The notes beneath the pieces were generated by a model. It saw nothing but the letters and a program-made list of their open reading frames with translations, was not told the origin of the DNA and made no database searches. From the NCBI GenBank assembly GCA_902512325.1, contig CABXIT010000001.1:8207-72206 (forward strand): 64,000 nucleotides of DNA. Reading direction: 5' to 3'. The position numbers were made by a program, and so were the translations under genes. Shown here one piece after another: positions 1 to 64,000 of the stretch (positions are counted from its first letter, which is position 1; each line of letters opens with the position of its first letter). Source of the stretch: an uncultured Alphaproteobacteria bacterium. GTDB taxonomy: Bacteria; Pseudomonadota; Alphaproteobacteria; HIMB59; GCA-002718135.

Positions 1-1
1 G

Positions 2-562
2 ATGTTGGAAAAAAAATATGAAGAAAAAATTTCTAATCAACAATTAGCTTCTTATTTAATGTATCCAAAAGTTTTTGAAGATTTTATGAATCATCGTCAA
101 GATTTTAGTGATACATCTATTTTATCAACAGAATTATTTTTTTACGGACCTATTCCAGATAGAGAATACTCTTTACCAATTGATAAGGGAAAAAACCTTA
201 TCGTTCGATATTTAGCAAAAGGTGAGCCTGGGGCAAATGGCTCAAGTTCTGTGTTTTTTGAATTAAATGGTCAACCAAGGACTATTGAAATTGTTAATAA
301 GGAATTTTCTAAAAATGTTTCTATTAAACCTAGGGCAGAAGAAGGGAATATAAATCATATAGGTTCGCCACTTCCAGGGCAGGTTGCTAAAGTATTTGTT
401 CTTGAAGGTGAAAAAATAATCAAAGGTGATAGAGTTTTGGTTATAGAAGCAATGAAAATGGAAACAATTATTTCCGCAGGGAAAAGTGGTATTATTAAAA
501 AAATCTTGGTGAATTCAGGAGACAACGTTGAGACAAAGGATCTGTTAGCTGAAATTGAATAA
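2..562 (+). CDS. pyc: Pyruvate carboxylase, C-terminal fragment (tetramerisation region plus biotinyl/BCCP domain). The 5' end lies outside the window.
   Basis: The ORF runs to the window edge. It has the biotin attachment motif EAMKMET and FELNGQPR, which is typical of the pyruvate carboxylase C-terminus. Confidence 0.8.
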   Translation: MLEKKYEEKISNQQLASYLMYPKVFEDFMNHRQDFSDTSILSTELFFYGPIPDREYSLPIDKGKNLIVRYLAKGEPGANGSSSVFFELNGQPRTIEIVNKEFSKNVSIKPRAEEGNINHIGSPLPGQVAKVFVLEGEKIIKGDRVLVIEAMKMETIISAGKSGIIKKILVNSGDNVETKDLLAEIE

Positions 563-564
563 TT

Positions 565-1086
565 TTAATTTATCAATTTAAATTCTCGATAACATTGTTC
601 TAGCGATTGTTTTGAGTTTAATAACACAGTCTTACCATTTCTTAATTCAAAGTACTCAACTCTTTTGATTGTTGATAATGTATTAAAAAATAAAAATAGT
701 TTGCAGCTATCACTATCATAACGAAGAGTATAGGTATTTCCATCAATTCTTGAAAGTTGGGGCAGTCCCAATAAATTTAAAATTTTATCTTCAGTTTTTC
801 CAATAAAATTTATTTCAGCTAGTTTTTGTTGACTCTCAACTATATTTTTTTCTTCCTCTTGTTTTTCTTCAATATTTTCTATTTCTTCCTCTATTTCTTT
901 TTCTTCACTTGTCTTATTTAACAGTTCTTGCTTTTCAGTTTCTTTTTGAGGTACAGACTTTTTAACTCTTTCAGTTATGGTATTTGTTACCTTAATTACT
1001 TCTTTAGTAATCTCTACTGTAGCACAGCCCAAAACAAATAATGTTAGTATAAGAAATAAAAATATCCGCATTGCTCTTATGATCAA
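565..1086 (-). CDS. Hypothetical lipoprotein with a Glu/Lys-rich linker
   Basis: Signal peptide with a lipobox (LFVLGC), then the low-complexity stretch EEKEIEEEIENIEEKQEEEK. No family recognised. Confidence 0.5.
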   Translation of the reverse strand: MIIRAMRIFLFLILTLFVLGCATVEITKEVIKVTNTITERVKKSVPQKETEKQELLNKTSEEKEIEEEIENIEEKQEEEKNIVESQQKLAEINFIGKTEDKILNLLGLPQLSRIDGNTYTLRYDSDSCKLFLFFNTLSTIKRVEYFELRNGKTVLLNSKQSLEQCYREFKLIN

Positions 1087-1101
1087 ATATATATATGTAA
1101 T

Positions 1102-1728
1102 ATGTTTATGATTACACCTATTAAATCATCTTTCTTAGAATACAAAATGACTATTTTAAGAAATAAAAAAACTCCTAATTCTTTGTTTAGACAAACAATG
1201 AACGAAGCTAGTTATTTAATTGCTGCTGAGGTGCTTAAATATTTACAATATAAAAAAACCTCTGTTCAAACACCTTTGATCAAAACTACAGGTTTAGAAT
1301 TAGCCCAACAAGTAATCTTAGTTCCAATTTTAAGAGCTGGTCTCGGATTATTAGAGGGTTTTGTTAAATTTTTACCCGAAGCAGAAAAAGGTCACATTGG
1401 TTTGTATCGTGATGAACAAACATATGAGCCCGTTGAGTATTTGTTTAAACTCCCTAAAACAAAAAATAAAAAAGTTTTGGTGCTTGATCCAATGTTGGCA
1501 ACCGGCAATTCATCAATAGCTGCAATTAATTTAATTAAAAATAACGGAGTAAAAATAAAAGATATTTTTCTAGTTTCTCTTCTTGCGGCACCTGAGGGAA
1601 TTAAAAATTTACAAAAAAAACACCGCTCTCTTCGCATTTTTACGTGCAAAATTGACGCTAAATTGAATAAAAACAAGTTCATTGTCCCCGGTCTTGGTGA
1701 TGCTGGTGATCGATATATGGGCACCTAG
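1102..1728 (+). CDS. upp: Uracil phosphoribosyltransferase
   Basis: 208 aa. PRPP-binding loop VLVLDPMLATGNS and C-terminal GLGDAGDRYMGT, both UPRTase hallmarks. Confidence 0.9.
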   Translation: MFMITPIKSSFLEYKMTILRNKKTPNSLFRQTMNEASYLIAAEVLKYLQYKKTSVQTPLIKTTGLELAQQVILVPILRAGLGLLEGFVKFLPEAEKGHIGLYRDEQTYEPVEYLFKLPKTKNKKVLVLDPMLATGNSSIAAINLIKNNGVKIKDIFLVSLLAAPEGIKNLQKKHRSLRIFTCKIDAKLNKNKFIVPGLGDAGDRYMGT

Positions 1729-1836
1729 ATTATTTATCCACGATATAAGCGTTTAATTAATTTTATTAATTTTTTTTTAAGATAATAATGCTATCTATTA
1801 ACTATCTATTTAGGAAATAATGAGGAGATATTCACT

Positions 1837-2814
1837 ATGAAAAAAATATTAAATATTTTTGTTGTATCTTTCGCACTTGTATTTTCATCAAATCTTTTTG
1901 CAAATAAAATTGGTGTTATTTATGACTCTGGCGGAAAATTCGACAAATCTTTTAACGAATTAGCATTTAGAACTGCTGAAAGAGTAAAAAATGAACTTGG
2001 TTGGGATATGATTGAGTTTGAAGCTGCAAACAACACTCAGATCGAACAAGGTATGAGAAAAGTTGCGGATAGAGGAGCTACACTAGTTGTTGCAATGGGC
2101 TTTGCTCAAGCTGATGCAGTTGCTGCTATTGCACCACAGTATCCCGATGTTAACTTTGTTGCGGTGGATGTATGTTGGGTAGATGATCCTGCAGCAAATA
2201 TTTATCAAGCTTGTTATTTAGAGCACGAAGGTTCATTTCTGGTAGGAGTAATTGCTGCTATGGCATCAAAAACTGGAACAATAGGATTTGTTGGTGGAAT
2301 GGATATTCCATTAATTCGAAAATTCCAAGGCGGTTATGAACAGGGCGCTTTATATGCTAATCCTGATATTAAAATACTGGCAAACATGACAGGCACAACT
2401 CCTGAAGCTTGGAACAATCCAACTAAAGGTGCAGAGTTAACTAAAGCACAAATTGATGGTGGTGCAGATGTTGTTTACCAAGCAGCTGGCGGAACCGGTA
2501 TTGGAGTTCTTCAAGCTGCTGCGGATGCTGGAATTTATGGTATCGGTGTTGATACTAATCAAAACTGGATGCATCCAGGAAGCATGTTAACCTCTATGTT
2601 AAAGCGTTTGGATCTAACGATCTTTGAACAAGCTGAAAAAACTGCTGCTGGAACTTTCGAGTCAGGCATTAATATACTTGGACTTGCCCAAGGCATGGTT
2701 GGATATGCTATGGAAGATGGTCAAGTAACCGCTGATATGCAAAGTGCTGCTGATGCAGCTGCTGCAGATATAATTAGTGGCGCTATTACTGTTGCTGACT
2801 GGTCACAGGAATAA
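1837..2814 (+). CDS. BMP-family (basic membrane protein/PnrA-like) ABC substrate-binding protein, probably nucleoside-binding
   Basis: Signal peptide, DKSFN motif and GVD(T)NQ motif. It is followed by a duplicated-ATPase gene and two permease genes, the typical nucleoside ABC layout. Confidence 0.85.
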   Translation: MKKILNIFVVSFALVFSSNLFANKIGVIYDSGGKFDKSFNELAFRTAERVKNELGWDMIEFEAANNTQIEQGMRKVADRGATLVVAMGFAQADAVAAIAPQYPDVNFVAVDVCWVDDPAANIYQACYLEHEGSFLVGVIAAMASKTGTIGFVGGMDIPLIRKFQGGYEQGALYANPDIKILANMTGTTPEAWNNPTKGAELTKAQIDGGADVVYQAAGGTGIGVLQAAADAGIYGIGVDTNQNWMHPGSMLTSMLKRLDLTIFEQAEKTAAGTFESGINILGLAQGMVGYAMEDGQVTADMQSAADAAAADIISGAITVADWSQE

Positions 2815-2833
2815 TTAAGTTTAAAAAATCTTT

Positions 2834-2872
2834 GGTGAGACCAAAACATAATAAGTAATTTATGGTCTCACC
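2834..2872 (+). promoter_or_regulatory. Intercistronic stem-loop overlapping the ATPase start codon
   Basis: Perfect 9-bp GC-rich inverted repeat: GGTGAGACC (2834-2842) and GGTCTCACC (2864-2872), with a 21-nt loop. The 3' arm begins at the G of the ATG at 2862-2864. Confidence 0.5.
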
Positions 2873-4382
2873 TATATTAGAGCTAAAAGATATAAATAAA
2901 TCTTTTGGTCACGTTCAGGCTAATAAAAATATTAATTTAATAATTAATAAAGGCACAATCCACGGAATTATTGGCGAAAATGGTGCCGGCAAATCGACTT
3001 TAATGAGCATTGTTTACGGACTTTATCAGGCTGACTCAGGAATAATTAGTGTTAACGGAAAAGAGATTAAACTTAAATCACCTAGAGACTCAATAGAAAA
3101 TGGAATTGGTATGGTGCACCAACATTTTATGCTTGTTGAGAATTTTACTGTTCTTGAAAATATTGTTTTAGGTTTTGAGGGTGAAATAATATTTGGAAAA
3201 AATTTAGAAAAAGCAAAAACAGATTTAAAAAATCTTTGCGACACTTACAATTTAAATGTTGATCTTGACTCTATAATTGCAGATTTGTCTGTAGGGTTTC
3301 GTCAACGAGTAGAAATTTTAAAATCACTGTACCGTGGTGCAGAGGTGTTTATTTTAGATGAGCCCACAGGAGTTTTAACGCCCCAAGAAGTAGATGAATT
3401 ATTTAAAATTCTCCGCTCTTTAAAAGAAGAGGGAAAAACAATTGTGTTAATTACTCACAAGTTAAACGAAATAATGGACTTAACGAGTGAAGTTTCAGTA
3501 ATGCGTCAAGGGGAAGTTGTAGGACATACCGCAACTGAATCTACAAACAGAGAAAAGCTTGCAGAAATGATGGTGGGAAGAAGTGTGCTACTAAGAATTA
3601 ATAAATCAAAAGTTGAAACAGGCGATGTTGTTTTTAAGGTAGAAAATTTAACAGTAAAAGACGACCTTGATGTTACAAGGGTGAAGAATGTTAACTTAGA
3701 AATACATGCAGGGGAAATTTTGGGTTTAGCCGGGGTTACAGGCAATGGACAAACTGAACTATTAGAAGCTTTATCAGGTATAAGACAAGTTGAGTCGGGG
3801 GAAATTTATCTCAATGGAGAAAAAATATCCGATAATTCTGAGTTGCTTAACCCAAGAGAACTTAAAGAAAAAGGACTAGCACATGTTCCTGAGGACCGTC
3901 AGAGAATGGGATTAGTGACCGACTTTAAAGCCTATGAAAATTTGATTTTTGGCTATCATGATCAAGAACCATATTCAAAATCTTCAATAATGAAAGATAA
4001 TAAAATTATAGATTATTCAAAAAAAGTTATGGAAGAATATGATGTAAGGCCAAGGTCTCCACATTTAATTACTTCTAACTTTTCTGGCGGTAACCAGCAA
4101 AAACTTATTTTAAGTAGAGAGTTAAATGAAAGTCCTAAAGTGTTACTTGTAGGTCAGCCAACAAGAGGAGTGGATATAGGTGCAATAGAATTTATTCATC
4201 AAAGATTAATAGATATGCGTGACAGGGGTGCCGCTATATTATTAGTTTCGGTTGAGTTAGAAGAAGTGCTTTCATTATCTGATAGAATAGTGGTGATGTT
4301 TGATGGCAATATTGTTGGAGAAAGAGTTAATAAAGATGTTACAGATCGTGAACTTGGTTTGTTGATGGCTGGAGTAGCTTAA
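2862..4382 (+). CDS. ABC transporter ATP-binding protein with two fused ATPase domains (sugar/nucleoside type)
   Basis: 506 aa. Walker A GENGAGKST, signatures LSVGFRQR and FSGGNQQK, and two Walker B motifs. Confidence 0.9.
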   Translation: MVSPILELKDINKSFGHVQANKNINLIINKGTIHGIIGENGAGKSTLMSIVYGLYQADSGIISVNGKEIKLKSPRDSIENGIGMVHQHFMLVENFTVLENIVLGFEGEIIFGKNLEKAKTDLKNLCDTYNLNVDLDSIIADLSVGFRQRVEILKSLYRGAEVFILDEPTGVLTPQEVDELFKILRSLKEEGKTIVLITHKLNEIMDLTSEVSVMRQGEVVGHTATESTNREKLAEMMVGRSVLLRINKSKVETGDVVFKVENLTVKDDLDVTRVKNVNLEIHAGEILGLAGVTGNGQTELLEALSGIRQVESGEIYLNGEKISDNSELLNPRELKEKGLAHVPEDRQRMGLVTDFKAYENLIFGYHDQEPYSKSSIMKDNKIIDYSKKVMEEYDVRPRSPHLITSNFSGGNQQKLILSRELNESPKVLLVGQPTRGVDIGAIEFIHQRLIDMRDRGAAILLVSVELEEVLSLSDRIVVMFDGNIVGERVNKDVTDRELGLLMAGVA

Positions 4383-5500
4383 TGAGTGCTGCAGTAGATA
4401 AGTCAAAAGTGCCTTGGTGGGTTTCGAACTTAATAGTTCCACTAGTAAATTTAACTTTAGCTCTTTTTGTTTCTGCTCTGTTTATTTTTATTGCAGGTGA
4501 AAACCCCGTACAGGCTGTTAAACTAATTATTTATGGATCTTTTGGTTACTTAGAGGGATTTGCTTATACTCTTTATTATACAACCAATTTTATTTTCACT
4601 GGCCTTGCTTTTGCTGTTGCATTTCATTGCCGACTTTTCAATATTGGGGGTGAGGGACAAGCTTATATAGGAGGGCTCGGAGTTTTTCTTGTTGCAATTA
4701 ATGTTAGTTTTCTTCCTGTTCCAATTATTTGGCTTCTTTCAATAGCTGGGGCTTTTGTTTTTGGTGCTGCTTGGGCATTTATCCCAGCTTACTTACAAGC
4801 AAAAAGAGGTAGTCATGTAGTTATTACAACAATCATGTTTAATTTTATAGCATCTTCACTAATGGTTTATTTGTTAGTCGATGTTATTCGTGACATGGAA
4901 CAAATGGGCCCCCACACAGTTGCGTTGCCAAAAGAAATGTGGCTTCCAAGCTTTAAAGATTTTGTCGCTTTATTTGGCATTAAAATCAGATACTCTCCTC
5001 TCAACCTGTCTTTTCTTTTAGCAATCGCGGCATCTTTTTTCGTTTGGTTTCTGGTTTGGAAAACTAAATGGGGGTATGAAATGAGGGCTGTTGGACATAA
5101 TACACAAGCAGCTATATATGCGGGCATTTCTCCATATAAAAATATTATTATAGCGATGTTGATCTCTGGAGGTTTAGCAGGACTATTAAGTATCAATGAA
5201 ATTTTAGGCGTTCATCATAAAATAGTCTCAGGGTTTCCAGCAGGATATGGCTTCACAGGAATTGCAGTTGCACTGATGGGAAGAAACCATCCAATTGGAA
5301 TATTCCCTGCAGCATTTTTATTTGGAATTTTATATCAAGGTGGATCAGAGGTAACTTTTGATATGCCAAACATAACGCGCTACATGTTTGTCGCTGTTCA
5401 AGGGGTTATAATTTTATTTAGTGGCGCTCTAGAGAATTTATTTAGACCTCAAATTGAAAGTTTTTTTGTAAGCAGACTTAAAAGAGAGGTTGATGCATAA
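4382..5500 (+). CDS. ABC transporter permease (BMP/nucleoside system)
   Basis: Polytopic membrane protein. Its start overlaps the ATPase stop (TAATG). Confidence 0.85.
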   Translation: MSAAVDKSKVPWWVSNLIVPLVNLTLALFVSALFIFIAGENPVQAVKLIIYGSFGYLEGFAYTLYYTTNFIFTGLAFAVAFHCRLFNIGGEGQAYIGGLGVFLVAINVSFLPVPIIWLLSIAGAFVFGAAWAFIPAYLQAKRGSHVVITTIMFNFIASSLMVYLLVDVIRDMEQMGPHTVALPKEMWLPSFKDFVALFGIKIRYSPLNLSFLLAIAASFFVWFLVWKTKWGYEMRAVGHNTQAAIYAGISPYKNIIIAMLISGGLAGLLSINEILGVHHKIVSGFPAGYGFTGIAVALMGRNHPIGIFPAAFLFGILYQGGSEVTFDMPNITRYMFVAVQGVIILFSGALENLFRPQIESFFVSRLKREVDA

Positions 5501-6471
5501 TGGAATTTTTATCAGATATAGCTTCTCTAATAAATTCGACGTTGAGAATTTCAACTCCATTAGTTTTTGCTGCAATGGCTGGTATATTTGCTGAACGATC
5601 AGGTGTTATAGATTTTAGCTTAGAAGGTAAAATGCTAATGGCTGCTTTTGTAGCTGCAGTTGGTTCATATTTTTTTGGTAATCCATGGGTTGGATTATTA
5701 ATGGCTATTGTTGCCTGTGTAAGCTTATCAATGTTACATGGTTTTGCATCAGTAACTCACAAAGGTGATCAAGTTGTATCTTGTGTTGCTATTAATATTT
5801 TAATAATTGGTTTGACAACTGCCTTAGCTGCGGCTTGGTTTGGGCAAGCAGGCCTAACACCAACCCTTACTAATGAGCAGAGATTTTTAGAAATTACTCT
5901 TCCTTTTGCAGATGCCTTACAAAATGTTCCGGTTATTGGATTTATATATAGTGACATCATCAGCGGACATTATATTTTTGTTTATTTAGCCTATCTATCA
6001 GTTCCAATTGTTTATTGGGTAGTATTTAAAACCAGTTTTGGATTACGAGTAAGAGCAGTAGGTGAAAATCCAAGTGCGGTTGATACAGCGGGAATTAATG
6101 TTTTTACAACGAGGTATAAAGCACTTGCAATCAATGGAGTTTTGATTGCTTTTGCGGGCGCGCATTTATCAACTGCTGTTAATGCTAATTTTTTTAGAGA
6201 AATGTCTGCAGGGCGAGGGTACTTAGCTCTAGCAGCAATGATCTTTGGAAAATGGCATCCAAAAACTGCTCTAATTGCTTGTTTATTATTTGGTTTTACA
6301 GATGCGATGCAAATTAGGTTACAAGGAGTTGAGCTACCAATGGTAGGGACAATCCCTGTTCAGCTTATACAAGCCATACCATATGTTTTAACCGTTGTGT
6401 TGCTTGCAGGTTTTGTTGGTAAGGCAATAGCGCCAAGTGCGATTGGACAGCCTTATATAAAAGAAAGATAA
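5500..6471 (+). CDS. ABC transporter permease (BMP/nucleoside system, second subunit)
   Basis: Polytopic membrane protein. Its start overlaps the previous stop. Confidence 0.85.
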   Translation: MEFLSDIASLINSTLRISTPLVFAAMAGIFAERSGVIDFSLEGKMLMAAFVAAVGSYFFGNPWVGLLMAIVACVSLSMLHGFASVTHKGDQVVSCVAINILIIGLTTALAAAWFGQAGLTPTLTNEQRFLEITLPFADALQNVPVIGFIYSDIISGHYIFVYLAYLSVPIVYWVVFKTSFGLRVRAVGENPSAVDTAGINVFTTRYKALAINGVLIAFAGAHLSTAVNANFFREMSAGRGYLALAAMIFGKWHPKTALIACLLFGFTDAMQIRLQGVELPMVGTIPVQLIQAIPYVLTVVLLAGFVGKAIAPSAIGQPYIKER

Positions 6472-6477
6472 AATATT

Positions 6478-6508
6478 AAATTACGACCATTATAAATAGT
6501 CGTAATTT
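6478..6508. terminator. Bidirectional hairpin between the convergent permease gene and katG
   Basis: 10-bp stem AAATTACGAC/GTCGTAATTT with an 11-nt loop and T-rich flanks on both strands. Confidence 0.5.
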
Positions 6509-6522
6509 GTAAAATTTACTAA

Positions 6523-8670
<2,148 letters not shown>

Positions 8671-8724
8671 TTATGAATTACTATAGATATATAAATAAAA
8701 GTAATTAAAGCAAAGAAAAATAGA

Positions 8725-9147
8725 TCAAATTTTACTAAAATTTATGTTAAAATTTGCGGGCTTCCAATTCTTTTGGGCTAATTCAAAATCTTCATAATCA
8801 AACCCTGGAGAAACTGTACAACCAATTAAACTATACTGCCCATTTGATTGCATAGCGAACCAACTATTAGCCTTAACAATAAAATGAAAATTATCATTCT
8901 CACCTATAGTAACCGATGTAAAGTCAATACCATCTCTAGAGATATAAATTGTAAGTGGATCACCTTCATAAAAATGTAATATTTCATTTTTTGTTAATCG
9001 GTGCCAATGTGACCATTCATTTTTTTGAAGCATGTAATAAATTAAACTAACGTTATTATTTTCATCACGAAATGACTCGGAGAAATGACCACCTTCAGGG
9101 TGGGCAACCATATTTAGTTTTTTTATTAACTCTTGAGCGTTAGTCAT
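8725..9147 (-). CDS. Cupin-fold protein of the DUF985 family
   Basis: 140 aa. Motifs HPEGGHF, SHWHRL and GCTVSPGFDYEDFEL. Confidence 0.75.
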   Translation of the reverse strand: MTNAQELIKKLNMVAHPEGGHFSESFRDENNNVSLIYYMLQKNEWSHWHRLTKNEILHFYEGDPLTIYISRDGIDFTSVTIGENDNFHFIVKANSWFAMQSNGQYSLIGCTVSPGFDYEDFELAQKNWKPANFNINFSKI

Positions 9148-9159
9148 GAAAAATGTAGA

Positions 9160-9750
9160 TTAGAGTAAGTGGCCAAGCTTCTTTACTTTTGTTGATATAT
9201 ATTTTTCATTATATTTATTGGTACTAGAGTGAAGTGGTACACGTTGATTAACAACAACACCCATGACCTCAAGAGCTTTTATTTTTTTTGGATTGTTTGT
9301 CATTAAATCAACCTCTTTTATTCCAAGAAAGTTTATCATATCCGATACAATCTCATAGCCTCTTTCATCTTCCTTAAAACCTAATTGATGATTTGCTTCT
9401 ACAGTATCCAAACCTTTGTCTTGAAGATTATAAGCCCTAATTTTATTTGAAAGACCAATTCCTCTACCCTCTTGTTGAAGGTAAAAAACAACTCCGCGAC
9501 CTCTTTCTGCAATTTGATTAAGTGACTTGGTCAATTGAAATCGACAATCACAACGCATACTAAAAAAGGATTCTCCCGTGATACACTGTGAGTGTATTCT
9601 GCTTAGGACAGGCTCATTTGTTAATAAATCTCCCATTCCTATAGCTAAATGATCTTTAGAATCTTTTTCATCAGTAAAAGCATGTACGGTAAACTCCCCT
9701 ACATCCGTTGGTAATTTACTGGTTTCTATAAACTTTAGTTTTGATGTCAT
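9160..9750 (-). CDS. ribA: GTP cyclohydrolase II (monofunctional, no RibB domain)
   Basis: 196 aa. Zinc-site motif RIHSQCITGE..CDCR, plus YLQQEGRGIGL. Confidence 0.9.
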   Translation of the reverse strand: MTSKLKFIETSKLPTDVGEFTVHAFTDEKDSKDHLAIGMGDLLTNEPVLSRIHSQCITGESFFSMRCDCRFQLTKSLNQIAERGRGVVFYLQQEGRGIGLSNKIRAYNLQDKGLDTVEANHQLGFKEDERGYEIVSDMINFLGIKEVDLMTNNPKKIKALEVMGVVVNQRVPLHSSTNKYNEKYISTKVKKLGHLL

Positions 9751-9795
9751 AAGTAGACCATTGCTTTAAGCCTTTATAATTAATTGTAAATAAAA

Positions 9796-10269
9796 TTATA
9801 ACTTTGTTGGATTCGGAGCATCACCGTAAACTTCTTTTGGATCAAAAACTTTCTCTTTTTCTTCAAATTGCAAAACCGTTGATGAGTTGCTTCTTCCAAA
9901 AGACACACTTCTATAAAAACACGACCTGTATCCTACATGACAACTTGCTCCACCCTGAACATTTACACGCAACCATACAGAGTCTTGATCATCATCAATT
10001 CTTATCTCTTTTATTGTTTGCACAAGCCCACTCGTCTTGCCTTTGTGCCATAAAGTTTTTCTGCTACGAGAATAATAAACTGCCTCACCTAATGAAATTG
10101 TTTTTTTAAATGCTTCTTCGTTCATGTAGCCTTGCATTAAAACTTCTCCAGAATCAAAGTCAGTTGTTACAACGGGTATCAGTCCATCCTGATCAAATTT
10201 CGGAGCTAATTCTGTAGACTCTTCAACTTGTTCAATTGTTTTTCTTTTTTCAAATTTAATATCACTCAT
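9796..10269 (-). CDS. hisI: Phosphoribosyl-AMP cyclohydrolase (monofunctional)
   Basis: 157 aa. Motifs YSRSR..LWHKGKTSG and DDDQD, plus a C-terminal Cys cluster. Confidence 0.9.
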   Translation of the reverse strand: MSDIKFEKRKTIEQVEESTELAPKFDQDGLIPVVTTDFDSGEVLMQGYMNEEAFKKTISLGEAVYYSRSRKTLWHKGKTSGLVQTIKEIRIDDDQDSVWLRVNVQGGASCHVGYRSCFYRSVSFGRSNSSTVLQFEEKEKVFDPKEVYGDAPNPTKL

Positions 10270-11266
10270 TGTTTAATTCCTCAGCAATCTCTTTTGCAAA
10301 ATAAGTTAAAATACCATCAGCACCAGCTCTTTTAAACGATAAGAGAGACTCCTTAATTACTTTAGAATCTAGCCAATTATTATCTATCGCTCCTTTGATC
10401 ATAGCGTACTCACCTGATACTTGATAAGCAAAAGTAGGAATATTGAATTTTGATTTTATTCTTTGAATAATATCAAGATAAGGCATGCCTGGTTTAACCA
10501 TAACCATATCAGCTCCTTCCTTAATATCTAGAGCAACTTCTCTTAGAGCCTCATTACTATTTGCAACATCCATTTGGTAAGTGGATTTACTACCACCTTT
10601 TAAATTTCCAGAAGAACTTATGGCATCTCTAAACGGGCCATAAAATTTTGAAGCATACTTAGCGGCGTAAGAAAGTATCAAAGTATTTTGAAAATTATTT
10701 TCATCAAGAGCTTTTCTTATTCTACCAACCCTCCCATCCATCATATCCGATGGGGCAATAATATCACATCCTGCAGTAGCTTGAACTAGCGCTTGTTTTT
10801 CTAAAACTTTTAATGTTGCATCATTATCAATAATATCATTAATAATTAGACCATCATGCCCATGATCAGTAAAAGGATCTAGCGCAACATCACAAATAAC
10901 ACCAAGGTCAGGAAAGTTTTTTTTGATAGACTTTATTGTGCGACAAATTAAATTATTCTCATCTATTGCCTGTGAGCCATTTTCATCTTTTAAGTCACTA
11001 TCAATTTGGGGAAATAATGCAATTGCAGGTATTTTTAATTTAACAGCAGTTTCTAATTCTTTTAAGATGTTATCAATAGAGTATCTACAGATACCTGGCA
11101 TAGAGTTTATTTTATCTGCAATATTGTTTCCTTCACAAACAAATAAGGGCCAAATTAAATCATTAACAGATAGGTTGTTTTCACTAATCATTCTTCTAGA
11201 AAATTCTTTCATACGAAGTCTTCTTAGTCGTGTAGTTGGAAACTGTCCTATATTAAAGTCTGACAT
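10262..11266 (-). CDS. hemB: Porphobilinogen synthase (delta-aminolevulinate dehydratase)
   Basis: 334 aa. Motifs RLRR, DVALDPFT, MVKPG.PYLD and YQVSGEYAM. Confidence 0.95.
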   Translation of the reverse strand: MSDFNIGQFPTTRLRRLRMKEFSRRMISENNLSVNDLIWPLFVCEGNNIADKINSMPGICRYSIDNILKELETAVKLKIPAIALFPQIDSDLKDENGSQAIDENNLICRTIKSIKKNFPDLGVICDVALDPFTDHGHDGLIINDIIDNDATLKVLEKQALVQATAGCDIIAPSDMMDGRVGRIRKALDENNFQNTLILSYAAKYASKFYGPFRDAISSSGNLKGGSKSTYQMDVANSNEALREVALDIKEGADMVMVKPGMPYLDIIQRIKSKFNIPTFAYQVSGEYAMIKGAIDNNWLDSKVIKESLLSFKRAGADGILTYFAKEIAEELNNE

Positions 11267-11267
11267 A

Positions 11268-13208
11268 TTAATTAATAGGTGAAAGAGATTCTTTTTTTAA
11301 ATCGCTAATTAATTCATCAAGTTTTACAACCAATGTTTCTTGACTGCCTAAGCGTCGGACAGACACAGTTTTTTCTTTCGCTTCTTTTTTTCCAACAGCT
11401 AAAATTATTGGTATTTTAGCATTACTATGCTCACGAATTTTATAACCAATTTTTTCGTTCCTAATATCGGCTTCAGCCCGCAGCCCATCTTTTTTTAATA
11501 GTTCCTTAACTTCAAAAGCATAATTATCAGTTTCTGATGTTATTGTTGCAACTACAATTTGAGATGGTGATAACCATAGTGGTAAATGACCAGCATAATG
11601 TTCTATTAAGATTCCTGTGAATCTCTCTAGAGAACCAAACAGCGCTCTGTGTAACATTACAGGAACTTTCTTTTGACCATCTTCAGCAATATATGAAGCA
11701 CCTAATCTGCCTGGTAAATTCAAATCTACTTGCAGTGTGCCGCACTGCCAATCACGGCCAATAGCATCTCGTAAAACAAACTCAAGTTTTGGACCATAAA
11801 ATGCACCTTCTCCAGGATTAAGTGTATATTCAAGTCCTGTAGCCTCCATTGCTTGCTGCAAAGCTTCTTCAGCCTTATCCCAAACAGCATCACCACCTAC
11901 ACGTTTTTCTGGTCTATCTGAAAATTTAATTCTTACATCATTAAAACCAAAATCTTTATAAATACTAAGAATAAGATCACAAACAGTTTTACTTTCTTGT
12001 GTTATTTGATCTTCTGTACAAAAAATATGCGCATCATCTTGCGTAAAGGCTCTTACACGCATTAACCCATGCAATGCACCAGATGGTTCATATCGATGTA
12101 CCTTACCAAACTCAGACATAAGAAGTGGAAGGTCGCGGTAACTTTTTAAACCTTGTTTAAAAATTTCGACAGCACCTGGACAATTCATTGGTTTAATTGC
12201 ATAAATTTTTTCATCTTTCGCTTCTGTTCTAAACATCATCTCACTAAACTTTTCCCAATGACCTGATGTTTCCCATAGAGATTTATCCATCATATCTGGT
12301 GTATTAGTTTCAACGTAACCCGCTTTATCTTGTCTGTTTCGCATATAGTTTATTAAAGATTGAAATAATTGCCAACCTTTAGGATGCCAAAAAACAGCAC
12401 CTGGCGCTTCTTCTTGAAAATGAAATAAGTCCATCTCTTTACCAAGCTTGCGATGATCTCTTTTTTCAGCTTCCTCAATCTGTTGCAAATGATTTTCCAA
12501 TTCCTTTTCATTTCTCCAAGCAGTTCCATAGATACGTGTAAGCATTGTATTATTAGAGTCACCTCTCCAATAGGCTCCAGCAACTTTCATTAATTTAAAA
12601 CCTTTACCAATTTGTTTAGTGTTTATCATGTGAGGTCCACGACAAAGGTCTAACCAATCACCTTGTTTATAAATTGTTATTTCTTCATCAGGATTTAATC
12701 CTTCAATTAGTTCTACTTTATATTCTTCACCCTTACTTTTAAAAAATTTTATTGCTTCATCTCTCACCCAAACTTCCTTTGTAAATTTTTCACCTCTGCT
12801 AATAATTTCATGCATTTTTTTTTCAATTTTAGGCAAGTCTAAAACAGTAAAAGGCTCTTTTCTTGCAAAGTCATAATAAAAACCATTTTCAATTGAAGGC
12901 CCTATAGTAACTTGTGTTTCAGGAAATAATGATTGAACTGCTTCAGCCATTACATGTGCACAATCATGTCTAATAATATCAAGAGCTTCATCATTTTCTC
13001 TTTTAACTATAACAACTTTGCAATCTTGATTTATTGCTATTGAAAGATCGCTTATTATTCCATCAATTTTTATAGCAACTGATTCTTTTGCAAGAGATTT
13101 AGATATTTGACTTGCAAGATCAAAACCCGAAATACCTTTTTCTACTGACTTTGTATTTCCGTCTGGAAAAGTAATTGTAATATTATTGCTCATGAGTCTT
13201 TTCGCCAA
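11268..13208 (-). CDS. thrS: Threonyl-tRNA synthetase
   Basis: 646 aa. TGS domain, RHDCAHVMA, the class II core ([15 protein letters not shown]) and an anticodon-binding domain. Confidence 0.97.
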
Positions 13209-14572
13209 ATAGTTCCGTTTTTAGTATCCTCTATTTCAATACCCTTTATTTTGAGCTCATCTCTAATTTTATCTGCCAACTTAAAATCTTTATCGCGTCT
13301 AGCTTCATTACGTTGATTTATCAACCCTTCTATCTCTTCTTTTTCTGGATTTTCAGATTGGTTATAGCCAAGCCACACCTCAGGATCTTCAACCATAATT
13401 CCTAGTATTTTTCCAGCGGCAATAAGATTATTTTTAATATTAATTTTTTCCTCTTTATTTGCTGAAGATAATTTATTTGATAAAGTATTAAGCTGGGCCA
13501 AAACTTTAGGAGTATTAATATCGTCTAACAAACTCTGCATGATCTCATCCGAAAGATATTGGGATGTAATCTCTATGTCTTTTAGTTCTTTTAAAGTTCG
13601 ATAAAAACGATCCAACATTTTGCTATTTTGATCTATAATTTCTTTAGTCCAATTTAATGGTTGTCTATAATGGGCTGACAAAAGGGTTAACCTTAGTACT
13701 TCTCCACTGAACTGATTTTTTAAGTCATGAACCAATCGTATATTGCCAATAGATTTTGACATTTTTTCTCCCTCAACATTTACAAAGCCATTATGAAACC
13801 AAAAATGAGCAAAACTTTTAGGGTCATGATTTTTATTTAAAGAACAAGTTTGTGCAATTTCATTTTCATGATGAGGAAAAACCAAATCCATTCCTCCACT
13901 GTGTATATCAAATGGGAGACCTAATGTTTTTTCAGACATAGCAGAACACTCTAGGTGCCATCCTGGACGCCCAAAGCCCCAAGGTGAATCCCACCCTGGT
14001 AAAGGGCTAGGAGAAGGTTTCCATAAAATAAAATCAGCAGGATCTTTCTTAAAAGGAGCTACATCAACTCTACTTCCAGCAATTTGCTCATCACGGTTTC
14101 TTTTTGATAAGACTCCATATTTAGAGAAACTTGGAACATGAAATAATACATGCCCTTCTTTTTCATACGCATTACCACTTTCAATTAACTTTTTTGTGAG
14201 GTCTATCATTTCATTTATATGGTCAGTTGCGCGCGGTTGAACATCAGGAAGCCTTACATTAAGATAACCCATATCTTCGTTGTAAATCTTTGTATATTTT
14301 GTAGTTAAGTTTTTTATAGGTTCATTAAGTTCATGAGCAGCATCAATAATTTTATCATCAATATCTGTTATGTTTGAAACATACGTAACTTTTTTATATT
14401 GTGTTCTTAGAACATTTATTAAAAGATCATTAGCAACTGCCATTCTAGCATTACCAATATGAGCAAAGTTGTAAACAGTGGGACCACATGCATAAACTCT
14501 AACATGTTTCTCATCCACAGGTTTAAATATCTCTTTTGTTCCCGATAAAGTGTTATGAATTTTTAAAACCAT
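13190..14572 (-). CDS. cysS: Cysteinyl-tRNA synthetase
   Basis: 460 aa. HIGNAR (HIGH) and KMSKS motifs. It overlaps thrS by 19 nt. Confidence 0.97.
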
Positions 14573-14587
14573 AAATTTATTTAATTG

Positions 14588-15010
14588 TTAATAATTTAAC
14601 TCAATTTCAACAGGCACTCCATGCTCCAACATTATTGCTGCTTTTTTAAATTTTGGTGGTCCTTTAGGGTTGTAATTATTACTAAAAGCAAACCCTTCTT
14701 TAGGTCGCCAAAAGAGACCAGTTTTCAATTCACCGTCACCATCCTCATCATGGTATACAACTATAGCTATTTTCCCCTCATGAATTTTTGTTAGTGGAAC
14801 GACTACTTTGCCTTTATTTACTTTTTTTCTCACAGCCTCAACAGCTTCATCTTCCTTTAAAAAGGAGTCTTTAGAGTCATATATTTTTATATCAATATAA
14901 CCTTTATTATGCTCAACATTTGGAATAATAACTGTCCCATGTGATAAAACTACACTTGAGAAAAATAATACAAGCAAAAAAAGAATTTTTTGAATAAAAG
15001 TATTTTTCAT
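14588..15010 (-). CDS. Secreted DUF2141-family protein
   Basis: Signal peptide, then HDEDGDGELKTGLFWRPKEGFAFSNN and GPPKF, as in DUF2141. Confidence 0.7.
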   Translation of the reverse strand: MKNTFIQKILFLLVLFFSSVVLSHGTVIIPNVEHNKGYIDIKIYDSKDSFLKEDEAVEAVRKKVNKGKVVVPLTKIHEGKIAIVVYHDEDGDGELKTGLFWRPKEGFAFSNNYNPKGPPKFKKAAIMLEHGVPVEIELNY

Positions 15011-15038
15011 ATATTTTACCTAATTATAATAGAATTCA

Positions 15039-16250
15039 GTGCTGAACAATAAAGAATACCTCAATAAGATTTTTCAATCTAATAAACCGCTAATAGTCTA
15101 TAAAACTGTTGGTGGATATGACGTTTATACTGATTTTAAGGAAAGGATTGTCCTAAATTCTAAAAATTTAAAACATTTTTTAAATAAGAAAACATCACAA
15201 CCAAAGTCTTCTATCAAGGAATTAAATTGTTATGTTGGTTTTTTTGGTTTCCAGCTTTTATGTGAAAACATAAATATCAAACTTCCCAAACAACAAAATA
15301 TAAATTTTTATCCAGGGTTATTTTATAAACCGCAAACTATTATAAAGATAAGAAAAAATATAATAATTAAAAGTTTATTAAAAAATTTTAAGCAGCTGCA
15401 CACTTTGAAGAACAAGGATAAGTTTTTCTATCAAAAGAAATTTAATTTAAATTTAAATGAGTCACAATACTCTAGCCTTTTCAGACATTTTTCAAAAAAA
15501 ATTAAACTCGGAGAAACATATCAAATTAAAATTTGTCAAACGTATCAAAATAAATCTAACATTGATGCCGTTAAATTTTTCTGGAAATTAATGAGCATTA
15601 ATGAATCTCCAGAAAGTTTTTTAATAAGAGATAAAGATTATAGTATTATCAGCTGTTCTCCTGAAACATTGATTCAAAAAAAGAGAGATGTTGTAATGAC
15701 AAAACCAATAGCTGGAACATTAAATAGAACAAAAAGAATGACTGCAAAGTTTGCTAATGAATTTTTTAAAAAAAATGAAAAAGAAAGCAAAGAACACAAT
15801 ATGATTGTTGATATGGAACGTAATGATTTATCACGTATATGTAAAACAGGTAGTGTTAAAATCAACAAATTGAAGAGTGTTGAAGAATACAGGGATCTTT
15901 ATCATTATGTAACTGAGATAAAAGGCAAGTTAAAAAAGAATGTTAGCAATCATGATATTTTTTCTGCAATGATGCCCGGAGGATCAGTGATTGGTTGTCC
16001 AAAAATAAGCACTTTAAAACTTCTTAACAGTAGAGAAAAATTGAATAGAAATATTTATACTGGTAGTTTTGGTTATATTAATAGTAATGGTGATATGCGC
16101 TTTAATATTATTATCCGCTCAATCTTAAATTACAAAAAACAGGTACAAATTTCATCAGCAAGCGGCGTTGTTATTGATAGTAAACCAAAAAGAGAATACA
16201 AAGAAAACTATATCAAGGCTAAATCACTTTTAGATTTATTTAAAACATGA
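15039..16250 (+). CDS. pabB: Aminodeoxychorismate synthase component I (chorismate-binding enzyme)
   Basis: 403 aa with a GTG start. Motifs SPE.LI, PIAGT, EH.MIVDMERNDL and GGSV.GCPK. K/N/I-rich and divergent. Confidence 0.8.
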   Translation: MLNNKEYLNKIFQSNKPLIVYKTVGGYDVYTDFKERIVLNSKNLKHFLNKKTSQPKSSIKELNCYVGFFGFQLLCENINIKLPKQQNINFYPGLFYKPQTIIKIRKNIIIKSLLKNFKQLHTLKNKDKFFYQKKFNLNLNESQYSSLFRHFSKKIKLGETYQIKICQTYQNKSNIDAVKFFWKLMSINESPESFLIRDKDYSIISCSPETLIQKKRDVVMTKPIAGTLNRTKRMTAKFANEFFKKNEKESKEHNMIVDMERNDLSRICKTGSVKINKLKSVEEYRDLYHYVTEIKGKLKKNVSNHDIFSAMMPGGSVIGCPKISTLKLLNSREKLNRNIYTGSFGYINSNGDMRFNIIIRSILNYKKQVQISSASGVVIDSKPKREYKENYIKAKSLLDLFKT

Positions 16251-16804
16251 TTTACGTTATCGATCACGAAGATTCCTTTACTTATAATTTAGTTCATCTC
16301 CTTGAGGAGTTCGCTCCAACTTATGTTTCAAACTATTATGATCTTGATAGGAAGAGGCTAGAAAAATCAAAAATTATTGTTTTTTCACCAGGGCCTGGGG
16401 ACCCATCTCACTACCCAGAAACACAAAAAATTTATCACCAATACAAGGGTATTAAAAAAATCATTGGTATTTGCTTAGGTTTTCAACAAATATTGTTTGC
16501 TCAAAAAGCCAAAATTATTCCTCAAAAAAAAATATATCACGGATATCAGTCAAAAGTTAAAGTATTGAAAGACAGCTCTTTTTTTAAGCCTAATAAGATA
16601 TTTCTTGCTGGGCGATACCACTCTCTTAGACTTAAAGAGCCTTTTAAGTCCACTTCTCTTAAAATAACTATGAGATGTGTAGAAACTAATGTTGCCATGG
16701 CCATAGAAGATACTATTAATAATGTACATGGATTTCAATTTCACCCTGATTCATTTTTAACTGTTGATGGCAAACTTCTTATTCAAAAAATCATACAAGC
16801 TTAG
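16247..16804 (+). CDS. pabA: Aminodeoxychorismate synthase component II (class I glutamine amidotransferase)
   Basis: 185 aa. The nucleophile elbow GICLGFQ and C-terminal GFQFHP. It overlaps pabB by 4 nt. Confidence 0.8.
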   Translation: MIYVIDHEDSFTYNLVHLLEEFAPTYVSNYYDLDRKRLEKSKIIVFSPGPGDPSHYPETQKIYHQYKGIKKIIGICLGFQQILFAQKAKIIPQKKIYHGYQSKVKVLKDSSFFKPNKIFLAGRYHSLRLKEPFKSTSLKITMRCVETNVAMAIEDTINNVHGFQFHPDSFLTVDGKLLIQKIIQA

Positions 16805-17522
16805 CACATTTAAAAATGTAAAATATGATCATTTGTGGGGGTCAAAAGGTGTTTTTACAACAATACGAGTATACGGAGAAAGTCCGAAATATATTTTTTT
16901 AAAAGATCACTTACTACAATTAAATAAAAGTCTAAAAAAATTTAACATAAATTTTTTGTTAACTGAAAAAAAATTATTAGAATTAATTCCCAGTAATCTA
17001 AAAATACAAAAATATAATCACCTCCTTAGAGTTGCAATTAAGAATAACAAAATTTCCTTATCTCTAAGGTCTCGATTAAAACCAAGTAATTTTTTTCAAT
17101 GCAAGCTTGTTAATTTTCAAAGATCAAATGCAAAAATTAAAAATTTACAATATAAAAAAATATTATCTATGCAAAAAAATATTAATATGCAAAAAATGGA
17201 AATATTATTTTATAATAATAATATAATTCTTGAGGGCTCAACAACAAACTTAATTTTGATAAAAAATAGTCAGATTATTCTGCCTAAAGGTAATTACTAC
17301 AAAGGTGTAACAATGAATTATTTGTTAAAAAAAATACAGAACAAATATTTTTTTAAATCAATACGTTTTTCAGACTTAATAGTTGCTGATGAAATAATTC
17401 TAGTTGGTTCTGGTAAAGGGGTTGTAAAAGTTACATCAATTCCTCAAATTAAATGGTTTAGCTCTTCTGCAAAAATGTTTAAAAGACTATCCTCAATGTA
17501 TAAGGCTCAGTTAGAATTATGA
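16764..17522 (+). CDS. pabC: Putative aminodeoxychorismate lyase (class IV aminotransferase fold)
   Basis: 252 aa. The call is positional (between pabA and folP) plus the fold-type IV-like stretch EGSTTNL. Highly divergent. The start is uncertain (TTG 16764 or ATG 16767). Confidence 0.55.
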   Translation: MMANFLFKKSYKLSTFKNVKYDHLWGSKGVFTTIRVYGESPKYIFLKDHLLQLNKSLKKFNINFLLTEKKLLELIPSNLKIQKYNHLLRVAIKNNKISLSLRSRLKPSNFFQCKLVNFQRSNAKIKNLQYKKILSMQKNINMQKMEILFYNNNIILEGSTTNLILIKNSQIILPKGNYYKGVTMNYLLKKIQNKYFFKSIRFSDLIVADEIILVGSGKGVVKVTSIPQIKWFSSSAKMFKRLSSMYKAQLEL

Positions 17523-18337
17523 TATTTAATAAAAATAATTTCTCTATTTTGTCTCCTTCAATTATGGGTATTTGTAATATTACTAAGGACTCCTTTAGTG
17601 ATGCTGGTAAAAATTATAAAACTTCTAATGCTCTAAAGTCCATAAAGCAGATGATTAAAGATGGTGCTCAGATTATTGACATAGGGGCGGAGAGCACAAG
17701 ACCAGGAAGTGACCCAATAAGCTATCAGCAAGAAATTAGAAAACTATCACCAATTTTAAAAAAATTACCTAAGGATCAATTTTTAATATCTGTTGATTCT
17801 TCAAAGATTGAAACACAGGAATTTGCTTTAGAAAACGGCGCACATATTATTAATGATATCTTTGGTGGCTCCAATGATCTTTTCCATCTGACTAAAAAAT
17901 TTAAAAATGGTTTAGTTTTAATGCATACACCGGCTCCCCCTAAAATTATGCAATCTAAGGTAAATTCATATAAAAATGTAGTCACTGATATTAAAAAAAT
18001 TTTTCACAGAACGCTTAAACAAACAGATAAATATAAAATACCGCAGTCTAAAATTTGGTTTGATCCTGGAATCGGTTTTGGTAAAAATCTTGCCCAAAAT
18101 TTAGAAATTATGCAAAATATCCAGAAGTTTAAAATAAAGAAATGTGGAATAATATTGGGTACCTCTCGTAAAAGCTGGATAAACGGAATAGATAAAAGTG
18201 ATGTCAATAATCGTCTTGGTGGGTCAATAGCCTCTGCTCTTTATTGCTATAAAAAAGGAGTGAATATGTTTAGAGTGCATGATGTAAAGGAAACATACCA
18301 ATCCTTAAAAGTTTATAAAAATTTATGTTTGATGTAG
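17519..18337 (+). CDS. folP: Dihydropteroate synthase
   Basis: 272 aa. Motifs GI.N.T.DSFSD, IDIGAESTRPG, DPGIGFGK and RVHDV. Confidence 0.9.
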   Translation: MIFNKNNFSILSPSIMGICNITKDSFSDAGKNYKTSNALKSIKQMIKDGAQIIDIGAESTRPGSDPISYQQEIRKLSPILKKLPKDQFLISVDSSKIETQEFALENGAHIINDIFGGSNDLFHLTKKFKNGLVLMHTPAPPKIMQSKVNSYKNVVTDIKKIFHRTLKQTDKYKIPQSKIWFDPGIGFGKNLAQNLEIMQNIQKFKIKKCGIILGTSRKSWINGIDKSDVNNRLGGSIASALYCYKKGVNMFRVHDVKETYQSLKVYKNLCLM

Positions 18338-18669
18338 AAATTAAAAATCTAAAAGTATTCGCTAACATTGGTATAACTTCAGATGAAAGAAAGAAAAAGC
18401 AATTGCTTAAAGTCACCCTGAATTTTAGTTATAGTGTTTTCAAAAGCAAAAATTTAGAAGCAATGTCTAATTTAAAAGATTATTCTAGTGTAATGAAATC
18501 ACTAAAAAAATTTATAAATGAATCAAGATATAAGACTCTAGAAAAACTCATCATATCCTCTTCGCAAATGTTAGAAAAAAAATTTAAAATTAAAAAAGTT
18601 AAAGTTAAAATTAATAAAACTGCAGTTGCTAAGCGTTACGGATCAGAAACAGTAAGTGTATCCAACTAG
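18325..18669 (+). CDS. folB: Probable dihydroneopterin aldolase
   Basis: 114 aa. The size, N-terminal IGITSDER-type motif and position between folP and folK support the call. Divergent. Confidence 0.6.
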   Translation: MFDVEIKNLKVFANIGITSDERKKKQLLKVTLNFSYSVFKSKNLEAMSNLKDYSSVMKSLKKFINESRYKTLEKLIISSSQMLEKKFKIKKVKVKINKTAVAKRYGSETVSVSN

Positions 18670-19156
18670 TTATTATATCGCCCTGGGAACTAATGTTGGC
18701 AATTATAGAAATAATTTTTCAAGGGCAGTGTTTGAACTAAGTAAAATAGGTAATATTTCTAAGATAGCCAATATCTATAAATCAAAACCATATGGTTATT
18801 TAAAACAAAATTATTTTTACAATACTATGGTTTATCTAAAATCAGAAATTCATCCAAATGAGTTAATAAAAAAAATACACTTGATAGAAAGAAAGCTACA
18901 TAAAAATAAAAGAATTATTAATGGCCCAAGAAAAATAGATTTAGACATCATTTTTTGGGACCAAAAAATTTTTAAAAACAATAATGTGGTTATTCCTCAT
19001 CCGAGAGCACAAGAAAGAGATTTTGTCTTATGCCCACTTTACGACATAACCCCTTTTTTTAAGCATCCAGTTTCAAAGTTATCTGTAAAAGAGTTAATTA
19101 AAAACCTAAAAGATCACTACGTTATTGAAAAATTAAACTACCGTAACTTGTTTTAA
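18656..19156 (+). CDS. folK: 2-amino-4-hydroxy-6-hydroxymethyldihydropteridine pyrophosphokinase
   Basis: 166 aa. Motifs ALGTN.G, GPR.IDLDII, IPHPR..ERDFVL.PL. Confidence 0.85.
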   Translation: MYPTSYYIALGTNVGNYRNNFSRAVFELSKIGNISKIANIYKSKPYGYLKQNYFYNTMVYLKSEIHPNELIKKIHLIERKLHKNKRIINGPRKIDLDIIFWDQKIFKNNNVVIPHPRAQERDFVLCPLYDITPFFKHPVSKLSVKELIKNLKDHYVIEKLNYRNLF

Positions 19157-19783
19157 AAAGTTTTTTAGCTTCTTTGAAGAAATAACATTTTTAGAATTTT
19201 TAAGACTTCGAGATACATCAATGCCCTCAGGTTTTAGTAAATTAATAATTTCCTTAGCTTTTTTCTCATTTATTCCGCCCCCAATAAAAACAGGGATGGA
19301 AAGATTTTTTATGTATTGAATTTGTTTTAAACACTTTACTAAAGCATAAGTTTTAATCCTCTTTGCCTTATACACATTCATATCATAATAAATTACATTG
19401 ATAATTTTTTTTATATTTTTAAGATATTTTATATTAAAATTTTCAGGATTAATTGCTATGCCAATTTTTAATCTTTTAAATGTGTTTCGCAAAACTTGTA
19501 ATTCATTTTTACTAAAATGATATGAGCAGGAAATAGTTTTAGGTTTGGTAAAATCTATTTGCTTAATTAATTTATCTAAGGACACATAGCGAGTTAATAA
19601 AACCGACTCAATTTTATGAGCTTTACATTCTTTAATTAATATTTGTATTTTTTTATCAGTAGCTGTATTTGGGCCATTGAGGTTATTACTAGCAAAACCA
19701 AGAGATTTTATTTTATTTTTATAGGCCATTTTAATTGACTGCGAGTTTGTGATACCACAAATTTTTAGAGATACTTTATTCAT
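19133..19783 (-). CDS. Divergent phosphoribosylanthranilate isomerase (TrpF)-like TIM-barrel protein
   Basis: 216 aa. N-terminal KICGIT, C-terminal FIGGGIN and GIDVSRSL, which resemble the PRAI phosphate-binding segments. Convergent with folK and overlapping it by 24 nt. Confidence 0.65.
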   Translation of the reverse strand: MNKVSLKICGITNSQSIKMAYKNKIKSLGFASNNLNGPNTATDKKIQILIKECKAHKIESVLLTRYVSLDKLIKQIDFTKPKTISCSYHFSKNELQVLRNTFKRLKIGIAINPENFNIKYLKNIKKIINVIYYDMNVYKAKRIKTYALVKCLKQIQYIKNLSIPVFIGGGINEKKAKEIINLLKPEGIDVSRSLKNSKNVISSKKLKNFLKQVTVV

Positions 19784-19837
19784 TTACTAATATTATAATT
19801 TTTATTTTTTACTAAATATAGCACTAATTTTTTTTAC

Positions 19838-20254
19838 ATGCTAAACAATCATATGATTTCAGAAAACTTTGACAAACTTTTTCAAGCAGCAAAAGATGTT
19901 AGGGATAAGGCCCATGTTCCTTACTCAAAATTTAAAGTAGGTGCGGCATTTTTGACAGAAGGTGATACTATTATTTCAGGTTGTAATGTTGAAAATGCAG
20001 CTTACCCTCAATCACAGTGCGCAGAAGCGAGTGCTATTGGTAATCTTGTAGCAAATGGCTTTACTAAAATTAAAGAAGTAGTTGTTATCGGCTCAGGTGA
20101 TTTACTATGTTCACCTTGTGGAGGATGCAGACAAAGACTAAGAGAGTTTGCAGCACTAGATGTTAATATTCATATGTGTAATGTTGAAGGACATATGAAA
20201 ACATCAACACTAGAAGATTTATTGCCTGATTCATTTGGTCCAGAAAATTTATAA
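19838..20254 (+). CDS. cdd: Cytidine deaminase
   Basis: 138 aa. Zinc motifs CAE and PCGGCRQ. Confidence 0.9.
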   Translation: MLNNHMISENFDKLFQAAKDVRDKAHVPYSKFKVGAAFLTEGDTIISGCNVENAAYPQSQCAEASAIGNLVANGFTKIKEVVVIGSGDLLCSPCGGCRQRLREFAALDVNIHMCNVEGHMKTSTLEDLLPDSFGPENL

Positions 20255-21081
20255 TGCATTCCTCATCAAAATTTTTTTTAGAACAAACAAATACACAACC
20301 AGAAATTGCTGTTATTTTAGGATCTGGTTTAACAAATTTTTTTGAAACGCAAAATATTATTAAAGAAATACCATATACCGATCTTCCAGAATTTCCTCAA
20401 CCAACAGTAAAGGGGCATGCAGGCAAATTAGTTTTGGGTGAGATAGCTAATAAAAAAATAGTGTGCATGTATGGTCGATCACACATCTATGAAGGCCATG
20501 AACCAAATAGTCTTGCTAAACCAATTCGCGTATTAAAAGACATAGGATGTAAACTTTTAATAGTTACTAATGCCGCAGGAAGCCTTGATGAAAATATGCC
20601 AGCTGGAAGTTTAATGGCAATATCCGATCACATTAATTGGAGTGGCTATAATCCCTTAATTGGAAAAAACCAAGATGAGTACGGGCCTAGATTTCATGAT
20701 ATGAGTGATGGTTACCATAAATTTTACCGTGATCAATTGCTGGAAACCGGCAAAAAAAATAATCAACAAATCTTTGAAGGCATTTACTGTATGTATTCTG
20801 GTCCAAATTTTGAAACGCCTGCAGAAATCAATGCTCTAAAAGTAATCGGTGGCAATGCCGTAGGTATGTCAACAGTTCCAGAGGTATTAGTAGCTAATCA
20901 TTGTGATCTTTCTGTTATCGCAATTAGTGTCATAACAAATTTAGCTGCAGGGATGAATAAAACAAAACTTAGTCATAAAGAAACATTGGAAAACGCTAGT
21001 CTTGCTGAACAAAATATTGTTCAGCTTATTAAAAACTTTATTACAGAAGTGAAATTTAATGATTCCACAGGAAATAATTAG
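20254..21081 (+). CDS. Purine nucleoside phosphorylase (trimeric PNP/MTAP family)
   Basis: 275 aa. Motifs GH.G.LV.G, GR.H.YEG, TNAAG and GMSTVPE. Confidence 0.9.
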   Translation: MHSSSKFFLEQTNTQPEIAVILGSGLTNFFETQNIIKEIPYTDLPEFPQPTVKGHAGKLVLGEIANKKIVCMYGRSHIYEGHEPNSLAKPIRVLKDIGCKLLIVTNAAGSLDENMPAGSLMAISDHINWSGYNPLIGKNQDEYGPRFHDMSDGYHKFYRDQLLETGKKNNQQIFEGIYCMYSGPNFETPAEINALKVIGGNAVGMSTVPEVLVANHCDLSVIAISVITNLAAGMNKTKLSHKETLENASLAEQNIVQLIKNFITEVKFNDSTGNN

Positions 21082-22375
21082 AAGAAAGAGGGATAAGAAA
21101 GTTCTTTCGAAAGAAGAAATCTCTCTTTTTGTAAAAGGTTTAACAGACGGGTCTTTTTCAGATTCACAAGTTGCCGCAATGAGCATGGCTATTTTTTTAA
21201 ATGGCATGATACCAGAAGAAACGGTTAATTTAACCGAAGCAATGATAACTTCGGGAGAGACGATTAATTGGGCAGGTGTCGTTGATACAGATTTAGTATG
21301 TGATAAGCATTCTACTGGTGGTGTTGGAGATAAAACCAGCATTATCCTTGCACCTATTTTAGCAGCATGCGGATTATTTGTTCCAATGATTTCAGGAAGG
21401 GGTCTTGGTCACACAGGTGGAACTTTAGATAAATTTGATTCTATACCAGGTTACAATACACAGCCTGATCTAGATACATTTAAGAAAGTAGTGAAAGAAG
21501 TTGGCTGTACGATTATAGGACAAACCGCAAACTTAGCGCCCGCAGATAAAAAATTATATTCAATCAGAGATATTGTTGGCACTGTAGAATCTTTGCCGTT
21601 AATTACATCATCTATTTTATCAAAAAAAATTGCATCAGGCTTAAGGACATTGGTATTGGATGTTAAAGTTGGTAATGGTTCATTTAATAGCACTATAGAT
21701 ATAGCAAGAGATTTATCACATTCTCTTGTAAGAGTAGCACAAGGAGCAGGTTTACAATGTGAGGCTATTATAACTGATATGAATCAAGTTTTAGGAAAAA
21801 GCGCAGGTCATATTTTAGAGATATCAGAGTGTATTAATTTTCTAAAAAACCAAGAAAAAGAAAAAAGACTTGAAAAAATAACGTATGAATTAATAGCTTC
21901 AATTTTAATGATGTCACAAAAGCTCTCAAAAGAAGCTGCTCTTGAAAAAATTAATAGCGTGATGTCAAACGGTCAAGCAGCAGAAAAATTTGAAAAAATG
22001 GTTCACGCTTTAGGAGGTCCTTCTGATATTTTATCTTCACACGAAAAACACTTAAGGATTAACGCTATAAAGACAGATATTTTTTCAACAAAATCTGGCT
22101 GGGTAGAGAAAATTAAAACAAGAGATCTAGGATTGATTCTTATTGAGTTAGGTGGAGGAAGAAAACAAGCTACGGATAAAATTAATTTTAATGTAGGTTA
22201 CAGTAATGTTTTACGAGTTGGTGATAAAGTTGATCCAAGCTTACCTCTTTTAAGTGTTTATACAAAATCAGAAGATGATTATGAAAATGTTAGAAAAAAA
22301 ATACAGGACTGTTTTATCATAACTGATTCTGAAGTATCTGAACTTCCTTATACCTACGAAGTAATAAACCAATGA
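21059..22375 (+). CDS. deoA: Thymidine/pyrimidine-nucleoside phosphorylase
   Basis: 438 aa. Motifs PQEIIRRKRD, DKHSTGGVGDK and SGRGLGHTGGTLDK. Confidence 0.95.
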   Translation: MIPQEIIRRKRDKKVLSKEEISLFVKGLTDGSFSDSQVAAMSMAIFLNGMIPEETVNLTEAMITSGETINWAGVVDTDLVCDKHSTGGVGDKTSIILAPILAACGLFVPMISGRGLGHTGGTLDKFDSIPGYNTQPDLDTFKKVVKEVGCTIIGQTANLAPADKKLYSIRDIVGTVESLPLITSSILSKKIASGLRTLVLDVKVGNGSFNSTIDIARDLSHSLVRVAQGAGLQCEAIITDMNQVLGKSAGHILEISECINFLKNQEKEKRLEKITYELIASILMMSQKLSKEAALEKINSVMSNGQAAEKFEKMVHALGGPSDILSSHEKHLRINAIKTDIFSTKSGWVEKIKTRDLGLILIELGGGRKQATDKINFNVGYSNVLRVGDKVDPSLPLLSVYTKSEDDYENVRKKIQDCFIITDSEVSELPYTYEVINQ

Positions 22376-23028
22376 GCACACAACTAGAAATTAATGAAAA
22401 TCTCATAAAATATCTACAAGATGTAGGGTACCGAAAAGATGCTATTGTAGATGAGTTAGAGAAAGAAACTAAAGCACTAGGCAATGTTGCTAAAATGCAA
22501 ATTGCTAAAGAGCAAGGTCAATTTTTAGAAATCATTGTTAAGACATCGAAAGCAAAATCATGTTTAGAGATTGGAAGATTTACAGGTTTAAGTACATTGT
22601 ATATGGCGCGTGGACTACCCTCTGACGGTAAAATATTTACTGTCGATAATTCGGATGAATTTTTACAATTAGCTCAAAAATATTGGGAAAAGGACGGACT
22701 TACTTCTAAAATTAAATCTATTATTGGATCAGGCACCGATGTGATGCAAAGCTTGATTGATCGTCAGCATTCATTTGATTTAATTTTTATTGATGCTGAT
22801 AAAAATAATTATCCTAATTATTATGAGCTATCTTTAAGTCTTCTTCCTCCAAATGGGATCATAATTATTGATAACATGTTGTGGCACGGTGATGTCGCTG
22901 ATACTTCTATAAATGATTCACAAACGAAAACTATTCGTGATCTAAATAAAAAAATTAACAGTGATGACAGAATAGAATTTTCTTTATTACCATTATCAGA
23001 TGGTCTTTCATTTATTCGCAAAAAATAA
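22372..23028 (+). CDS. Class I SAM-dependent O-methyltransferase (caffeoyl-CoA OMT-like, family 3)
   Basis: 218 aa. Motifs LEIG.FTG.S and FDLIFIDADK.NY. It overlaps the deoA stop by 4 nt. Confidence 0.85.
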   Translation: MSTQLEINENLIKYLQDVGYRKDAIVDELEKETKALGNVAKMQIAKEQGQFLEIIVKTSKAKSCLEIGRFTGLSTLYMARGLPSDGKIFTVDNSDEFLQLAQKYWEKDGLTSKIKSIIGSGTDVMQSLIDRQHSFDLIFIDADKNNYPNYYELSLSLLPPNGIIIIDNMLWHGDVADTSINDSQTKTIRDLNKKINSDDRIEFSLLPLSDGLSFIRKK

Positions 23029-23035
23029 ATTTATA

Positions 23036-23064
23036 CTTGAAATTTTTTTTATAATACCCATATT
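23036..23064 (+). promoter_or_regulatory. Sigma-32 (RpoH)-type heat-shock promoter
   Basis: CTTGAAA at 23036-23042, and aCCCATAT at 23056-23063 (a 7/8 match to CCCCATNT). CTTGAAA is followed by a 13-nt spacer before this box. The site lies about 60 nt upstream of the Hsp20 ATG. Confidence 0.55.
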
Positions 23065-23100
23065 TTATTTGTTGGTATGCCATTGTGGGTGCTGACATTT

Positions 23101-23120
23101 AACTTGCTTAATAAGGAGTT
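23101..23120 (+). promoter_or_regulatory. ROSE-like RNA thermometer hairpin occluding the Shine-Dalgarno sequence
   Basis: 5'-AACUUGCUU-AAU-AAGGAGUU-3'. The UUGCU segment pairs with the AAGGAG SD (23113-23118), leaving G23106 bulged. The ATG is at 23124. Confidence 0.45.
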
Positions 23121-23123
23121 TTT

Positions 23124-23561
23124 ATGACAAGAAACCTATCCGTATGGAATTCGCTTAGACCATTTTCAGTTGGATTTGACTCAATTTTTGAAGAATTTGA
23201 TAGAATGCTAGAGTCAACTGAGCGGCACAATTCAAATTATCCACCCTATAATATTCACAGAATAAATGAGAATAATTATAAAATTGAAGTAGCATTAGCG
23301 GGGTATTCTAAAGATGATATTGAATTAGAGCTTAAAGAAAATAATCTTACTGTTCGCAACAGACAAAAAGAGAAAGTTGTGAATGAAGAAGGAAATGGCG
23401 TTATTCACAAGGGAATTTCAACCAGACAATTTGAAAGATCATTTACTATCTCAGAAGATATAAAAGTGAAGAATGCTGAATTGTTGAATGGTCTGTTAAA
23501 TATTGATTTAGAGCGCATCATACCTGAGGAAAAAAAGGCTCGGTTAATAGAAATTAAATAA
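23124..23561 (+). CDS. Small heat-shock protein (Hsp20/alpha-crystallin, IbpA-like)
   Basis: 145 aa. Motifs PPYNI, EVALAG.SKDDIE, F.R.F.L and the C-terminal I.I motif. Confidence 0.9.
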   Translation: MTRNLSVWNSLRPFSVGFDSIFEEFDRMLESTERHNSNYPPYNIHRINENNYKIEVALAGYSKDDIELELKENNLTVRNRQKEKVVNEEGNGVIHKGISTRQFERSFTISEDIKVKNAELLNGLLNIDLERIIPEEKKARLIEIK

Positions 23562-23595
23562 TTTAGAAGTATTATAAATATATTTAATAAGGATA

Positions 23596-23625
23596 GGGGC
23601 CCAATGTGGCCCCATTTTTATTTTA
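23596..23625 (+). terminator. Rho-independent terminator of the Hsp20 gene
   Basis: GGGGCC-CAATGT-GGCCCC stem-loop followed by ATTTTTATTTT. Confidence 0.7.
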
Positions 23626-23660
23626 TTGGAAAATGATAAAAGCTAAACTATAATTAATTA

Positions 23661-24365
23661 ATGAAGTTAATTGTAATTATTATCTTTTTATTTAGTTCTC
23701 ATCTATTTGCCCATCAGCCAAAGTTAATTAATTATTCACCCTCAATTGATAATCCTCATCAAGTTATAGATCCAGAAATATCCAAAGCATATTATGGTAA
23801 GCTTAATGGTGAACCGCACTATTATATAATTAATAGTGAAGAAGAATTTTTATTTTATACTGGAATTTTAAGCCCTAAAGTTGATGATGATTACTTATGG
23901 TTATCGATTGCTGTGTATTCGATAAATAAAAAAAATAATAAAATTTTAAAATTTTTTGCTGACGGTCAGAATTTTGAATGGGAAGCTTGGTATGAACCAT
24001 ATGCTAGAGATTGGTATTGGAAAGGCCCTGAAATAGGAGCTGACGTAAATGAAGATACAGGTTTTAAAAGAAGTTTTAATTTGAATGCAGGCTCTTACTT
24101 AATACAAATTTTTAATCAGAATAATGTAGGCCATTATTCTCTTGCTGTAGGAGAAGCTGAATTTTTTGGATCTAATTTATGGGAGCAAATTTTAACATGG
24201 ACGCCTATCCTTTTATATATTGGCCCTGTTATGGATATAGCGCATTGGCAAAAATTTGATATTCGCGCTTATATTCCACATATAGCTCTAGTGGTTATAA
24301 TATTCCTAATTTATTTTATTTTTAAAAAAATATTTTTTAGAAAAAAATATAGAATGTTCTCATGA
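23661..24365 (+). CDS. Hypothetical exported protein with a C-terminal membrane anchor
   Basis: 234 aa. Signal peptide ending LFA|HQPK, so the mature N-terminus is predicted to be His. A soluble domain is followed by TM segments. It overlaps the HupE start by 4 nt. Confidence 0.5.
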   Translation: MKLIVIIIFLFSSHLFAHQPKLINYSPSIDNPHQVIDPEISKAYYGKLNGEPHYYIINSEEEFLFYTGILSPKVDDDYLWLSIAVYSINKKNNKILKFFADGQNFEWEAWYEPYARDWYWKGPEIGADVNEDTGFKRSFNLNAGSYLIQIFNQNNVGHYSLAVGEAEFFGSNLWEQILTWTPILLYIGPVMDIAHWQKFDIRAYIPHIALVVIIFLIYFIFKKIFFRKKYRMFS

Positions 24366-24964
24366 CATTAAATATAGTTATATTATTTTCATCAATATTA
24401 TTTTTTACTTTTCCTGTTTCAGCACATACGTTTACCGGAATGATTGGTTTTTACGATGGTCTTTCTCATCCAGTTTTGGGGATAGATCATTTTTTGGCAA
24501 TGGTTAGTGTAGGTATTGTAAGCGCCCAAATAGGAGGAAGAGCAATTTGGACAATTCCTGCAACTTTTGTTTTAATGATGATTTTTGGTGGAGCCATTGG
24601 CATGTTAGTTGAAGTTTTCTTTTTTGATTTAGAAGAATTAACATTTATAGTTGTTGAATATGGGATAGTTTTTTCAGTTATATTATTAGGTTTAGCAATT
24701 GCTATAGAAAAAAAAATATCAATTAATATTATAATGATTTTCATTTGTATTTTTGGCCTGTGTCATGGACTAGCTCACGGAATGGAGATGCCATGGGCGG
24801 CTAATCCAATATTATTTGCACTTGGCTTTGCTTCCGGAACAGCGACGTTACATTTATTTGGTGTGGGCATTGGAAGTCTAGCTATTAAGACCAAATTTTC
24901 ATCGATTGTTTTAAGAATTGTTGGATTCGGATGTGCGCTGTTCGGTTTTTCTTTATTAATTTAA
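24362..24964 (+). CDS. hupE: HupE/UreJ-family metal (Ni/Co) transporter
   Basis: 200 aa. Signal peptide ending VSA|HTFTG, plus the conserved HP..G.DH and GL.HG..HG motifs. Confidence 0.85.
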   Translation: MTLNIVILFSSILFFTFPVSAHTFTGMIGFYDGLSHPVLGIDHFLAMVSVGIVSAQIGGRAIWTIPATFVLMMIFGGAIGMLVEVFFFDLEELTFIVVEYGIVFSVILLGLAIAIEKKISINIIMIFICIFGLCHGLAHGMEMPWAANPILFALGFASGTATLHLFGVGIGSLAIKTKFSSIVLRIVGFGCALFGFSLLI

Positions 24965-24965
24965 A

Positions 24966-24980
24966 TTAGAATAATTCTAA
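24966..24980. promoter_or_regulatory. ICE-like (Irr-box-like) palindrome TTAGAA-N3-TTCTAA
   Basis: Perfect inverted repeat TTAGAAtaaTTCTAA. It matches 16/17 positions of the alphaproteobacterial iron control element TTTAGAAnnnTTCTAAA, and lies about 160 nt upstream of the iron-binding-protein gene. Confidence 0.35.
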
Positions 24981-25080
24981 AAAAGTATGTTTTTTAGCAA
25001 TTACTGTGATTTTCTAAATTAAATATTAAATTACTATTTTTTAAGAATATTTATTCATAAGATTCTCAATAAGAGAACAA

Positions 25081-25113
25081 GAGGGTTGATGATGTTAGGT
25101 ATCATTAACCCTC
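25081..25113 (+). promoter_or_regulatory. Strong leader stem-loop upstream of the iron-binding-protein gene
   Basis: GAGGGTTGATGAT / ATCATTAACCCTC: 13 pairs including one G-U, with a 7-nt loop. It ends 27 nt before the ATG at 25141 and has no U-tract. Confidence 0.4.
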
Positions 25114-25140
25114 CAACAACATATAATTGAAAGTTTAATT

Positions 25141-26163
25141 ATGAAAAACTATTTTCTCAAACTCTTAGCAATTTTTTGTTTTATTTTTTGTTTTACTGAG
25201 ACTGTTTATGCAAAAAGTGAAGTAAATGTATATTCTTACAGACAACCAATACTTATAGACCCTTTTTTTGATGAGTTTACAAAAACCACTGGAATAAAAG
25301 TAAATGTTCTTCATGCTAAAAAAGGTCTTTTAGAAAGGGTAATTTCAGAAGGAGCTAATACGCCTGCAGATTTGGTTTTGACAGTAGATATTGCTAGATT
25401 GAGTCAATTTGTTCAAAAAGATTTATTAATGGAAGTGAGTTCTGATATTCTAAATAAAAATATTCCTTCACATCTTAGAGATAGTAACAATAAATGGTTT
25501 GCACTATCAAAGAGAGCAAGGATATTAGCAGTATCAAAAGACAGAGTTTCTAATAATTCTATTAAGAATATAGAAGACCTCGCTGATCCAAAATGGAGAG
25601 GAAAAATATGTACAAGACCTGGCAGTCATGACTACAACAGATCTTTATTAGCATCAATTATCGCTGCTAATGGAGAACAAAAAGCAGAAGAATGGGCATC
25701 GAATTTAGTTTTAAACTTAGCAAGAAAACCAGAAGGAAATGACAGAGCACAAGCTAAGGCAGTCCATGAAGGCGTTTGTGACATTGCTGTGATGAATACT
25801 TATTATTTTGGTAAGATGAAATTTAATGAAAAGAATCCAGAACAAAAAGAATGGGCAAAATCCATTAACTTAATATTTACTAATCAAGATAACAGAGGAA
25901 ATCATATAAACGTTGCAGGTGGTGGTGTTGTAAAATATTCAAAAAATAAGGATAATGCTATAGCTCTACTTGAGTTTTTAACTCAGCCAGAGGCACAAGT
26001 ATTATACTCAAAAATGAATTATGAATATCCAGTAAATCCAAACGTTGAACCCTCTGAAGAGCTAAGCTCCTGGGGAGTTTTTAAAGAGGACCAATTGCCC
26101 GTTGAGCGACTTGCAGAACTTGCACCTACTGCACAAAAAATTATTGATAGAGTTGGTTGGTAG
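25141..26163 (+). CDS. Fe(3+) ABC transporter substrate-binding protein (FbpA/AfuA/SfuA family)
   Basis: 340 aa. Signal peptide, VNVYSYRQP, and family-typical Tyr/His positions. An iron-type fused permease follows. Confidence 0.9.
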   Translation: MKNYFLKLLAIFCFIFCFTETVYAKSEVNVYSYRQPILIDPFFDEFTKTTGIKVNVLHAKKGLLERVISEGANTPADLVLTVDIARLSQFVQKDLLMEVSSDILNKNIPSHLRDSNNKWFALSKRARILAVSKDRVSNNSIKNIEDLADPKWRGKICTRPGSHDYNRSLLASIIAANGEQKAEEWASNLVLNLARKPEGNDRAQAKAVHEGVCDIAVMNTYYFGKMKFNEKNPEQKEWAKSINLIFTNQDNRGNHINVAGGGVVKYSKNKDNAIALLEFLTQPEAQVLYSKMNYEYPVNPNVEPSEELSSWGVFKEDQLPVERLAELAPTAQKIIDRVGW

Positions 26164-27785
26164 CCTATAAGGGCTTTATCGTGTCTAGTTGGAATATTTG
26201 GTCAGTACCGGTTGGAATTATATCTTTAGTTATAATTTCTCCAGTACTGGCTATTTTTTATTCAGCCCTTTTAGGAGATACAACTTTATGGCCACATCTT
26301 TTTTCAACAGTCTTACCAAGATATCTCCTCAACACTTTATTATTAATGTTAGGTGTTGGAAGTTTAAGTTTGCTCTTTGGTATATCTACTGCATGGCTGG
26401 TATCCAGATATGAATTTCCAGGAAGATCTATTTTTGAATGGGCCCTTTTATTACCTGCTGCAGTCCCAGCTTATATCATTGCTTATACTTATACGGATCT
26501 CTTAGAATATGCCGGTCCTGTGCAAGGTTATTTAAGAGAAATTTTTAATTGGCAAAATTCACAAGATTATTGGTTTCCTAATATAAGATCATTGGAAGGT
26601 GCTATCTTAGTTATGTCATCAGTGCTGTATCCATACGTTTATTTATTAACTCGGGCATCATTCATGACTCTTCCTATTTCATATTTTCAAACAAGTGCAA
26701 TTTATGGTCGAAAACCTTTTTTTGCTGTTGCGCTTCCATTGGCAAGACCAGCAATAATTGCTGGTTTGGCTTTAGTTTTGATGGAAACAATTTCTGATTT
26801 TGGCACTGTAGATTATTTTGCAATAGAAACTTTAACACTAGGTGTTTTTAATGTGTGGCTCGGAATGAACAGCTTATCTGGTGCAGCTCAAATATCTTCA
26901 ATATTATTTTTTATAGTAGTAATACTTCTAACGTTAGAATTAATAGCAAGGCGAAATCAGAGATTTTATGAAAAACATAGCAGACAAGAATCAATAGATT
27001 TAGAAGAGATTTCAAATTTTAAAAAAATATTATTTTTTATAACCTGTTTAATTCCATTGATACTTGGTTTTGTTATTCCAGTATCTGTTTTATTAAACTT
27101 TGTTTTAAAGGGTTATGCTGTTGTTAATATAAGTGAAGTTGTAGATACGGCTATTACAAGCATCTCTATTTCATTTGTTGCATCTACAACAATCATGCTT
27201 TTATCTTTTCTTATGGTAGTTGTTGCAACATATAAATCTAACACTTTTCAGAAATCACTAATTTTTTTAGCATCTTGTGGATATGCATTTCCTGGTACAA
27301 TTTTAGCGGTTGGAGTTGTTGTTTTTGTAGGATGGTTAAATGATATATTTTATTTTCACATGAGTTATTTTATTGGGGGTTTTTTGGTATTAATTTTTGC
27401 TTATACATTAAGGTTTTTAGCTATTGGCAATGGATCAATAAGATCAGGTATTACAAGAATTAACCCAAATCTTATTGACGCTTCGAGAACAATGGGCAGA
27501 AGTTTTTTAACAACAATGAAAAAAGTTATATTACCCCTTACGTACACAAATATATTGGTTGGGGGAATTTTAGTTTTTGTAGATATTTTAAAAGAACTTC
27601 CAATTACTCTTTTATTAAGACCTTTTAATTTTGAAACCCTTGCAACATATGTCTATCAATATGCATCAGATGAAATGTTAGAAGAGTCATCATTTGCAGC
27701 TCTAATAATTGTATTAGCGGGTCTTGGTCCTGTTATTTTTTTAAGTAGAACAATAAAAAAATATTCTAGAAAACAAATTAATTAG
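26157..27785 (+). CDS. Fe(3+) ABC transporter permease (fused double permease, FbpB/SfuB type)
   Basis: 542 aa with two MetI-like halves. The start is ambiguous (TTG 26157 or GTG 26181). Confidence 0.9.
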   Translation: MVAYKGFIVSSWNIWSVPVGIISLVIISPVLAIFYSALLGDTTLWPHLFSTVLPRYLLNTLLLMLGVGSLSLLFGISTAWLVSRYEFPGRSIFEWALLLPAAVPAYIIAYTYTDLLEYAGPVQGYLREIFNWQNSQDYWFPNIRSLEGAILVMSSVLYPYVYLLTRASFMTLPISYFQTSAIYGRKPFFAVALPLARPAIIAGLALVLMETISDFGTVDYFAIETLTLGVFNVWLGMNSLSGAAQISSILFFIVVILLTLELIARRNQRFYEKHSRQESIDLEEISNFKKILFFITCLIPLILGFVIPVSVLLNFVLKGYAVVNISEVVDTAITSISISFVASTTIMLLSFLMVVVATYKSNTFQKSLIFLASCGYAFPGTILAVGVVVFVGWLNDIFYFHMSYFIGGFLVLIFAYTLRFLAIGNGSIRSGITRINPNLIDASRTMGRSFLTTMKKVILPLTYTNILVGGILVFVDILKELPITLLLRPFNFETLATYVYQYASDEMLEESSFAALIIVLAGLGPVIFLSRTIKKYSRKQIN

Positions 27786-28827
27786 CAGGAAAAATAAAAG
27801 CCTGTTCTTTATCTATCTCTATGCCTACTGCACTGGATTGATTGGGTAAAAAATTTGGCGGCATGTGACTATGAACGTGAACAATTTTATTATCATTATT
27901 TAATACTGATAAATGAACAAAACTATAACCGCCCATTAGTTTTGACGCCATCACCGTTCCTTTAATTCCATTAACAGGAGTTTGTTCTTGATTTAATTTA
28001 ACTGCTTCAGGCCTAATGTATACATTTACATTTATAGACTCTAGGCTGTCATCAACTTTAAACTTTCCAATAGGCGTTTCAACCGTTTTATTTTTTACTA
28101 TTCCACTAAATTTATTTGTTTCTCCAAAAAAATTTGCAACATATGATGAGTTTGGAAGATTATATAATTCTTTTGGAGATCCAGATTGTACTATCTTGCC
28201 TTCTTTATTCATAATATAAATTTTATTAGAAATAAACATAGCTTCAAACGGATCATGGGTAACAACTAAAACTGAAATATTAGACTTTTGAAGTAGGTGT
28301 AAAGTATCATCCCTAACTTCTTCTCTTAAATTTAAATCTAGACTTGAAAAGGGTTCATCAAGTAACAAAATATCTGGTTTTGCAATAATTGAACGTGCCA
28401 AAGCTACTCTTTGTTGTTCACCACCACTTAATTCGTGTGGATATTTATTTAAAGAATCCGATAGTTTAATTACATCTAGTATTTCTTTGATTGTGTGTGA
28501 AGTAGATTTATTTTTGATAGCAAATTGCAAGTTTTCCTTAACTGTTTGGTGTGGAAACAAAGCATAGTCTTGAAATAAAAAACCTATTTTTCTTTTTTCT
28601 GTTTTTAAATGAACATCATTTGAACTTACTAGATTGTCATTTAAAAAAATTTCTCCATCTTGGACATGCGATAAACCTGCAATGAGTTTTAATAAAGTTG
28701 TTTTTCCACACCCTGAAGGGCCAAGAATGCAGGCAATAGAATCTTTTTTTAATTCAAAATTAATATCATTTAAAATTGGTTTATTATTAATTTTGTGACT
28801 GAGGTTTTTTATACTTACGGCCAACAT
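27778..28827 (-). CDS. ABC transporter ATP-binding protein (FbpC/PotA-like, with a C-terminal TOBE-type domain)
   Basis: 349 aa. Walker A GPSGCGKTT, signature LSGGEQQR, Walker B LLLDEP. Its 3' end overlaps the 3' end of the permease gene by 8 nt on the opposite strand. Confidence 0.85.
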   Translation of the reverse strand: MLAVSIKNLSHKINNKPILNDINFELKKDSIACILGPSGCGKTTLLKLIAGLSHVQDGEIFLNDNLVSSNDVHLKTEKRKIGFLFQDYALFPHQTVKENLQFAIKNKSTSHTIKEILDVIKLSDSLNKYPHELSGGEQQRVALARSIIAKPDILLLDEPFSSLDLNLREEVRDDTLHLLQKSNISVLVVTHDPFEAMFISNKIYIMNKEGKIVQSGSPKELYNLPNSSYVANFFGETNKFSGIVKNKTVETPIGKFKVDDSLESINVNVYIRPEAVKLNQEQTPVNGIKGTVMASKLMGGYSFVHLSVLNNDNKIVHVHSHMPPNFLPNQSSAVGIEIDKEQAFIFPAN

Positions 28828-29651
28828 TAAGCACTTATAGCAGGGTACTTTGCGTTAACAAGAGGTATCCATTGTTTTAAATTTTTTATACGATTGTCAG
28901 GTGAAGGATGAGTGCTAAAAAATTCTGAAGGTCCAGAATCGCCCATATCTTCTTTCATACGTTCCCAAACTTTATATGATTCATTAATATCATAACCTGC
29001 TAAACTTGAAAAAATTAAACCAAGGTAATCTGCTTCTGATTCTTGTTTTCTATTAAACGGAAGATCTAGTCCAAATTGACGAACATAACCTGCTGCCTGA
29101 GGCAGTCTTTGTCCTAAAACAAATTGCTCTAACGCCATTGTTCCAAGATCTGCTAACATAGCAGTGCTTGCTCTTTCAGCAGAATGTCTTGCCACAGCGT
29201 GAGCAATTTCATGTCCCATAACAGAAGCTACCCCATCAGCATTTTTTAATATGGGTAAAATGCCTGAGTAAAAAGCAATTTTACCTCCAGGCATACACCA
29301 TGCATTTTTTGTTTGATCATCATCAACTAAAACAAATTCCCATTGAAAATTTGAAGTTGGGTTTTCTTCTCCATTTGTTTCATAATAAATATTTATGGCG
29401 TCACGAATATTAAAACCAATATCAATCATTTGATTATATTCTGATGTGCCCGTGATAAGTTTAGATTGGGATTTAAAATTATTATAAGCAGGAAAAGTTT
29501 TGGAATATAAAAAGTCATCTGAGAGAATATTAAACTGTTGGCGATCGGATAGAGCAACCTCTGTGCAAGAAGGAAATATTAAGGATGAAGCACAAACACA
29601 TGAGCATCCATAAATAAAATTTCTTCTTGATATGTTATTTAAAACTGTCAT
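28827..29651 (-). CDS. M48-family zinc metallopeptidase, lipoprotein
   Basis: 274 aa. HEIAHAVARH (HExxH), a downstream ESEAD, and an N-terminal Cys-containing signal. Confidence 0.85.
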   Translation of the reverse strand: MTVLNNISRRNFIYGCSCVCASSLIFPSCTEVALSDRQQFNILSDDFLYSKTFPAYNNFKSQSKLITGTSEYNQMIDIGFNIRDAINIYYETNGEENPTSNFQWEFVLVDDDQTKNAWCMPGGKIAFYSGILPILKNADGVASVMGHEIAHAVARHSAERASTAMLADLGTMALEQFVLGQRLPQAAGYVRQFGLDLPFNRKQESEADYLGLIFSSLAGYDINESYKVWERMKEDMGDSGPSEFFSTHPSPDNRIKNLKQWIPLVNAKYPAISA

Positions 29652-29677
29652 TAATCTCTAAATATAAAATAAACTCA

Positions 29678-30658
29678 ATGAACTCAACCCTCCATATACC
29701 AAAAGCGGAAATTCATGTCCATCTTGAGGCAACAATAACACCGTCTTTATGCAGAAAATTTGCTGAGCGAAATAAAGTTAAGCTATCTGAGGATATTTTT
29801 GGCTCTGAGTATGCATATCAATGGGAGGATTTTTATGATTTCATTAAAAGATACGATATTGTGACCGGTGTTATTTATACTCCAGAAGATTATTATGAAC
29901 TAACTTACGAGTATCTAAAAGAATGCGCTTCTCATAATGTGCTGTATGTGGAAGCAATGGTTTCATCAACTCATGCTAAAGCTAAAGGGATGACTTATCA
30001 TTCTTTCTTAGATAGTGTTCATCAAGCATCACAAGATGCTGAAAGAGATTTTGGTATAGTTTCAAGATATTTAATGAATGGAATAAGACATTTAGGAGCT
30101 GAGTCTGTTCAAGAAACAGCAGAAGAAGTTCTTAAGCATCCTCACCCAGCTCTTGTAGGTTTTGGTTTAGCAGGTGATGAGCTTCATTTTCCACCACATT
30201 TATTTGCCAAAACATTCGATATGTTAAAACAAGAGTCATATCCCATCACTGTTCATGCTGGGGAATGGGATGGTCCGGAAAATATTCGTAATGCAATACA
30301 TCTCTTACATCCAACGCGTTTAGGCCACGGTGTTCGCTCGATAGAAGATTTAGCTTTAGTAAAAGAAATTGTGGAGAAAGATATTGTTTTAGAAACCTGC
30401 CCTACAAGCAATATTGCAACTAAAATTTATAAGAATTATGAAACACATCCCGTGAAAAAATTACATGAATTAGGAGCAAGAGTAACTGTTAATTCTGATG
30501 ACCCTCCTTTTTTTAATGCAACAATTCAAGGTGAGTATGACGCTATGGCTGGTATAGGTTTTTCTGAGCAAGAACTTTTATCAATGACGCAAAATGCAAT
30601 TGAATCTTCATTTCTAGAAGAAGATAAAAAAACAGAAATTTTAACTAAATTAAATTAG
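29678..30658 (+). CDS. add: Adenosine deaminase
   Basis: Motifs KAEIHVHLE, HAGE and SDDPPFF. I prefer the ATG at 29678 to the ORF-track start at 29627, which would overlap the divergent M48 gene. Confidence 0.9.
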   Translation: MNSTLHIPKAEIHVHLEATITPSLCRKFAERNKVKLSEDIFGSEYAYQWEDFYDFIKRYDIVTGVIYTPEDYYELTYEYLKECASHNVLYVEAMVSSTHAKAKGMTYHSFLDSVHQASQDAERDFGIVSRYLMNGIRHLGAESVQETAEEVLKHPHPALVGFGLAGDELHFPPHLFAKTFDMLKQESYPITVHAGEWDGPENIRNAIHLLHPTRLGHGVRSIEDLALVKEIVEKDIVLETCPTSNIATKIYKNYETHPVKKLHELGARVTVNSDDPPFFNATIQGEYDAMAGIGFSEQELLSMTQNAIESSFLEEDKKTEILTKLN

Positions 30659-31619
30659 ATAATTTAACTAAGGGTCTTGCACCGTAGTGGGAGATAATCT
30701 CCGCTGCTGCAATCGATGCATAGTTGCCACAGGTAGCAAGATCTTTTCCTTTTGCCATGCCAAATAAAAAACCACCTGCATATAAATCTCCAGCACCAGT
30801 TGTATCCACAACTCTGTCAACTTTCACAGGCTTAACTTCAATAACCTCATCATTGTTAATAATAACAGAACCATCAGCAGCTCTTGTGATAGCAACAATC
30901 ATATTTAGTGACTTTGCATATTCAACAGCTTTATCAAAACTATCACTTTCACATTGTGCTTTAATTTCATCTTCATTGGCAAATAAAATATCTACATCAT
31001 TTTCAATAAGCTCTTTAAAGGAGTCTCTATGCCTATCAACACAAAACAAATCTGATAAAGTAAAAGCAATTTTTTGATTATCTAATTTACATATATCAAC
31101 CATTTTTTTCATAGCCATTTTAGCATCTTGGTTGTCCCACAAATAACCTTCTAGATAAGCAATTTTATGACTAGTTATATGTTCTGGATGAATATCTTCA
31201 GGCCCAATTAAGGTTCCTGCTCCTAAAAATGTACACATGGTTCTTGTTCCATCATCTTCAACAAAAATAGTACAACAACCAGTTGAAATATCAGGAGAAG
31301 TAAAGCCGAGAGGAAATTGTAAACCTTCTCTAACCATGTCTTTTTGAAGAAATATCCCTACCTCATCATTTTTTATTTTGCCTATAAAACTGCCATTTCC
31401 ACCTAAAGACGTAATACCAAACATAGAATTTCCAAGAGAGCCACCCCCTGCCATTTCTTTAATAGAATAATTTTGATGAAGAGAATTTTTTAAATCTTCG
31501 TCAATTAAATTCATGGAGTCACGATTTAAATTATTTTTTTCAATCTCTTCTTTTGTAGATGGAATAATGGCATCAACCATTGCATTTCCAATGCCCACGA
31601 TATCAAGTTTATTTGTCAT
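30645..31619 (-). CDS. PfkB-family kinase, probably adenosine kinase
   Basis: 324 aa. N-terminal GNAMVD and C-terminal DTTGAGDLYAGGFLFG. It lies next to add. Confidence 0.8.
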   Translation of the reverse strand: MTNKLDIVGIGNAMVDAIIPSTKEEIEKNNLNRDSMNLIDEDLKNSLHQNYSIKEMAGGGSLGNSMFGITSLGGNGSFIGKIKNDEVGIFLQKDMVREGLQFPLGFTSPDISTGCCTIFVEDDGTRTMCTFLGAGTLIGPEDIHPEHITSHKIAYLEGYLWDNQDAKMAMKKMVDICKLDNQKIAFTLSDLFCVDRHRDSFKELIENDVDILFANEDEIKAQCESDSFDKAVEYAKSLNMIVAITRAADGSVIINNDEVIEVKPVKVDRVVDTTGAGDLYAGGFLFGMAKGKDLATCGNYASIAAAEIISHYGARPLVKLSNLI

Positions 31620-32499
31620 TTGTTTTTTGTATAATTGGTAAAAGCTGCACTATAATCACACCTAAAAAAATTGCAACACATCCTAGAAATTTATTTAAGT
31701 CTAAAGTTTGATTAATAAGTAACCATCCTGCTATTGTAGCAAAGACACCTTCCATGGAAAGAATAATAGCTGCTGGGGCAGGACTTGCTTTATGTTGTGC
31801 TATTATTTGCAGAGTGTAACCCAGACCAGCTGATAAAATACCTGTGTACAATATTTCGAACCATTCTATTGAAATGTTTTTAAATGTAGGATTTTCAAAA
31901 GTTCCAGCAATGAGAAGTGACAAAAGAAAGACAATAAAATATTGTATACTTCCATAGGTAAAAGGAGAGTTAAATTGTTTCATAAACATATCAATAAGAA
32001 TTATGTGAAATGCAAAACAGAAAGCTGAAATAAATATTAATGCATCGGAACGCTGTATCTCAACACTTTGATTAGAAGATAAGAGATAGGACCCATAAAC
32101 ACATAACAGGATAGCAATCCAGATTATCCAATGCAGCTGAGATTTAAATACAAAGCGAGAAATGATTCCTACTATTGGAACATAAAGTGTTGTTATAAAT
32201 GCTACGTTTGAAATTTGGGAAATTTGCAGTGCATATTGTTGCAATCCCATTCCCAAGAAAAGAAAAAAACCTGTGGCAATTGATAATAGTAATAATTTAG
32301 AATTAGAAAAAATTTTATAAAAGTTATTCCTTTCAAAATATAAAGCCAAGGGCAATACAGTTATTGTAGCAAAGAAAAATCTTGCAAAACTGAAAGTAAA
32401 AGGACCAATTGCTCCCATACCAGTTGCTTGTGAGACAAAAGCTGTACCCCATATCAAACTAGCAATTAGCATTAAAATATTTGCACGAGTTTGAGACAT
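31609..32499 (-). CDS. DMT-superfamily (EamA-like) transporter
   Basis: 296 aa with 10 predicted TM segments as two EamA repeats. Confidence 0.8.
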   Translation of the reverse strand: MSQTRANILMLIASLIWGTAFVSQATGMGAIGPFTFSFARFFFATITVLPLALYFERNNFYKIFSNSKLLLLSIATGFFLFLGMGLQQYALQISQISNVAFITTLYVPIVGIISRFVFKSQLHWIIWIAILLCVYGSYLLSSNQSVEIQRSDALIFISAFCFAFHIILIDMFMKQFNSPFTYGSIQYFIVFLLSLLIAGTFENPTFKNISIEWFEILYTGILSAGLGYTLQIIAQHKASPAPAAIILSMEGVFATIAGWLLINQTLDLNKFLGCVAIFLGVIIVQLLPIIQKTNDK

Positions 32500-32504
32500 A
32501 AAAA

Positions 32505-34307
32505 CTATCTATTTAGTTTTAGTACTTTTTCTTGATTAACCCACCAAGACTCAATGACTATGCCATAAAGAGGAATTGTTTCAGGGAACTCAAAGATATT
32601 CCAATAAGCAATTCTATCTGTGTTGCTATGATATAAGGGGATTACATAATGACCCCATAAAAGAACTCTATCTAAAGCATGTATTGCGGTAGTTAGCTCT
32701 TCTCTTGTTTGTGCTCCAATTAATTGTTCAATTAAATAATCAACAACTTTACTCTCAACACCCGCATAGTTTCTACTTCCTTCTTTTTTACCTACTTCTG
32801 AGCCATAATAAAACTGCTGTTCATTGCCCGGACTCAGACTAACATTCCAAGAAGCTTTGATCATATCAAAATCATAATTTAATAACCTAGCTTGATATTG
32901 TGAAGAATCTACAGTGCGTACATTCATTGTTATACCCAATACTTCTAATGTTTTTTGAAAAGCTAAAGCAATTCTTTCCACTGAAGGACTGACAATTAAA
33001 AACTCAAATTCAAAATGCCTCCCATCTTTCATAAGCTTTCCATTATTGATGATCCATCCTTCTTCTTCTAATATTTTTTTTGCTATTCTTAAATTTTCTC
33101 TAGGATTTCCACCCCCATCTGTTTCAGGTGGTGCATAAGTTGTGGTAAATATTTCCGCAGGTAGTTGATCTTTGAAAGGGTTTAATAATTCCAATTCTTT
33201 TGCTGAAGGTAGACCAGTTGAAGCTAAGGGAGAGTTATCAAAATAACTATCGGTTCTAACATAAGCATTATTATATAAAACTTTATTAATCCATTCATGA
33301 TCATAGGCGAAAGAAAGGGCATATCTGACACGTGGATTATTAAAAATATCTTTGCGTGAATTAAAAATTAATGCATTCATTCCTGATGGCCTATCATTTT
33401 TCATTTCATTTAAAACCACATCACCGTTTGAGACAGCATCAAAACCATACTCAGCAAACCATCTTTTTGCATTGTATTCTCGGCGATAATCATACTCACC
33501 AACTTTAAAAGCTTCTACAAGTACGGTAGAGTCTTTGTAATAGTCATAAATTATTTGATCAAAATTATACTGTCCTTTGTTAACAGGTAAATCTTTTGCC
33601 CAATAACCTTCCACTCTTTGGTATTTTATTTGACGACCAGGATCTAAACTTTCAATACGATAAGGCCCACTTCCAAGAGGAATATCTAAGAAAGTTTTTG
33701 TAACATCAATTTCACTATAATATTTTTTTGGAATAATAGGGAGGAAGCCAGCAACAATCAAGGGTAGTTCTTTATCTTCATTATTAATGAAATTCATTTT
33801 TATTCCATTTGCGCCAACCATTTCAGTTGATATTACTTTTCCATAGGTCTTTTTTTGGTTTGGTGTTCCTTTTGTTTGAAAAGTCTCTAAACTAAACAAA
33901 ACATCTTCTCTTGTAATCGGAGAGCCATCATGAAATTTTGCATTTGGATTAATATAAAATGTAATTGATGATCTATCTTTTGGCATTTCTACATGTTCTG
34001 CAATTAAACCATATAAGGTAAACGCTTCATCCCATACTCTTCTCATAAGTGTGTCATTGATGTATCCAAGACCAGCAGCTTTAGATCCTTTAAAAGCAAC
34101 TCTATTTAAATTATCAAATGCACCATATGCACCAAATCGCACAACTCCTCCTTTAGGAGCATTTGGATTAACATAATCTAGATGAGTAAATCCTTCTTCA
34201 TATTTTGGTTTACCATGCATTGCAATTCCGTGTGTTTTTTCAGCGAATGATGCAGAGGTAATAAACGTAAGAAATAATGTAACTATTAAGAGATGCTTAT
34301 GATTCAT
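32505..34307 (-). CDS. Family-5 (peptide/opine, YejA-like) ABC substrate-binding protein
   Basis: 600 aa. Signal peptide and typical SBP_bac_5 length and motifs (GSGPY, FDM). No cognate permease or ATPase gene lies adjacent. Confidence 0.8.
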   Translation of the reverse strand: MNHKHLLIVTLFLTFITSASFAEKTHGIAMHGKPKYEEGFTHLDYVNPNAPKGGVVRFGAYGAFDNLNRVAFKGSKAAGLGYINDTLMRRVWDEAFTLYGLIAEHVEMPKDRSSITFYINPNAKFHDGSPITREDVLFSLETFQTKGTPNQKKTYGKVISTEMVGANGIKMNFINNEDKELPLIVAGFLPIIPKKYYSEIDVTKTFLDIPLGSGPYRIESLDPGRQIKYQRVEGYWAKDLPVNKGQYNFDQIIYDYYKDSTVLVEAFKVGEYDYRREYNAKRWFAEYGFDAVSNGDVVLNEMKNDRPSGMNALIFNSRKDIFNNPRVRYALSFAYDHEWINKVLYNNAYVRTDSYFDNSPLASTGLPSAKELELLNPFKDQLPAEIFTTTYAPPETDGGGNPRENLRIAKKILEEEGWIINNGKLMKDGRHFEFEFLIVSPSVERIALAFQKTLEVLGITMNVRTVDSSQYQARLLNYDFDMIKASWNVSLSPGNEQQFYYGSEVGKKEGSRNYAGVESKVVDYLIEQLIGAQTREELTTAIHALDRVLLWGHYVIPLYHSNTDRIAYWNIFEFPETIPLYGIVIESWWVNQEKVLKLNR

Positions 34308-34395
34308 AATAACTTTTTATCAACTAAATACGGTATTTTGAAGAGGAAGTTCTTTGAAACTACTTTTTTTCTAATTACGATATATATAGAAAAAG

Positions 34396-35313
34396 ATGAA
34401 AATTTTACCCTCAGAAATAACTCCTTATACAAATTACTTGAATAGGAGAAAATTCATTAAATCTTCTATAGCAACTAGCTTAGTATTAGGTACGTCAACA
34501 GGCCTTCAAGCAAACCACGCATCAAATCAAAATATTTATGATAATCAACTTGATGAAAATGATTCTTTAAATAGCTTTGAGGAAATAACTACTTATAATA
34601 ATTTTTATGAATTTGGCATGGGGAAAACTGATCCTGCTGAAAATTCTGGTGACTTTAAACCTAAACCATGGTCGATATCTCTAGAAGGTTTGATTAACAA
34701 TCCTCAAGTTCTTGATTTGGAAAAACTTTTACAAAAAGTAACAATTGAAGACAGGGTATATAGATTAAGATGTGTTGAAGCTTGGTCTATGGTGATTCCT
34801 TGGCAAGGTTTTCCTCTAGCAGAAATAATTAAAATAGCAGACCCACTGTCCTCTGCAAAATTTATACAATTCGAAACAGTTTTTAGACCTGAAGAAATGC
34901 CTGGTCAAAAAAGAAGATCACTTCCTTGGCCTTATGTAGAAGGTTTGCGTATCGATGAAGCGATGCATCCTCTAACCATCTTATCAACTGGATTATATGG
35001 ACATGATTTACTTAATCAAAGTGGCGCACCTTTGAGATTAGTTGTGCCCTGGAAGTATGGCTTTAAATCTATTAAATCAATTTCCTCTATAAGGTTTGTT
35101 GATAAACAACCTGACGCTACTTGGCCAATGTTAGCGCCTAGTGAATATGGTTTTTATTCTAATGTAAATAATCTTGTTGATCATCCGAGATGGAGTCAGG
35201 GCACAGAAAGACGTATAGGCGAATTTAAAAGACGGAAAACAATGATGTATAATGGATACGAAGAAGATGTTAGTCATTTATATAAGGGAATGGATTTGAA
35301 AAAATATTATTAA
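34396..35313 (+). CDS. msrP: Protein-methionine-sulfoxide reductase, molybdopterin catalytic subunit
   Basis: 305 aa. Tat signal NRRKFIKSS, plus [15 protein letters not shown] and [16 protein letters not shown]. Confidence 0.9.
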
Positions 35314-35316
35314 ATA

Positions 35317-35922
35317 ATGATATCTTCGCAATTATTTAAAAAAATTAAACCTCTAATTTTTTTTGTTATATTTTTACCGAGTCTTATCTGGTGTTATCAA
35401 TTTATTAATGGTTCTTTGGGCGTAAACCCCATAGAAAAATTAATGGATAATATGGGGGAGATGGCACTACGCTTAATTGTGCTAACTTTATTTATTTCTT
35501 CTTTAAGTGAGTTTAAAAAATTCCGCTTTTTAATAGAAGTTAGAAGGATGATTGGGTTGTTTGCTTTCTTTTATGTCTCTTGTCATTTTTTAATTTATAT
35601 AGTCCTAGATCATTTCTTTAATATGACTTTTATAATTAAGGATATTATAAAAAGACCCTTTATCACTTTTGGATTTATAAGTTTTATTTTTTTGACTCCA
35701 TTAGCCATTACATCACCAAAAATAATGTTAAAAAAATTAGGTTTTAAGGCTTGGAAAAAAATTCATTATTTGATTTATCCAGCTTCAATTTTATCGAGCG
35801 TACACTTTTATATGTTGGTTAGAGCAAATAAAATTGAACCAGCAATTTATATTTTCTTAATTTTAGTATTATTGCTTTACAGACTATATTATAAAATTAT
35901 TCTTCCTCAATTGGCTCGGTAA
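35317..35922 (+). CDS. msrQ: Protein-methionine-sulfoxide reductase, heme-binding membrane subunit
   Basis: 201 aa. Ferric-reductase-like TM protein with conserved His residues, directly after msrP. Confidence 0.85.
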   Translation: MISSQLFKKIKPLIFFVIFLPSLIWCYQFINGSLGVNPIEKLMDNMGEMALRLIVLTLFISSLSEFKKFRFLIEVRRMIGLFAFFYVSCHFLIYIVLDHFFNMTFIIKDIIKRPFITFGFISFIFLTPLAITSPKIMLKKLGFKAWKKIHYLIYPASILSSVHFYMLVRANKIEPAIYIFLILVLLLYRLYYKIILPQLAR

Positions 35923-37135
35923 TAGGATTAAGCTCCATACCTGCTGGTGTAATATTACGCGGAAGGGGAACATATTGAGATTCACTATCAGTAGGAATAG
36001 CTCTTTTTGTCATACGATATAAACCAAATAAACCAAGTAAACCGTGAACTAATAATAAATAAACATGATAACCGTTAGGGCCAGTTATACTCATAATTCC
36101 TGATACAAAAAGTGGACCCAAAATAGATCCTACACCTAAAAGTTTAGCAAAAGCAGAACTAGCAGCAACAATTTCATTTTGCTCAAGAAAGTCATTAGTA
36201 TGTGCAATGGCTAAAGAATACATCGGTAGAGACATGCAGGAATAAAGTGCAGTTAAAATAAAAAATAAAGTTAGAGAAATATAAGAAGAAACAACTATTA
36301 GAATACATAAACCAGATGCTGCAAAAGTAACTCCTATCAAAATTAACCTTCTATCCATTTTGTCTGATAGATAACCAATGGGCCATTGAGAAAGCGCACC
36401 AAAGGAAGTTATAATAACCATAAAGATAGAAACTTCTAAAATACTTAATCCTTTCGCAGTAGCATAAACAGCACCATATCCAAATACCGCACTATGGGCC
36501 AAGCCTACAGATAATGCCCCTACAAATCCTAAAGGAGAAATTGCATAAAACTCTGAAAGAGAGAAACTTTTTGTATCAGAGGTATTAGGTTGTTCAGTAT
36601 TTGAAAGAAGTATAGGAAGTAAAGCAAATGACAATAAAATTGACACTAAGATAAACAAATCAACTTTAGCTGGATCACTTATATTTAAAAGTAATTGACC
36701 TAACCCAACAAAAACAAAAGTGATGATCATATATACCGATAATAATTGACCACGTGTTTGATTTGTTGATTTATCATTTAACCAACTCTCCATAATAATA
36801 AAAATCCCAGACAAACTTATCCCAGTAAAAATTCTAATTAAAAACCAAGAATAGGGATCAAGAAATATAGAGTGTAACAGTATTGCGATTGATGCCAAAG
36901 ATGCTAGAGCAGCAAAGACTCGTATATGACCAACACGTTTTAAAAAGACTGGGATGATAATAGAGCCCGATAGGTAGCCGACATAATATCCTGCAACAAC
37001 TAATCCTGCTGAAATAAAACTAAATCCTTCAATGATAGATCGAACACCGATTAATGTTCCTTGTAGGCCATGAGCTAAACTAATTATTCCAAAACCAAAA
37101 AAAAGGGCCCAAGTGTTGCGAAGCACAGTAAACAT
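35897..37135 (-). CDS. MFS transporter
   Basis: 412 aa with 12 TM segments. Its 3' end overlaps msrQ by 26 nt. Confidence 0.8.
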   Translation of the reverse strand: MFTVLRNTWALFFGFGIISLAHGLQGTLIGVRSIIEGFSFISAGLVVAGYYVGYLSGSIIIPVFLKRVGHIRVFAALASLASIAILLHSIFLDPYSWFLIRIFTGISLSGIFIIMESWLNDKSTNQTRGQLLSVYMIITFVFVGLGQLLLNISDPAKVDLFILVSILLSFALLPILLSNTEQPNTSDTKSFSLSEFYAISPLGFVGALSVGLAHSAVFGYGAVYATAKGLSILEVSIFMVIITSFGALSQWPIGYLSDKMDRRLILIGVTFAASGLCILIVVSSYISLTLFFILTALYSCMSLPMYSLAIAHTNDFLEQNEIVAASSAFAKLLGVGSILGPLFVSGIMSITGPNGYHVYLLLVHGLLGLFGLYRMTKRAIPTDSESQYVPLPRNITPAGMELNPITEPIEEE

Positions 37136-37157
37136 ATTAGTTGTTTTTATTTAAAAA

Positions 37158-37514
37158 TTAATATTCTTCTTCGCCATCTTCAGGCGTTTTTATGCCTGCA
37201 TCAGCAGCTGGATCTATTTCTGATTCATCTTCAATTAGTACTGTATCATCTTCAAGATTATCTTCATTATTATCTAAATCTAAATTTTCAATATCAAGAT
37301 CTTCATTTTTTTCTTTTGGTTTAGGTGGAACTGGATTTACTAAAGGTGCAGCGTTAGTACTGCCAGGTTTTCTTCCACGTCTAGGTCTAGACATTGTGGT
37401 AACCTCGATTTCTTTACCGCATTCAGGACATTCTAATTCAGATCTGCCAAGATCGTAGTATTGTTTACTACACATTGGACAAATTCTTTTTTCTCCCCAA
37501 GATTCTTTATACAT
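37158..37514 (-). CDS. TIGR02300-family zinc-ribbon protein with an acidic tail (FYDLN_acid)
   Basis: 118 aa. CPMC..YYDLGR..CPEC zinc ribbon followed by a Pro/Lys segment and a strongly acidic C-terminus. Confidence 0.75.
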   Translation of the reverse strand: MYKESWGEKRICPMCSKQYYDLGRSELECPECGKEIEVTTMSRPRRGRKPGSTNAAPLVNPVPPKPKEKNEDLDIENLDLDNNEDNLEDDTVLIEDESEIDPAADAGIKTPEDGEEEY

Positions 37515-37519
37515 ATTAG

Positions 37520-37681
37520 TTACTCTTTTTCTTTAATGTAAATTTTACCACAATAACCACAGACAACTTTATCTTGATTATCAAAACTATAATAAACTGC
37601 GGGGTGTCCTAAACCATCTTGACCACCATCGCAACATATAGTTTCTGTTTCCAATGATACTTTTTTTACATCTTGTTCCAC
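37520..37681 (-). CDS. Small zinc-finger protein (zf-CHCC / NDUFS6-like), absent from the supplied ORF track
   Basis: My own translation gives 53 aa from a GTG start: VEQDVKKVSLETETICCDGGQDGLGHPAVYYSFDNQDKVVCGYCGKIYIKEKE. The C..G..GHP.V...(n)..C.YCG pattern is typical of this alphaproteobacterial family. An in-frame stop lies 3 codons upstream of the GTG. Confidence 0.55.
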   Translation of the reverse strand: MEQDVKKVSLETETICCDGGQDGLGHPAVYYSFDNQDKVVCGYCGKIYIKEKE

Positions 37682-37752
37682 AACATCTTGCTATAAAAAA
37701 TAAAATACCAATAGTCTAGTTTTTTTAGAGAATTTAGTGAGAAATTTCAGAT

Positions 37753-38595
37753 TTAATTAATCTGAAAATATACAAGAGTGACGCCAGTTACAATTAGTAT
37801 GGAGGGTATGATTCTTTTTGCGGCAGCCTTTTCTTTTAGCAAATATAAGCTAATTATTGTTGCTAAAACAATACTTACCTCACGAATACTTGAAACATAA
37901 GCTATTTCTATAAATTGCATTGACCACACAACAAGCCCATAACCAAGAATAGCAAGCACTCCTGCACTAGCTCCCTCTATAAGACTATAAGTATTTTTCT
38001 TCCGAAAGCCATTTTTAGATATAAGTGCATAAATCAACATTGGTATTCCGTTTAATAACAACATCCAAAATATATAAGTAAATTCATTTTCAGTACTTCT
38101 TACTCCGGTACCATCAATTATTGTATAAGTTGCAATCAGAACTGCTGTTAATATTGCAAGCAAAAATCCTTTTTGATTAAATTTTTTAGCCGACATAAAT
38201 GAAATCATAAATAAACCTAAGCAAGTAACTAAAATTCCAATGATCCCAAAAAAACTAATATTGTTTGAAAAAAAAAATAAACTAATTACTACAATAAAAA
38301 AACAAGACCCACCTCTTGCGATTGGATAAACAAAAGACAAATCAGCATAATTATAAGAAGCAATTACACTGTATCTATAAAAACCATGTAAAATAGTAGT
38401 GGCAATTAAAAAATACCATATGTCAACTGTAGGAAAGGGGACAAAAAAAATCAATGGAAGAAAAACTATTATTTCAATAATGGAAGTAAAAGCCATAATT
38501 GCAAGACTATTTCTACTTTTTTTAACTATTGCACTCCAACTTGCATGGCAAAGAGCTGCAAATAAAATAATAAAAAATACCAAGCTAATAGACAA
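37753..38595 (-). CDS. DMT-type membrane protein of the phosphonate-utilisation-associated phn_DUF6 kind (copy 1)
   Basis: 280 aa, 10 TM segments, LFAALCHASW N-terminus. It borders the phosphonate genes and is a paralogue of 47114..47956. Confidence 0.7.
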   Translation of the reverse strand: MSISLVFFIILFAALCHASWSAIVKKSRNSLAIMAFTSIIEIIVFLPLIFFVPFPTVDIWYFLIATTILHGFYRYSVIASYNYADLSFVYPIARGGSCFFIVVISLFFFSNNISFFGIIGILVTCLGLFMISFMSAKKFNQKGFLLAILTAVLIATYTIIDGTGVRSTENEFTYIFWMLLLNGIPMLIYALISKNGFRKKNTYSLIEGASAGVLAILGYGLVVWSMQFIEIAYVSSIREVSIVLATIISLYLLKEKAAAKRIIPSILIVTGVTLVYFQIN

Positions 38596-38652
38596 ATCTT
38601 ATTGGTTTTATATTTAATTCATTATAGATACCACTTTTAAAATCACAAAAAA

Positions 38653-39894
38653 ATGACACATTCGATTGAAGTAAATCAAAGAGTTTATCCGGGGATACCT
38701 TTAACAACTGCAATTGTTATTTGTTTAGATGGAAGTCAAAAAGAATATTTTGAGCAGGCATCAAAATCAAATTTAACACCCAATATTGATGCTTTAAAAA
38801 AAAATGGTGAAGACTTATTAGCAAACAGTGCAATTCCTAGTTTTACCAACCCTAATAATATTTCTATTGTAACAGGAAGACCCAGTTCTGTTCATGGTAT
38901 TTGTGGAAACTTTTTTTATACCCCTTCAACAGGCGAAGAAGTGATGATGAATGATCCTAAATTTTTAAGAGCCCCTACTATTTTTCAAAAATATTATGAG
39001 CAAGGTGCAAAAATTGCAATTGTAACAGCAAAAGATAAGCTTCGTAAGTTATTATCTCACGGTCTTAAATTTACTGACTCTCGTTCAATCTGTTTCTCTT
39101 CAGAAAAATCTGATCAAGCAACAAAAAATGAAAATGGAATAGATAATATAAATAATTGGCTTGGAATGACAGTTCCAGATGTTTATTCTCAAGATTTATC
39201 TGAGTTTGTTATGGCTGCAGGTGTCAAAATTCTTTCTGAGTTTAAACCTGATATTATGTATTTATCTACAACAGATTTTATTCAACATAAATATGCACCA
39301 GGAGATGATGAAGCAAATAGTTTTTATGCAATGTTTGATAAATATATTGGGCAATTAAATATAAATAATAACTCAATCATCATTACAGCTGATCATGGCA
39401 TGCAAGCAAAATCAAAATTCGATGGATCACCTAATGCAATTTTTCTTCAAGATATTCTTGATAAAAAATTTGGATCTCAAGTCGCAAAAGTAATCCTCCC
39501 TATTACTGATCCATATGTAGTTCACCATGGAGCTTTAGGTTCTTTTGCAACGGTTTATTTAGAAGATAAGTCAAAAATAGATGAAGTAATAAATCAAATT
39601 AAAATAATAAAAGATATTGAGGTTGTTGTGAGTAATGAAATGGGCTGCAAGGAATATGATTTACCAAAAGATAGAATGGGGGATATAATTTGTATGTCAT
39701 CCAAAAATATGACTATCGGTTCTGTTGAAAGTGCTCATGATCTTAGTAAATTGAAAGAACCTCTCCGATCTCATGGGGGCCTTCATGAAAGGGAAGTTCC
39801 ATTCATTTCTAATAAGAAAATCAATTCTATTGACACCAATATTAAACTAAATAATTATGATGCCTTTTATTACGCAATAGTAGGAGCAATGTGA
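38653..39894 (+). CDS. phnA: Phosphonoacetate hydrolase (alkaline-phosphatase superfamily)
   Basis: 413 aa. Long matches to my recollection of Pseudomonas PhnA: [64 protein letters not shown] and LRSHGG. Confidence 0.9.
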
Positions 39895-41333
39895 TGACAA
39901 ATGCAATTAAACACGAACCAATGCGTATTGCAGGTAAAAAAGTAGACGCAGAAAATAAAATCGATGTACTGTATCCTTACACAAATGAAATTATAGGTAC
40001 TGTTCCTGCCGGAACTGCTGAACATGCAAAACAAGCGCTTAACATAGCATCTAACTATCAATCAAAATTAACCAGATATGAGCGTCAGCAAATTTTACAA
40101 AAAACAGCAGAGGAACTTGTTAGAAGAAAAGACGAGATATCAGATGTTATTACATACGAATTAGGAATATCGAAGCAAGATTCACTTTATGAGGTAGGAA
40201 GAGCTTTTGATGTTTTTTCATTAACAGCCCAGCTATGTATTTTAGATGATGGTGAAATATTTTCATGTGATTTAACTCCGCACGGAAAGGCAAGAAAAAT
40301 ATTTACTATTAGAGAACCTCTCAGAGCAATATCTGCAATTACACCGTTTAATCATCCGCTCAATATGGTAGCTCATAAAATTGCTCCATCAATTGCAACT
40401 AATAATTGTACAGTTTGTAAACAAACAGAACTTACCCCTATGACAGCAATGCTTCTTGCAGATGTTTTATATGACTCAGGTTTGCCACCTGAAATGTTTT
40501 CTGTTGTTACAGGATGGCCACAAGATATTGGTTTAGAAATGATAAAAAATCCGAATATAGATTTAATTACATTTACGGGTAGTGTTGGTGTTGGAAAATA
40601 TATAGCGGAACAAGCTGGTTATAAAAGAACTGTATTGGAATTAGGCGGAAACGATCCACTTATAGTACTAAACGATTTAAGTGATGATGATTTAAAAAAA
40701 GCAGTTGAGTTAGCTGTTACTGGTGCTACAAAAAATTCGGGCCAACGATGTACTGCGGTGAAAAGAATTTTATGTCAAAATAAAATAGCTGATAAATTTG
40801 TTGCAATGGCTTTAGAGAGAGCAGAACAAATTACCTATGGTGACCCAATGGATCTCAAAATAGATCTTGGGACTGTAGTAAATAGTGAGGCAGCAGAGTT
40901 ATTTGATAAAAGAGTTTCAATGGCAGAGGAAGATGGTGCCAAAGTATTATATCATCCTGGAAGAAAAGGGGCATTACTTCCCCCTATTTTAGTAGATAAT
41001 GTAAATCCAAAGAGCGAATTAGTGCTTGAGGAAACTTTTGGTCCAGTGATACCTATTATAAGGGTACCTGATAATGATGACGAAGTTATTACTATATCAA
41101 ATTCAACAGCTTTTGGCTTATCTTCTGGAGTATGTACAAACAACTTTATTCGTGCAAAAAAATATATTCAAAACTTAAATGTAGGAACGGTAAATATATG
41201 GGAAGTCCCAGGTTACCGCATTGAAATGTCACCTTTTGGTGGAATTAAAGATTCTGGTTTAGGTTATAAAGAAGGTGTTATTGAAGCGATGAAAAGCTTT
41301 ACAAATGTAAAAACTTTTTCTTTACCTTGGTAA
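39891..41333 (+). CDS. phnY: Phosphonoacetaldehyde dehydrogenase (NAD-dependent aldehyde dehydrogenase family)
   Basis: 480 aa. ELGGNDP and catalytic Cys in [10 protein letters not shown] 4-nt overlap couples it to phnA. Confidence 0.8.
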
Positions 41334-41351
41334 TAAATTGAAAGAACTAAA

Positions 41352-42458
41352 ATGAAAAAAAATTTTAGATTTTATGATAATAGGCAAAAATACTTGTTAT
41401 TTGTTACAACAACTAATGAAAAAAATCAGATTGCTGATTTCATCCGTCCTTACGTAAATAAAATTAAACCGACAAAACCTGGTATTAAAATATTTGATGC
41501 AGGCATGGGTGACGGATCATTATTAATGAATGTAATGAGACAATGTCATGAAGCAAAACCAAATATACCTCTTCTAGTTTCTACAAAAGAAATAAGTATA
41601 GAAGATGTAAGATTTGGTTTAGAAAAATTACCAGACAGATTTGTTGAGCACAAAAATACTGTTTTTATTATATCAAACCTGCATTATGCTGAAGCAGCAA
41701 ATCTAAGATCTAATAATCATAGAAAACAGAAGAAGATTAATTGGAATATTGTTAAGCTTAAAGGAAATACCTCATTGGATTTTGCAGAACAATTAAGAAC
41801 TCAAAATTCTTTTTTAGAAAAAAAATGGAATATTGAGATTAATAAAAAAAATGGCAATCCAACTTATGAAGAACCATCTGTAATGATTATATACAGAGAA
41901 GATCAAGAGTTTAATGTGAATGAATTAATACCTACCAAAAATAATTCTACAAATAAATTTGATCTGATCATTGCCTCACAGCCTTATAGATCAAGAATTT
42001 CTGCAGAAAAAAAAGTAAAATATGTCATACACCCTATGATTGATGCCCTAAAAACTAAAGGCAAATTATTAACTATCCATGCGGCTGGGAAAGATCCAGC
42101 TAATCAAATTATAAAAAAAATCTGGCCAAAAGAAAACCCATTTCCTTCATTAAGTAATTCTATAATTCAATATTTGAAAAAAAATTTAGATAAAAATTTA
42201 TTAGCTAAAATAAATTTTAAAGATAAAGAAATTATTAAATGTAAACTTAGAGCACTACCAAATGAGCTCACTGGCAGTATCGCAACTTCTTTAATATTTT
42301 CTGCTTGGAATGCATCTATCTATGTTAATCAAATAGATGATGATAAAGTGATAAAAGTTGAAAAATCTAAAAATTATGAGAAAATTGTTAAGGAAATAAT
42401 TGCTAAAAATAAAGGTCTTTATTTTAATAATGAAATTTTCGTCATAGAAAAAAAATAA
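41352..42458 (+). CDS. Hypothetical protein, possibly a Rossmann/SAM-methyltransferase-like fold with a large insertion
   Basis: 368 aa. IKIFDAGMGDGSL resembles methyltransferase motif I, with FDLIIASQPY and GKLLTIH further on. It starts 18 nt after phnY on the same strand. The function is not recognised. Confidence 0.45.
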   Translation: MKKNFRFYDNRQKYLLFVTTTNEKNQIADFIRPYVNKIKPTKPGIKIFDAGMGDGSLLMNVMRQCHEAKPNIPLLVSTKEISIEDVRFGLEKLPDRFVEHKNTVFIISNLHYAEAANLRSNNHRKQKKINWNIVKLKGNTSLDFAEQLRTQNSFLEKKWNIEINKKNGNPTYEEPSVMIIYREDQEFNVNELIPTKNNSTNKFDLIIASQPYRSRISAEKKVKYVIHPMIDALKTKGKLLTIHAAGKDPANQIIKKIWPKENPFPSLSNSIIQYLKKNLDKNLLAKINFKDKEIIKCKLRALPNELTGSIATSLIFSAWNASIYVNQIDDDKVIKVEKSKNYEKIVKEIIAKNKGLYFNNEIFVIEKK

Positions 42459-42462
42459 ATAT

Positions 42463-43263
42463 TTATTCTTCAGTAAACCAATTAATATCAGTTTTTAAAA
42501 AATCTTCTGTGTGAATTATAAGGGATTCATCATTTATTATAGCAACATTATAATTAGGATCTGTATTTGCAGAGCCTTCACGATACTTATTAGAAAAATT
42601 TGGAATTAAGGTAGACCATGTACTTCTTGGTGAAGAAAAAGTTATGCCATCAAAAGAGCCTGAACTTGTAATATGTTGGTGACCGAAAAAAATATGTTTT
42701 ATATTTTTCTTAGAATCCAATAAAATATTTTTAAACTGATCTTTTTGTTGAAGGCCTATCCCATCACTGCTGTCTTTTACTAAAGCTATTGGGTTATGAT
42801 GCATAAAAATATAAATCTCATGACTATAAGATGTTTGACTTAAAATATTTTTAAGCCATCTTTGTCTATCTTCACAATAATGCCCTGCATGTGTATTGGC
42901 TAAATTCGTATCAATAAAAATAAAACGCTTATTTTTTAAATCTTTAAAATATTGTATAAATCCTTTTTCATCTAATTTGATTGAGGTAAAATTTTCTTTA
43001 AATATTTCACGATTATCATGATTGCCTATTATAATTTGTGGTTCTAAATTATTTGGTAAATTAAAATCATTAACAATGCTTAAAAATAATTGATACGATT
43101 CTTTATCTCCTAAGTCAGTAATATCTCCTGTAATAGTAAATAAATCTGCATCTTGGTGATGCTCTATAATATGTGCTAAAGCTTTCTTAAATCTATCTAC
43201 TGGATCAATTCCATTAATTTTGTCTGTGTAAATATGAGGGTCAGATAAATGAATTATTTTCAT
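42463..43263 (-). CDS. Calcineurin-like metallophosphoesterase (CpdA/GpdQ-type phosphodiesterase)
   Basis: 266 aa. Motifs HLSDPH, TGDITDLG, GNHDN, HHNP and GHQH. Confidence 0.85.
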   Translation of the reverse strand: MKIIHLSDPHIYTDKINGIDPVDRFKKALAHIIEHHQDADLFTITGDITDLGDKESYQLFLSIVNDFNLPNNLEPQIIIGNHDNREIFKENFTSIKLDEKGFIQYFKDLKNKRFIFIDTNLANTHAGHYCEDRQRWLKNILSQTSYSHEIYIFMHHNPIALVKDSSDGIGLQQKDQFKNILLDSKKNIKHIFFGHQHITSSGSFDGITFSSPRSTWSTLIPNFSNKYREGSANTDPNYNVAIINDESLIIHTEDFLKTDINWFTEE

Positions 43264-43290
43264 AAGTTAAAAATACAGAACTAAATTATA

Positions 43291-43926
43291 TTAAAAAGAA
43301 GTTTTAAAATAAATATATTTTTTAAATTCTTTTTGTAAATCAATACTCACTCTTGCATGCACCTTTCCCTGGCGACCATGAAAAGAACATTTTTCTTCAA
43401 TAGGGAAAACCCCTTCATGCCATATGTTGGGATGAATATATAATCCTTGCGAACCATCAAAATAAAAAGCTTTAAAATCACCAACTTGCACATCATCTCC
43501 TGGTAAGGCTAAAGGTGAAATAAATGGACTATTTGTTGATGGATAAAAAAGCTGTCCTCCATCAGGGTGATAATTAACATGCCAAATATAAATATTTTCT
43601 GGATGTTTATATTTTTTTATTACTTCACTATCAGGCGGTAAAGCATGACCAAGTATGTATTTTCCATCTACTTCATAGTCACTATTATGTTGAACAGCAT
43701 TATTTTGTCCGTAAAGTGTACTTCCTTCCCACCAAGCATCAAAGGATCCCTCTGTGCTCCCACCTTCATTTCCTGTTCCTTCATCAATTTCACGCCAACC
43801 TTGTTTGGGCCAAGTGACGATTTCAATATCACTATTTTCATATGAGTCGATTAAATACCCATATCCTTTAAGTGTTTCATTAGTTGCTTTAATTAAAGGA
43901 ATTTCAACCGCATCTGAACTACTCAT
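43291..43926 (-). CDS. Ureidoglycolate-lyase-fold (AllA-like) protein of unknown function
   Basis: 211 aa. TLKGYGYLID, YHPDGGQLFYP and GLYIHPNIWHEGVF parallel my recollection of the AllA motifs (F..YG.VI, HPLGTQAFIP, G.NYHRNVWHHPLF). An acidic/Trp-rich insertion of about 80 aa separates them. Its start overlaps the phnW stop (ATGA). Confidence 0.55.
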   Translation of the reverse strand: MSSSDAVEIPLIKATNETLKGYGYLIDSYENSDIEIVTWPKQGWREIDEGTGNEGGSTEGSFDAWWEGSTLYGQNNAVQHNSDYEVDGKYILGHALPPDSEVIKKYKHPENIYIWHVNYHPDGGQLFYPSTNSPFISPLALPGDDVQVGDFKAFYFDGSQGLYIHPNIWHEGVFPIEEKCSFHGRQGKVHARVSIDLQKEFKKYIYFKTSF

Positions 43927-45020
43927 AAACTTATCTTTAAATCGCTTATTACCTCTTTAATAGCTGTAAGCGTATCTTTCATATCTTTTTCATTTAAATT
44001 ACCAATACATCCAATGCGAAAAGTATCAGCAACAGTTAATTTGCCAGGATAAATTAGAAAATCTTTATCACTAAGAGCATTGTAAAATTTTTGAAAATTA
44101 AAGTTTAGGTCACTTGGTTGTTTAAAAGTTATTATGATTGGTGCTTGCAAATCATCAGGTAAGAGTTGTTCAAAGCCAATCTCTTTCATTCCATCACATA
44201 TTGTCTTACAATTATTTTTATATCTTTTGTGTCGTCCTTCAATTCCACCTTCTTTTTGATGTTCAGCAATTGCTTGATTGAATGCGGCTAAAACATGCGT
44301 GGGTGGTGTAAAGCGCCATTGTTTATTTTTTTCCATTGCGATCCATTGATCATACAAATCCAAACTTAAGGAATGACAATTCCCTTTTGCTTTTTCAATC
44401 ACATCACTTTTCATTAAAATAAATCCAACACCAGGAACTCCCTCTAAACATTTATTTGATGATGCTGCAACTGCATCAAAAGTAATGTCTTTACTACTAA
44501 GAGGAAGAGCGCCAAAAGCACTCATCGCATCTATAAATAAAGATAAGTTTTTTTTCTTAACTACATTAGCAATATCATTGATAGGATTTAGGATGCCTGA
44601 TGTAGTTTCACAATAAACTGCAAAGACGTGAGTAAGCTGCTTATTAGCATCAATAATCTCTTCTAATTTAGTCATATCGTGAGATTCATGTTCAGCTACT
44701 TCATATTCAATCATATTTCTATTTAAGTAAGTACACATTTTTTTCATTCGTTGACCATACGCACCATTAATTAAAATCAAAATGTTAGCATTTTTTGGTG
44801 TGAGTGAACTAATCATCGATTCAACGGCAAATGTCCCACTTCCTTGCATAGGTACACATTGATAATTACCCTCTCCATCAATTAATTTGATTAATGAGTC
44901 ACGAATAGATTGATTTAAATCTATGAATTTTTGATCACGCGATCCCCAATCATGAAGCATTGCCTCTTTTGTACTCATTGAGGTTGTTAAAGGACCAGGT
45001 GTTAATAATATTTTATCCAT
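43923..45020 (-). CDS. phnW: 2-aminoethylphosphonate:pyruvate aminotransferase
   Basis: 365 aa. Class V aminotransferase with LLTPGPLTTS at the N-terminus and the PLP lysine in SSNKCLEG. Confidence 0.9.
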   Translation of the reverse strand: MDKILLTPGPLTTSMSTKEAMLHDWGSRDQKFIDLNQSIRDSLIKLIDGEGNYQCVPMQGSGTFAVESMISSLTPKNANILILINGAYGQRMKKMCTYLNRNMIEYEVAEHESHDMTKLEEIIDANKQLTHVFAVYCETTSGILNPINDIANVVKKKNLSLFIDAMSAFGALPLSSKDITFDAVAASSNKCLEGVPGVGFILMKSDVIEKAKGNCHSLSLDLYDQWIAMEKNKQWRFTPPTHVLAAFNQAIAEHQKEGGIEGRHKRYKNNCKTICDGMKEIGFEQLLPDDLQAPIIITFKQPSDLNFNFQKFYNALSDKDFLIYPGKLTVADTFRIGCIGNLNEKDMKDTLTAIKEVISDLKISL

Positions 45021-45040
45021 AATATTATAAATCTATATAT

Positions 45041-46450
45041 TTATTTTTTTTCAAAATCTACCCTTCCAACTGATACAGCAATTTTGGCAAGTTGTTTATC
45101 AAACCATTTTGGATCTTTTCCCTCTTCTTGATCACTTTCTTTTCTTCTTATTGCATTTCTGATTATCATAGCGCCTAACCATCTAAATGGTTCAGGTGGA
45201 AACATTTTTAACGGCCCTTTACAAAAATTGCTTTTTGTCCATTCATTTTGTTCTTCGAGCGCCATACTACTTAATATTTCTCCACCAACGTGACACGTAA
45301 GAACGCCATTTCCTGAATAACCAAAAGCATATGAAATATTTTTATTTTTTGGATGATATCCAAAAAAAGGAAATCCAGTTTTTGTTCTCTCAGAAGGACC
45401 ATTCCAAGATGTAGTAATTTTTGCTTTTTTGAGTGAAGGATAGAAACTCACTAGTGATTTTTTTAAAAATTTTTCAATAGTACTTGGGCCATCAAATGAA
45501 TTAATAACTTTATTTCTAAAAGATAATGTATTTCCTCCTTTTCCTAAGATAATTTTTCCATCAGGAGTTGTTCTAGAATAATGAGTAAATAAATTGCAGT
45601 CTAGTATTACAAGTCCATTATTTAAACCGAGATTTTTTAATTCATTTTGCATAGGTTCTGTTATGATCATATCAGAAGAAACCAAAACTACGCTTCTTGA
45701 TAAAAAAGGTAAAAAATTTGGCGTCCATGCATTGATTGCCAACACTAATTTTTCACACGATACTGAGCCATTCTTAGTTTTTACATAAATTTCTTTTTTA
45801 TCATTATAAGAAATTACAGTACTTTTTTCAAAAATTTTGATACCATTATTTTCAGCTAATTTTTTAAGACCTCTTACAAGAACGGCTGGTTGCAAACTAC
45901 CTCCTGTTTGTGAAAAATAACCATCAATAAATTTTGAAGACTTAGTTAAATTTTGGACTTTTTCTTTTGATAATCTCTCCCAGCTATTTATGTTATGTTC
46001 ATTTAAATCACTTATAAGACTTTCAAAAGCTCCTTGATGAAATATATTTGTAGCACCGTATAAAACACCATCATCTCTTATTTCTGCATTAATCTTATTT
46101 TCAGAACAAAAATCTTTGATATGTTTCACGGCTGCTTCGGTTGACAGAACCATTTTCTTTGCATCTTCAATACCAACCACATCCCTGATTCCTTGAAATT
46201 TTGTAGACTGCGGTATCATGCAACCTCCGTTTCTTCCTGAAGCACCACTTCCACATAAATCTTTTTCAATTAAAATAATATTTAGCTGGGGCTTTTTTTC
46301 TTTAATTTTAATTGCAGTCCATAGACCTGTATACCCACCTCCAATAATACAAACGTCACAATTAAGATTTAAATTTAACTCATTAACTTTTAAATCTTTT
46401 TCTTTTTCTAAAGCCTCAATAAACCAAGGTGATTGATAGTGAAAATCCAT
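45041..46450 (-). CDS. FAD-dependent oxidoreductase (DAO/amine-oxidase type), first gene of the phnW operon
   Basis: 469 aa. N-terminal dinucleotide fold DVCIIGGGYTGLWTA. Confidence 0.85.
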   Translation of the reverse strand: MDFHYQSPWFIEALEKEKDLKVNELNLNLNCDVCIIGGGYTGLWTAIKIKEKKPQLNIILIEKDLCGSGASGRNGGCMIPQSTKFQGIRDVVGIEDAKKMVLSTEAAVKHIKDFCSENKINAEIRDDGVLYGATNIFHQGAFESLISDLNEHNINSWERLSKEKVQNLTKSSKFIDGYFSQTGGSLQPAVLVRGLKKLAENNGIKIFEKSTVISYNDKKEIYVKTKNGSVSCEKLVLAINAWTPNFLPFLSRSVVLVSSDMIITEPMQNELKNLGLNNGLVILDCNLFTHYSRTTPDGKIILGKGGNTLSFRNKVINSFDGPSTIEKFLKKSLVSFYPSLKKAKITTSWNGPSERTKTGFPFFGYHPKNKNISYAFGYSGNGVLTCHVGGEILSSMALEEQNEWTKSNFCKGPLKMFPPEPFRWLGAMIIRNAIRRKESDQEEGKDPKWFDKQLAKIAVSVGRVDFEKK

Positions 46451-46546
46451 TAAATTTTATAACATTCTCTTAGATCTTTATCGATATCTTATCAAATACT
46501 TTAACTTAGATTTGAAAAAAATATTTTTATAAGTTAAAATATATTT

Positions 46547-47104
46547 ATGCCAGATAACATCGTTGATTATTTACTTGAATTATTAGAAAAAAAAGGCTCT
46601 GATATTCAATACGGCAATGAAGATGTAACCCAATTAGAACACGCCCTTCAATGTGCGGAATTAGCAGAGCAACATAATAAATCAGATGCATTTATTGCCG
46701 CAGCTTTACTTCATGATATTGGACATCTTTTATATGAAGATAAAGACCCCATTCATCAAGGAAAAGATGGTGTTCATGAAGATTTAGGCGCTGATTATTT
46801 AACAAAATATTTTGGGGAAGAAGTAACACTTCCTATTAGAGCGCATGTTGCATCAAAGCGATATCTTGCAGCAGTTGAAGACGGATATTATGATGAATTA
46901 TCAGAAGCATCAAAAAAATCTTTAAAGGTTCAAGGTGGCATTTTTTCTAAAGAAGAAGCGGAAGAATTTATTAATAAACCGCAAATGAAAGAAGCTGTAG
47001 AGATGAGACGTTTTGATGATAAGGCAAAAATATTAAATAAAAAAACACCTTCAGTTGAACATTTTCGAAAGTATGTAGAAAATTCATTCCAAGCAACGTC
47101 TTAG
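46547..47104 (+). CDS. phnZ: HD-domain phosphonate oxygenase of the PhnZ type
   Basis: 185 aa. A PhnZ-like metal ligand series: H32 (LEHALQ), H56-D57 (LLHDIGH), H77 (VHEDLG), H100 (RAHVASKRY) and D157 (RRFDDKAK). The size and context fit the phosphonate HD family. Confidence 0.75.
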   Translation: MPDNIVDYLLELLEKKGSDIQYGNEDVTQLEHALQCAELAEQHNKSDAFIAAALLHDIGHLLYEDKDPIHQGKDGVHEDLGADYLTKYFGEEVTLPIRAHVASKRYLAAVEDGYYDELSEASKKSLKVQGGIFSKEEAEEFINKPQMKEAVEMRRFDDKAKILNKKTPSVEHFRKYVENSFQATS

Positions 47105-47113
47105 TAAAATAAT

Positions 47114-47956
47114 TTAAGAATTAAATATAAAATAAACACCAACAAAAAATATCACTGCTGAGATTATTCTAATTTTTTTTATTCTTTCACCTAGAAACAT
47201 AAAACTAATTAATGATGCCATAATTATACTAGACTCTCTAATAGAGGATACGTAGGCAATTGGTTGATGATTCATGCTCCATATAATTATACCATAAGCT
47301 GTAAACGACATAACAGAAGCAATTGTTATTAGCACAAATTGATTTAATTTTAATTTAAATAAACCACTTTTGTTTGTTAAATAAACATAACTAATAGTAA
47401 TCCACCCACCTAAAAAAAAATTCCAAACAATAAAACTAAATTCATTAACAGAACTTCTTACCCCTGCCCCATCTGAAAAAGTATAGAGAGCAATTATTAT
47501 GGAAACAAATAATGAAACAATCATTAGTTTGATATTTAATTTATTTTTATAATTTTCCTTTGTTAATAAAAGCAAACCAAAAACAACAATTCCTATTCCA
47601 ATGAAACCTTTTGTACTTATGTAATCTTGTAAAAAAATAACTGATAATAATGTAACAAAAACTGGAGCAAAACCTCTAAAGACAGGATAAATTATAGTTA
47701 TATCTCCTTTATTATACATACTTCCTAAAATTAAAAAATAAGCACTATGTAATAGAAGCGATAAAAATAAATAAAACCAAGTTATGCCTTCAGGAATAGG
47801 AACAAAAAATAAAATAGGAAAAAAGATTATGCTTTGTATTAGCATTTTCCAGGACATTGCAACTTGAGAATCCGTAATTGATTTAATTATAATATTCCAA
47901 CTTGCATGAAGTAATGCTGCAAATAGAATAAGTAAAAATATTGAAGTTTCGCTCAT
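47114..47956 (-). CDS. DMT-type membrane protein of the phn_DUF6 kind (copy 2)
   Basis: 280 aa, the same length and topology as 37753..38595. Shared blocks: LFAAL.HASW, YP..RG, DG.GVRS..EF, AYVSSIRE.S. Confidence 0.7.
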   Translation of the reverse strand: MSETSIFLLILFAALLHASWNIIIKSITDSQVAMSWKMLIQSIIFFPILFFVPIPEGITWFYLFLSLLLHSAYFLILGSMYNKGDITIIYPVFRGFAPVFVTLLSVIFLQDYISTKGFIGIGIVVFGLLLLTKENYKNKLNIKLMIVSLFVSIIIALYTFSDGAGVRSSVNEFSFIVWNFFLGGWITISYVYLTNKSGLFKLKLNQFVLITIASVMSFTAYGIIIWSMNHQPIAYVSSIRESSIIMASLISFMFLGERIKKIRIISAVIFFVGVYFIFNS

Positions 47957-47961
47957 TTTTT

Positions 47962-47992
47962 ATAAAAAAAATGGGGATGTAAACACCCCCAT
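47962..47992 (-). terminator. Rho-independent terminator after the phosphonate-binding-protein gene (minus strand)
   Basis: On the minus strand, an ATGGGG/CCCCAT stem with a 10-nt loop is followed by TTTTTTTTAT. Confidence 0.6.
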
Positions 47993-48015
47993 AATTATTT
48001 GTTTAAATTAAAGTT

Positions 48016-49059
48016 CTAACTTTTTGGCTCAGTTTTGCCATCGTATCTTTTCTTCCATTCAGCAACGATACGATCTTTATTCGCAGCAGCCCAAACAAAG
48101 TCATTATTAATTAACTTAGCCTGCACTTCATCATAAAAATCTGGAAGTTCAGGATCTTTGGTTACTTTTGATGAGTCAGCAATAATTGATTGTCTTTCGC
48201 CAAACAACTTCATCCCATCACCCAAAGTCCAATCCATTAATGTTTTAGCATCTTCAAGATTGTCTGTACCTTCCATTATAGCCACTACCTGCATTTCCCA
48301 ACCAATTCCTTCTTCAGGAATAATCATATCAATTGGTGCGCCAGCTTTGATAACTTTAATAGCTCTACCTGGCCAAGAAATACCAATCGCAAATTCACCT
48401 GAACCAGCTTGCTTACAAGGTTTTGAACCAGAGTGAGTATAAATACCAATATTTTCATGAAGGGCATCCATATATTCCCACGCTTTATCCTCACCCCATA
48501 TTTGCATCCAACTTGATGCATCTAAAAATCCTGTACCAGATGATGCGGGATTAGGCATAGAAATGTGACCTTTATAAATTGGATCGGTTAACTCTGCCCA
48601 AGTAGTAGGTTTGGGTAAACCATGTTTTTCTGCTTCAATTCTATTCCAACAAATACAACCTGCCCATCCATAGTTTCCTACCCAAGTAACTGGAGGTGTG
48701 GTATCGACATAACGTTGATCAATTGCATCCATTCCTTTTGGAGTATATTCAACAAACATACCTTCTGCTTCCATATTTAGCGCAACAGTTGCAGCCATTT
48801 CAAATAAGAAATCAGCTTGTGGATTATCTTTTTCAGCCATCATTTTAGCAGCCATTGTTCCTGTAGATTCACGAACTACATTAACTTTAATATCAGGATG
48901 TGCTTTTTGAAATTCATCCATATAATGTTTAAGATTATCTGCATCAGTACTTGAGTAAACTAAAAGTTCACCAGCATTAACTTGATGATTAAAAGCTAAT
49001 AATGATACAAATACTAAAACAGCACTTAATGATTTTATAGTTTTTTTTATTAAAAACAT
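48016..49059 (-). CDS. phnS: 2-aminoethylphosphonate-type ABC substrate-binding protein (PhnS-like, iron/polyamine SBP fold)
   Basis: 347 aa. Signal peptide and SBP_bac_1/6-like sequence. Divergent from the cognate ATPase and fused-permease genes inside the phosphonate island. Confidence 0.75.
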   Translation of the reverse strand: MFLIKKTIKSLSAVLVFVSLLAFNHQVNAGELLVYSSTDADNLKHYMDEFQKAHPDIKVNVVRESTGTMAAKMMAEKDNPQADFLFEMAATVALNMEAEGMFVEYTPKGMDAIDQRYVDTTPPVTWVGNYGWAGCICWNRIEAEKHGLPKPTTWAELTDPIYKGHISMPNPASSGTGFLDASSWMQIWGEDKAWEYMDALHENIGIYTHSGSKPCKQAGSGEFAIGISWPGRAIKVIKAGAPIDMIIPEEGIGWEMQVVAIMEGTDNLEDAKTLMDWTLGDGMKLFGERQSIIADSSKVTKDPELPDFYDEVQAKLINNDFVWAAANKDRIVAEWKKRYDGKTEPKS

Positions 49060-49224
49060 ATTAGTTCCTCCCTTAGTAATATTTTGAATATGTTAAACAA
49101 TTGTTTTAAATTGTTAACAGTTTTTAATAAATTATTATTTTAATATGAGTATAAGAAGATATAGTAATTTTAAAAATGGCTAAATACCGATATATTTTTA
49201 GTAATAAAAAAATGATAAAAATTA

Positions 49225-50286
49225 ATGGCATATCTTGAAGTAAAAGATTTATCTAAGTTCTTTGGTACTTTTCAAGCTATTAAAGATATTGAAATTGAAA
49301 TCAATGAAGGAGAGTTCGTTTGTTTTCTTGGACCTTCTGGATGCGGTAAGACAACTTTACTTCGTTGTATTGCAGGATTAGAAACTCAATCTTCAGGGTC
49401 TATAATTCAAAAAGAAAAAGATATTTCAATTGAGCCACCATCAAACAGAGATTTTGGAATAGTATTTCAAAGCTATGCACTTTTTCCTAACCTTTCAGTA
49501 TTTTCAAATATATCGTACGGTTTAATAAATAATAAATGGAAAAAAGAAGATATTAATAAAAGAGTAAATGAACTTCTTGAGTTAGTAAATTTACAAGAAC
49601 ATACATCTAAATACCCAAGTCAACTTTCAGGCGGAGAACAACAAAGAGTTGCACTAGCAAGAGCACTTGCTACTTCTCCAGGTTTGTTATTGTTAGATGA
49701 ACCTTTATCAGCATTGGATGCAAAGGTTAGGGTTTTTTTAAGAAAACAAATAAGAGATTTACAAAGAAAACTTGGTGTAACAACTATTATGGTTACGCAT
49801 GATCAAGAAGAGGCTCAAACAATGGCGGATAGGATTTTTGTAATGAAAGATGGAGAAATAATTCAATCTGGAACGCCAAAGGAAATTTATAATAAAGCTA
49901 ATTCCCCGTTTATTGCGTCTTTTATCGGAAGCATGAATTTTATTCCAGCATCAATTGATGCTTCTAAAAAAGTAAAATGTAATGATGTAGAGATTAACTG
50001 TGATATAGGAAGCTTTAGTGAAAATGATAACGTCCAATTAGCAATACGACCTGAAGAAATTCAGTTTCAACAAGAAAATCAAGATGATAATGTAGTGTCT
50101 GGCGTCATTAAAGAGATAGAATTTTTAGGTTCATTTCAAAGAGTATATTTTAAGACAAAAAACTTTTCTGATGAATTAATAATCGTTGACGTTCCAAGTT
50201 CTAATGCAAAGAAAATAAAAATGGATATTGATAATGAAATGAGTCTGTATTTTTCTAAAGAAGACGCTCGCATTTATTCTATCTGA
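49225..50286 (+). CDS. phnT: Phosphonate (AEP-type) ABC transporter ATP-binding protein
   Basis: 353 aa. Walker A GPSGCGKTT, signature LSGGEQQR, Walker B LLLDEP. Confidence 0.85.
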   Translation: MAYLEVKDLSKFFGTFQAIKDIEIEINEGEFVCFLGPSGCGKTTLLRCIAGLETQSSGSIIQKEKDISIEPPSNRDFGIVFQSYALFPNLSVFSNISYGLINNKWKKEDINKRVNELLELVNLQEHTSKYPSQLSGGEQQRVALARALATSPGLLLLDEPLSALDAKVRVFLRKQIRDLQRKLGVTTIMVTHDQEEAQTMADRIFVMKDGEIIQSGTPKEIYNKANSPFIASFIGSMNFIPASIDASKKVKCNDVEINCDIGSFSENDNVQLAIRPEEIQFQQENQDDNVVSGVIKEIEFLGSFQRVYFKTKNFSDELIIVDVPSSNAKKIKMDIDNEMSLYFSKEDARIYSI

Positions 50287-50294
50287 TTTAATTT

Positions 50295-51998
50295 ATGAAT
50301 TTATTTAAATTTGCTGATATTCGAAGAGGAAAAGACTCTAGTGATAGAGTGGGCCAATTTATGTTAGGTTCATATATTATTCTTTTTTTATTATTTTTAG
50401 TTTTACCTTTAGGGGCATTAATTTCTAAAAGTTTGGAAAATAAAGATGGGGAATTTATAGGTCTTGCAAATTACAGTTTATATCTTCAGGAACCTGCTTT
50501 ATTTCAATCTCTTTATAACAGTCTATTTGTTGCAATAATTTCTACTATTATAGTAGTCGTGTTAGCCTTTTTATTTGCTTACGCAATTACTAGAACTTGT
50601 ATGCCTTTTAAGGGTTTCTTTAAATTAGTAGCACTCATCCCTTTATTAAGCCCTTCAATTCTTGCAGCTATAGCCCTTGTCTATTGGTTTGGGAATCAAG
50701 GAGTTTTAAAAGAAATATTATTAGGAAAATCTATTTACGGGCCTATTGGTATTATTATGGCTTCTGTTTATTGGACCTTTCCACATGCACTGATTATTTT
50801 AACAACATCATTATCTTTATCAGACTCTCGCTTATATGAAGCGGCAGAAGTTTTAAAAACATCTAAACTCAGAGCATTTTTTACAATTACTATTCCAGGA
50901 GCAAGATACGGAATTATTAGTACCGCTTTTGTTATTTTTACACAAGTGTTTACCGATTTTGGTGTACCAAAAGTAATAGGTGGAAATTATAATGTATTAG
51001 CAACGGATATTTATAAAGAAGTAGTTGGCATGCAAAACTTTCAAATGGGAGCAGTCATATCTATGGTTTTATTAGTTCCTGCGATGATTGCCTTTTTTAT
51101 TGATCGATATTCGCGAAAAAAACAAATTTCTCTTCTCACATCAAGATCTGTTGTCTTTAAACCAAAGAAGCATTTTAAAGTAGATATGATAATGCTAGCC
51201 TTTTGTTCAGTATTAGCACTCATCATTATCTTGATGATAGGTATGGCGCAATACGGTGCAATCGTTAAGTTTTGGCCGTACAACTTAAACCTTACTCTAA
51301 AAAATTATAATTTTGAAGTAGCCGGACTAGGTTGGGATTCATTTTATAATTCGGTACGACTTGCTTTTTATGCAGCAATATTTGGTACCATTATTATATT
51401 TGTCGGGTCATACTTAATTGAAAAATTGCGCATAAATGAAGGCACAAGAAATGTTGTTCAATTTTTTGCTCTTATGCCAATGGCGGTGCCAGGACTTGTT
51501 TTAGGTTTAGCGTATATATTTTTCTTTAATGCAAAGGATAATCCTTTGAATTTTATATATGCAACTATGATTATTTTAGTCGTTAATACAATTGTGCACT
51601 TTTATACTGTGTCACATTTAACTGCTGTAACGGCCTTAAAGCAAATGGATAAGGAGTTTGAATCAGTTTCATTGTCCTTAAAAATTCCTATTTATAAAAT
51701 GTTTTGGCGTGTGACATTGCCTGTTTGTCTCCCGCCTATTTTTGATGTTTCTATTTATTTATTCGTAAATGCGATGACTACAGTGTCAGGAGTTATTTTT
51801 CTTTATTCTTATGATACTACTTTAGCGTCTGTATCCGCTATTCATCTTGATGAACAAGGAGAAGTTGCTAAAGCTGCTGCTATGGCTATGTTAATAGTTT
51901 ATGTTTCGGTTGCTGTTAGACTTACCCATACAATTATTACAAAAAAAGTATTGCGTAAAACTCAAGCGTGGCGATACAATATTCTTGATACTAAATAA
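50295..51998 (+). CDS. phnU: Phosphonate (AEP-type) ABC transporter permease, fused double permease
   Basis: 567 aa with two MetI-like halves, directly after the ATPase gene. Confidence 0.8.
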   Translation: MNLFKFADIRRGKDSSDRVGQFMLGSYIILFLLFLVLPLGALISKSLENKDGEFIGLANYSLYLQEPALFQSLYNSLFVAIISTIIVVVLAFLFAYAITRTCMPFKGFFKLVALIPLLSPSILAAIALVYWFGNQGVLKEILLGKSIYGPIGIIMASVYWTFPHALIILTTSLSLSDSRLYEAAEVLKTSKLRAFFTITIPGARYGIISTAFVIFTQVFTDFGVPKVIGGNYNVLATDIYKEVVGMQNFQMGAVISMVLLVPAMIAFFIDRYSRKKQISLLTSRSVVFKPKKHFKVDMIMLAFCSVLALIIILMIGMAQYGAIVKFWPYNLNLTLKNYNFEVAGLGWDSFYNSVRLAFYAAIFGTIIIFVGSYLIEKLRINEGTRNVVQFFALMPMAVPGLVLGLAYIFFFNAKDNPLNFIYATMIILVVNTIVHFYTVSHLTAVTALKQMDKEFESVSLSLKIPIYKMFWRVTLPVCLPPIFDVSIYLFVNAMTTVSGVIFLYSYDTTLASVSAIHLDEQGEVAKAAAMAMLIVYVSVAVRLTHTIITKKVLRKTQAWRYNILDTK

Positions 51999-52018
51999 TA
52001 TTAATACAAAATACTTTT

Positions 52019-52546
52019 ATGAATAAATTGGTATATGACTTTGTACAACCAAAAGATGTTAAGGGAAAAATTTTTCTTACGTGTTTTCCAGGAAGAAAAG
52101 GAACAGAAATTATTTTTAAGAAAAGTATGTTTTTAGAAGATTTAAATAACTTTAATAATCTAGGCTGTAATACTATTCTAAGCTTAATAGAAGATTCAGA
52201 GTTTGAAAAACTGTGTGATAAAAAAAACTTTGTTCGCTCCATATACACTAAAAATATAAAATGGATGCATATGCCTATTCAAGATTTAAAAGCACCTGAT
52301 CGTCAATTTAATGAAAAATGGGAAACAACAAAAGTTTTATTAAAAAATGATTTAATGGAAGAAAAAAATATTATTATTCATTGTATGGGGGGAAAGGGAC
52401 GTTCTGGAACTATCGCTGCGATTCTTTTGATTGAATTTGGTGAAGATAATAAAAAAGCAATAGAGATAGTTAGAGAAAAAAGAAAAGGTGCTATTGAAAC
52501 AGAGGAACAGGAAAAATTTATTTTAAATTATAATAGAATTAAATAA
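52019..52546 (+). CDS. Cysteine-dependent dual-specificity/CDKN3-like phosphatase
   Basis: 175 aa. The P-loop HCMGGKGRSGT (HCX5R[S/T]). It starts 20 nt after the permease gene on the same strand. Confidence 0.8.
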   Translation: MNKLVYDFVQPKDVKGKIFLTCFPGRKGTEIIFKKSMFLEDLNNFNNLGCNTILSLIEDSEFEKLCDKKNFVRSIYTKNIKWMHMPIQDLKAPDRQFNEKWETTKVLLKNDLMEEKNIIIHCMGGKGRSGTIAAILLIEFGEDNKKAIEIVREKRKGAIETEEQEKFILNYNRIK

Positions 52547-53591
52547 AAACACTTAAGTTAAAAATATTTTGAAGAACAAAAAGTAAAAACATCGAAATTA
52601 GCGCTGCAATAATTGGCAATGTAAACCAACCAATTGTAATCTTACCCGCTATAGACCACTGCACTTCTTTACCTCCTTTTAATAAACCAATCCCAATGAC
52701 AGCGCCAACCACAGCTTGAGAACTTGAAACAGGAACTAAAGGAATAGAAGGTAAATTGATAGATTGTAAAAAATTACTAATACCTTGAGAGGCAAATAAA
52801 AATAAAACAATAGAGTGTGAGATAACAACAATAAAAGCTGCAACAGGTGACATTTTTAATAAATCATTACCTACAGTGAACATAACTTTTTTAGAATATG
52901 TAAAAACACCAACAGCAATAGCTATACCCCCAAGTAAAAATAATTGCTCCTTTGAGCTAAAAACAAAAAAACTAGAAATTGAAATATCAGTAAAAGGTGA
53001 GATGGGAACAAATACACCCATCACATTGGCAATGTTATTTGCTCCTAAACTATAAGCACCAAAAGCTCCTGCTAATAAAAGAGCTGTTCTTGTGTATGCA
53101 TCTAATCGAAGAATATGTAATTTTCTTTTCAAAATAAATTTTTTTGTAAGTGTAAAAAAGCCCATTGCAATCAGTCCAGCAATAACTGGACATAATATCC
53201 ATGTTCCTAGAATGGTGATGAGAACTTTTATATTTGTTGCTGATCCAGTATATAAATTCCATCCAATAATGGCCCCAACAATTGCTTGAGTTGTAGAGAC
53301 AGGTAAACCAGCTTTTGTCATTAGGTAAACGGATATTCCAGCGGCAACACAAGCAGCAAAAGCACCGGGAAGCGCATTAATTTCACCAAGCTTACCTAAT
53401 GTCTCAGTGGTACCAGCACCACTAATGATGGCACCCAGTATAACAAAAATACTACAGACAATAGCAGCCGTTTTAAAATGCACCATTCGTGTTCCAACTG
53501 CTGTCCCAAAAACATTCGCGGCATCATTTGCTCCTAAAGACCAACCTAGAAATAATCCTCCTAAGAGAAAAATAATAATGGTTATGTCCAT
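52539..53591 (-). CDS. pit: Inorganic phosphate transporter, PiT family
   Basis: 350 aa. Duplicated signatures GANDAANVFGT/GLPVSTTQA and GANNIANVMG/PVSSSQA. Confidence 0.9.
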   Translation of the reverse strand: MDITIIIFLLGGLFLGWSLGANDAANVFGTAVGTRMVHFKTAAIVCSIFVILGAIISGAGTTETLGKLGEINALPGAFAACVAAGISVYLMTKAGLPVSTTQAIVGAIIGWNLYTGSATNIKVLITILGTWILCPVIAGLIAMGFFTLTKKFILKRKLHILRLDAYTRTALLLAGAFGAYSLGANNIANVMGVFVPISPFTDISISSFFVFSSKEQLFLLGGIAIAVGVFTYSKKVMFTVGNDLLKMSPVAAFIVVISHSIVLFLFASQGISNFLQSINLPSIPLVPVSSSQAVVGAVIGIGLLKGGKEVQWSIAGKITIGWFTLPIIAALISMFLLFVLQNIFNLSVFI

Positions 53592-53597
53592 TAATTG

Positions 53598-54260
53598 TTA
53601 AACTGATCGTTTAATTGCATAGATCTGAATTTCATCAGCAATATCTTCTGCTTGATCACAAATACGATCAATTTTTTCAACAAAATATCTTAGATGCATT
53701 TTTTGATCTAAAGGAAGTTCGGAATCAAAAATTCTACGAGCTAAAGCACTAAATTTTATATCTGATTCTTTTTCATAAAATGTCACTTTATGTCCGTTAT
53801 CGCGCACACTTTTAATATCACGAAAAAATGAACGCACAGTTAAGCATAATGCTTCTACACAATTAACAACAGTTTCAGTTAGCTCAATAAGGTCTTCATG
53901 AAACTCTTTTGGAAAAGCAGGTTTTTGAATAGAAAAGTGATAACAATTCCCTTGGTACATACCTATTAATTCATCCATATGTTCCAGTAAGCGCAAAACA
54001 TCACTTCGTGCATCAGGGATGAGCGTTTCCTCATATAATGTATGCTCTACTTCTTTTGTTATTTTATCTGCTTTACTCTCCATTTCTTTCACTTTTTCAA
54101 CCATTTCATCAAATTTACCGTTTGCAGAATGATTTAGATAAGTTGGTACAATGCTTTTAAATACCAATCCAACTTCTGAGAGAATATCAACAAATCCATC
54201 GATTTCTCGCTCAAGTTTTTTCGTATCACTAAATAAAGAGTTACTTTTTAATCCAAACAT
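53598..54260 (-). CDS. DUF47 (TIGR00153, PhoU-like) PiT accessory protein
   Basis: 220 aa helical protein immediately upstream of pit in the same operon, which is the classical pairing. Confidence 0.85.
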   Translation of the reverse strand: MFGLKSNSLFSDTKKLEREIDGFVDILSEVGLVFKSIVPTYLNHSANGKFDEMVEKVKEMESKADKITKEVEHTLYEETLIPDARSDVLRLLEHMDELIGMYQGNCYHFSIQKPAFPKEFHEDLIELTETVVNCVEALCLTVRSFFRDIKSVRDNGHKVTFYEKESDIKFSALARRIFDSELPLDQKMHLRYFVEKIDRICDQAEDIADEIQIYAIKRSV

Positions 54261-54386
54261 CGGGCGCTTATAGAACTTTTAACAAAAAAATAAAGCAATG
54301 TTAGAATTTTGTTACAAATTCATAGTTTTTTAAAATTTTGCTATATATAAAATTTAAAATTTTATAATTAATTATAGGGAGAAAAA

Positions 54387-54617
54387 ATGAATATTATTTC
54401 ATTAAATCAATTAAAATGGTTAAGCACAGGTTTAATTTTATTTGGAATTTTGCTGACAAATTTAAATTATTATCCATTAAATATTTTTAGTCATGGTCTC
54501 GGCGCTATTGGTTGGTCTGTTGCCGGATATATTACAAAGGATAAAGCATTATTAACCAATTTTGGATTGCAGTTACCGTTGTTTGCAATTGGTTATTATA
54601 ACTATTTTCTTATTTAA
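54387..54617 (+). CDS. Hypothetical small membrane protein (3 predicted TM segments)
   Basis: 76 aa. Hydrophobic segments, with GGGAG upstream of the ATG. No family recognised. Confidence 0.4.
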   Translation: MNIISLNQLKWLSTGLILFGILLTNLNYYPLNIFSHGLGAIGWSVAGYITKDKALLTNFGLQLPLFAIGYYNYFLI

Positions 54618-54669
54618 TAGTTTTCTTATTAATACTTGTATTAACATTAAATCTATTTAAGAAATCTCT

Positions 54670-55155
54670 ATGAAAAAATCATGGTATAAAAAAAAATCAT
54701 CACTACATGGCTCAGGGCTTTTTGCTAATTGTGATATAAAAAAAGGAGAGCAGGTTATTCAATACATTGGTGATAAGGTAACAAAAAAAGAAGGTGATAA
54801 AAGAGCTGATAAACAAATTAAAAAAGCACAAAAAAATAAAAAAAACGGCATGGTTTATGTTTTCGAGTTAAATAAAAAATATGATATTGATGGAGGTGTT
54901 GCTCGAAATTATGCCCGCTTCATTAATCATTCGTGTGATCCAAATTGCGAGGTTGAAATAACAAATAATGAAATTTGGATATCCTCAATAAAAAGAATAA
55001 ATAAATATACAGAATTAACCTATAATTATGGCTACCCATTTGATAGTGATTTTGAAGAGCATATTTGTAAATGTGGTTCTAAAAAATGTGTTGGTTATAT
55101 TCTAAGTGATGACGATTGGCCTAAGTTAAAAAAAGAATTAAAGAAAAAAAAATAA
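54670..55155 (+). CDS. SET-domain protein (putative lysine methyltransferase)
   Basis: 161 aa. GSGLFA, RFINHSCDPNC, ELTYNYG, post-SET CKCGSKKCVGY, and Lys-rich termini. Confidence 0.85.
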   Translation: MKKSWYKKKSSLHGSGLFANCDIKKGEQVIQYIGDKVTKKEGDKRADKQIKKAQKNKKNGMVYVFELNKKYDIDGGVARNYARFINHSCDPNCEVEITNNEIWISSIKRINKYTELTYNYGYPFDSDFEEHICKCGSKKCVGYILSDDDWPKLKKELKKKK

Positions 55156-55159
55156 TTTT

Positions 55160-56119
55160 CTAAAAACCATTTGGTATTAAAATATAATGTATTGCTAAAA
55201 CAATACCAACGGATACGGATAATCCAAAAATCATTTTTAAAAAATCTTTCCCAATTAAAGGAAAAACATATCGAAGTTTATATTCTTTATTCATAGTTGC
55301 TATTGCCAACTCTCTACCACATAATAAGCCGACAAAAACCCAAGTAGTTGACATTGGTATGTCATTATATTGTTTGAAATAAAGGAGTATAATTGCATAT
55401 ACAAAATCGATTATTGTTGCTGATCTTGTATAGCGTGTACCTGTTTTGGAGTAGACTACCTTTTGTATACGTCCACCTTTGTCCCAAAAAATATAAAAAA
55501 GAAGAACGCTCAATAACACAATGCATACTAATAATAAATTTAGAGGTAATTGACGTGGAAGAAAAACTGCAATGTTAGCTACATCGTGACTAAGCCATGT
55601 ATACCAAAGAAATCCTGTTGTTATCCATTGCCCTATAACCCATGCCTTTCGATGGTTATCTTTTACCTTATCAAATTTTTCATTAATAAAGTAACTGACA
55701 GCGATCCATACCAAATAGGCAACCATCGCAGCTAAGCCATAACCAACAACTGATTTCATTAAAACTTTTTCTAAGACAACAGTAGAAGCAAAAGCAGATA
55801 AGACTAAAAAGGTAGTGGAAACAGGTATCCCTCCCCTAGTTAGTAACACAAGAATTAAAGGGGCTGCTGCATGGTACCATTGAATAGTTTGATAGGGAAT
55901 TTTATTAAGACGGCCAAACGTAATATCACCATCATTTACATTCCATCCATAAATTAGAGTGAATGCAAGCACAGTAGACGCTGCTGTCGCTAACCAGTAC
56001 CATTTAAAACGTTGGTTAGAGGCAATAAAAGTTCCAAGTGTTTGAACTGAATCATTTGCGATAACTGAATACGCAGCAAGACTAAAACCAACTATTGTAT
56101 ATATTAAAGTTAGATCCAT
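55160..56119 (-). CDS. Divergent PiT-superfamily-like membrane protein
   Basis: 319 aa. An internal two-fold repeat carries degenerate PiT signatures: IANDSVQTLGT/GIPVSTTF and SHDVANIAVF/IPMSTTW. Confidence 0.5.
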   Translation of the reverse strand: MDLTLIYTIVGFSLAAYSVIANDSVQTLGTFIASNQRFKWYWLATAASTVLAFTLIYGWNVNDGDITFGRLNKIPYQTIQWYHAAAPLILVLLTRGGIPVSTTFLVLSAFASTVVLEKVLMKSVVGYGLAAMVAYLVWIAVSYFINEKFDKVKDNHRKAWVIGQWITTGFLWYTWLSHDVANIAVFLPRQLPLNLLLVCIVLLSVLLFYIFWDKGGRIQKVVYSKTGTRYTRSATIIDFVYAIILLYFKQYNDIPMSTTWVFVGLLCGRELAIATMNKEYKLRYVFPLIGKDFLKMIFGLSVSVGIVLAIHYILIPNGF

Positions 56120-56205
56120 TTACTTATTTTTAAACTCAATAGATTTTTAAAATAGATTTGGCTATTAAAAATTGTTTTAATTAATCTTAAATTTCGATTG
56201 TTTTA

Positions 56206-56610
56206 TTAATGTTTAATTTTACAATCTTTACATGCACCATAAATTTCTAAATTATGTTTTGTGTATTTAAAATCAGCCTGGTCACTTTGTTTTGTAAAAT
56301 ATAAAGATAAATTCTTTTTTTTAAGTTCAGTTACCTGATCACAGGTTTCACAAATTAAAAAAGAGGTAGAGGTAGTAGAATCACAATTTTTATGTTTACA
56401 AGCAATAAAAGAGTTTTTGCTTTCTATCTTATGAACTTTGCCAATTTCAATTAGTTTATCTAAGGCACGGTAAACTTGTAGAGGAGATTTTATTCCTTTT
56501 TTTTGAATATTAAAAAGAATAGCATAGGCCTTTAATGGTTCTTTTGAATGTTCTAATAAGTCTAGAACAGTTTGTTGATTATTTGTTAATTTTTCTGTCG
56601 CAAGAGCCAT
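56206..56610 (-). CDS. zur: Fur-family regulator, probably Zur
   Basis: 134 aa. A winged-helix N-terminal domain and two CxxC pairs (CETC, CKDC). It is in an operon with znuB/znuC. Confidence 0.75.
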   Translation of the reverse strand: MALATEKLTNNQQTVLDLLEHSKEPLKAYAILFNIQKKGIKSPLQVYRALDKLIEIGKVHKIESKNSFIACKHKNCDSTTSTSFLICETCDQVTELKKKNLSLYFTKQSDQADFKYTKHNLEIYGACKDCKIKH

Positions 56611-56633
56611 AATGTTTAGATATCAAATTGTGA

Positions 56634-57437
56634 TCATCTTTGCAATGCACTGCTTCTTTTAAACGGTAATAAAGATAAAATAAATAAGACTAATGCCGCA
56701 ACAATAATAGATGGGCCAGAGGCAGTATTAAATTCAAGAGAACTAAAAAGTCCAATAATTACTGATAGTATCCCACCTATAACTGATAAAGCAATCATTT
56801 GACGAGGATTACTGCTTAAATTTCTTGCCATAGCAGCTGGGATTAAAAGTAATCCGGTAATTAATAAAACACCAATCATTTTTATAGCAATGGCAATTAC
56901 ACCAGCTAGCAAAATAGTAAAAATAAAATTAGAACTATCAGGTTTCATACCTTCGGCTGCTGCAAGATCATAATTAACTGTTGCAGCAAATAGGGATTTC
57001 CAAATAAAATATAATACACCTAAAATAATTAATCCCCCTAACCAAATAATGAAAATATCTTCAATTGTTACTGAGAGTATATCTCCAAATAATAAACCCA
57101 TCAGGTCAAAACGAATAGAAGTCAATAAGCCTATTATTACGAGCCCTACAGCAAGGGTTGAATGAGAAAGCAAACCTAACAATGCATCACCAGGCAACTT
57201 TGTTCTTTTTTGTAAACTCAAAAGAAGGAGAGCGATTATACCAGAGACAATAAAAACTGATAAAGAAATATTAATACTAAAAGAGTACGCTATTGTAACT
57301 CCTAATAAAGCTGAGTGTGATAATGTATCACCAAAATAAGACAGGCGCCTCCATATAACCATACACCCCAAAGGACCAGTTACAATAGCAACACCGATTC
57401 CTGCTATTAATGCTCTTATAAAAAAATCATCAAACAT
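56634..57437 (-). CDS. znuB: Zinc ABC transporter permease
   Basis: 267 aa ABC-3 family membrane protein. Confidence 0.9.
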   Translation of the reverse strand: MFDDFFIRALIAGIGVAIVTGPLGCMVIWRRLSYFGDTLSHSALLGVTIAYSFSINISLSVFIVSGIIALLLLSLQKRTKLPGDALLGLLSHSTLAVGLVIIGLLTSIRFDLMGLLFGDILSVTIEDIFIIWLGGLIILGVLYFIWKSLFAATVNYDLAAAEGMKPDSSNFIFTILLAGVIAIAIKMIGVLLITGLLLIPAAMARNLSSNPRQMIALSVIGGILSVIIGLFSSLEFNTASGPSIIVAALVLFILSLLPFKRSSALQR

Positions 57438-58180
57438 TATCTTGATATGCTTCCATCATGGGTGTGCGAGTGATCATGGTGATGTTCATATAAAGATAAC
57501 GTTGACGTAGTATGTTCACCAAACAATTTTATGTAAGCAGGATTTTTTGCTACTGCACTTGGTGTTCCAGAGCAACAAATATGTCCATTTAAACAAATCA
57601 CATGATCTGTTGCAGACATAACAAAATGTATATCATGTGAAATCAACAAGATTCCACAATTCAATTTATCAGAAATATTCTTAATAAGATTATAAAGTGC
57701 AATCTCTCCATTGAAGTCAACTCCTTGTACAGGTTCATCTAATACAAGCAATTCAGGATCTTTTGCTATCGCTCTTGCGATTAAAACACGTTGAAACTCT
57801 CCTCCAGATAAATTACGAATTTCATTATTAAGTAACTTTTCTACACCAGTTAAAGTAAGTGATTCTATAATTTGAGCATGACTAATATTGTTTGTTAACC
57901 TCATAAAATCTACAACACGTAAAGGTAGTGTCCAATCAATATTAATTTTTTGAGGAACGTAAGCTACTTTCTCTGTATTCCTTTTGACTATTCCTTCATT
58001 CGTCTGAAAGATATTCAAAATCATTTTAGCCGTAGATGTTTTTCCAGAACCATTTGGACCTATAAGCGTTACAATTTGACCTTTTGATATTTCAAAAGAT
58101 ACTCCTCGCACAAGCCATTTAGACGATTTGTATACTCCAGCATTATCTAACTTTACTAATGATATATTATTTTCTGTCAT
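57437..58180 (-). CDS. znuC: Zinc ABC transporter ATP-binding protein
   Basis: 247 aa. GPNGSGKTS, LSGGEFQR and a His-rich C-terminus (HHHDHSHTHD). Confidence 0.9.
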   Translation of the reverse strand: MTENNISLVKLDNAGVYKSSKWLVRGVSFEISKGQIVTLIGPNGSGKTSTAKMILNIFQTNEGIVKRNTEKVAYVPQKINIDWTLPLRVVDFMRLTNNISHAQIIESLTLTGVEKLLNNEIRNLSGGEFQRVLIARAIAKDPELLVLDEPVQGVDFNGEIALYNLIKNISDKLNCGILLISHDIHFVMSATDHVICLNGHICCSGTPSAVAKNPAYIKLFGEHTTSTLSLYEHHHDHSHTHDGSISR

Positions 58181-58199
58181 TTCTACTTTACATTATGAT

Positions 58200-58231
58200 A
58201 TGTTATATTATAACATGTAATATTATAACAT
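58200..58231. promoter_or_regulatory. Two overlapping Zur-type operators in the znuC/znuA divergent promoter
   Basis: ATGTTATAtTATAACAT (58200-58216) is a perfect 17-bp palindrome. ATGTAATAtTATAACAT (58215-58231) has one mismatch. Confidence 0.6.
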
Positions 58232-58255
58232 TTATTTATATTAATTGGCATCCTT

Positions 58256-59266
58256 ATGAAACAAAATAATTATACAGTAACTCTTATCAAAGCTATATTT
58301 TTCTCATTTCTATTGATTTTAACCTCACCGATTAGAGCTGAATTGAATGTAGTTACCACCATAAAGCCACTACATTCTCTTATTTCAAAAGTTATGGAAG
58401 GTTTGGGTGAACCATCATTAATTATCGAAGGAACTACCTCACCTCATAGTTTTACTTTAAAACCTTCTCATGCAAAACTTCTTGAAGAGGCTGATTTAAT
58501 ATTTTGGGTTGGCGAAGGAATGGAAACATTTATGGAAAAACCTCTTATGTCTATAGTTAAAGATGCCGAAGTAATTTCTTTCATGGAAGTTAATAGTATT
58601 AATAAACTTAAGTTTAGAGAAGAAAATATTTTTGAAAGTCACGATGACCATGATGAAGAAGATCACGATGAAGAAGATCACGATGAAGAAGATCACGATG
58701 AACATGATGATCACGATGACCACGATGAAGAAGATCACGATTCACACGCAGGCCATGCTCATGGAGAGTTTGATGCTCATATATGGTTAGATCCTATGAA
58801 TGCTAAAGAAATGATTCATGAAATTGCACATGAGCTTTCACATTTAGATCCGTCAAATAAAGATAAATATAATAAAAATGCAGAGTCAACACTTTTAGAT
58901 ATTGATGAATTGATTAATAATATTGATCAATCAATTAATAAAGATGCACAGTTTGTAGTATTCCATGATGCTTATCAATATTTTGAAAATAGATTTGGTA
59001 TAACTTCAGCAGGAGCACTTACTCTAAACACTGATGCTCTACCTGGAGCTAGACAAATTTTAGATATTCAAAATGTTATCAAAGAAAAAGGGGTTAAGTG
59101 CATTTTTTCTGAACCTCAGTTTAATCCTAAAATTATTGAGACAATAGCAAAAGATACAGGGATCAAAACAGGCATTTTTGATCCTTTAGGATCGAAGCTT
59201 GATGCAGATAAAAATCAATATTTTACCCTTATTAAGAACTTAAGAGATAATCTTAAAGGGTGTTAA
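58256..59266 (+). CDS. znuA: Zinc ABC transporter substrate-binding protein with a His/Asp/Glu-rich loop
   Basis: 336 aa cluster-9 SBP. The loop reads HDDHDEEDHDEEDHDEEDHDEHDDHDDHDEEDHDSHAGHAHGE. Confidence 0.9.
   Translation: MKQNNYTVTLIKAIFFSFLLILTSPIRAELNVVTTIKPLHSLISKVMEGLGEPSLIIEGTTSPHSFTLKPSHAKLLEEADLIFWVGEGMETFMEKPLMSIVKDAEVISFMEVNSINKLKFREENIFESHDDHDEEDHDEEDHDEEDHDEHDDHDDHDEEDHDSHAGHAHGEFDAHIWLDPMNAKEMIHEIAHELSHLDPSNKDKYNKNAESTLLDIDELINNIDQSINKDAQFVVFHDAYQYFENRFGITSAGALTLNTDALPGARQILDIQNVIKEKGVKCIFSEPQFNPKIIETIAKDTGIKTGIFDPLGSKLDADKNQYFTLIKNLRDNLKGC
58652..58696 (+). repeat. Perfect 15-nt tandem repeat (x3) inside znuA encoding DEEDH units
   Basis: GATGAAGAAGATCAC occurs three times in tandem (58652-58696). 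A fourth copy lies further downstream within the His-rich loop. Confidence 0.8.
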
Positions 59267-59491
59267 ATTATAATATTTATCTTTTTTAAGTAGATTCATA
59301 ATAGGTTAATTGTTCATTGAAATACATGAATCAATTACCTAAAGTTACCTATCGTTTATCTATTTTTAGACATTTTTCTAAGTTAAGTCTTAGTTTTTTA
59401 TAGGGTTACATTTGACTTTTATATTAAAGCTCAAATATGACATTTTAAATTAAATTTATACAAATCACTTAGCACAATATAAAATTAGATA

Positions 59492-61039
59492 ATGCAATCG
59501 CTCTTCAGGTCCTTTTTTACTGTAAGTTTTTATACATTTCTAAGTAGGATACTTGGTTTTGTTCGTGACATATTAATAGCACGATTTCTTGGATCAACCG
59601 TAACATCAGATGCGTTCTTCGTAGCTTTTCGTATTCCTAATTTTTTTCGACGTGTTTTAGCAGAAGGTGCCTATAGCGCTGCACTAGTCCCAGTTTTCTC
59701 TGGCATTGTTATTGATTCTAAAGATGATCATGAAGCAGCTGATTTTGTTGAGAACACCATGTCATTATTACTCTTTGTTACGGTGGGCTTAACTATCATT
59801 TTCTTTTTTGGGATGCCCTATATTATACAAATACTGGCACCAGGTTTTCCTGCAAGTAGTGAAGCTTTTGACTTAGCTGTCTATTTTGGGAAAATTATAT
59901 TTCCGTATTTAATATTTATCTCCTTAGCTGCACACTTTACTTCAATTTTAAATGTGCATGAACGATTTGCTGCAGGTGCTTTTGCTCCTGCTATTTTAAA
60001 TATCAGTTTTATTCTCTCTATTTATATCATTACACCGTATGTAAGTTCTGCTGGCCATGCTCTGTCCATTGGTGTTTTAATAGGAGGAATTGGACAGTTT
60101 TTATTTTTGTACCAATCGACTCTATATTTTTATAAACCTAAATTAAAATTTCCAGAATTAAATGATAAGTTAAGAAAGTTTTTTAGATTATTTTTTCCAG
60201 GTGTTATTGGCTCTGGTGTAATTCAATTAAATATTATTATTGGAACAATTATTGCTTCTTTCCTTCCTATCGGAGCAATAAGTCATTTGTATTATGCAGA
60301 TCGTTTGAATCAATTACCTTTAGCAATATTTGGTATAGCACTCGGAGTAGTTTTATTACCTAGTTTATCAAAAGCCATTAAATCAAAAAATAATGAGATG
60401 AGTAATAAATTACAAAACAGATCTTTAGAATTTGCTTTATTAATTTCTATACCATCAGCGATTGGTTTATATATTTTATCTTTACCTATTGTTCATATTT
60501 TATTTGAAAGAGGCGCCTTTACTAAAGATGACTCTTTATATACTTCAAATGTGCTTGGATATTTTGCCCTTGGTCTTCCAGCATATGTGTTGATTAAAGT
60601 TTTGATAGTTTGTTTTTTTGCAAGAGAGGATACAAAAACACCTTTATATATTTCAATTGTAAGCGTGGTTACGAATATTATTTTGTCTCTGATATTAATA
60701 AGCACCATGAGAGAAATGGGTATAGCCTTAGCAACGGCGATTAGTGCTTGGGTAAATGCAGCCTTGCTGTTTATTATACTTATAACTAAACACACATTAA
60801 ATTTAGACCGTCAATTTTTAAATAATATATTTAAACTACTTATATGCTTATTTGGCCTTATTTTTATTACTCGCTATTTAGAAAATTTCTTTTTTGCTGA
60901 TTTATATTTAGTGGATATTATGAATAATATATTCTATTTGGTGCTCACTATTATTATCACTGTAGTTATTTATGGGGTATTAATATTTATATTAAAAATA
61001 ATAACAATTACTGATATTAAAAACTACTTGAAAAAATAA
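59492..61039 (+). CDS. murJ: Lipid II flippase MurJ (MviN)
   Basis: 515 aa, about 14 TM segments. N-terminal SR.LGF.RD...A..LG and FF.AFR.PN..RR..AEGA. Confidence 0.9.
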
Positions 61040-61040
61040 A

Positions 61041-62051
61041 ATGGACAAAATCAGCAAAAGAATATTATCAGGCGTCCAACCTTCTGGGGATTTACATTTA
61101 GGAAATTATTTAGGAGCGATTAAAAATTTTGTTTCATTGCAAAAAGAATTTGAATGTTTTTTCTGTGTTGTTGATTTGCATGCCATAACTGTTTGGCAAG
61201 ATCCAAAACTATTGAAACAAAAAACAAGAGAGGTTGCTGCTGCATTTATAGCTGCTGGTATTGATCCAGATAAAAATACATTATTTGTTCAGTCACAAGT
61301 TCCACAACACGCTCAATTAGCATGGATATTTAATTGTGTTGCACGTATGGGATGGCTTAACCGGATGACACAATTTAAAGATAAGGCTGGAAAGAATAGT
61401 GAAAATGTATCGGTAGGATTATTCTCTTATCCAACTTTAATGGCAGCAGATATTTTAATATATTTAGCCACACACGTTCCTGTGGGTGAAGATCAAAAAC
61501 AACACTTAGAGTTAACAAGAGATATTGCACAAAAATTTAATAGTGATTTTAACACAGATATATTCCCTATACCTGAGCCTTTAATTTTAGGGGAGGCAAC
61601 TAGAGTAATGAGTCTTCGAGATGGATTAAAAAAAATGAGTAAATCAGATCCATCAGATTATTCTAGAATTATGTTATCAGATAGTGAGGAGGAGATTGTT
61701 AAAAAAATAAAAAAAGCTAAAACAGATCCACTACCTTTGCCTGAAAATATAGAAGAAGCAAAAACAAGGCCTGAAGCTATTAACCTTTTAACTATCTATG
61801 CTGCATTAAGTGACTTAGATGTAAAGAATGTAGTTGATGATTACGCAGGAAAAGAATTTTCTCAATTCAAAAAAGATTTAGGAGAACTTGCTTCCTCTAA
61901 ATTATCGCCTATTTCTTTTGAGATGAATAAGTTAATGAAAGATGAAAAATATTTAGACTCAATTATTAGTAACGGTAAAGATCGTGCTATCAACATTGCA
62001 AATCCAGTATTATCAAAAATTTATGAAATAATTGGCTTTTTTAAACAATAA
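61041..62051 (+). CDS. trpS: Tryptophanyl-tRNA synthetase
   Basis: 336 aa. [14 protein letters not shown] (HIGH-type), GEDQKQH and KMSKS. Confidence 0.95.
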
Positions 62052-62122
62052 TATCCCGAATTTTTGAATTTTTTTTACCAATTTTCATACGAAAGTCATA
62101 TTAATCACTATATAAGGAGCAT

Positions 62123-62689
62123 ATGTTTATACAAACTGAACAAACGCCAAACCCCCAAACTCTCAAATTTTTACCTGGGAAGGTGGTTATGGATGAAGGA
62201 ACAGCCTTTTATCAAAATATTGATGAGGCTGGGGACTCCCCATTTGCTAGAAGATTGTTTGCTATAGACGGTGTTTCAGGAGTATTTTTTGGCAGTGATT
62301 TTATTACAATAACTAAAAGTGATGTATACGAATGGCAGGTTATGAAACCTTCTGTTCTAGGAGGTATTATTGATCACTTTAACTCAAAAGATAAAACAGT
62401 TGAAAAAGATGCTGAGAAAGAAGCAAAAAAAAGTCTTCAAACAAACGAAGATGATTCTGATATTGTTAAACAAATAAAAGAACTTCTTGATACAAGAGTC
62501 CGACCAGCTGTAGCTATGGATGGAGGAGATATTATTTATAATGATTTTGCAGATGGTGTGGTTTATTTAAAAATGCAAGGAGCATGTTCAGGATGCCCTA
62601 GTTCCACTGCTACACTAAAAATGGGAATAGAAAATATGTTGAAGCATTATATACCTGAAGTTCAAGAAGTAAGGCCAGTTGATGTATAA
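62123..62689 (+). CDS. NifU/Nfu-type Fe-S cluster assembly protein (Nfu_N plus NifU C-terminal domain)
   Basis: 188 aa. IQTE.TPNP.TLKF at the N-terminus and the GACSGCPSS CxxC motif. AAGGAG lies 4 nt upstream of the ATG. Confidence 0.85.
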   Translation: MFIQTEQTPNPQTLKFLPGKVVMDEGTAFYQNIDEAGDSPFARRLFAIDGVSGVFFGSDFITITKSDVYEWQVMKPSVLGGIIDHFNSKDKTVEKDAEKEAKKSLQTNEDDSDIVKQIKELLDTRVRPAVAMDGGDIIYNDFADGVVYLKMQGACSGCPSSTATLKMGIENMLKHYIPEVQEVRPVDV

Positions 62690-63650
62690 GTTCTTAGCTT
62701 TAACCACTATAACTGGCTGTTTATTCTTAATAACCTCAATAACTTCTATTGTTTATGAGAATAACCACAAAGATAAAGAAATTAATTTTGAATATGAAAC
62801 ATATGATTCATCCACTGTTAATAGATTATATTCACAAAAGAAAATTTTTGATGAAAAAAATAATATTAAACTAAAAAATAAATTTATAGTTTCTTTGAAA
62901 AAGAAGCCATTAAATCCAAATATAATAGAATTTAGAAATAAAACGCCAAATTTTAACACTTTAAATATAAATATAAATGAAATTGATTTAGATTTTCTTT
63001 CTAAATCTAAAAAAAACTTTGTTAAAACTCTACTCCCTTTAATTTCATATGAAAATCAAAACATTTTATTAGAAAGATCCAAGTTAAAAAATATAAAAAT
63101 CTTTTTGGATGATAATAATACTTTACAAAAAACTGATTTGGATTTTTTAAATAAAATTTCAAAAAAATATAAAATAAAAACATCAGATAAACACAAATAT
63201 GATTTAGTTAATGAATTGTTAGATCGTGTTGATGTTATTCCAAATTCTATCGTACTTGCTCAAGCGGCAAATGAGAGTGGTTGGGGAACATCAAGGTTTG
63301 CAAAAGAATTCAACGCTTTATTTGGTGAATATACATATGATTATTCTGACGGCGTTGTTCCACTTTTAAGAAAAGAAGGAGAAAAACATCTAGTTAAATC
63401 ATTTGAATCAGTAAATAAGAGTGTTCAATCTTACTTTAATAATCTTAATTCTCACTATGCTTATAAAGATTTTAGAGAGGTTAGAAAGATTATGAGAGAA
63501 AAAAATAACTTTAGTAATTTAAATTTATTAATTGAAGAACTTGACTCATATGCTGCCGATATAAATTATATTAAAATAATTAATTCAATAATTGATATTA
63601 ATAAGCTTCATCAATTTGATGCGTTTAGTTATTCAATAAATAACTCATAA
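62679..63650 (+). CDS. Glucosaminidase-domain protein (Bax/FlgJ-like peptidoglycan hydrolase)
   Basis: 323 aa. An N-terminal TM segment and C-terminal LAQAANESGWGTSRFA. The likely real start is the ATG at 62682. Confidence 0.7.
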   Translation: MMYKFLALTTITGCLFLITSITSIVYENNHKDKEINFEYETYDSSTVNRLYSQKKIFDEKNNIKLKNKFIVSLKKKPLNPNIIEFRNKTPNFNTLNININEIDLDFLSKSKKNFVKTLLPLISYENQNILLERSKLKNIKIFLDDNNTLQKTDLDFLNKISKKYKIKTSDKHKYDLVNELLDRVDVIPNSIVLAQAANESGWGTSRFAKEFNALFGEYTYDYSDGVVPLLRKEGEKHLVKSFESVNKSVQSYFNNLNSHYAYKDFREVRKIMREKNNFSNLNLLIEELDSYAADINYIKIINSIIDINKLHQFDAFSYSINNS

Positions 63651-64000
63651 ATAAAACTGGTGACCAAACCACCGCCATTTATTATCACTGCCTTTAGCTG
63701 TACAATTTACTCTTGATCTACCTTTTGTTAATTTTCTTTTGAGTCTTATTTCTATTCTTTCATTAAATTTGAACAGTTCTTTCTCTACTTGTCCTTTACT
63801 GTCAAAAACAAAACAATCAATAGAAGTAGATAATTTTTCATCAAGTAATGAAAAGCCTATGAAAGGAGGATTATCATTAATAGTAGGGTTAGTTGGTATA
63901 AAATCATAAATACCCAATCCCTTAGCGTTAGCTGCAAATTTTACTCGATCAATTTCTGCATATCTTTTATTTAGAGAAAATCTTGGTAAATAATAAAAAT
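63645..64000 (-). CDS. Hypothetical protein; the 5' end extends beyond the window
   Basis: I checked by hand that the reading frame stays open from 63917 to the window edge (…FYYLPRFSLNKRYAEIDRVKFAANAKGLGIYDF…). The track's TTG start at 63917 is therefore probably internal. No family recognised. Confidence 0.4.
   Translation of the reverse strand, partial: FYYLPRFSLNKRYAEIDRVKFAANAKGLGIYDFIPTNPTINDNPPFIGFSLLDEKLSTSIDCFVFDSKGQVEKELFKFNERIEIRLKRKLTKGRSRVNCTAKGSDNKWRWFGHQFYL

Follow-up and report, generated by a model that had tools for sequence, protein, structure and literature searches.

The window, a stretch of 64,000 nucleotides from an uncultured alphaproteobacterium, encodes six folate genes on the forward strand (pabB-pabA-pabC-folP-folB-folK) and, running towards them, a gene for a divergent protein of the TrpF fold, here called the paralog (Table 1). 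The six genes were identified by Pfam and NCBIfam and form the operon described in the original prediction, which also gave the 24-nt overlap with the convergent gene correctly. Because folK and the paralog are convergent, they are not co-transcribed. On the other side of the paralog lies a divergent nucleoside operon (cdd-PNP-deoA), and in the genus the divergent intergenic region between the paralog and cdd is 54 nt long. The sister family, whose paralogs are 35% identical, retains the convergent adjacency to folK but not the neighbourhood of cdd and PNP. In every genome that has both folK and the paralog, the two are adjacent and convergent. The DUF2141 gene upstream of pabB (14588-15010) was considered as a cassette member and rejected, as it does not lie beside the cassette in the sister family.

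Table 1. Features of the folate locus and the stand-alone GTP cyclohydrolase II gene, in coordinates of the window.
Feature	Coordinates	Strand	Evidence or remark
ribA, stand-alone (GTP cyclohydrolase II)	9160..9750	-	PF00925 206 bits; TIGR00505 247 bits
pabB (aminodeoxychorismate synthase component I)	15039..16250	+	PF00425 254 bits; TIGR01824/TIGR00553
pabA (glutamine amidotransferase component II)	16247..16804	+	PF00117 110 bits; TIGR00566
pabC (class IV aminotransferase fold, aminodeoxychorismate lyase)	16764..17522	+	PF01063 88 bits
folP (dihydropteroate synthase)	17519..18337	+	TIGR01496 273.7 bits, over cut-off
folB (dihydroneopterin aldolase)	18325..18669	+	PF02152 63 bits; TIGR00526 62 bits
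folK (HPPK)	18656..19156	+	TIGR01498 115 bits, over cut-off
Tail-to-tail overlap of folK and paralog	19133..19156		24 nt, from ORF coordinates
TrpF-fold paralog, divergent	19133..19783	-	216 aa, ATG start; PRAI by Pfam

The seven cassette genes have GC contents of 0.24-0.32 and K+N+I fractions of 0.25-0.41 (0.25 and 0.41 for the paralog); the corresponding ranges for the flanking genes are 0.33-0.40 and 0.18-0.27. These figures agree with the extreme K/N/I-rich composition that the paralog had been said to share with the folate genes. Recent horizontal transfer was rejected as the source of the low GC, since GC3 is about 0.2 in cassette and flanks alike and the shift sits in amino-acid composition.

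Assignment of the paralog to the phosphoribosylanthranilate isomerases (PRAI) is marginal. The Pfam PRAI model (PF00697) matches residues 7-211 with 24.5 bits, barely above the threshold of 22.7, and in a six-frame search of the genome it scores 17.6 bits, which is under the cut-off. The paralog is the only PRAI match in the present assembly. All NCBIfam trpF equivalogs fail (at most 41 bits, against cut-offs of 172-270), which bears out the original description as very divergent, and the motifs KICGIT, FIGGGIN and GIDVSRS, on which it had been described as a PRAI-like TIM barrel, are all found in the protein. An AlphaFold2 model (pLDDT 94.4) predicts a (beta-alpha)8 barrel nearest to solved PRAI structures, which occupy ranks 1-10 of a Foldseek search of the PDB (TMq 0.73-0.79, E 4e-12 to 1e-9). 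Sequence identity to solved PRAIs is 14-19%, and the best PDB sequence matches of the paralog profile are the PRAIs 4aaj and 4wui. The dN/dS values of the paralog (0.08-0.21) show that it is a functional gene under purifying selection. We searched longer proteins with the paralog profile for fused forms (e.g., RibA-TrpF-like) and identified no RibA fusion, which is weak evidence; the sole match, a 426-aa ORF with radical-SAM domains on a 4.2-kb contig, is most likely a merged gene call. Metatranscriptome contigs of two seawater libraries (X1 and X10) span 19401-20028 with few mismatches, covering the 5' half of the paralog and the start of cdd and leaving the rest of the paralog uncovered. As contigs of RNA libraries they may stem from DNA carry-over and give neither strand nor level, and they are not counted as evidence.

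The residues C9 (KxCGIT), D134 (YYDxNxY), G168-G170 and D189/S191 are invariant across paralogs down to 35% mutual identity, and by alignment they correspond to the catalytic Cys, Asp126 and phosphate site of TrpF. C9 and D134 do not vary among 13 paralogs and, when these are aligned with canonical TrpFs, fall on the KICG Cys and the (F/L)D Asp; the invariant phosphate elements GGGI (168-171) and D189-x-S191 align with 4aaj and 4wui. The Cys after beta1 is presumably the general base, as in Thermotoga maritima TrpF. In that enzyme D126, after beta6, is the catalytic Asp and general acid, and R36, in the SPR loop between beta2 and alpha2, handles the anthranilate carboxylate (PMC9088769). All paralogs have G-P-N (GPNT) in place of S-P-R, with the invariant Asn N39 at the position equivalent to R36. 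All of the 70 canonical representatives that were inspected have the loop 6 motif GG(T/S/N)G...(F/H)(D/N)W, a few of them in partly degraded form. It is missing from the proteins P0121-P0123 and from all paralogs, in which a short beta-hairpin (residues 136-145) takes its place. The QLHG of canonical TrpF is replaced by SCSY. New invariant polar residues (N39, T40, S87, N112, E114, N115, N136 and Y138) are placed by the model at strand ends or in beta-alpha loops. Replacement of both anthranilate-handling loops suggests a changed specificity, and we infer that PRA isomerase activity has been lost. As loop 6 closes over the substrate in TrpF, its replacement means that the paralog may not catalyse its reaction in the way TrpF does. 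The combination of GPNT, SCSY, NPEN, YYDxNxY and GGGI without the GGTG loop provides an annotation signature that separates the family from trpF.

A second trpF in a tryptophan context, which the original prediction had proposed to look for, was identified in the relatives. They carry, besides the paralog, a canonical trpF (206-210 aa, 114-160 bits) in a pyrF-trpF-trpB cluster. A separate canonical trpF accompanies the paralog in at least 15 relatives, and cassette-less genomes, including the closed genome G019, keep the canonical gene. In the present genome the whole 3.6-kb pyrF-trpF-trpB region, pyrF included, is without a match, which indicates an assembly gap and not the loss of trpF. The genes trpG-trpD-trpC are on another contig, and no trp gene lies near the paralog. 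A set of 1.84 billion proteins contains no more than three 50%-identity clusters of the paralog family. In a tree of 57 TrpF-family proteins the paralogs form a clade of their own, apart from the canonical trpF of the order, and the stem leading to it measures 1.84 substitutions per site. Of the phylogeny that had been suggested, the comparison with canonical TrpF thus recovers a separation, but the placement of the clade is weak, as its grouping with P0174/P0232 has a support of 51 and long-branch effects are likely.

The search for folE and folE2 was extended from the window to whole genomes, as had also been proposed, and none was found. FolE and FolE2 are lacking from the window and from the rest of the present assembly (77.6% complete). 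Across the alphaproteobacterial order, FolE was identified in 0 of 187 genomes, 22 of these at least 90% complete and one closed, and FolE2 in 0 of the 81 genomes with a completeness of 80% or more and in 0 of 31 relatives. Other alphaproteobacterial families do encode FolE, which was identified in 85 of the 118 high-quality genomes searched, and controls behaved as expected. Since FolE is also missing from genomes without the cassette, the lack of it characterises the lineage and not the cassette. The NudB/FolQ model gave generic Nudix matches of about 40 bits (cut-off 103) in cassette-bearing and cassette-less genomes alike, and it does not discriminate, as among controls the cut-off was passed only in E. 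coli. FolC was identified in near-complete relatives and was not found in the present incomplete assembly, and DHFR is encoded on another contig of this genome (C46).

Some FolE-less relatives encode a PTPS-family protein, and a cluster of PTPS, glycosyltransferase and methyltransferase genes is present in relatives. Where PTPS is known to act, its substrate is H2NTP, the product of FolE. The PTPS gene thus hints that pterin comes from some other source, or that the product of a bypass has a second user. Judging from the QueC family search alone, which returned only 20-28-bit cross-matches in long PP-loop proteins, we assume that preQ0 is not made de novo. A non-homologous GTP cyclohydrolase I, as yet undescribed, could conceivably be an alternative source of pterin.

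The paralog is strictly linked to the folate cassette. When only genomes with a completeness of 80% or more are counted, folK and the paralog occur together in 61 and are both missing from 19, folK never occurs without the paralog, and one genome shows a fragment of the paralog where a contig ends; the complete cassette is present in 136 of the 187 genomes of the order. A 4.9-kb, seven-gene indel between conserved flanks consists of exactly the paralog and folK-folB-folP-pabC-pabA-pabB, and the closed genome G019 lacks it. Kin are not independent, and the co-occurrence perhaps reflects a handful of gain and loss events of one block. For G018, which has a stand-alone ribA and no cassette, the contig ends 3.6 kb past ribA, so the absence of the cassette is uninformative.

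The stand-alone ribA of the window is a monofunctional GTP cyclohydrolase II (GCH II), as had been read from the sequence. A second GCH II homologue, RibBA-like, is encoded on contig C2 of the present genome, and GCH II was identified in 29 of 31 relatives. In the sister family the cassette is present with only a long RibA (372-373 aa) and without the stand-alone copy. Thus, the original pairing of RibA with the paralog holds as far as the presence of GCH II is concerned, but a specific link to the stand-alone gene does not. The latter could be one source of the substrate proposed below.

The best explanation of these observations is that the paralog is a specialised descendant of phosphoribosylanthranilate isomerase and a part of the folate cassette. 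By analogy with the bifunctional TrpF of Chlamydia, it is probably a dedicated Amadori isomerase that converts the GCH II product to dihydroneopterin monophosphate. It would thus be a 2,5-diamino-6-ribosylamino-4(3H)-pyrimidinone 5'-phosphate Amadori isomerase, or dihydroneopterin monophosphate-forming enzyme. GCH II (RibA or long RibA) would open GTP to give the 2,5-diamino-6-ribosylamino-4(3H)-pyrimidinone 5'-phosphate, the TrpF-like barrel would hold its 5'-phosphate in the conserved beta7/beta8 site, and the kept Cys (general base) and Asp (general acid) would catalyse the Amadori rearrangement of the ribosylamine to an aminoketose, as TrpF does on PRA. The rearranged product would cyclise to 7,8-dihydroneopterin monophosphate, from which a phosphatase, followed by FolB, FolK and FolP with pABA made by PabABC, could form dihydropteroate. 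Because the product would be a monophosphate, the pyrophosphatase (FolQ/NudB) becomes unnecessary, and the route would stand in for both FolE and FolQ. A FolE/FolQ bypass through a TrpF-like isomerase was the central proposal of the original prediction, and it gains support from the absence of FolE, the separate trpF and the distinct clade. We see about even chances for a wider proposal, in which the paralogs are a new enzyme family that arose from TrpF, lost PRA activity and became the obligatory first committed folate enzyme of a seven-gene cassette, about three quarters of the genomes of the order are folate prototrophs, and the route possibly also feeds the PTPS cluster towards an undescribed pterin derivative.

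The paralog might instead be a second, fast-evolving PRA isomerase that lies beside the folate genes by chance. This would account for a score over the Pfam PRAI threshold, for the retained catalytic Cys, Asp and phosphate site and for the status of sole PRAI match in the present assembly, and the chlamydial TrpF does keep PRAI activity. Such an isozyme is nevertheless very unlikely, given that relatives hold their canonical trpF in pyrF-trpF-trpB (with its absence here an assembly gap), that no member keeps the anthranilate-handling Arg or the loop 6 of TrpF, and that the paralog is lost along with the cassette where trpF stays, as in the closed G019. We find it scarcely credible that the protein has no folate role at all, being either a hitch-hiker in a mobile or variable seven-gene block or a partner of the cdd-PNP-deoA operon. 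The sister family keeps the adjacency to folK and not that to cdd and PNP, the indel boundaries enclose the paralog and the six folate genes alike, and purifying selection with invariant catalytic-face residues across 35% identity points to a maintained enzyme; on the other side stand its separate transcription and the 54 nt of divergent intergenic region that it shares with cdd in the genus.

Action at a different folate or pterin step is possible, though we think it unlikely. The paralog could isomerise or epimerise another phosphorylated pterin or ribosylamine, or process a salvaged precursor, and the ring would then be taken up or be made by an analogue of GTP cyclohydrolase I that has escaped recognition. 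The firm linkage to the cassette does not identify the reaction, the PTPS-family gene of relatives suggests pterin chemistry beyond folate in FolE-less genomes, and the aglycone pocket and loop 6 are so heavily remodelled that the substrate is not readable from sequence. However, FolB, FolK, FolP and PabABC are all there, and the steps of FolE (0/187, with FolE2 0/81) and FolQ are the only ones unfilled. The Cys/Asp pair and the single phosphate site also fit an Amadori isomerase of a ribosylamine 5-phosphate, which is what GCH II produces. We retain the conversion of the GCH II product as the preferred reading.

The closest known system is that of Chlamydia, in which TrpF (TrpF-CtL2, ctl0581) makes H2NMP from the product of RibA and can stand in for the missing gene in an E. 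coli folE deletion strain (Adams et al. 2014, mBio, PMC4161248). Both systems combine a TrpF-fold enzyme with GCH II and FolB/K/P and lack FolE; Chlamydia has no recognisable FolQ, an enzyme for which the model used here did not discriminate. The reaction, an Amadori rearrangement of the RibA product, would be the same, having been demonstrated for the chlamydial enzyme and proposed here by analogy. The chlamydial protein is the only TrpF of the cell and keeps PRA isomerase activity (PMC4161248), whereas here a separate canonical trpF exists and the paralog has neither the anthranilate-handling Arg nor loop 6. Unlike its chlamydial counterpart, the paralog is physically locked to the folate cassette, with which it is gained and lost, and its host is a free-living marine alphaproteobacterium that makes pABA by PabABC, the chlamydial pABA being made by CT610.

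With canonical TrpF (PF00697; PDB 1LBM/1NSJ, 4AAJ, 4WUI) the paralog shares the barrel, the catalytic Cys/Asp, the beta7 GG and the beta8 D-x-S; it differs in its low identity (the 14-19% given above), the N in place of R36, the missing loop 6 motif, the SCSY and its location outside a trp cluster. In the latter part of its reaction FolE likewise carries out an Amadori rearrangement and then closes the ring (PMC4161248). The proposed net outcome, a dihydroneopterin phosphate from GTP, would be like that of FolE (PF01227) and FolE2 (PF02649), though reached by an unrelated fold and two enzymes (GCH II and the isomerase) and ending in a monophosphate. PriA (HisA-TrpF) of Actinobacteria is another case in which an Amadori-isomerase barrel alters or widens its choice of ribosylamine substrate via remodelled active-site loops (PMC9088769); PriA is bifunctional and of the HisA lineage, while the paralog is of the TrpF lineage and apparently specialised. 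A literature search for this gene in AEGEAN-169/HIMB59 or for folate-cluster TrpF paralogs returned only the Chlamydia paper and an auxotrophy prediction. If the proposed function is correct, this would be the first RibA and TrpF-type shortcut outside Chlamydia and the first by a specialised paralog instead of a promiscuous TrpF. It would also be a clean natural case in which an Amadori-isomerase barrel was duplicated and took on a new function, and in which the loops that set specificity are identified.

The auxotrophy prediction is a 2026 study in which extensive folate auxotrophy was predicted in HIMB59-type bacterioplankton (PMC13408713). Rules based on FolE would score all genomes of the order as incapable of pterin synthesis, yet 136 of 187 have a complete cassette. 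The order is abundant in the sea and apparently AEGEAN-169/HIMB59. If the bypass operates, about three quarters of its genomes would belong to prototrophs that pathway predictions call auxotrophs, and many small-genome marine cells predicted to need folate may make it themselves. Within this lineage the same site is occupied by either the seven-gene cassette or an ABC importer of the NMT1/THI5 type, and this presence/absence polymorphism offers a model, open to direct testing, of how vitamin "producers" and "consumers" occur in one lineage.

Neither FolE (PF01227) nor FolE2 (PF02649) was identified in the source assembly, G000 (1.33 Mb in 58 contigs, 77.6% complete, with the window on contig C1), and the lack of folE originally noticed in the folate operon extends to the whole order HIMB59. 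FolE turned up in none of the 187 genomes searched (two families and nine genera; 22 genomes at least 90% complete), and FolE2 in none of 31 relatives or of 81 genomes with a completeness of at least 80%. In the control genomes expected to encode them, FolE and FolE2 were both recovered by identical searches, and FolE is encoded in 85 of 118 high-quality genomes sampled from other alphaproteobacterial families. FolE and, apparently, FolQ are the sole holes in an otherwise complete folate pathway. A search for true QueC found none, so any pterin pathway would most obviously serve folate synthesis. Relatives of the gene next to folK are labelled by source as marine Alphaproteobacteria.

The gene next to folK encodes a divergent TrpF-like protein (the paralog). 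It was predicted to be a very divergent PRAI-like barrel, convergent with the pabB-pabA-pabC-folP-folB-folK operon and as K/N/I-rich as the folate genes, and each part of this description holds. ORF coordinates show the tail-to-tail arrangement with folK (24-nt overlap), and Pfam and NCBIfam confirm the six folate genes. The Pfam PRAI score is 24.5 bits (cut-off 22.7), and the protein falls short of every NCBIfam trpF equivalog model (at most 41 bits against cut-offs of 172-270). The seven genes, hereafter the cassette, have a GC content of 0.24-0.32 and a K+N+I fraction of 0.25-0.41, whereas the flanking genes have 0.33-0.40 and 0.18-0.27. Cassette and flanks have the same GC3, about 0.2, thus the compositional shift resides in the proteins and gives no sign of recent transfer. 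Judging from the layout, the paralog and the cdd-PNP-deoA unit must use common promoter space in the window's genus. This cdd-side neighbourhood is not kept in the sister family, nor is the DUF2141 gene associated with the cassette there.

Locations of the paralog, its neighbours and related loci (G000, source assembly; other G-numbers, relatives' genomes; L-numbers, loci from relatives; C-numbers, contigs)
Feature	Location	Strand	Remarks
RibA, monofunctional GTP cyclohydrolase II	window 9160-9750	-	stand-alone ORF
DUF2141 protein	window 14588-15010	-	signal-peptide-like N-terminus; divergent and upstream of pabB
pabB, pabA, pabC, folP, folB	window, upstream of folK		successive genes overlap slightly; Pfam and NCBIfam
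folK	window 18656-19156	+	Pfam and NCBIfam
Paralog	window 19133-19783	-	216 aa; full-length Pfam PRAI match
Intergenic spacer	window 19784-19837		54 very AT-rich bases between paralog start and divergent cdd-PNP-deoA operon
GCH II homologue	G000, C2:64221-64664
pyrF-trpF-trpB region	L009, G011:C2:11933-15535		3.6 kb
Transporter genes	L045:887-3432, G019:C1:162386-164931		site between katG and SBP gene
Split paralog	G078:C1:33904-34552		two overlapping frames
Split paralog	G173:C3:43939-44575		two overlapping frames; one in-frame TAA
PTPS gene group	L039:4265-10199, G025:C4
PTPS gene group	L040:5917-11068, G094:C3

An AlphaFold2 model made from 13 paralogs is a complete (beta-alpha)8 barrel (mean pLDDT 94.4), and PRAI structures take the first ten places among its PDB matches (TMq 0.73-0.79, identity 14-19%). 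Compared with the order's own canonical TrpFs and 70 representatives from a library of 1.84 billion proteins, the paralogs keep the Cys of KxCG after beta1 (C9), the Asp after beta6 (D134, corresponding to D126 in T. maritima) and the phosphate elements of beta7 and beta8 (canonical GG and D-x-S; here GGGI and D189/S191). Replaced are the S-P-R of the beta2-alpha2 loop (by an invariant G-P-N-T), the QLHG motif of beta4 (by SCSY) and the GG(T/N)G..W of loop 6 (by a short hairpin). In T. maritima TrpF, D126 is the general acid and R36, the Arg of S-P-R, handles the anthranilate carboxylate (PMC9088769). New invariant polar residues (N39, T40, S87, N112, E114, N115, N136 and Y138) lie at strand ends and in beta-alpha loops of the model, i.e., on the catalytic face. 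The kept Cys, Asp and phosphate site, together with the replaced loops, thus point to retention of the predicted ribosylamine Amadori machinery and 5'-phosphate grip, with a rebuilt aglycone pocket. Among paralogs, dN/dS is 0.08-0.21.

That the paralog is a redundant TrpF seems quite improbable. It is the sole PRAI match in G000, where trpG-trpD-trpC occur on contig C2 and trpA and folC were not found in the 77.6% of the genome represented. Relatives hold two PRAI-family genes, a canonical trpF (206-210 aa, 114-160 bits) and the divergent type (216-221 aa). The canonical gene of G011, a genome with a paralog 99% identical to the window's, is part of a pyrF-trpF-trpB cluster. Nothing in G000 matches any of this region at the nucleotide level, not even pyrF, so trpF is missing through an assembly gap and has not been lost. 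The cluster, trpA and folC mark content of the missing 22% of the G000 genome. Maximum-likelihood analysis groups the paralogs in a single clade (SH-aLRT 99) with a stem of 1.84 substitutions per site, separate from the order's canonical trpF clade (96) and without a firm branching position.

Least probable of all is that the paralog is a hitch-hiker unrelated to folate. In searches with a paralog profile (alignment A1), the gene was recovered from 136 of 187 genomes and seven of nine genera. Among the 81 whose completeness is 80% or more, 61 have both folK and the paralog, 19 have neither, one has only a paralog fragment at a contig end and none has folK without the paralog. The two adjoin and converge in every case listed, including the sister family, whose paralogs are only 35% identical to the window's protein. 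G028 has 4.9 kb between a pair of conserved flanks, filled by exactly the paralog plus folK, folB, folP, pabC, pabA and pabB. The same flanks enclose 2.7 kb in place of the cassette in G026 and in G019, the only closed genome of the order among those examined (1,410,127 bp). The G019 insert, the one annotated, encodes an NMT1/THI5-type binding protein, an ABC ATPase and a permease; the alternation is a swap of biosynthesis for import by a putative importer. Both cassette-less genomes retain canonical trpF and folC. The genomes are kin and reflect few independent gain or loss events, but the indel boundaries are informative on their own. The seven-gene block behaves as a cassette. The split copies in G078 and G173 reflect either decay to pseudogenes or errors in sequencing A-runs.

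The cassette's single extra gene encodes a barrel of the Amadori-isomerase type in which the aglycone pocket is rebuilt. Experiments on Chlamydia TrpF have shown that it makes dihydroneopterin monophosphate from the RibA product and can rescue an E. coli folE deletion, bypassing FolE and FolQ (PMC4161248). Given this precedent, the extra barrel and the two holes in the pathway, we read the paralog as probably a dedicated bypass enzyme, which would turn the product of a RibA-type GCH II into dihydroneopterin monophosphate. Unlike Chlamydia TrpF, it appears to be a specialised copy in genomes that also have a normal trpF, it is in physical linkage with a folate cassette and its host is free-living plankton. 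The main weaknesses of the bypass reading are that the paralog is convergent to the folate operon and does not share its transcription, that the genomes counted are non-independent samples, and that some relatives have a PTPS-family gene, which in known systems uses the FolE product. A GCH I analogue of another kind is possible. It is rather unlikely that the paralog runs a different pterin-related reaction, with the ring from another source. Literature searches found no publication describing the paralog family. Extensive folate auxotrophy was predicted for HIMB59-type plankton in 2026 (PMC13408713); with a working bypass, most of the order's genomes would be folate prototrophs.

The proposed pairing with the stand-alone RibA is not specific. 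The enzyme is encoded in the window, and in the window's genus it lies about 10 kb from the cassette, along with longer proteins of RibA or RibBA-like type. Genomes of the sister family combine the cassette with a long RibA only (372-373 aa, GCH II domain about 162-164 bits), thus the stand-alone form is not the cassette's specific partner; any GCH II would supply the proposed substrate. Genomes of the window's genus have up to three GCH II homologues: stand-alone (196-201 aa, about 206-212 bits), longer (380-388 aa, about 165-168 bits) and RibBA-like (368-386 aa, with a weak GCH II domain of 98-108 bits).

The PTPS-family protein, which scores 74 bits against PF01242 and just 41 bits against QueD, belongs to a gene group kept in both families of the order and not found in the G000 assembly. 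The group also encodes a creatininase-family protein, a Zn-ADH-like protein, a group-1 glycosyltransferase, a SAM methyltransferase, a RibD_C-only reductase and a long RibA (372-385 aa). The PTPS-family gene was found in three genomes with the cassette, but not in G019, which is closed and lacks it. The occurrence of a PTPS where FolE and FolE2 are both lacking is odd, and the group may make a pterin derivative from the bypass product.

A profile search of 1.84 billion representatives recovered only three full-length paralog clusters (265-315 bits) plus fragments; below these, scores are at most 78 bits and the proteins bear canonical TrpF motifs. The database protein P0271 (426 aa), from a 4.2-kb metagenome contig, combines radical-SAM domains (PF04055, PF16199) with a stretch that shares 59% identity with the paralog; it probably results from the merging of gene calls and is not a genuine fusion.

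Follow-up and report, generated by a model that had tools for sequence, protein, structure and literature searches.

A probable aminophosphonate-catabolism locus of Pelagibacterales: a conserved nine-gene core with inserted cassettes

The window analyzed here, a 64,000-nucleotide stretch of DNA from an uncultured alphaproteobacterium, contains a run of 14 consecutive genes (positions 37753-52546) that an earlier sequence-only reading had described as a composite organophosphonate-utilization island. This description raises the questions of what these genes do together and whether they come and go as a unit. ORF calling returned exactly the same gene coordinates, and HMM searches recovered phosphonate families among the proteins; the block is confirmed as a genuine organophosphonate cluster. 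Judging from sequence comparisons, it is very probably a chromosomal locus for aminophosphonate catabolism in Pelagibacterales (SAR11), belonging to the already described phnWYA type of 2-aminoethylphosphonate (AEP) degradation clusters.

Gene content of the locus

The genes of the block and its two neighbors are as follows (HMM scores are given with the respective cut-offs).

37520-37681, minus strand: zf-CHCC ORF, 53 aa, between FYDLN and DMT1
37753..38595, minus strand: DMT1, 280-aa EamA/DMT membrane protein, phn_DUF6-like (two PF00892 EamA domains; TIGR03340, 144 bits, cut-off 288)
38653..39894, plus strand: PhnA, phosphonoacetate hydrolase, C-P cleavage to acetate and Pi (TIGR02335, 485 bits, cut-off 408)
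39891..41333, plus strand: PhnY, phosphonoacetaldehyde dehydrogenase (TIGR03250, 774 bits, cut-off 636)
41352..42458, plus strand: U368, 368-aa methyltransferase-like protein (class I methyltransferase-like motif FDAGMGDGS)
42463..43263, minus strand: MPE, calcineurin-like metallophosphoesterase, 266 aa, class III PDE type, SpdA/Rv0805/GpdQ-like (PF00149)
43291..43926, minus strand: CUP, ureidoglycolate-lyase (AllA) fold, 211 aa (PF04115 in the C-terminal 68 aa)
43923..45020, minus strand: PhnW, AEP:pyruvate transaminase (NF010006, 521 bits, cut-off 296; TIGR02326, 480 bits, cut-off 401)
45041..46450, minus strand: FAD-dependent amine oxidoreductase of the "putative aminophosphonate oxidoreductase" type (TIGR03329, 572 bits, cut-off 633; PF01266 DAO)
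46547..47104, plus strand: PhnZ/TmpB-family mixed-valent diiron oxygenase with an HD domain; family reaction, oxidative cleavage of the C-P bond in 1-hydroxy-phosphonates (TIGR03276 Phn-HD, 206.9 bits, cut-off 214.6)
47114..47956, minus strand: DMT2, second phn_DUF6-like EamA protein, 280 aa (TIGR03340, 151 bits, cut-off 288)
48016..49059, minus strand: PhnS2, periplasmic substrate-binding protein of an AEP-type ABC importer (TIGR03261, 403 bits, cut-off 393)
49225..50286, plus strand: PhnT2, ABC ATPase (TIGR03265, 494 bits, cut-off 458)
50295..51998, plus strand: PhnU2, fused double permease (TIGR03262, 769 bits, cut-off 593)
52019..52546, plus strand: PTP, 175-aa dual-specificity/PTP-type Cys-phosphatase (PF22784 PTP-SAK, PF00782 DSPc; HCX5R motif HCMGGKGRS)
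52539..54260, minus strand: PHO4 (PiT) phosphate transporter with PhoU_div (DUF47) (PF01384, PF01865)

Six of these proteins (PhnA, PhnY, PhnW, PhnS2, PhnT2, and PhnU2) score above the curated NCBIfam cut-offs. The FAD enzyme, the HD protein, and both DMT proteins have phosphonate families as their best matches but do not reach the equivalog cut-offs, and the family names may therefore not describe their actual substrates. At the level of family, the gene-by-gene functional calls made earlier were right. The TIGRFAM families matched by the cluster proteins were defined from clusters that combine phnWYA with FAD and phnZ genes, and the TIGRFAM descriptions also associate phnWYA-type clusters with PhnS2T2U2 and phn_DUF6.

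The route proposed from the sequence, from AEP through PhnW, PhnY, and PhnA, is complete, all three enzymes exceeding their curated cut-offs. The reading frames of phnA and phnY overlap by 4 nt, and PhnA is followed by PhnY in all 75 loci in which the contig extends to them. The PhnS/T/U-type importer is likewise borne out, and some loci on metagenome contigs carry two paralogous PhnS2T2U2 sets. The two DMT proteins, correctly recognized as paralogs in one orientation, are both encoded on the minus strand and share 37% identity (E value of 3e-54); the remaining EamA protein of the window is far more distant from the pair (27% over 75 aa).

The second C-P-cleaving enzyme and the amine-oxidizing FAD enzyme noted previously were both found by family match, below the cut-offs. 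Assignment of the FAD enzyme to the TIGR03364/PbfD type was rejected, as its TIGR03364 score is only 26 bits. The HD protein is about equally similar to TmpB (PDB 6npa, 121 bits) and PhnZ (4mlm, 117 bits), and its residues H32, H56, D57, H77, H100, and D157, together with Y22, E25, and H60, align with what we take to be the iron-ligand and substrate-contact residues of PhnZ. A scan of ∼60 ORFs across the window, those of the cluster included, detected no Fe/2-oxoglutarate hydroxylase of the PhnY*/TmpA type. The HD oxygenase therefore does not make up a self-sufficient route; it must either use prehydroxylated substrates or rely on a partner encoded elsewhere. The same ∼60 ORFs include no C-P lyase, no PhnX, and no regulator, in agreement with the original description.

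The less ordinary part of the locus consists of CUP, MPE, U368, and PTP, four genes that are peculiar to the SAR11 form of the cluster. Three of them had been left unassigned and the fourth called a 3' Cys-phosphatase; all are real ORFs, and the phosphatase motif is in place. CUP is the next gene downstream of PhnW in 27 of 27 loci, overlapping the phnW stop codon with its start by 4 nt in the window, and is followed by MPE in 20 of 26. Its AF2 model (pLDDT 79.6, pTM 0.81) has the AllA structures 2bdr and 1xsq as top Foldseek matches (E value of 1.5e-8, target-length-normalized TM score of 0.65). MPE contains the metal-ligand motifs DPH, GD, GNHD, HH, and GHQH and shows no evident signal peptide in its 266 aa; its best NCBIfam match is SpdA (179 bits against a cut-off of 400), and its PDB sequence matches are the Rv0805 and GpdQ entries 2zo9, 2dxl, and 3d03. 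U368, which starts 18 bp 3' of phnY, had no match in Pfam, NCBIfam, or PDB sequence searches. Its family comprises 948 clusters at 50% identity with the conserved motifs FDAGxGDG, GKEIS, and YDLIIASQPYR, and all hints of a methyltransferase are subthreshold. Homologs in other Alphaproteobacteria, outside SAR11, lie away from phosphonate genes, so U368 may be an unrelated neighbor.

Intergenic regions

DNA-binding domains are absent from all proteins of the 14-gene block; the regulator-like genes closest to it are PhoU_div and, at 56206-56610, a Fur/Zur-like gene adjoining znuABC. The 57-bp divergent region between DMT1 and phnA (38596..38652) contains a promoter-like block, AATCTTATTGGTTTTATA..TAAATCA.TATAGATACCA, conserved in an alignment of ∼27 loci, and its Pho-box signal is not above chance. 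A second predicted divergent promoter region (46451..46546) separates the FAD-phnW operon from the HD gene and is nearly identical to the phnW-HD intergenic region of L011, a locus without the FAD gene. Between phnS2 and DMT2 lies a terminator-like hairpin (47971..47992, minus strand) with a nine-pair stem, including 5 GC pairs, followed by TTTTTTT.

A conserved core with exchangeable cassettes

Synteny was examined in 80 species genomes of related Pelagibacterales, chosen as the closest relatives by one flank gene (74-93% identity); as this is not an unbiased sample of the order, "conserved" here applies to the sub-clade only. Most of the contigs do not extend into the right half of the locus. 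The flanks are identical in kind across SAR11 SAGs and MAGs. DMT1 is the conserved left-end gene, adjoining zf-CHCC/FYDLN in 80 of 80 genomes. PHO4/PhoU_div, located immediately downstream as originally noted, forms a conserved boundary on the right, outside the phosphonate module; related loci retain it at 85-98% identity.

The locus is composite in a sense other than the one first proposed: it consists of a conserved core of nine genes (DMT1, PhnA, PhnY, U368, MPE, CUP, PhnW, HD, and PTP) into which the FAD gene and DMT2-PhnS2T2U2 have been inserted as two cassettes. Locus L004 is the bare core. The FAD gene occurs at 2 of 80 genome loci, with only ∼15 contigs extending to PhnW, and is polymorphic even among the closest metagenome relatives, being present in L093 and L094, where it adjoins HD in the gene order of the window, and absent from L092, L101, and L148. 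A further metagenome contig (L090) reproduces the window gene order at 100% identity. Among genome loci, DMT2, part of the transporter cassette, was found only in L007 and L011 (2 of 80); another DMT lineage, that of L125-type loci, shares 58% identity with it. PTP directly follows HD in 18 loci, and elsewhere a transporter cassette lies in between. Other cassettes in relatives include a Ugp-like ABC system between DMT1 and PhnA (55 of 80 genomes), an Fe-ADH whose best match is TIGR03405 Phn_Fe-ADH (PhpC-like; 54 of 80), a MetE-like gene, a homocysteine-methyltransferase gene, and GDPD. A degradative PhpC Fe-ADH converts 2-hydroxyethylphosphonate to phosphonoacetaldehyde (PMC13576164).

Alternative explanations

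The proposed island would be a horizontally acquired, flexible 15-kb segment gained or lost as one piece. Gene content does vary strongly between the conserved flanks, the MPE, PTP, and DMT1 alleles are in some cases far more divergent than their neighbors, and SAR11 carries phosphonate genes for C-P lyase in a flexible island at another genomic position (PMC7318151). However, the block does not stand out from its flanks in GC or tetranucleotide profile (z from -1.0 to +0.8), searches for a tRNA, an integrase, or repeats flanking it found none, and DMT1 (80/80) and PhnA-PhnY (75/75) occupy one site in the related genomes. What varies is the cassette content, not the block as a unit; the island reading is improbable and, for the sub-clade examined, largely refuted. 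The opposite possibility, conserved core synteny with no link to phosphorus, holds in its first half, as the core is indeed syntenic, but fails in its second, as the gene content is plainly phosphorus related.

It is possible, if rather doubtful, that the locus is a general neighborhood for scavenging dissolved organic phosphorus, in which MPE, PTP, CUP, and U368 are unconnected with C-P compounds: MPE and PTP would hydrolyze imported phosphodiesters and monoesters, U368 would act in C1/methionine metabolism, and adjacency would reflect the packing of a streamlined genome. Consistent with this are the Ugp-like importers and the GDPD glycerophosphodiesterase within the locus in relatives, the adjoining PiT/PhoU_div (in relatives, also a plcP/agt-like lipid-remodeling pair), and the fact that the nearest solved relatives of MPE are phosphodiesterases. 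U368 homologs in other Alphaproteobacteria adjoin MTHFR or betaine-demethylation genes, and the MetE-like and homocysteine-methyltransferase genes of SAR11 variants fit as well. Against it stand the invariable position of CUP after phnW with its frame overlap and that of PTP after the HD oxygenase wherever no cassette lies in between; that so close an operonic association persists over 50-95% sequence divergence points to a common role, at least in the case of CUP. Finally, there is hardly any chance that the cluster makes phosphonates, such as AEP for phosphonolipids or glycans. PhnW is reversible and serves AEP biosynthesis too, and some SAR11 lineages reportedly encode phosphonate biosynthesis, but the two capacities are reported to be mutually exclusive in the lineages concerned (bioRxiv 10.1101/2020.11.04.368217). 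Gene content rules this reading out: Pfam and NCBIfam scans of the window revealed no PepM or Ppd (AepY), and PhnA, PhnY, the importer, and the HD C-P oxygenase are all catabolic.

Relation to known systems

Like the two-step oxidative systems PhnY*/PhnZ and TmpA/TmpB, the catabolic SAR11 cluster encodes an HD protein, about equally similar to PhnZ and TmpB, in which the presumed key residues align; unlike them, it lacks a hydroxylase partner, both within the cluster and among the other window ORFs scanned. Having several C-P cleavage routes together, called unusual in the earlier reading, has precedents in phnWYA-type clusters that also contain an FAD oxidoreductase (PbfB/C/D; clusters of phnWYA, PbfB, and phnZ are among those listed) and phnZ, for example in Variovorax paradoxus, Collimonas pratensis, and Rhodoferax sediminis (Zangelmi et al. 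2023, PMC10590968, Table S1). The SAR11 cluster shares with these PhnW, PhnY, PhnA, a PF01266 FAD amine oxidoreductase, a PhnZ-type HD oxygenase without PhnY*, and the same logic of funneling into phosphonoacetaldehyde. It differs in lacking a LysR-type regulator, in having two DMT paralogs and four extra conserved genes (AllA-fold, metallophosphoesterase, methyltransferase-like, and Cys-phosphatase), and in its streamlined SAR11 host. The AepXVW, AepP, and AepSTU systems (Murphy et al. 2021, PMC8316502) resemble it in placing a periplasmic-binding-protein ABC importer for AEP (predicted here) beside catabolic genes but are under LysR-type regulators, of which the SAR11 cluster has none.

The SAR11 C-P lyase/phnCDE cluster, located in the pstSCAB-phoU flexible island (HTCC7211, genomospecies Ia.3/VII; PMC7318151), comes from the same organism group, has the same purpose of scavenging phosphorus from phosphonates, and likewise varies in gene content within conserved flanks. 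The two differ in transporters, genome site, and chemistry, radical C-P lyase there versus hydrolytic and oxidative substrate-specific enzymes here; the C-P lyase cluster is confined to low-P populations, whereas the present core occurs in 80 of 80 relatives examined.

Proposed function and evolution

We infer substrates and activities from the family assignments. PhnS2T2U2 would import AEP or close analogs, and the two DMT carriers probably transport related small molecules. PhnW would transaminate AEP to phosphonoacetaldehyde, and the FAD oxidoreductase may produce the same intermediate from amines unusable by PhnW, most likely N-methyl-AEP, by analogy with PbfB/C/D. PhnY is then expected to oxidize phosphonoacetaldehyde to phosphonoacetate, which PhnA would cleave to acetate and phosphate. 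The HD oxygenase could convert imported 1-hydroxy-2-amino(alkyl)ethylphosphonates to glycine (or N-methylated glycine) and phosphate, while MPE and PTP plausibly act on ester-linked forms to free phosphonate or phosphate. As originally suggested, it is reasonable to expect a range of substrates beyond plain AEP, because characterized FAD enzymes of AEP clusters oxidize N-methyl-AEP to phosphonoacetaldehyde and PhnZ acts on (R)-1-hydroxy-AEP (PMC10590968).

With no regulator encoded in cis, expression is presumably driven from three short divergent promoter regions and would be either constitutive or under a regulator encoded elsewhere. In evolutionary terms, the nine-gene core appears to have stayed at a fixed site, from FYDLN/zf-CHCC to PiT/PhoU_div, while transporter and "funnel-enzyme" cassettes were swapped in and out. 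Ocean reads of phnA, phnW, phnY, and phnZ map largely to Pelagibacterales (PMC9381506). The cluster would allow SAR11, an abundant marine bacterium, to import and break down AEP-type compounds for phosphorus.

Gene content and family assignments

The ORF table placed the 14 genes of the segment 37753-52546 at coordinates identical to those of the initial, sequence-only reading, arranged in five transcription blocks:

Block 1, minus strand: DMT1 (37753-38595), 280-aa EamA protein
Block 2, plus strand: phnA, phnY (overlapping phnA by 4 nt), and U368 (41352-42458), 368-aa protein, starting 18 bp past phnY
Block 3, minus strand: FAD (45041-46450), amine oxidoreductase; phnW; CUP (43291-43926), 211-aa AllA-fold protein, overlapping phnW by 4 nt; and MPE (42463-43263), 266-aa metallophosphoesterase
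Block 4, plus strand: HD (46547-47104), PhnZ/TmpB-type oxygenase
Block 5, minus strand: DMT2 (47114-47956), 280-aa EamA protein, and phnS2; then, plus strand: phnT2, phnU2, and PTP (52019-52546), Cys-phosphatase

Family calls relied on NCBIfam and Pfam scans and were judged against the NCBIfam curated cutoffs. Phosphonate families were the best match for ten of the proteins, six of which scored above the cutoff.

Proteins scoring above the NCBIfam curated cutoff (score versus cutoff, in bits)
PhnA, phosphonoacetate hydrolase: 485 versus 408
PhnY, phosphonoacetaldehyde dehydrogenase: 774 versus 636
PhnW: 521 versus 296
PhnS2: 403 versus 393
PhnT2: 494 versus 458
PhnU2: 769 versus 593

The genes phnW, phnY, and phnA lie within 6.4 kb of one another, an arrangement that is kept in the relatives, and the proposed complete PhnW/PhnY/PhnA set is indeed encoded together, as are the three components of the proposed PhnS/T/U-type ABC importer. 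From their family assignments, PhnW, PhnY, and PhnA are predicted to carry out the established route in which 2-aminoethylphosphonate (AEP) is converted to phosphonoacetaldehyde, phosphonoacetate, and finally acetate and Pi. The Pfam scan also agreed with the presence of the PHO4 (PiT) and PhoU_div (DUF47) genes immediately downstream. Because no members of the PEP mutase (pepM) or phosphonopyruvate decarboxylase (ppd) families were found among the ∼60 ORFs scanned in the window, a reading of the locus in terms of phosphonate biosynthesis was dropped. Gene by gene, the initial reading is correct and the finding is real.

Both DMT proteins contain two EamA repeats (PF00892) and have phn_DUF6 (TIGR03340) as their top-scoring family, with 144 and 151 bits, below the cutoff of 288. 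Both are encoded inside the phosphonate cluster: DMT2 adjoins phnS2, and in 80 of 80 related loci DMT1 is the neighbour of phnA, with either nothing or a Ugp-like ABC cassette between them. The two share 37% identity, and a third EamA protein encoded in the window is essentially unrelated to either, so they are true subfamily paralogues, as had been suggested. In the relatives, each has an orthologue lineage of its own, to which it is ∼58 to 59% identical.

A third ABC system of the window is encoded at 25141-28827: the binding protein is of the SBP_bac_6 type (25141-26163, plus strand), the permease is a fused protein of 542 aa (26157-27785, plus strand), and the ATPase gene lies on the minus strand (27778-28827). 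The NCBIfam matches of this system are weak, the best being to AEP transporter families (PhnS, 63 bits versus 310; PhnT2, 297 versus 458). It could be a further aminophosphonate importer similar to AepXVW, or an iron or thiamine system.

A resident locus at a fixed site

The block had been described as an island, which implies atypical composition and presence or absence as a unit. Its composition is that of its surroundings: GC content is ∼0.31 overall and 0.28 to 0.33 both inside and outside the block, and the GC and GC3 values of every gene match those of the flanks. The sliding tetranucleotide distance between 33 and 57 kb stays at z values of −1.0 to +0.8, compared with z = 3 reached in other parts of the window. 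Pfam scans and tRNA and repeat searches revealed no tRNA, no integrase or transposase domain, and no flanking direct repeat at the block; the repeat search returned only short chance-level repeats, none of them flanking the cassettes, and the longest "repeat" reflected the DMT1/DMT2 paralogy.

To sample synteny, one genome per species was taken, with the left-flank FYDLN_acid gene (37158-37514) as a probe and 10 kb on either side, and the window proteins were placed by tblastn. The 80 loci obtained, all of the Pelagibacterales type, represent the nearest relatives by the flank gene (74 to 93% identity) rather than all SAR11; single-cell and metagenome-assembled genomes of Pelagibacterales are the source of the homologues and of the syntenic contigs. 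The zf-CHCC gene is followed by DMT1 in all 80 loci. PhnA and PhnY are encoded in every locus whose contig extends that far (75 and 70 loci, respectively) and are adjacent in 75 of 75. The right flank, comprising PTP, PiT, PhoU_div, DUF6552, SET, a 319-aa gene, and MurJ, is also common to the relatives. The block is therefore conserved synteny at a fixed site in the sampled subclade and is not gained or lost as a whole; only the cassettes differ, and the phrase "unusual island" overstates the case. Four relatives (L004, L028, L044, and L071) have its simplest version, a core of nine genes: DMT1, PhnA, PhnY, U368, MPE, CUP, PhnW, HD, and PTP.

Other parts of the window show variation of their own. 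The catalase-peroxidase gene katG (6523-8655, minus strand; 1174 bits) lies in the only part with raised GC (0.37 to 0.39), where the tetranucleotide z is an outlier at ∼3, and may have been horizontally acquired. In the folate-branch operon pabB-pabA-pabC-folP-folB-folK (15039-19156), GC is at its minimum for the window (0.27) and z is ∼2. To the right of the phosphonate locus, the 319-aa gene and MurJ are separated by a Zur-like Fur gene and znuCBA (56206-59266). The corresponding interval is empty in the related locus L006 and holds only a Fur-like gene and a 128-aa ORF in L004, which makes it a second, small site of variation next to the locus. Between DUF6552 and SET, two relatives (L001, 16699-19358; L002, 17672-20327) carry genes for a GT4 glycosyltransferase and a 270-aa metallophosphoesterase, resembling the agt/plcP lipid-remodelling pair used under phosphorus stress. 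At 54387-55155 of the window, DUF6552 (54387-54617) is followed directly by SET, and this pair is absent.

Exchange of transporter and enzyme cassettes

In 55 of the 80 genomes, a Ugp-like ABC system is found between DMT1 and phnA, and ∼50 genomes carry genes for the binding protein of this system, a MetE-like protein, and an iron-dependent alcohol dehydrogenase (Fe-ADH) after phnY. Genes for a homocysteine-methyltransferase-like protein, a GDPD diesterase, and a further Ugp-like system occur in other loci. An SDR/epimerase encoded in L002 was considered as the HAEP racemase PbfF and rejected, since PbfF belongs to a different fold family (PF02826). The best match of the relatives' Fe-ADH is the phosphonate-associated family TIGR03405 (360 bits versus a cutoff of 424). 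PhpC-type Fe-ADHs convert 2-hydroxyethylphosphonate to the same aldehyde, phosphonoacetaldehyde (PMC13576164), and the PhpC-like enzyme of the relatives would provide an entry for this compound into the same trunk pathway.

The extra genes of the window are rare, with FAD and DMT2 each present in 2 of the 80 genome loci. In the closest genome, L007, whose proteins are 84 to 97% identical, the DMT2-PhnS2 pair is present and FAD is absent. A scan of metagenomes with DMT2 as the query yielded a contig (L090) with 99 to 100% protein identity across DMT2 and PhnS2/T2/U2, two loci with the exact gene order of the window, including FAD beside HD (L093 and L094), and three close relatives that lack FAD (L092, L101, and L148). 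In a common, richer layout of environmental SAR11 loci (L113, L125, L132, L136, and L138), two paralogous PhnS2T2U2 sets, 48 to 58% identical, flank HD, and FAD is located after the second of them, beside a gene of a third DMT lineage. This suggests that the double loci are paired transporter-enzyme modules for different aminophosphonates.

The intergenic sequence between FAD and HD in the window is almost identical to that between phnW and HD in the related locus L011; FAD is therefore placed next to phnW, with the promoter region on its other side left unaltered. Given this and the variation in cassette content, the block is composite, as originally stated, through the exchange of cassettes in a resident locus and not as an island.

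Predicted functions of the FAD and HD oxidoreductases

The FAD enzyme, whose gene immediately precedes phnW and shares its operon, contains an amine-oxidoreductase domain (PF01266, 184 bits) and has TIGR03329 as its best family (572 bits, below the cutoff of 633). It does not belong to the PbfD type, because TIGR03364, the family to which PbfD is annotated, scores just 26 bits. The FAD enzymes of characterized AEP clusters, PbfB, PbfC, and PbfD, convert N-methyl-AEP, and in some cases also AEP, to phosphonoacetaldehyde (PMC10590968). By analogy, the FAD enzyme would widen the entry into the PhnY-PhnA trunk.

The HD protein scores 206.9 bits against TIGR03276, narrowly under the cutoff of 214.6, and 165 bits against the PhnZ1 and TmpB equivalogs, for which 300 are required; its similarity to TmpB (PDB ID 6npa) and PhnZ (4mlm) is equal. 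In an alignment with these structures, its residues H32, H56, D57, H77, H100, D157, Y22, and E25 correspond to PhnZ H34, H58, D59, H80, H104, D161, Y24, and E27, which in PhnZ bind the iron (six ligands) or contact the substrate (the Tyr/Glu pair). Since all of these align, HD is, as judged from its sequence, a competent oxygenase of the PhnZ/TmpB family; the sequence does not by itself specify the exact substrate. No hydroxylase of the PhyH or TauD family (PhnY*/TmpA type) is encoded in the cluster, among the scanned ORFs of the window, or in the annotated relatives L001 to L004. Imported 1-hydroxy-aminophosphonates would be the most likely substrates of HD, a proposal also made for the phnZ genes of phnWX and phnWYA clusters (legend to Table S1 of PMC10590968). 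According to published surveys, phnZ is the most abundant phosphonate-catabolic gene in the sea, with ∼45% coming from Pelagibacterales.

Conserved genes without an assigned role

Throughout its length, CUP has the ureidoglycolate lyase (AllA) fold. Its AF2 model (pLDDT 79.6) was matched by Foldseek to 2bdr and 1xsq with E values of 1.5e-8 to 3e-7 and TM scores of ∼0.65, normalized to target length, and the HP..GxQ and WH motifs of the AllA family (PF04115) could be aligned. Its best NCBIfam score against the AllA equivalogs is 34 bits versus a cutoff of 230, its neighbours are phnW and a phosphoesterase gene and not allantoin genes, and an exact sequence look-up of the 211-aa protein returned no record. 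The phnW gene is directly followed by CUP in 27 of 27 loci, and in the window the two overlap. This adjacency is the strongest guilt-by-association signal of the locus.

In 20 of 26 loci, CUP is followed by MPE, which retains all metal-binding motifs of the metallophosphoesterases. Its nearest class is that of the class III phosphodiesterases (SpdA, Rv0805, and GpdQ), with PDB matches to Rv0805 and GpdQ (E ∼1e-13) and low equivalog scores (SpdA, 179 bits versus a cutoff of 400; CpdA, 62 versus 225). A relationship to the plcP-like metallophosphoesterase of the relatives was considered and discarded, as the two proteins show no similarity. PTP has an intact HCX5R motif and is encoded directly after HD wherever no transporter cassette intervenes. 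MPE is only 64% identical to its counterpart in the closest genome (L007, position 4248), versus 86 to 97% for its neighbours, and exceeds 75% identity in no locus; similar allele jumps are seen in PTP (53 to 57% identity in most loci) and DMT1 (49 to 96%). These jumps suggest allelic replacement or fast evolution.

MPE and PTP would release phosphonate or phosphate from ester-linked forms, a reasonable, albeit unproven, step. A broader reading is that CUP, MPE, and PTP, which are SAR11 specific and cotranscribed with known enzymes, encode undescribed steps of marine phosphonate catabolism, such as a step that frees head groups of the AEP or HAEP type from natural compounds in which they are ester linked or N substituted; this reading appears possible but rather doubtful. 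If true, such release would also explain how the "orphan" PhnZ-type oxygenase works without a hydroxylase. Alternatively, MPE and PTP could be ordinary phosphoester scavengers in a phosphorus-stress neighbourhood, and the same area in the relatives indeed holds PiT/PhoU_div, Ugp-like and GDPD genes, and the plcP/agt-like pair.

U368 may be a mere neighbour of the phosphonate genes. Its family, with >8,000 matching proteins across the Alphaproteobacteria (many with an extra N-terminal domain of ∼100 aa) and 948 clusters at 50% identity, is a large uncharacterized family in its own right. It has a methyltransferase-like FDAGxGDG motif and sub-threshold methyltransferase hints in Pfam; a profile of diverse homologues gave no match in the PDB, and the AlphaFold model (pLDDT 50.8) was too poor for use. 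No phosphonate genes were found beside the homologues in Polymorphum, Breoghania, and a Rhodospirillales metagenome-assembled genome (L087, 8001-10371; L088; and L089). Among these loci, the homologue adjoins MTHFR in Polymorphum gilvum, lies within a few kilobases of betaine/dimethylglycine-type (C1 metabolism) genes in the Rhodospirillales genome, and in some cases is surrounded by unrelated genes. Two otherwise complete SAR11 loci (L024 and L031) lack U368.

Regulation

None of the 14 products contains a DNA-binding domain, which bears out the reported absence of a regulator gene, and the only regulator-like genes within 10 kb are PhoU_div and the Zur-like Fur gene next to znuABC. A search for E. 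coli-type Pho boxes gave nine matches, judged to be at chance level (4.7 ± 2.4 expected; 5 of 100 shuffles reached nine), and the only one near phnA overlaps its start codon. A promoter scan was uninformative, returning fewer sites than in shuffled sequences, with a hairpin after phnS2 as the sole standout. The 57-bp DMT1/phnA spacer is conserved among loci of the window type. The majority-type loci (L020 to L086) have a different phnA-upstream spacer, with ∼110 strongly conserved bp (approximately at locus positions 4400-4540) that are missing from the window and include three TTTTATTTCA-like direct repeats, 11 bp apart, before a TTGAGT...TATAAA promoter-like pair. These repeats could be a candidate operator for a trans-acting regulator.

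Relation to known systems and implications

The block is a phnWYA-class AEP degradation cluster with an accessory FAD oxidoreductase and phnZ. Clusters of this class have been tabulated for several Betaproteobacteria (Table S1 of PMC10590968), so the combination is not unusual as such, and phnA, phnW, phnY, and phnZ are known in Pelagibacterales from surveys (PMC9381506; bioRxiv 10.1101/2020.11.04.368217). In the literature searched, no description of the SAR11 locus architecture was found: neither the fixed site with its nine-gene core and the cassette exchange, including the duplicated PhnS2T2U2, nor the absence of a regulator and a hydroxylase, nor the phnW-coupled AllA-fold gene. The SAR11 flexible island of PMC7318151 is a C-P lyase/pst island at another site, and the paper on HIMB59 "phosphate islands" does not mention the genes of this locus.

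SAR11 is the most abundant heterotroph of the surface ocean. Metagenome surveys assign much of the marine phnA, phnW, phnY, and phnZ to it, counting single genes. The present analysis shows how these genes are organized in SAR11, namely, as a conserved core at a fixed site with interchangeable cassettes of transporters and funnel enzymes: one or two copies of PhnS2T2U2, the Ugp-like ABC system, the FAD oxidoreductase, and the PhpC-like Fe-ADH. Cassette content is the likely basis of differences between strains in the phosphonates that they can use. The locus has no regulator of its own, and a hydroxylase to partner the PhnZ-type enzyme is likewise missing. "AEP oxidation via PhnZ," as deduced from ocean gene counts, may misassign the substrate. 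The four conserved uncharacterized proteins, above all the phnW-coupled AllA-fold protein, are candidates for new phosphonate-processing enzymes and suit the approach from genomic context to enzymology that yielded PbfA to PbfG. The interest of the locus comes mainly from these conserved genes and from the fact that a globally dominant organism carries an orphan PhnZ-type oxygenase.

Follow-up and report, generated by a model that had tools for sequence, protein, structure and literature searches.

SAR11 bacteria are the most abundant heterotrophs of the ocean, and their phosphonate island is central to marine phosphorus cycling. One conserved gene of this island has no assigned function, and we wondered which pathway its product serves. 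The gene studied here (hereafter, the target) encodes a 368-residue protein and lies in a 64,000-nucleotide stretch of DNA from a SAR11-type genome, which was analysed as a whole and is referred to as the window. An earlier note, made from the sequence alone, had described it as a methyltransferase-like third gene of the phnA-phnY operon and suggested, among other possibilities, a role in phosphonate metabolism. The position and length of the ORF given there, as well as the spacers of 18 nt to phnY and 4 nt between the stop codons of the target and the convergent metallophosphoesterase gene, were confirmed by the coordinates (Table 1). All three motifs quoted there were also found in the protein, namely IKIFDAGMGDGSL (residues 45–57), FDLIIASQPY (residues 203–212), and GKLLTIH (residues 237–243), and the middle of the protein is indeed Lys/Asn-rich, with 18% Asn and 13% Lys in residues 116–202.

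Table 1. Features of the target gene, its product, and its surroundings in the window and in other SAR11 loci
Feature	Position	Strand	Remarks
phnA, phosphonoacetate hydrolase	38653..39894	+	TIGR02335, 485.3 bits (cutoff 407.55)
phnY, phosphonoacetaldehyde dehydrogenase	39891..41333	+	Upstream neighbour of the target; TIGR03250, 773.7 bits (cutoff 635.65)
phnY-target spacer, 18 nt	41334..41351	+	Site of a 3.7-kb cassette in most SAR11 relatives
Target ORF, 368 aa	41352..42458	+	ATG start, TAA stop; predicted class I SAM-methyltransferase fold, unnamed family
N-terminal motif FRFYDNRQKY, residues 5–14	41364..41393	+	F7, D9, R11, and Y14 conserved at ≥90% (alignment of 25–93% identity)
Motif I, β1 and Gly-rich loop, IKIFDAGMGDGSL, residues 45–57	41484..41522	+	A50, G51, and G53 near-invariant
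K79-E80-I81-S82, end of β2	41586..41597	+	K79, E80, and S82 conserved at ≥90%; aligned with VEPS of HNMT
Family-specific insertion, about 93 residues, 110–202, β3–β4	41679..41957	+	Asn/Lys-rich in SAR11; W159, G168, R182, and D184 conserved
β4 and following loop, FDLIIASQPYRSR, residues 203–215	41958..41996	+	D204, A208, and S209 near-invariant
β5 motif LKTKGKLLTIHA, residues 233–244	42048..42083	+	L233 and G237 invariant
C-terminal helical cap, residues 249–356, β5/β6 to β7	42096..42419	+	W319, Y324, and Q327 conserved
Metallophosphoesterase	42463..43263	-	Convergent with the target; PF00149, E = 3e-15; SpdA-like, 179 bits (cutoff 400)
phpC-type Fe-alcohol dehydrogenase directly 5' of the target			About 63 of 80 SAR11 loci; gap of 3–6 nt
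phnY directly 5' of the target			About 11 of 80 SAR11 loci, window-like
metY, α/β hydrolase, target, with ctaA convergent			3 of 80 SAR11 loci (L075, L076, L078)

The ORF is a real gene, with 3898 homologues of conserved length and a dN/dS of approximately 0.12–0.16 against close SAR11 orthologues, which indicates purifying selection. In the window, it is the final plus-strand gene after phnA-phnY, and the rest of the island follows past the metallophosphoesterase with genes for a ureidoglycolate-lyase-like cupin, PhnW, a TIGR03329 FAD oxidoreductase, and a PhnZ-type HD oxygenase, flanked by two EamA genes. A second copy of the target and genes for MetE-like, MTHFR-like, and MetY proteins were searched for and not found within the window. 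The target is probably co-transcribed with phnA-phnY here. Because 96% of the window is coding and the median gap between same-strand genes is 4 nt, with 29 of 46 such gaps being 18 nt or shorter, the 18-nt gap to phnY is uninformative alone, and in streamlined genomes short gaps call for caution when operon membership is inferred. A scan for consensus promoters and terminators around the target, including the phnY spacer, gave nothing exceeding the shuffled background.

The protein had been left unassigned in the earlier note, and this held in the profile searches, where neither Pfam nor NCBIfam gave a match above cutoff for the window protein and the only methyltransferase-related match was PF01170 (E = 0.18, residues 198–245). 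When 39 family members were compared with Pfam, the best match was Methyltransf_31, found for four members at E = 2e-5, and sequence searches of the PDB with the single protein and two profiles returned nothing meaningful. The relatives themselves are numerous. An exhaustive profile search yielded 945 cluster representatives at E ≤ 0.001, the pattern YD[LFY][IVM][ILV][AL][SV][QH]P[YWF] retrieved 593 relatives, and a second search gave 8000 proteins or more for a soil and freshwater clade alone. The target belongs to a large family without a name, which counts more than 10,000 proteins from bacteria of marine, freshwater, and soil habitats. Of the 120 soil and freshwater matches listed, nearly all are unnamed or annotated as "hypothetical", with one annotated as "SAM-dependent methyltransferase", and the named carriers include Burkholderiales and other Betaproteobacteria, Pseudolabrys, Acidiferrobacterales, and "Ca. 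Zeuxoniibacter". Proteins of the soil clade carry a conserved 55-residue N-terminal module and a linker; the SAR11 protein lacks this module. No relatives of the target were found by tblastn in plasmid and phage collections, and a literature search on PP_4638 and ACIAD1783 neighbours gave nothing useful.

We then turned to the predicted structure of the protein. An AlphaFold model from SAR11-only sequences was mediocre (pLDDT 74.7), and a confident AF2 model with a pLDDT of 91.1 and a pTM of 0.90 was built on 39 sequences with 25–93% identity. In the latter model, a seven-stranded sheet (residues 44–49, 74–79, 103–108, 203–209, 233–244, 293–299, and 357–367) is flanked by helices. A Foldseek search of the PDB with this model returned 170 matches at E ≤ 1e-3, and all 50 matches listed are class I methyltransferases. 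The top match is human histamine N-methyltransferase (HNMT; E = 5e-11, TM about 0.6), which is followed, among the matches listed, by generic small-molecule O-, N-, S-, and C-methyltransferases at approximately 1e-7, and this ranking was unchanged with the SAR11-only model. As modelled, the fold is that of a class I SAM-dependent methyltransferase with a Rossmann-like core, so the methyltransferase-like call of the earlier note is correct at the fold level. The fold together with the predicted SAM-binding part, taken apart from any physiological role, is highly probable. A protein of this kind is unsurprising in itself, yet here it is conserved, without an assigned function, in an island that matters for biogeochemistry.

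Close inspection of the alignment of 39 sequences revealed that the expected SAM-binding elements are retained. Motif I, (D/E)xGxGxG, reads D49-A-G51-M-G53-D-G55 in the target, with A50, G51, and G53 present in at least 90% of the sequences, the most distant of which are 25% identical. The acidic residue predicted to bind the SAM ribose, E80 at the end of β2, is conserved to the same degree; the conservation of these residues, which the earlier note had proposed to check, is borne out. The SAM site looks intact, and SAM binding and catalysis are inferred. Other residues conserved at 90% or above are D9, R11, E23, K24, R96, H100, N109, R182, D184, Y324, and Q327. The insertion between β3 and β4 (residues 110–202) is probably a substrate-binding subdomain.

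HNMT (PDB 1jqd, 2aow, and 2aou), the best structural match, resembles the target in combining a class I core with an added substrate-binding subdomain, and the N-terminal helix, motif I, and the acidic β2 residue of the two proteins align. In an hhalign comparison, residues 14–85 of the target were placed on residues 19–94 of HNMT with both SAM motifs in register and motif I on the HNMT segment ILSIGGGAGEID, at a low probability of 24%. The two proteins differ in other respects: they share 13% identity in the structural alignment, the target is approximately 80 residues longer, and its β3/β4 insertion is different. The hhalign match covers residues 14–85 and whole-protein sequence homology to the HNMT family was not detected, and nothing points to histamine as the substrate of the target. 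Because every curated sequence model fails, we placed the target in no named family, be it HNMT, MetW, MddH, or the RlmL type. It is instead a member of a distinct, very large, unannotated family with a methyltransferase fold, whose hallmarks are the characteristic insertion and the SQPY loop.

To see how the gene is placed in other SAR11 genomes, one genome per GTDB species was scanned, and relatives of the target were found in 562 genomes, the best 80 of which are all Pelagibacterales. Among these 80 loci, the target is located at the end of the phosphonate island, downstream of phnA-phnY, in 77. The usual gene order is phnA, phnY, a UgpB-like binding protein, a 359-residue core-MetE (PF01717 only), phpC, and the target. 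The Fe-alcohol dehydrogenase upstream of the target scores 364 bits against a TIGR03405 cutoff of 423.7, and for this reason we label it "PhpC-type"; PhpC homologues of catabolic clusters oxidize 2-hydroxyethylphosphonate (PMC13576164). The genes for the binding protein, core-MetE, and PhpC form the 3.7-kb cassette, which the window lacks, and the target abuts phnY in the window because the cassette is absent. Where phnY directly precedes the target, the gap is 18–59 nt. In a neighbour-joining tree, the phnY-adjacent and phpC-adjacent forms are interspersed. The cassette was therefore acquired or lost on repeated occasions, with the target remaining in place, and the window is the cassette-less state of the SAR11 island. 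As for the proposed third gene of a phnA-phnY operon, the target is indeed the last plus-strand gene of this unit in the window, but direct adjacency to phnY is a minority arrangement in SAR11.

In the three remaining SAR11 loci, which are nested within the SAR11 clade in the tree, the target follows metY and an α/β hydrolase gene, and no phn genes are present within 8 kb. The hydrolase of L075 is not MetX by NCBIfam. The target of L075 lies near rplM-rpsI. Rfam at the gathering threshold gave no match in the window and five loci, and no SAM riboswitch was detected when the region upstream of metY in L075 was scanned specifically; the idea of a SAM-riboswitch link to the target was therefore dropped. 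For the metY context we also considered MddH, a 24-kDa thiol S-methyltransferase of the UbiE family, COG2226 (PMC11445057), but the target has no Ubie_methyltran or Methyltransf_11 match and differs from it in size and architecture.

The near-constant location in the SAR11 island, 3–6 nt after phpC or 18–59 nt after phnY in 77 of 80 loci, is one argument that the target acts as a genuine third enzyme in the phnA-phnY branch, a SAR11-specific phosphonate-tailoring methyltransferase acting on AEP, N-methyl-AEP, HEP, phosphonoacetate, or a phosphonate ester. An anionic substrate would be in keeping with the conserved basic residues. HvrF (PDB 9e72), a methyltransferase from the biosynthetic cluster of the phosphonate pantaphos, shares with the target the class I fold and a phosphonate gene context and is in the Foldseek list at E = 5e-7. 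This match, however, is no better than those of dozens of generic class I methyltransferases, and the HvrF cluster is biosynthetic whereas the island studied here is catabolic. Moreover, no methylation step is required for AEP or HEP to be broken down to phosphonoacetate, the word "methyltransferase" is absent from three papers on phosphonate catabolic clusters (PMC13576164, PMC10590968, and PMC12366243), the cassette content of the island varies while the target stays, and the SAR11 subclade with the target behind metY lacks phn genes nearby.

Given that the family extends far beyond SAR11, the neighbourhoods of its other members were used to judge this possibility. Homologues of the phosphonate genes of the window were found in none of 80 soil-metagenome loci. 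Similarly, neither phnA nor phnY is near the target in approximately 10 further lineages (L081–L090 and L171–L179), and phnW was found within 8 kb only in L089. An apparent phosphonate link in L081 was rejected, as its α/β hydrolase is PcaD and its Phosphodiest protein is not PhnA. The exception, L089, is a gammaproteobacterium in which a bona fide phnW lies at a distance of 7 kb and a polyamine/AEP-type ABC transporter is encoded within 8 kb of two target paralogues, which speaks for a phosphonate role. Only SAR11 and, more loosely, L089 have phosphonate genes alongside the family, and both also carry the same core-MetE subfamily. The co-occurrence with phnA and phnY that the earlier note proposed to test holds for SAR11 but not for soil bacteria and the other lineages, where homologues are largely unlinked to phosphonate genes, and the proposed role in the PhnW/PhnY/PhnA scheme is unsupported. 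Taken together, we consider a phosphonate-tailoring activity unlikely, although in SAR11 and L089 a phosphonate-related role retains some probability.

The partners that do recur belong to the methyl branch of methionine synthesis and to THF-linked methyl metabolism, and they were found in at least four deep lineages. In the soil clade, an MTHFR-like gene lies immediately 3' of the target on the same strand in 56 of the 63 loci whose downstream sequence extends to 1 kb or more, and in many loci the tblastn matches of the two genes overlap by 24–55 nt. Where 4 kb or more of downstream sequence is available (33 loci), 10 loci have core-MetE genes within 8 kb after these two, between one and four of them in tandem, and LigM-like GCV_T demethylases and protocatechuate dioxygenase are also encoded near soil-clade targets. 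In L173 and L174, whose proteins are 28% identical to the target, the gene is followed by metF (277 bits) and a full-length metE, with metA further on. At 29% identity, L177 and L178 show the order target, a 139-residue gene, and metA; the target of L177 is located between leuS-lptE and holA. The Acidiferrobacterales loci L089 and L090 contain an ABC importer, core-MetE, two divergent target paralogues, a convergent metF, and a GCV_T-SHMT fusion, and the core-MetE of L089 is 48% identical to that of the SAR11 island. The target follows genes for DAO, MttB, and an Asp/Glu racemase in L084, and in the freshwater locus L086 (33% identity) it comes after a divergent GCV_T gene and before a small P-loop protein gene and a cytidylyltransferase-like gene. 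Several other lineages have uninformative neighbourhoods, or genes of aromatic or amine demethylation instead of methionine genes. It should be noted that the 80 SAR11 loci are mutually close relatives, as are the 80 soil loci, and the independent observations are therefore few, approximately four to six lineages.

The same neighbourhoods bear on the possibility that the target is a housekeeping amino-methyltransferase which modifies a macromolecule (rRNA, tRNA, or a glutamine or lysine of a protein) and is in the island by chance. The loop after β4 resembles, in motif position and chemistry, the (D/N/S)PP(Y/F) motif of the amino-methyltransferases of the RlmL/Trm14 type (PF01170) and the RsmC/PrmC type (PF05175). 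The family motif (S/V)-(Q/H)-P-(Y/W/F) has Gln or His instead of the first proline, and the PF01170 and PF05175 matches on this region fall well short of the gathering score (best E = 0.025–0.027). The dense packing of genes in the window, which leaves adjacency with little weight, and the surroundings of the target in L177 and L075 would also suit such an enzyme. On the other hand, the target differs from the (D/N/S)PP(Y/F) enzymes in being without RNA- or protein-recognition domains (no THUMP, PUA, or other RNA-binding or substrate-recognition domain was found), its top structural matches are small-molecule methyltransferases, and the distribution of the family is patchy rather than universal. 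Recurrent MetF, MetE, and MetA neighbours are likewise unexpected for a housekeeping RNA or protein methyltransferase, and we regard this explanation as improbable.

Since methionine genes of this kind are normally single-copy, their repeated adjacency to the target is very unlikely to have arisen by chance. With such partners recurring across lineages and phn genes present only in SAR11 and L089, our preferred reading, to which we assign a probability of roughly 45%, is that the target methylates a small molecule with SAM as the donor, has its function linked to the methionine/methyl cycle, and is not an enzyme of the PhnA/PhnY pathway. Because relatives elsewhere adjoin genes of the methionine/folate methyl cycle, the phosphonate link is probably a neighbourhood specific to SAR11. 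The question thereby moves away from phosphonate chemistry and towards the methionine/SAM methyl cycle. The encoding of a SAM consumer beside SAM-regenerating genes is suggestive, although that alone does not give a mechanism.

If the target is a methyltransferase of the methyl cycle, it would be a cytoplasmic enzyme in which SAM is held by motif I and E80. The acceptor pocket would be formed by the β3/β4 insertion, the S209-Q-P-Y212-R loop, and the C-terminal helical cap, and could be lined by the conserved polar and basic residues R11, K24, R96, H100, R182, D184, Y324, and Q327. The methyl acceptor would most likely be a polar metabolite of small size, with nitrogen as a possible site of methylation. 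As suggested by the family-wide neighbourhoods, its physiological partners would be MetF or MTHFR-like proteins, MetE or core-MetE, MetA, and MetY, and not PhnA or PhnY. In SAR11, the gene is fixed in the final plus-strand position of the island, usually two genes after core-MetE, where it is probably co-expressed with this phosphorus-acquisition island and would not be required for the PhnW-PhnY-PhnA chemistry.

A related and more speculative proposal, which we consider rather unlikely, is that the family is the missing partner of MetF/MTHFR-like and core-MetE proteins, either as a SAM-sensing subunit or as a methyl relay, in an alternative methionine-synthesis or methyl-recycling system. This system would be found both in SAR11, having been captured there by the phosphonate island of the phosphorus-starvation response, and in aerobic soil Proteobacteria. 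Other partners of folate-independent core methionine synthases have been described, such as DUF1852/MesX, and diverged MTHFR-like proteins of unknown function were noted in the same study (PMC7857596). Folate-independent core-MetE systems are still without known methyl donors and partners, and the target family offers a concrete lead on partners of MetF and core-MetE.

MetW is the methyltransferase-like partner of MetX in methionine biosynthesis (metXW). By analogy, it shares with the target family a methyltransferase fold, an unknown chemistry, and a place in methionine-biosynthesis operons, and in L075 the target follows metY and an α/β hydrolase gene, albeit one that is not MetX. The MetW profile PF07021 gave no match at E ≤ 1 in the 39 family members, and the target is approximately 170 residues longer. 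A further possibility is that the target is a non-catalytic or regulatory sensor of SAM or SAH that partners MetF/MTHFR-like and core-MetE proteins. Such a sensor would be a stand-alone bacterial counterpart of MetW or of the SAM-binding regulatory domain of eukaryotic MTHFR, and its soil-clade form might carry a DNA-binding module as a fusion. The overlap or abutment of the MTHFR-like gene with the 3' end of the target in 56 of 63 soil loci is consistent with translational coupling, and the target-metF-metE order of the lineage at 28% identity, together with the conserved N-terminal module and linker in at least 8000 soil-clade proteins, fits the same idea. However, the module gave no significant HTH match (best HTH_26, E = 0.17) and no PDB match and is missing from the SAR11 protein, and the regulatory domain of eukaryotic MTHFR has a fold different from that of the target. 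In addition, the SQP(Y/W/F)R loop shows the conservation of a true active site, and so do many polar residues in the insertion and the cap. We consider a sensory role unlikely. Two members, P0148 and P0158, have a degenerate motif I, which fits a sensor, and because of these two, not all members of the family need be catalytic.

In most SAR11 relatives, phnY and the 368-aa methyltransferase-fold gene (the target) are separated by a 3.7-kb cassette of three genes, whose products are a binding protein resembling UgpB, a core-MetE of 359 aa for which PF01717 is the sole match, and an HEP dehydrogenase of PhpC type. This cassette is missing from the window, and the neighbor-joining tree suggests that it has been gained or lost repeatedly.

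The neighboring genes were compared across 80 SAR11 loci carrying a relative of the target (best 80 of 562 genomes, all Pelagibacterales). The adjacency of phnW and the cupin gene is kept in nearly all of them, and in the window the 3' end of the cupin gene overlaps the start of phnW by 4 nt. The cupin is a candidate phosphonate-island enzyme. The presence of the metallophosphoesterase, which is convergent to the target, is variable; it is missing from loci L001-L003, L074 and L080, and in some SAR11 loci it is separated from the cupin by approximately 3-7 kb of additional genes. The TIGR03329 FAD oxidoreductase was found in only one of the 80 loci (L068). No PhnY*-type dioxygenase gene adjoins the PhnZ-type HD oxygenase in the window island. 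In the common form of the SAR11 island, represented by L015, phnZ is followed by genes for a dual-specificity-phosphatase-like protein, a PF14099 polysaccharide-lyase-like protein, a transporter of the PHO4 family, and a PhoU_div protein; these four suggest that the P-scavenging island extends more widely.

Features of the target's neighborhood and of related loci
Feature	Location	Strand	Remark
Cassette site	window 41334-41351; L015 4461-7998		cassette present in L015, absent in window
Metallophosphoesterase	window 42463-43263	-	distantly SpdA-like, 179 bits vs cutoff 400
Cupin, 211 aa	window 43291-43926	-	PF04115 (ureidoglycolate-lyase), weak match, E 1e-10
FAD oxidoreductase, PbfD-like	window 45041-46450	-	TIGR03329, 572 bits, slightly below 633-bit cutoff
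PhnZ-type HD oxygenase	window 46547-47104	+	TIGR03276, 207 bits vs cutoff 215
Four genes after phnZ	L015 12323-15587		common SAR11 island form
Family locus L089	L089 4482-16630		Acidiferrobacterales MAG
Soil-clade N-terminal module	L081 8001-9428; family-member N-termini in soil loci L091-L170

Outside SAR11, the L089 locus holds two divergent paralogues of the target family flanked by metF and a core-MetE, the latter 48% identical to that of the SAR11 island. A set of ArsR, glyoxalase (ArsI-like), and LMW-phosphatase (ArsC-like) genes lies at most 8 kb away, and the same span includes a bona fide phnW as well as a gene fusing GCV_T to SHMT.

The soil clade of the family, comprising at least 8000 proteins, shares a conserved N-terminal module of approximately 55 residues (LLDSIAEFCRxxGIAESTFGRRAVNDGKFVxRLRDG...). 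The module has no significant match in Pfam or PDB, the best hit being HTH_26 at E 0.17, and may be DNA-binding or partner-binding. It is followed by a Pro/Ala-rich linker.
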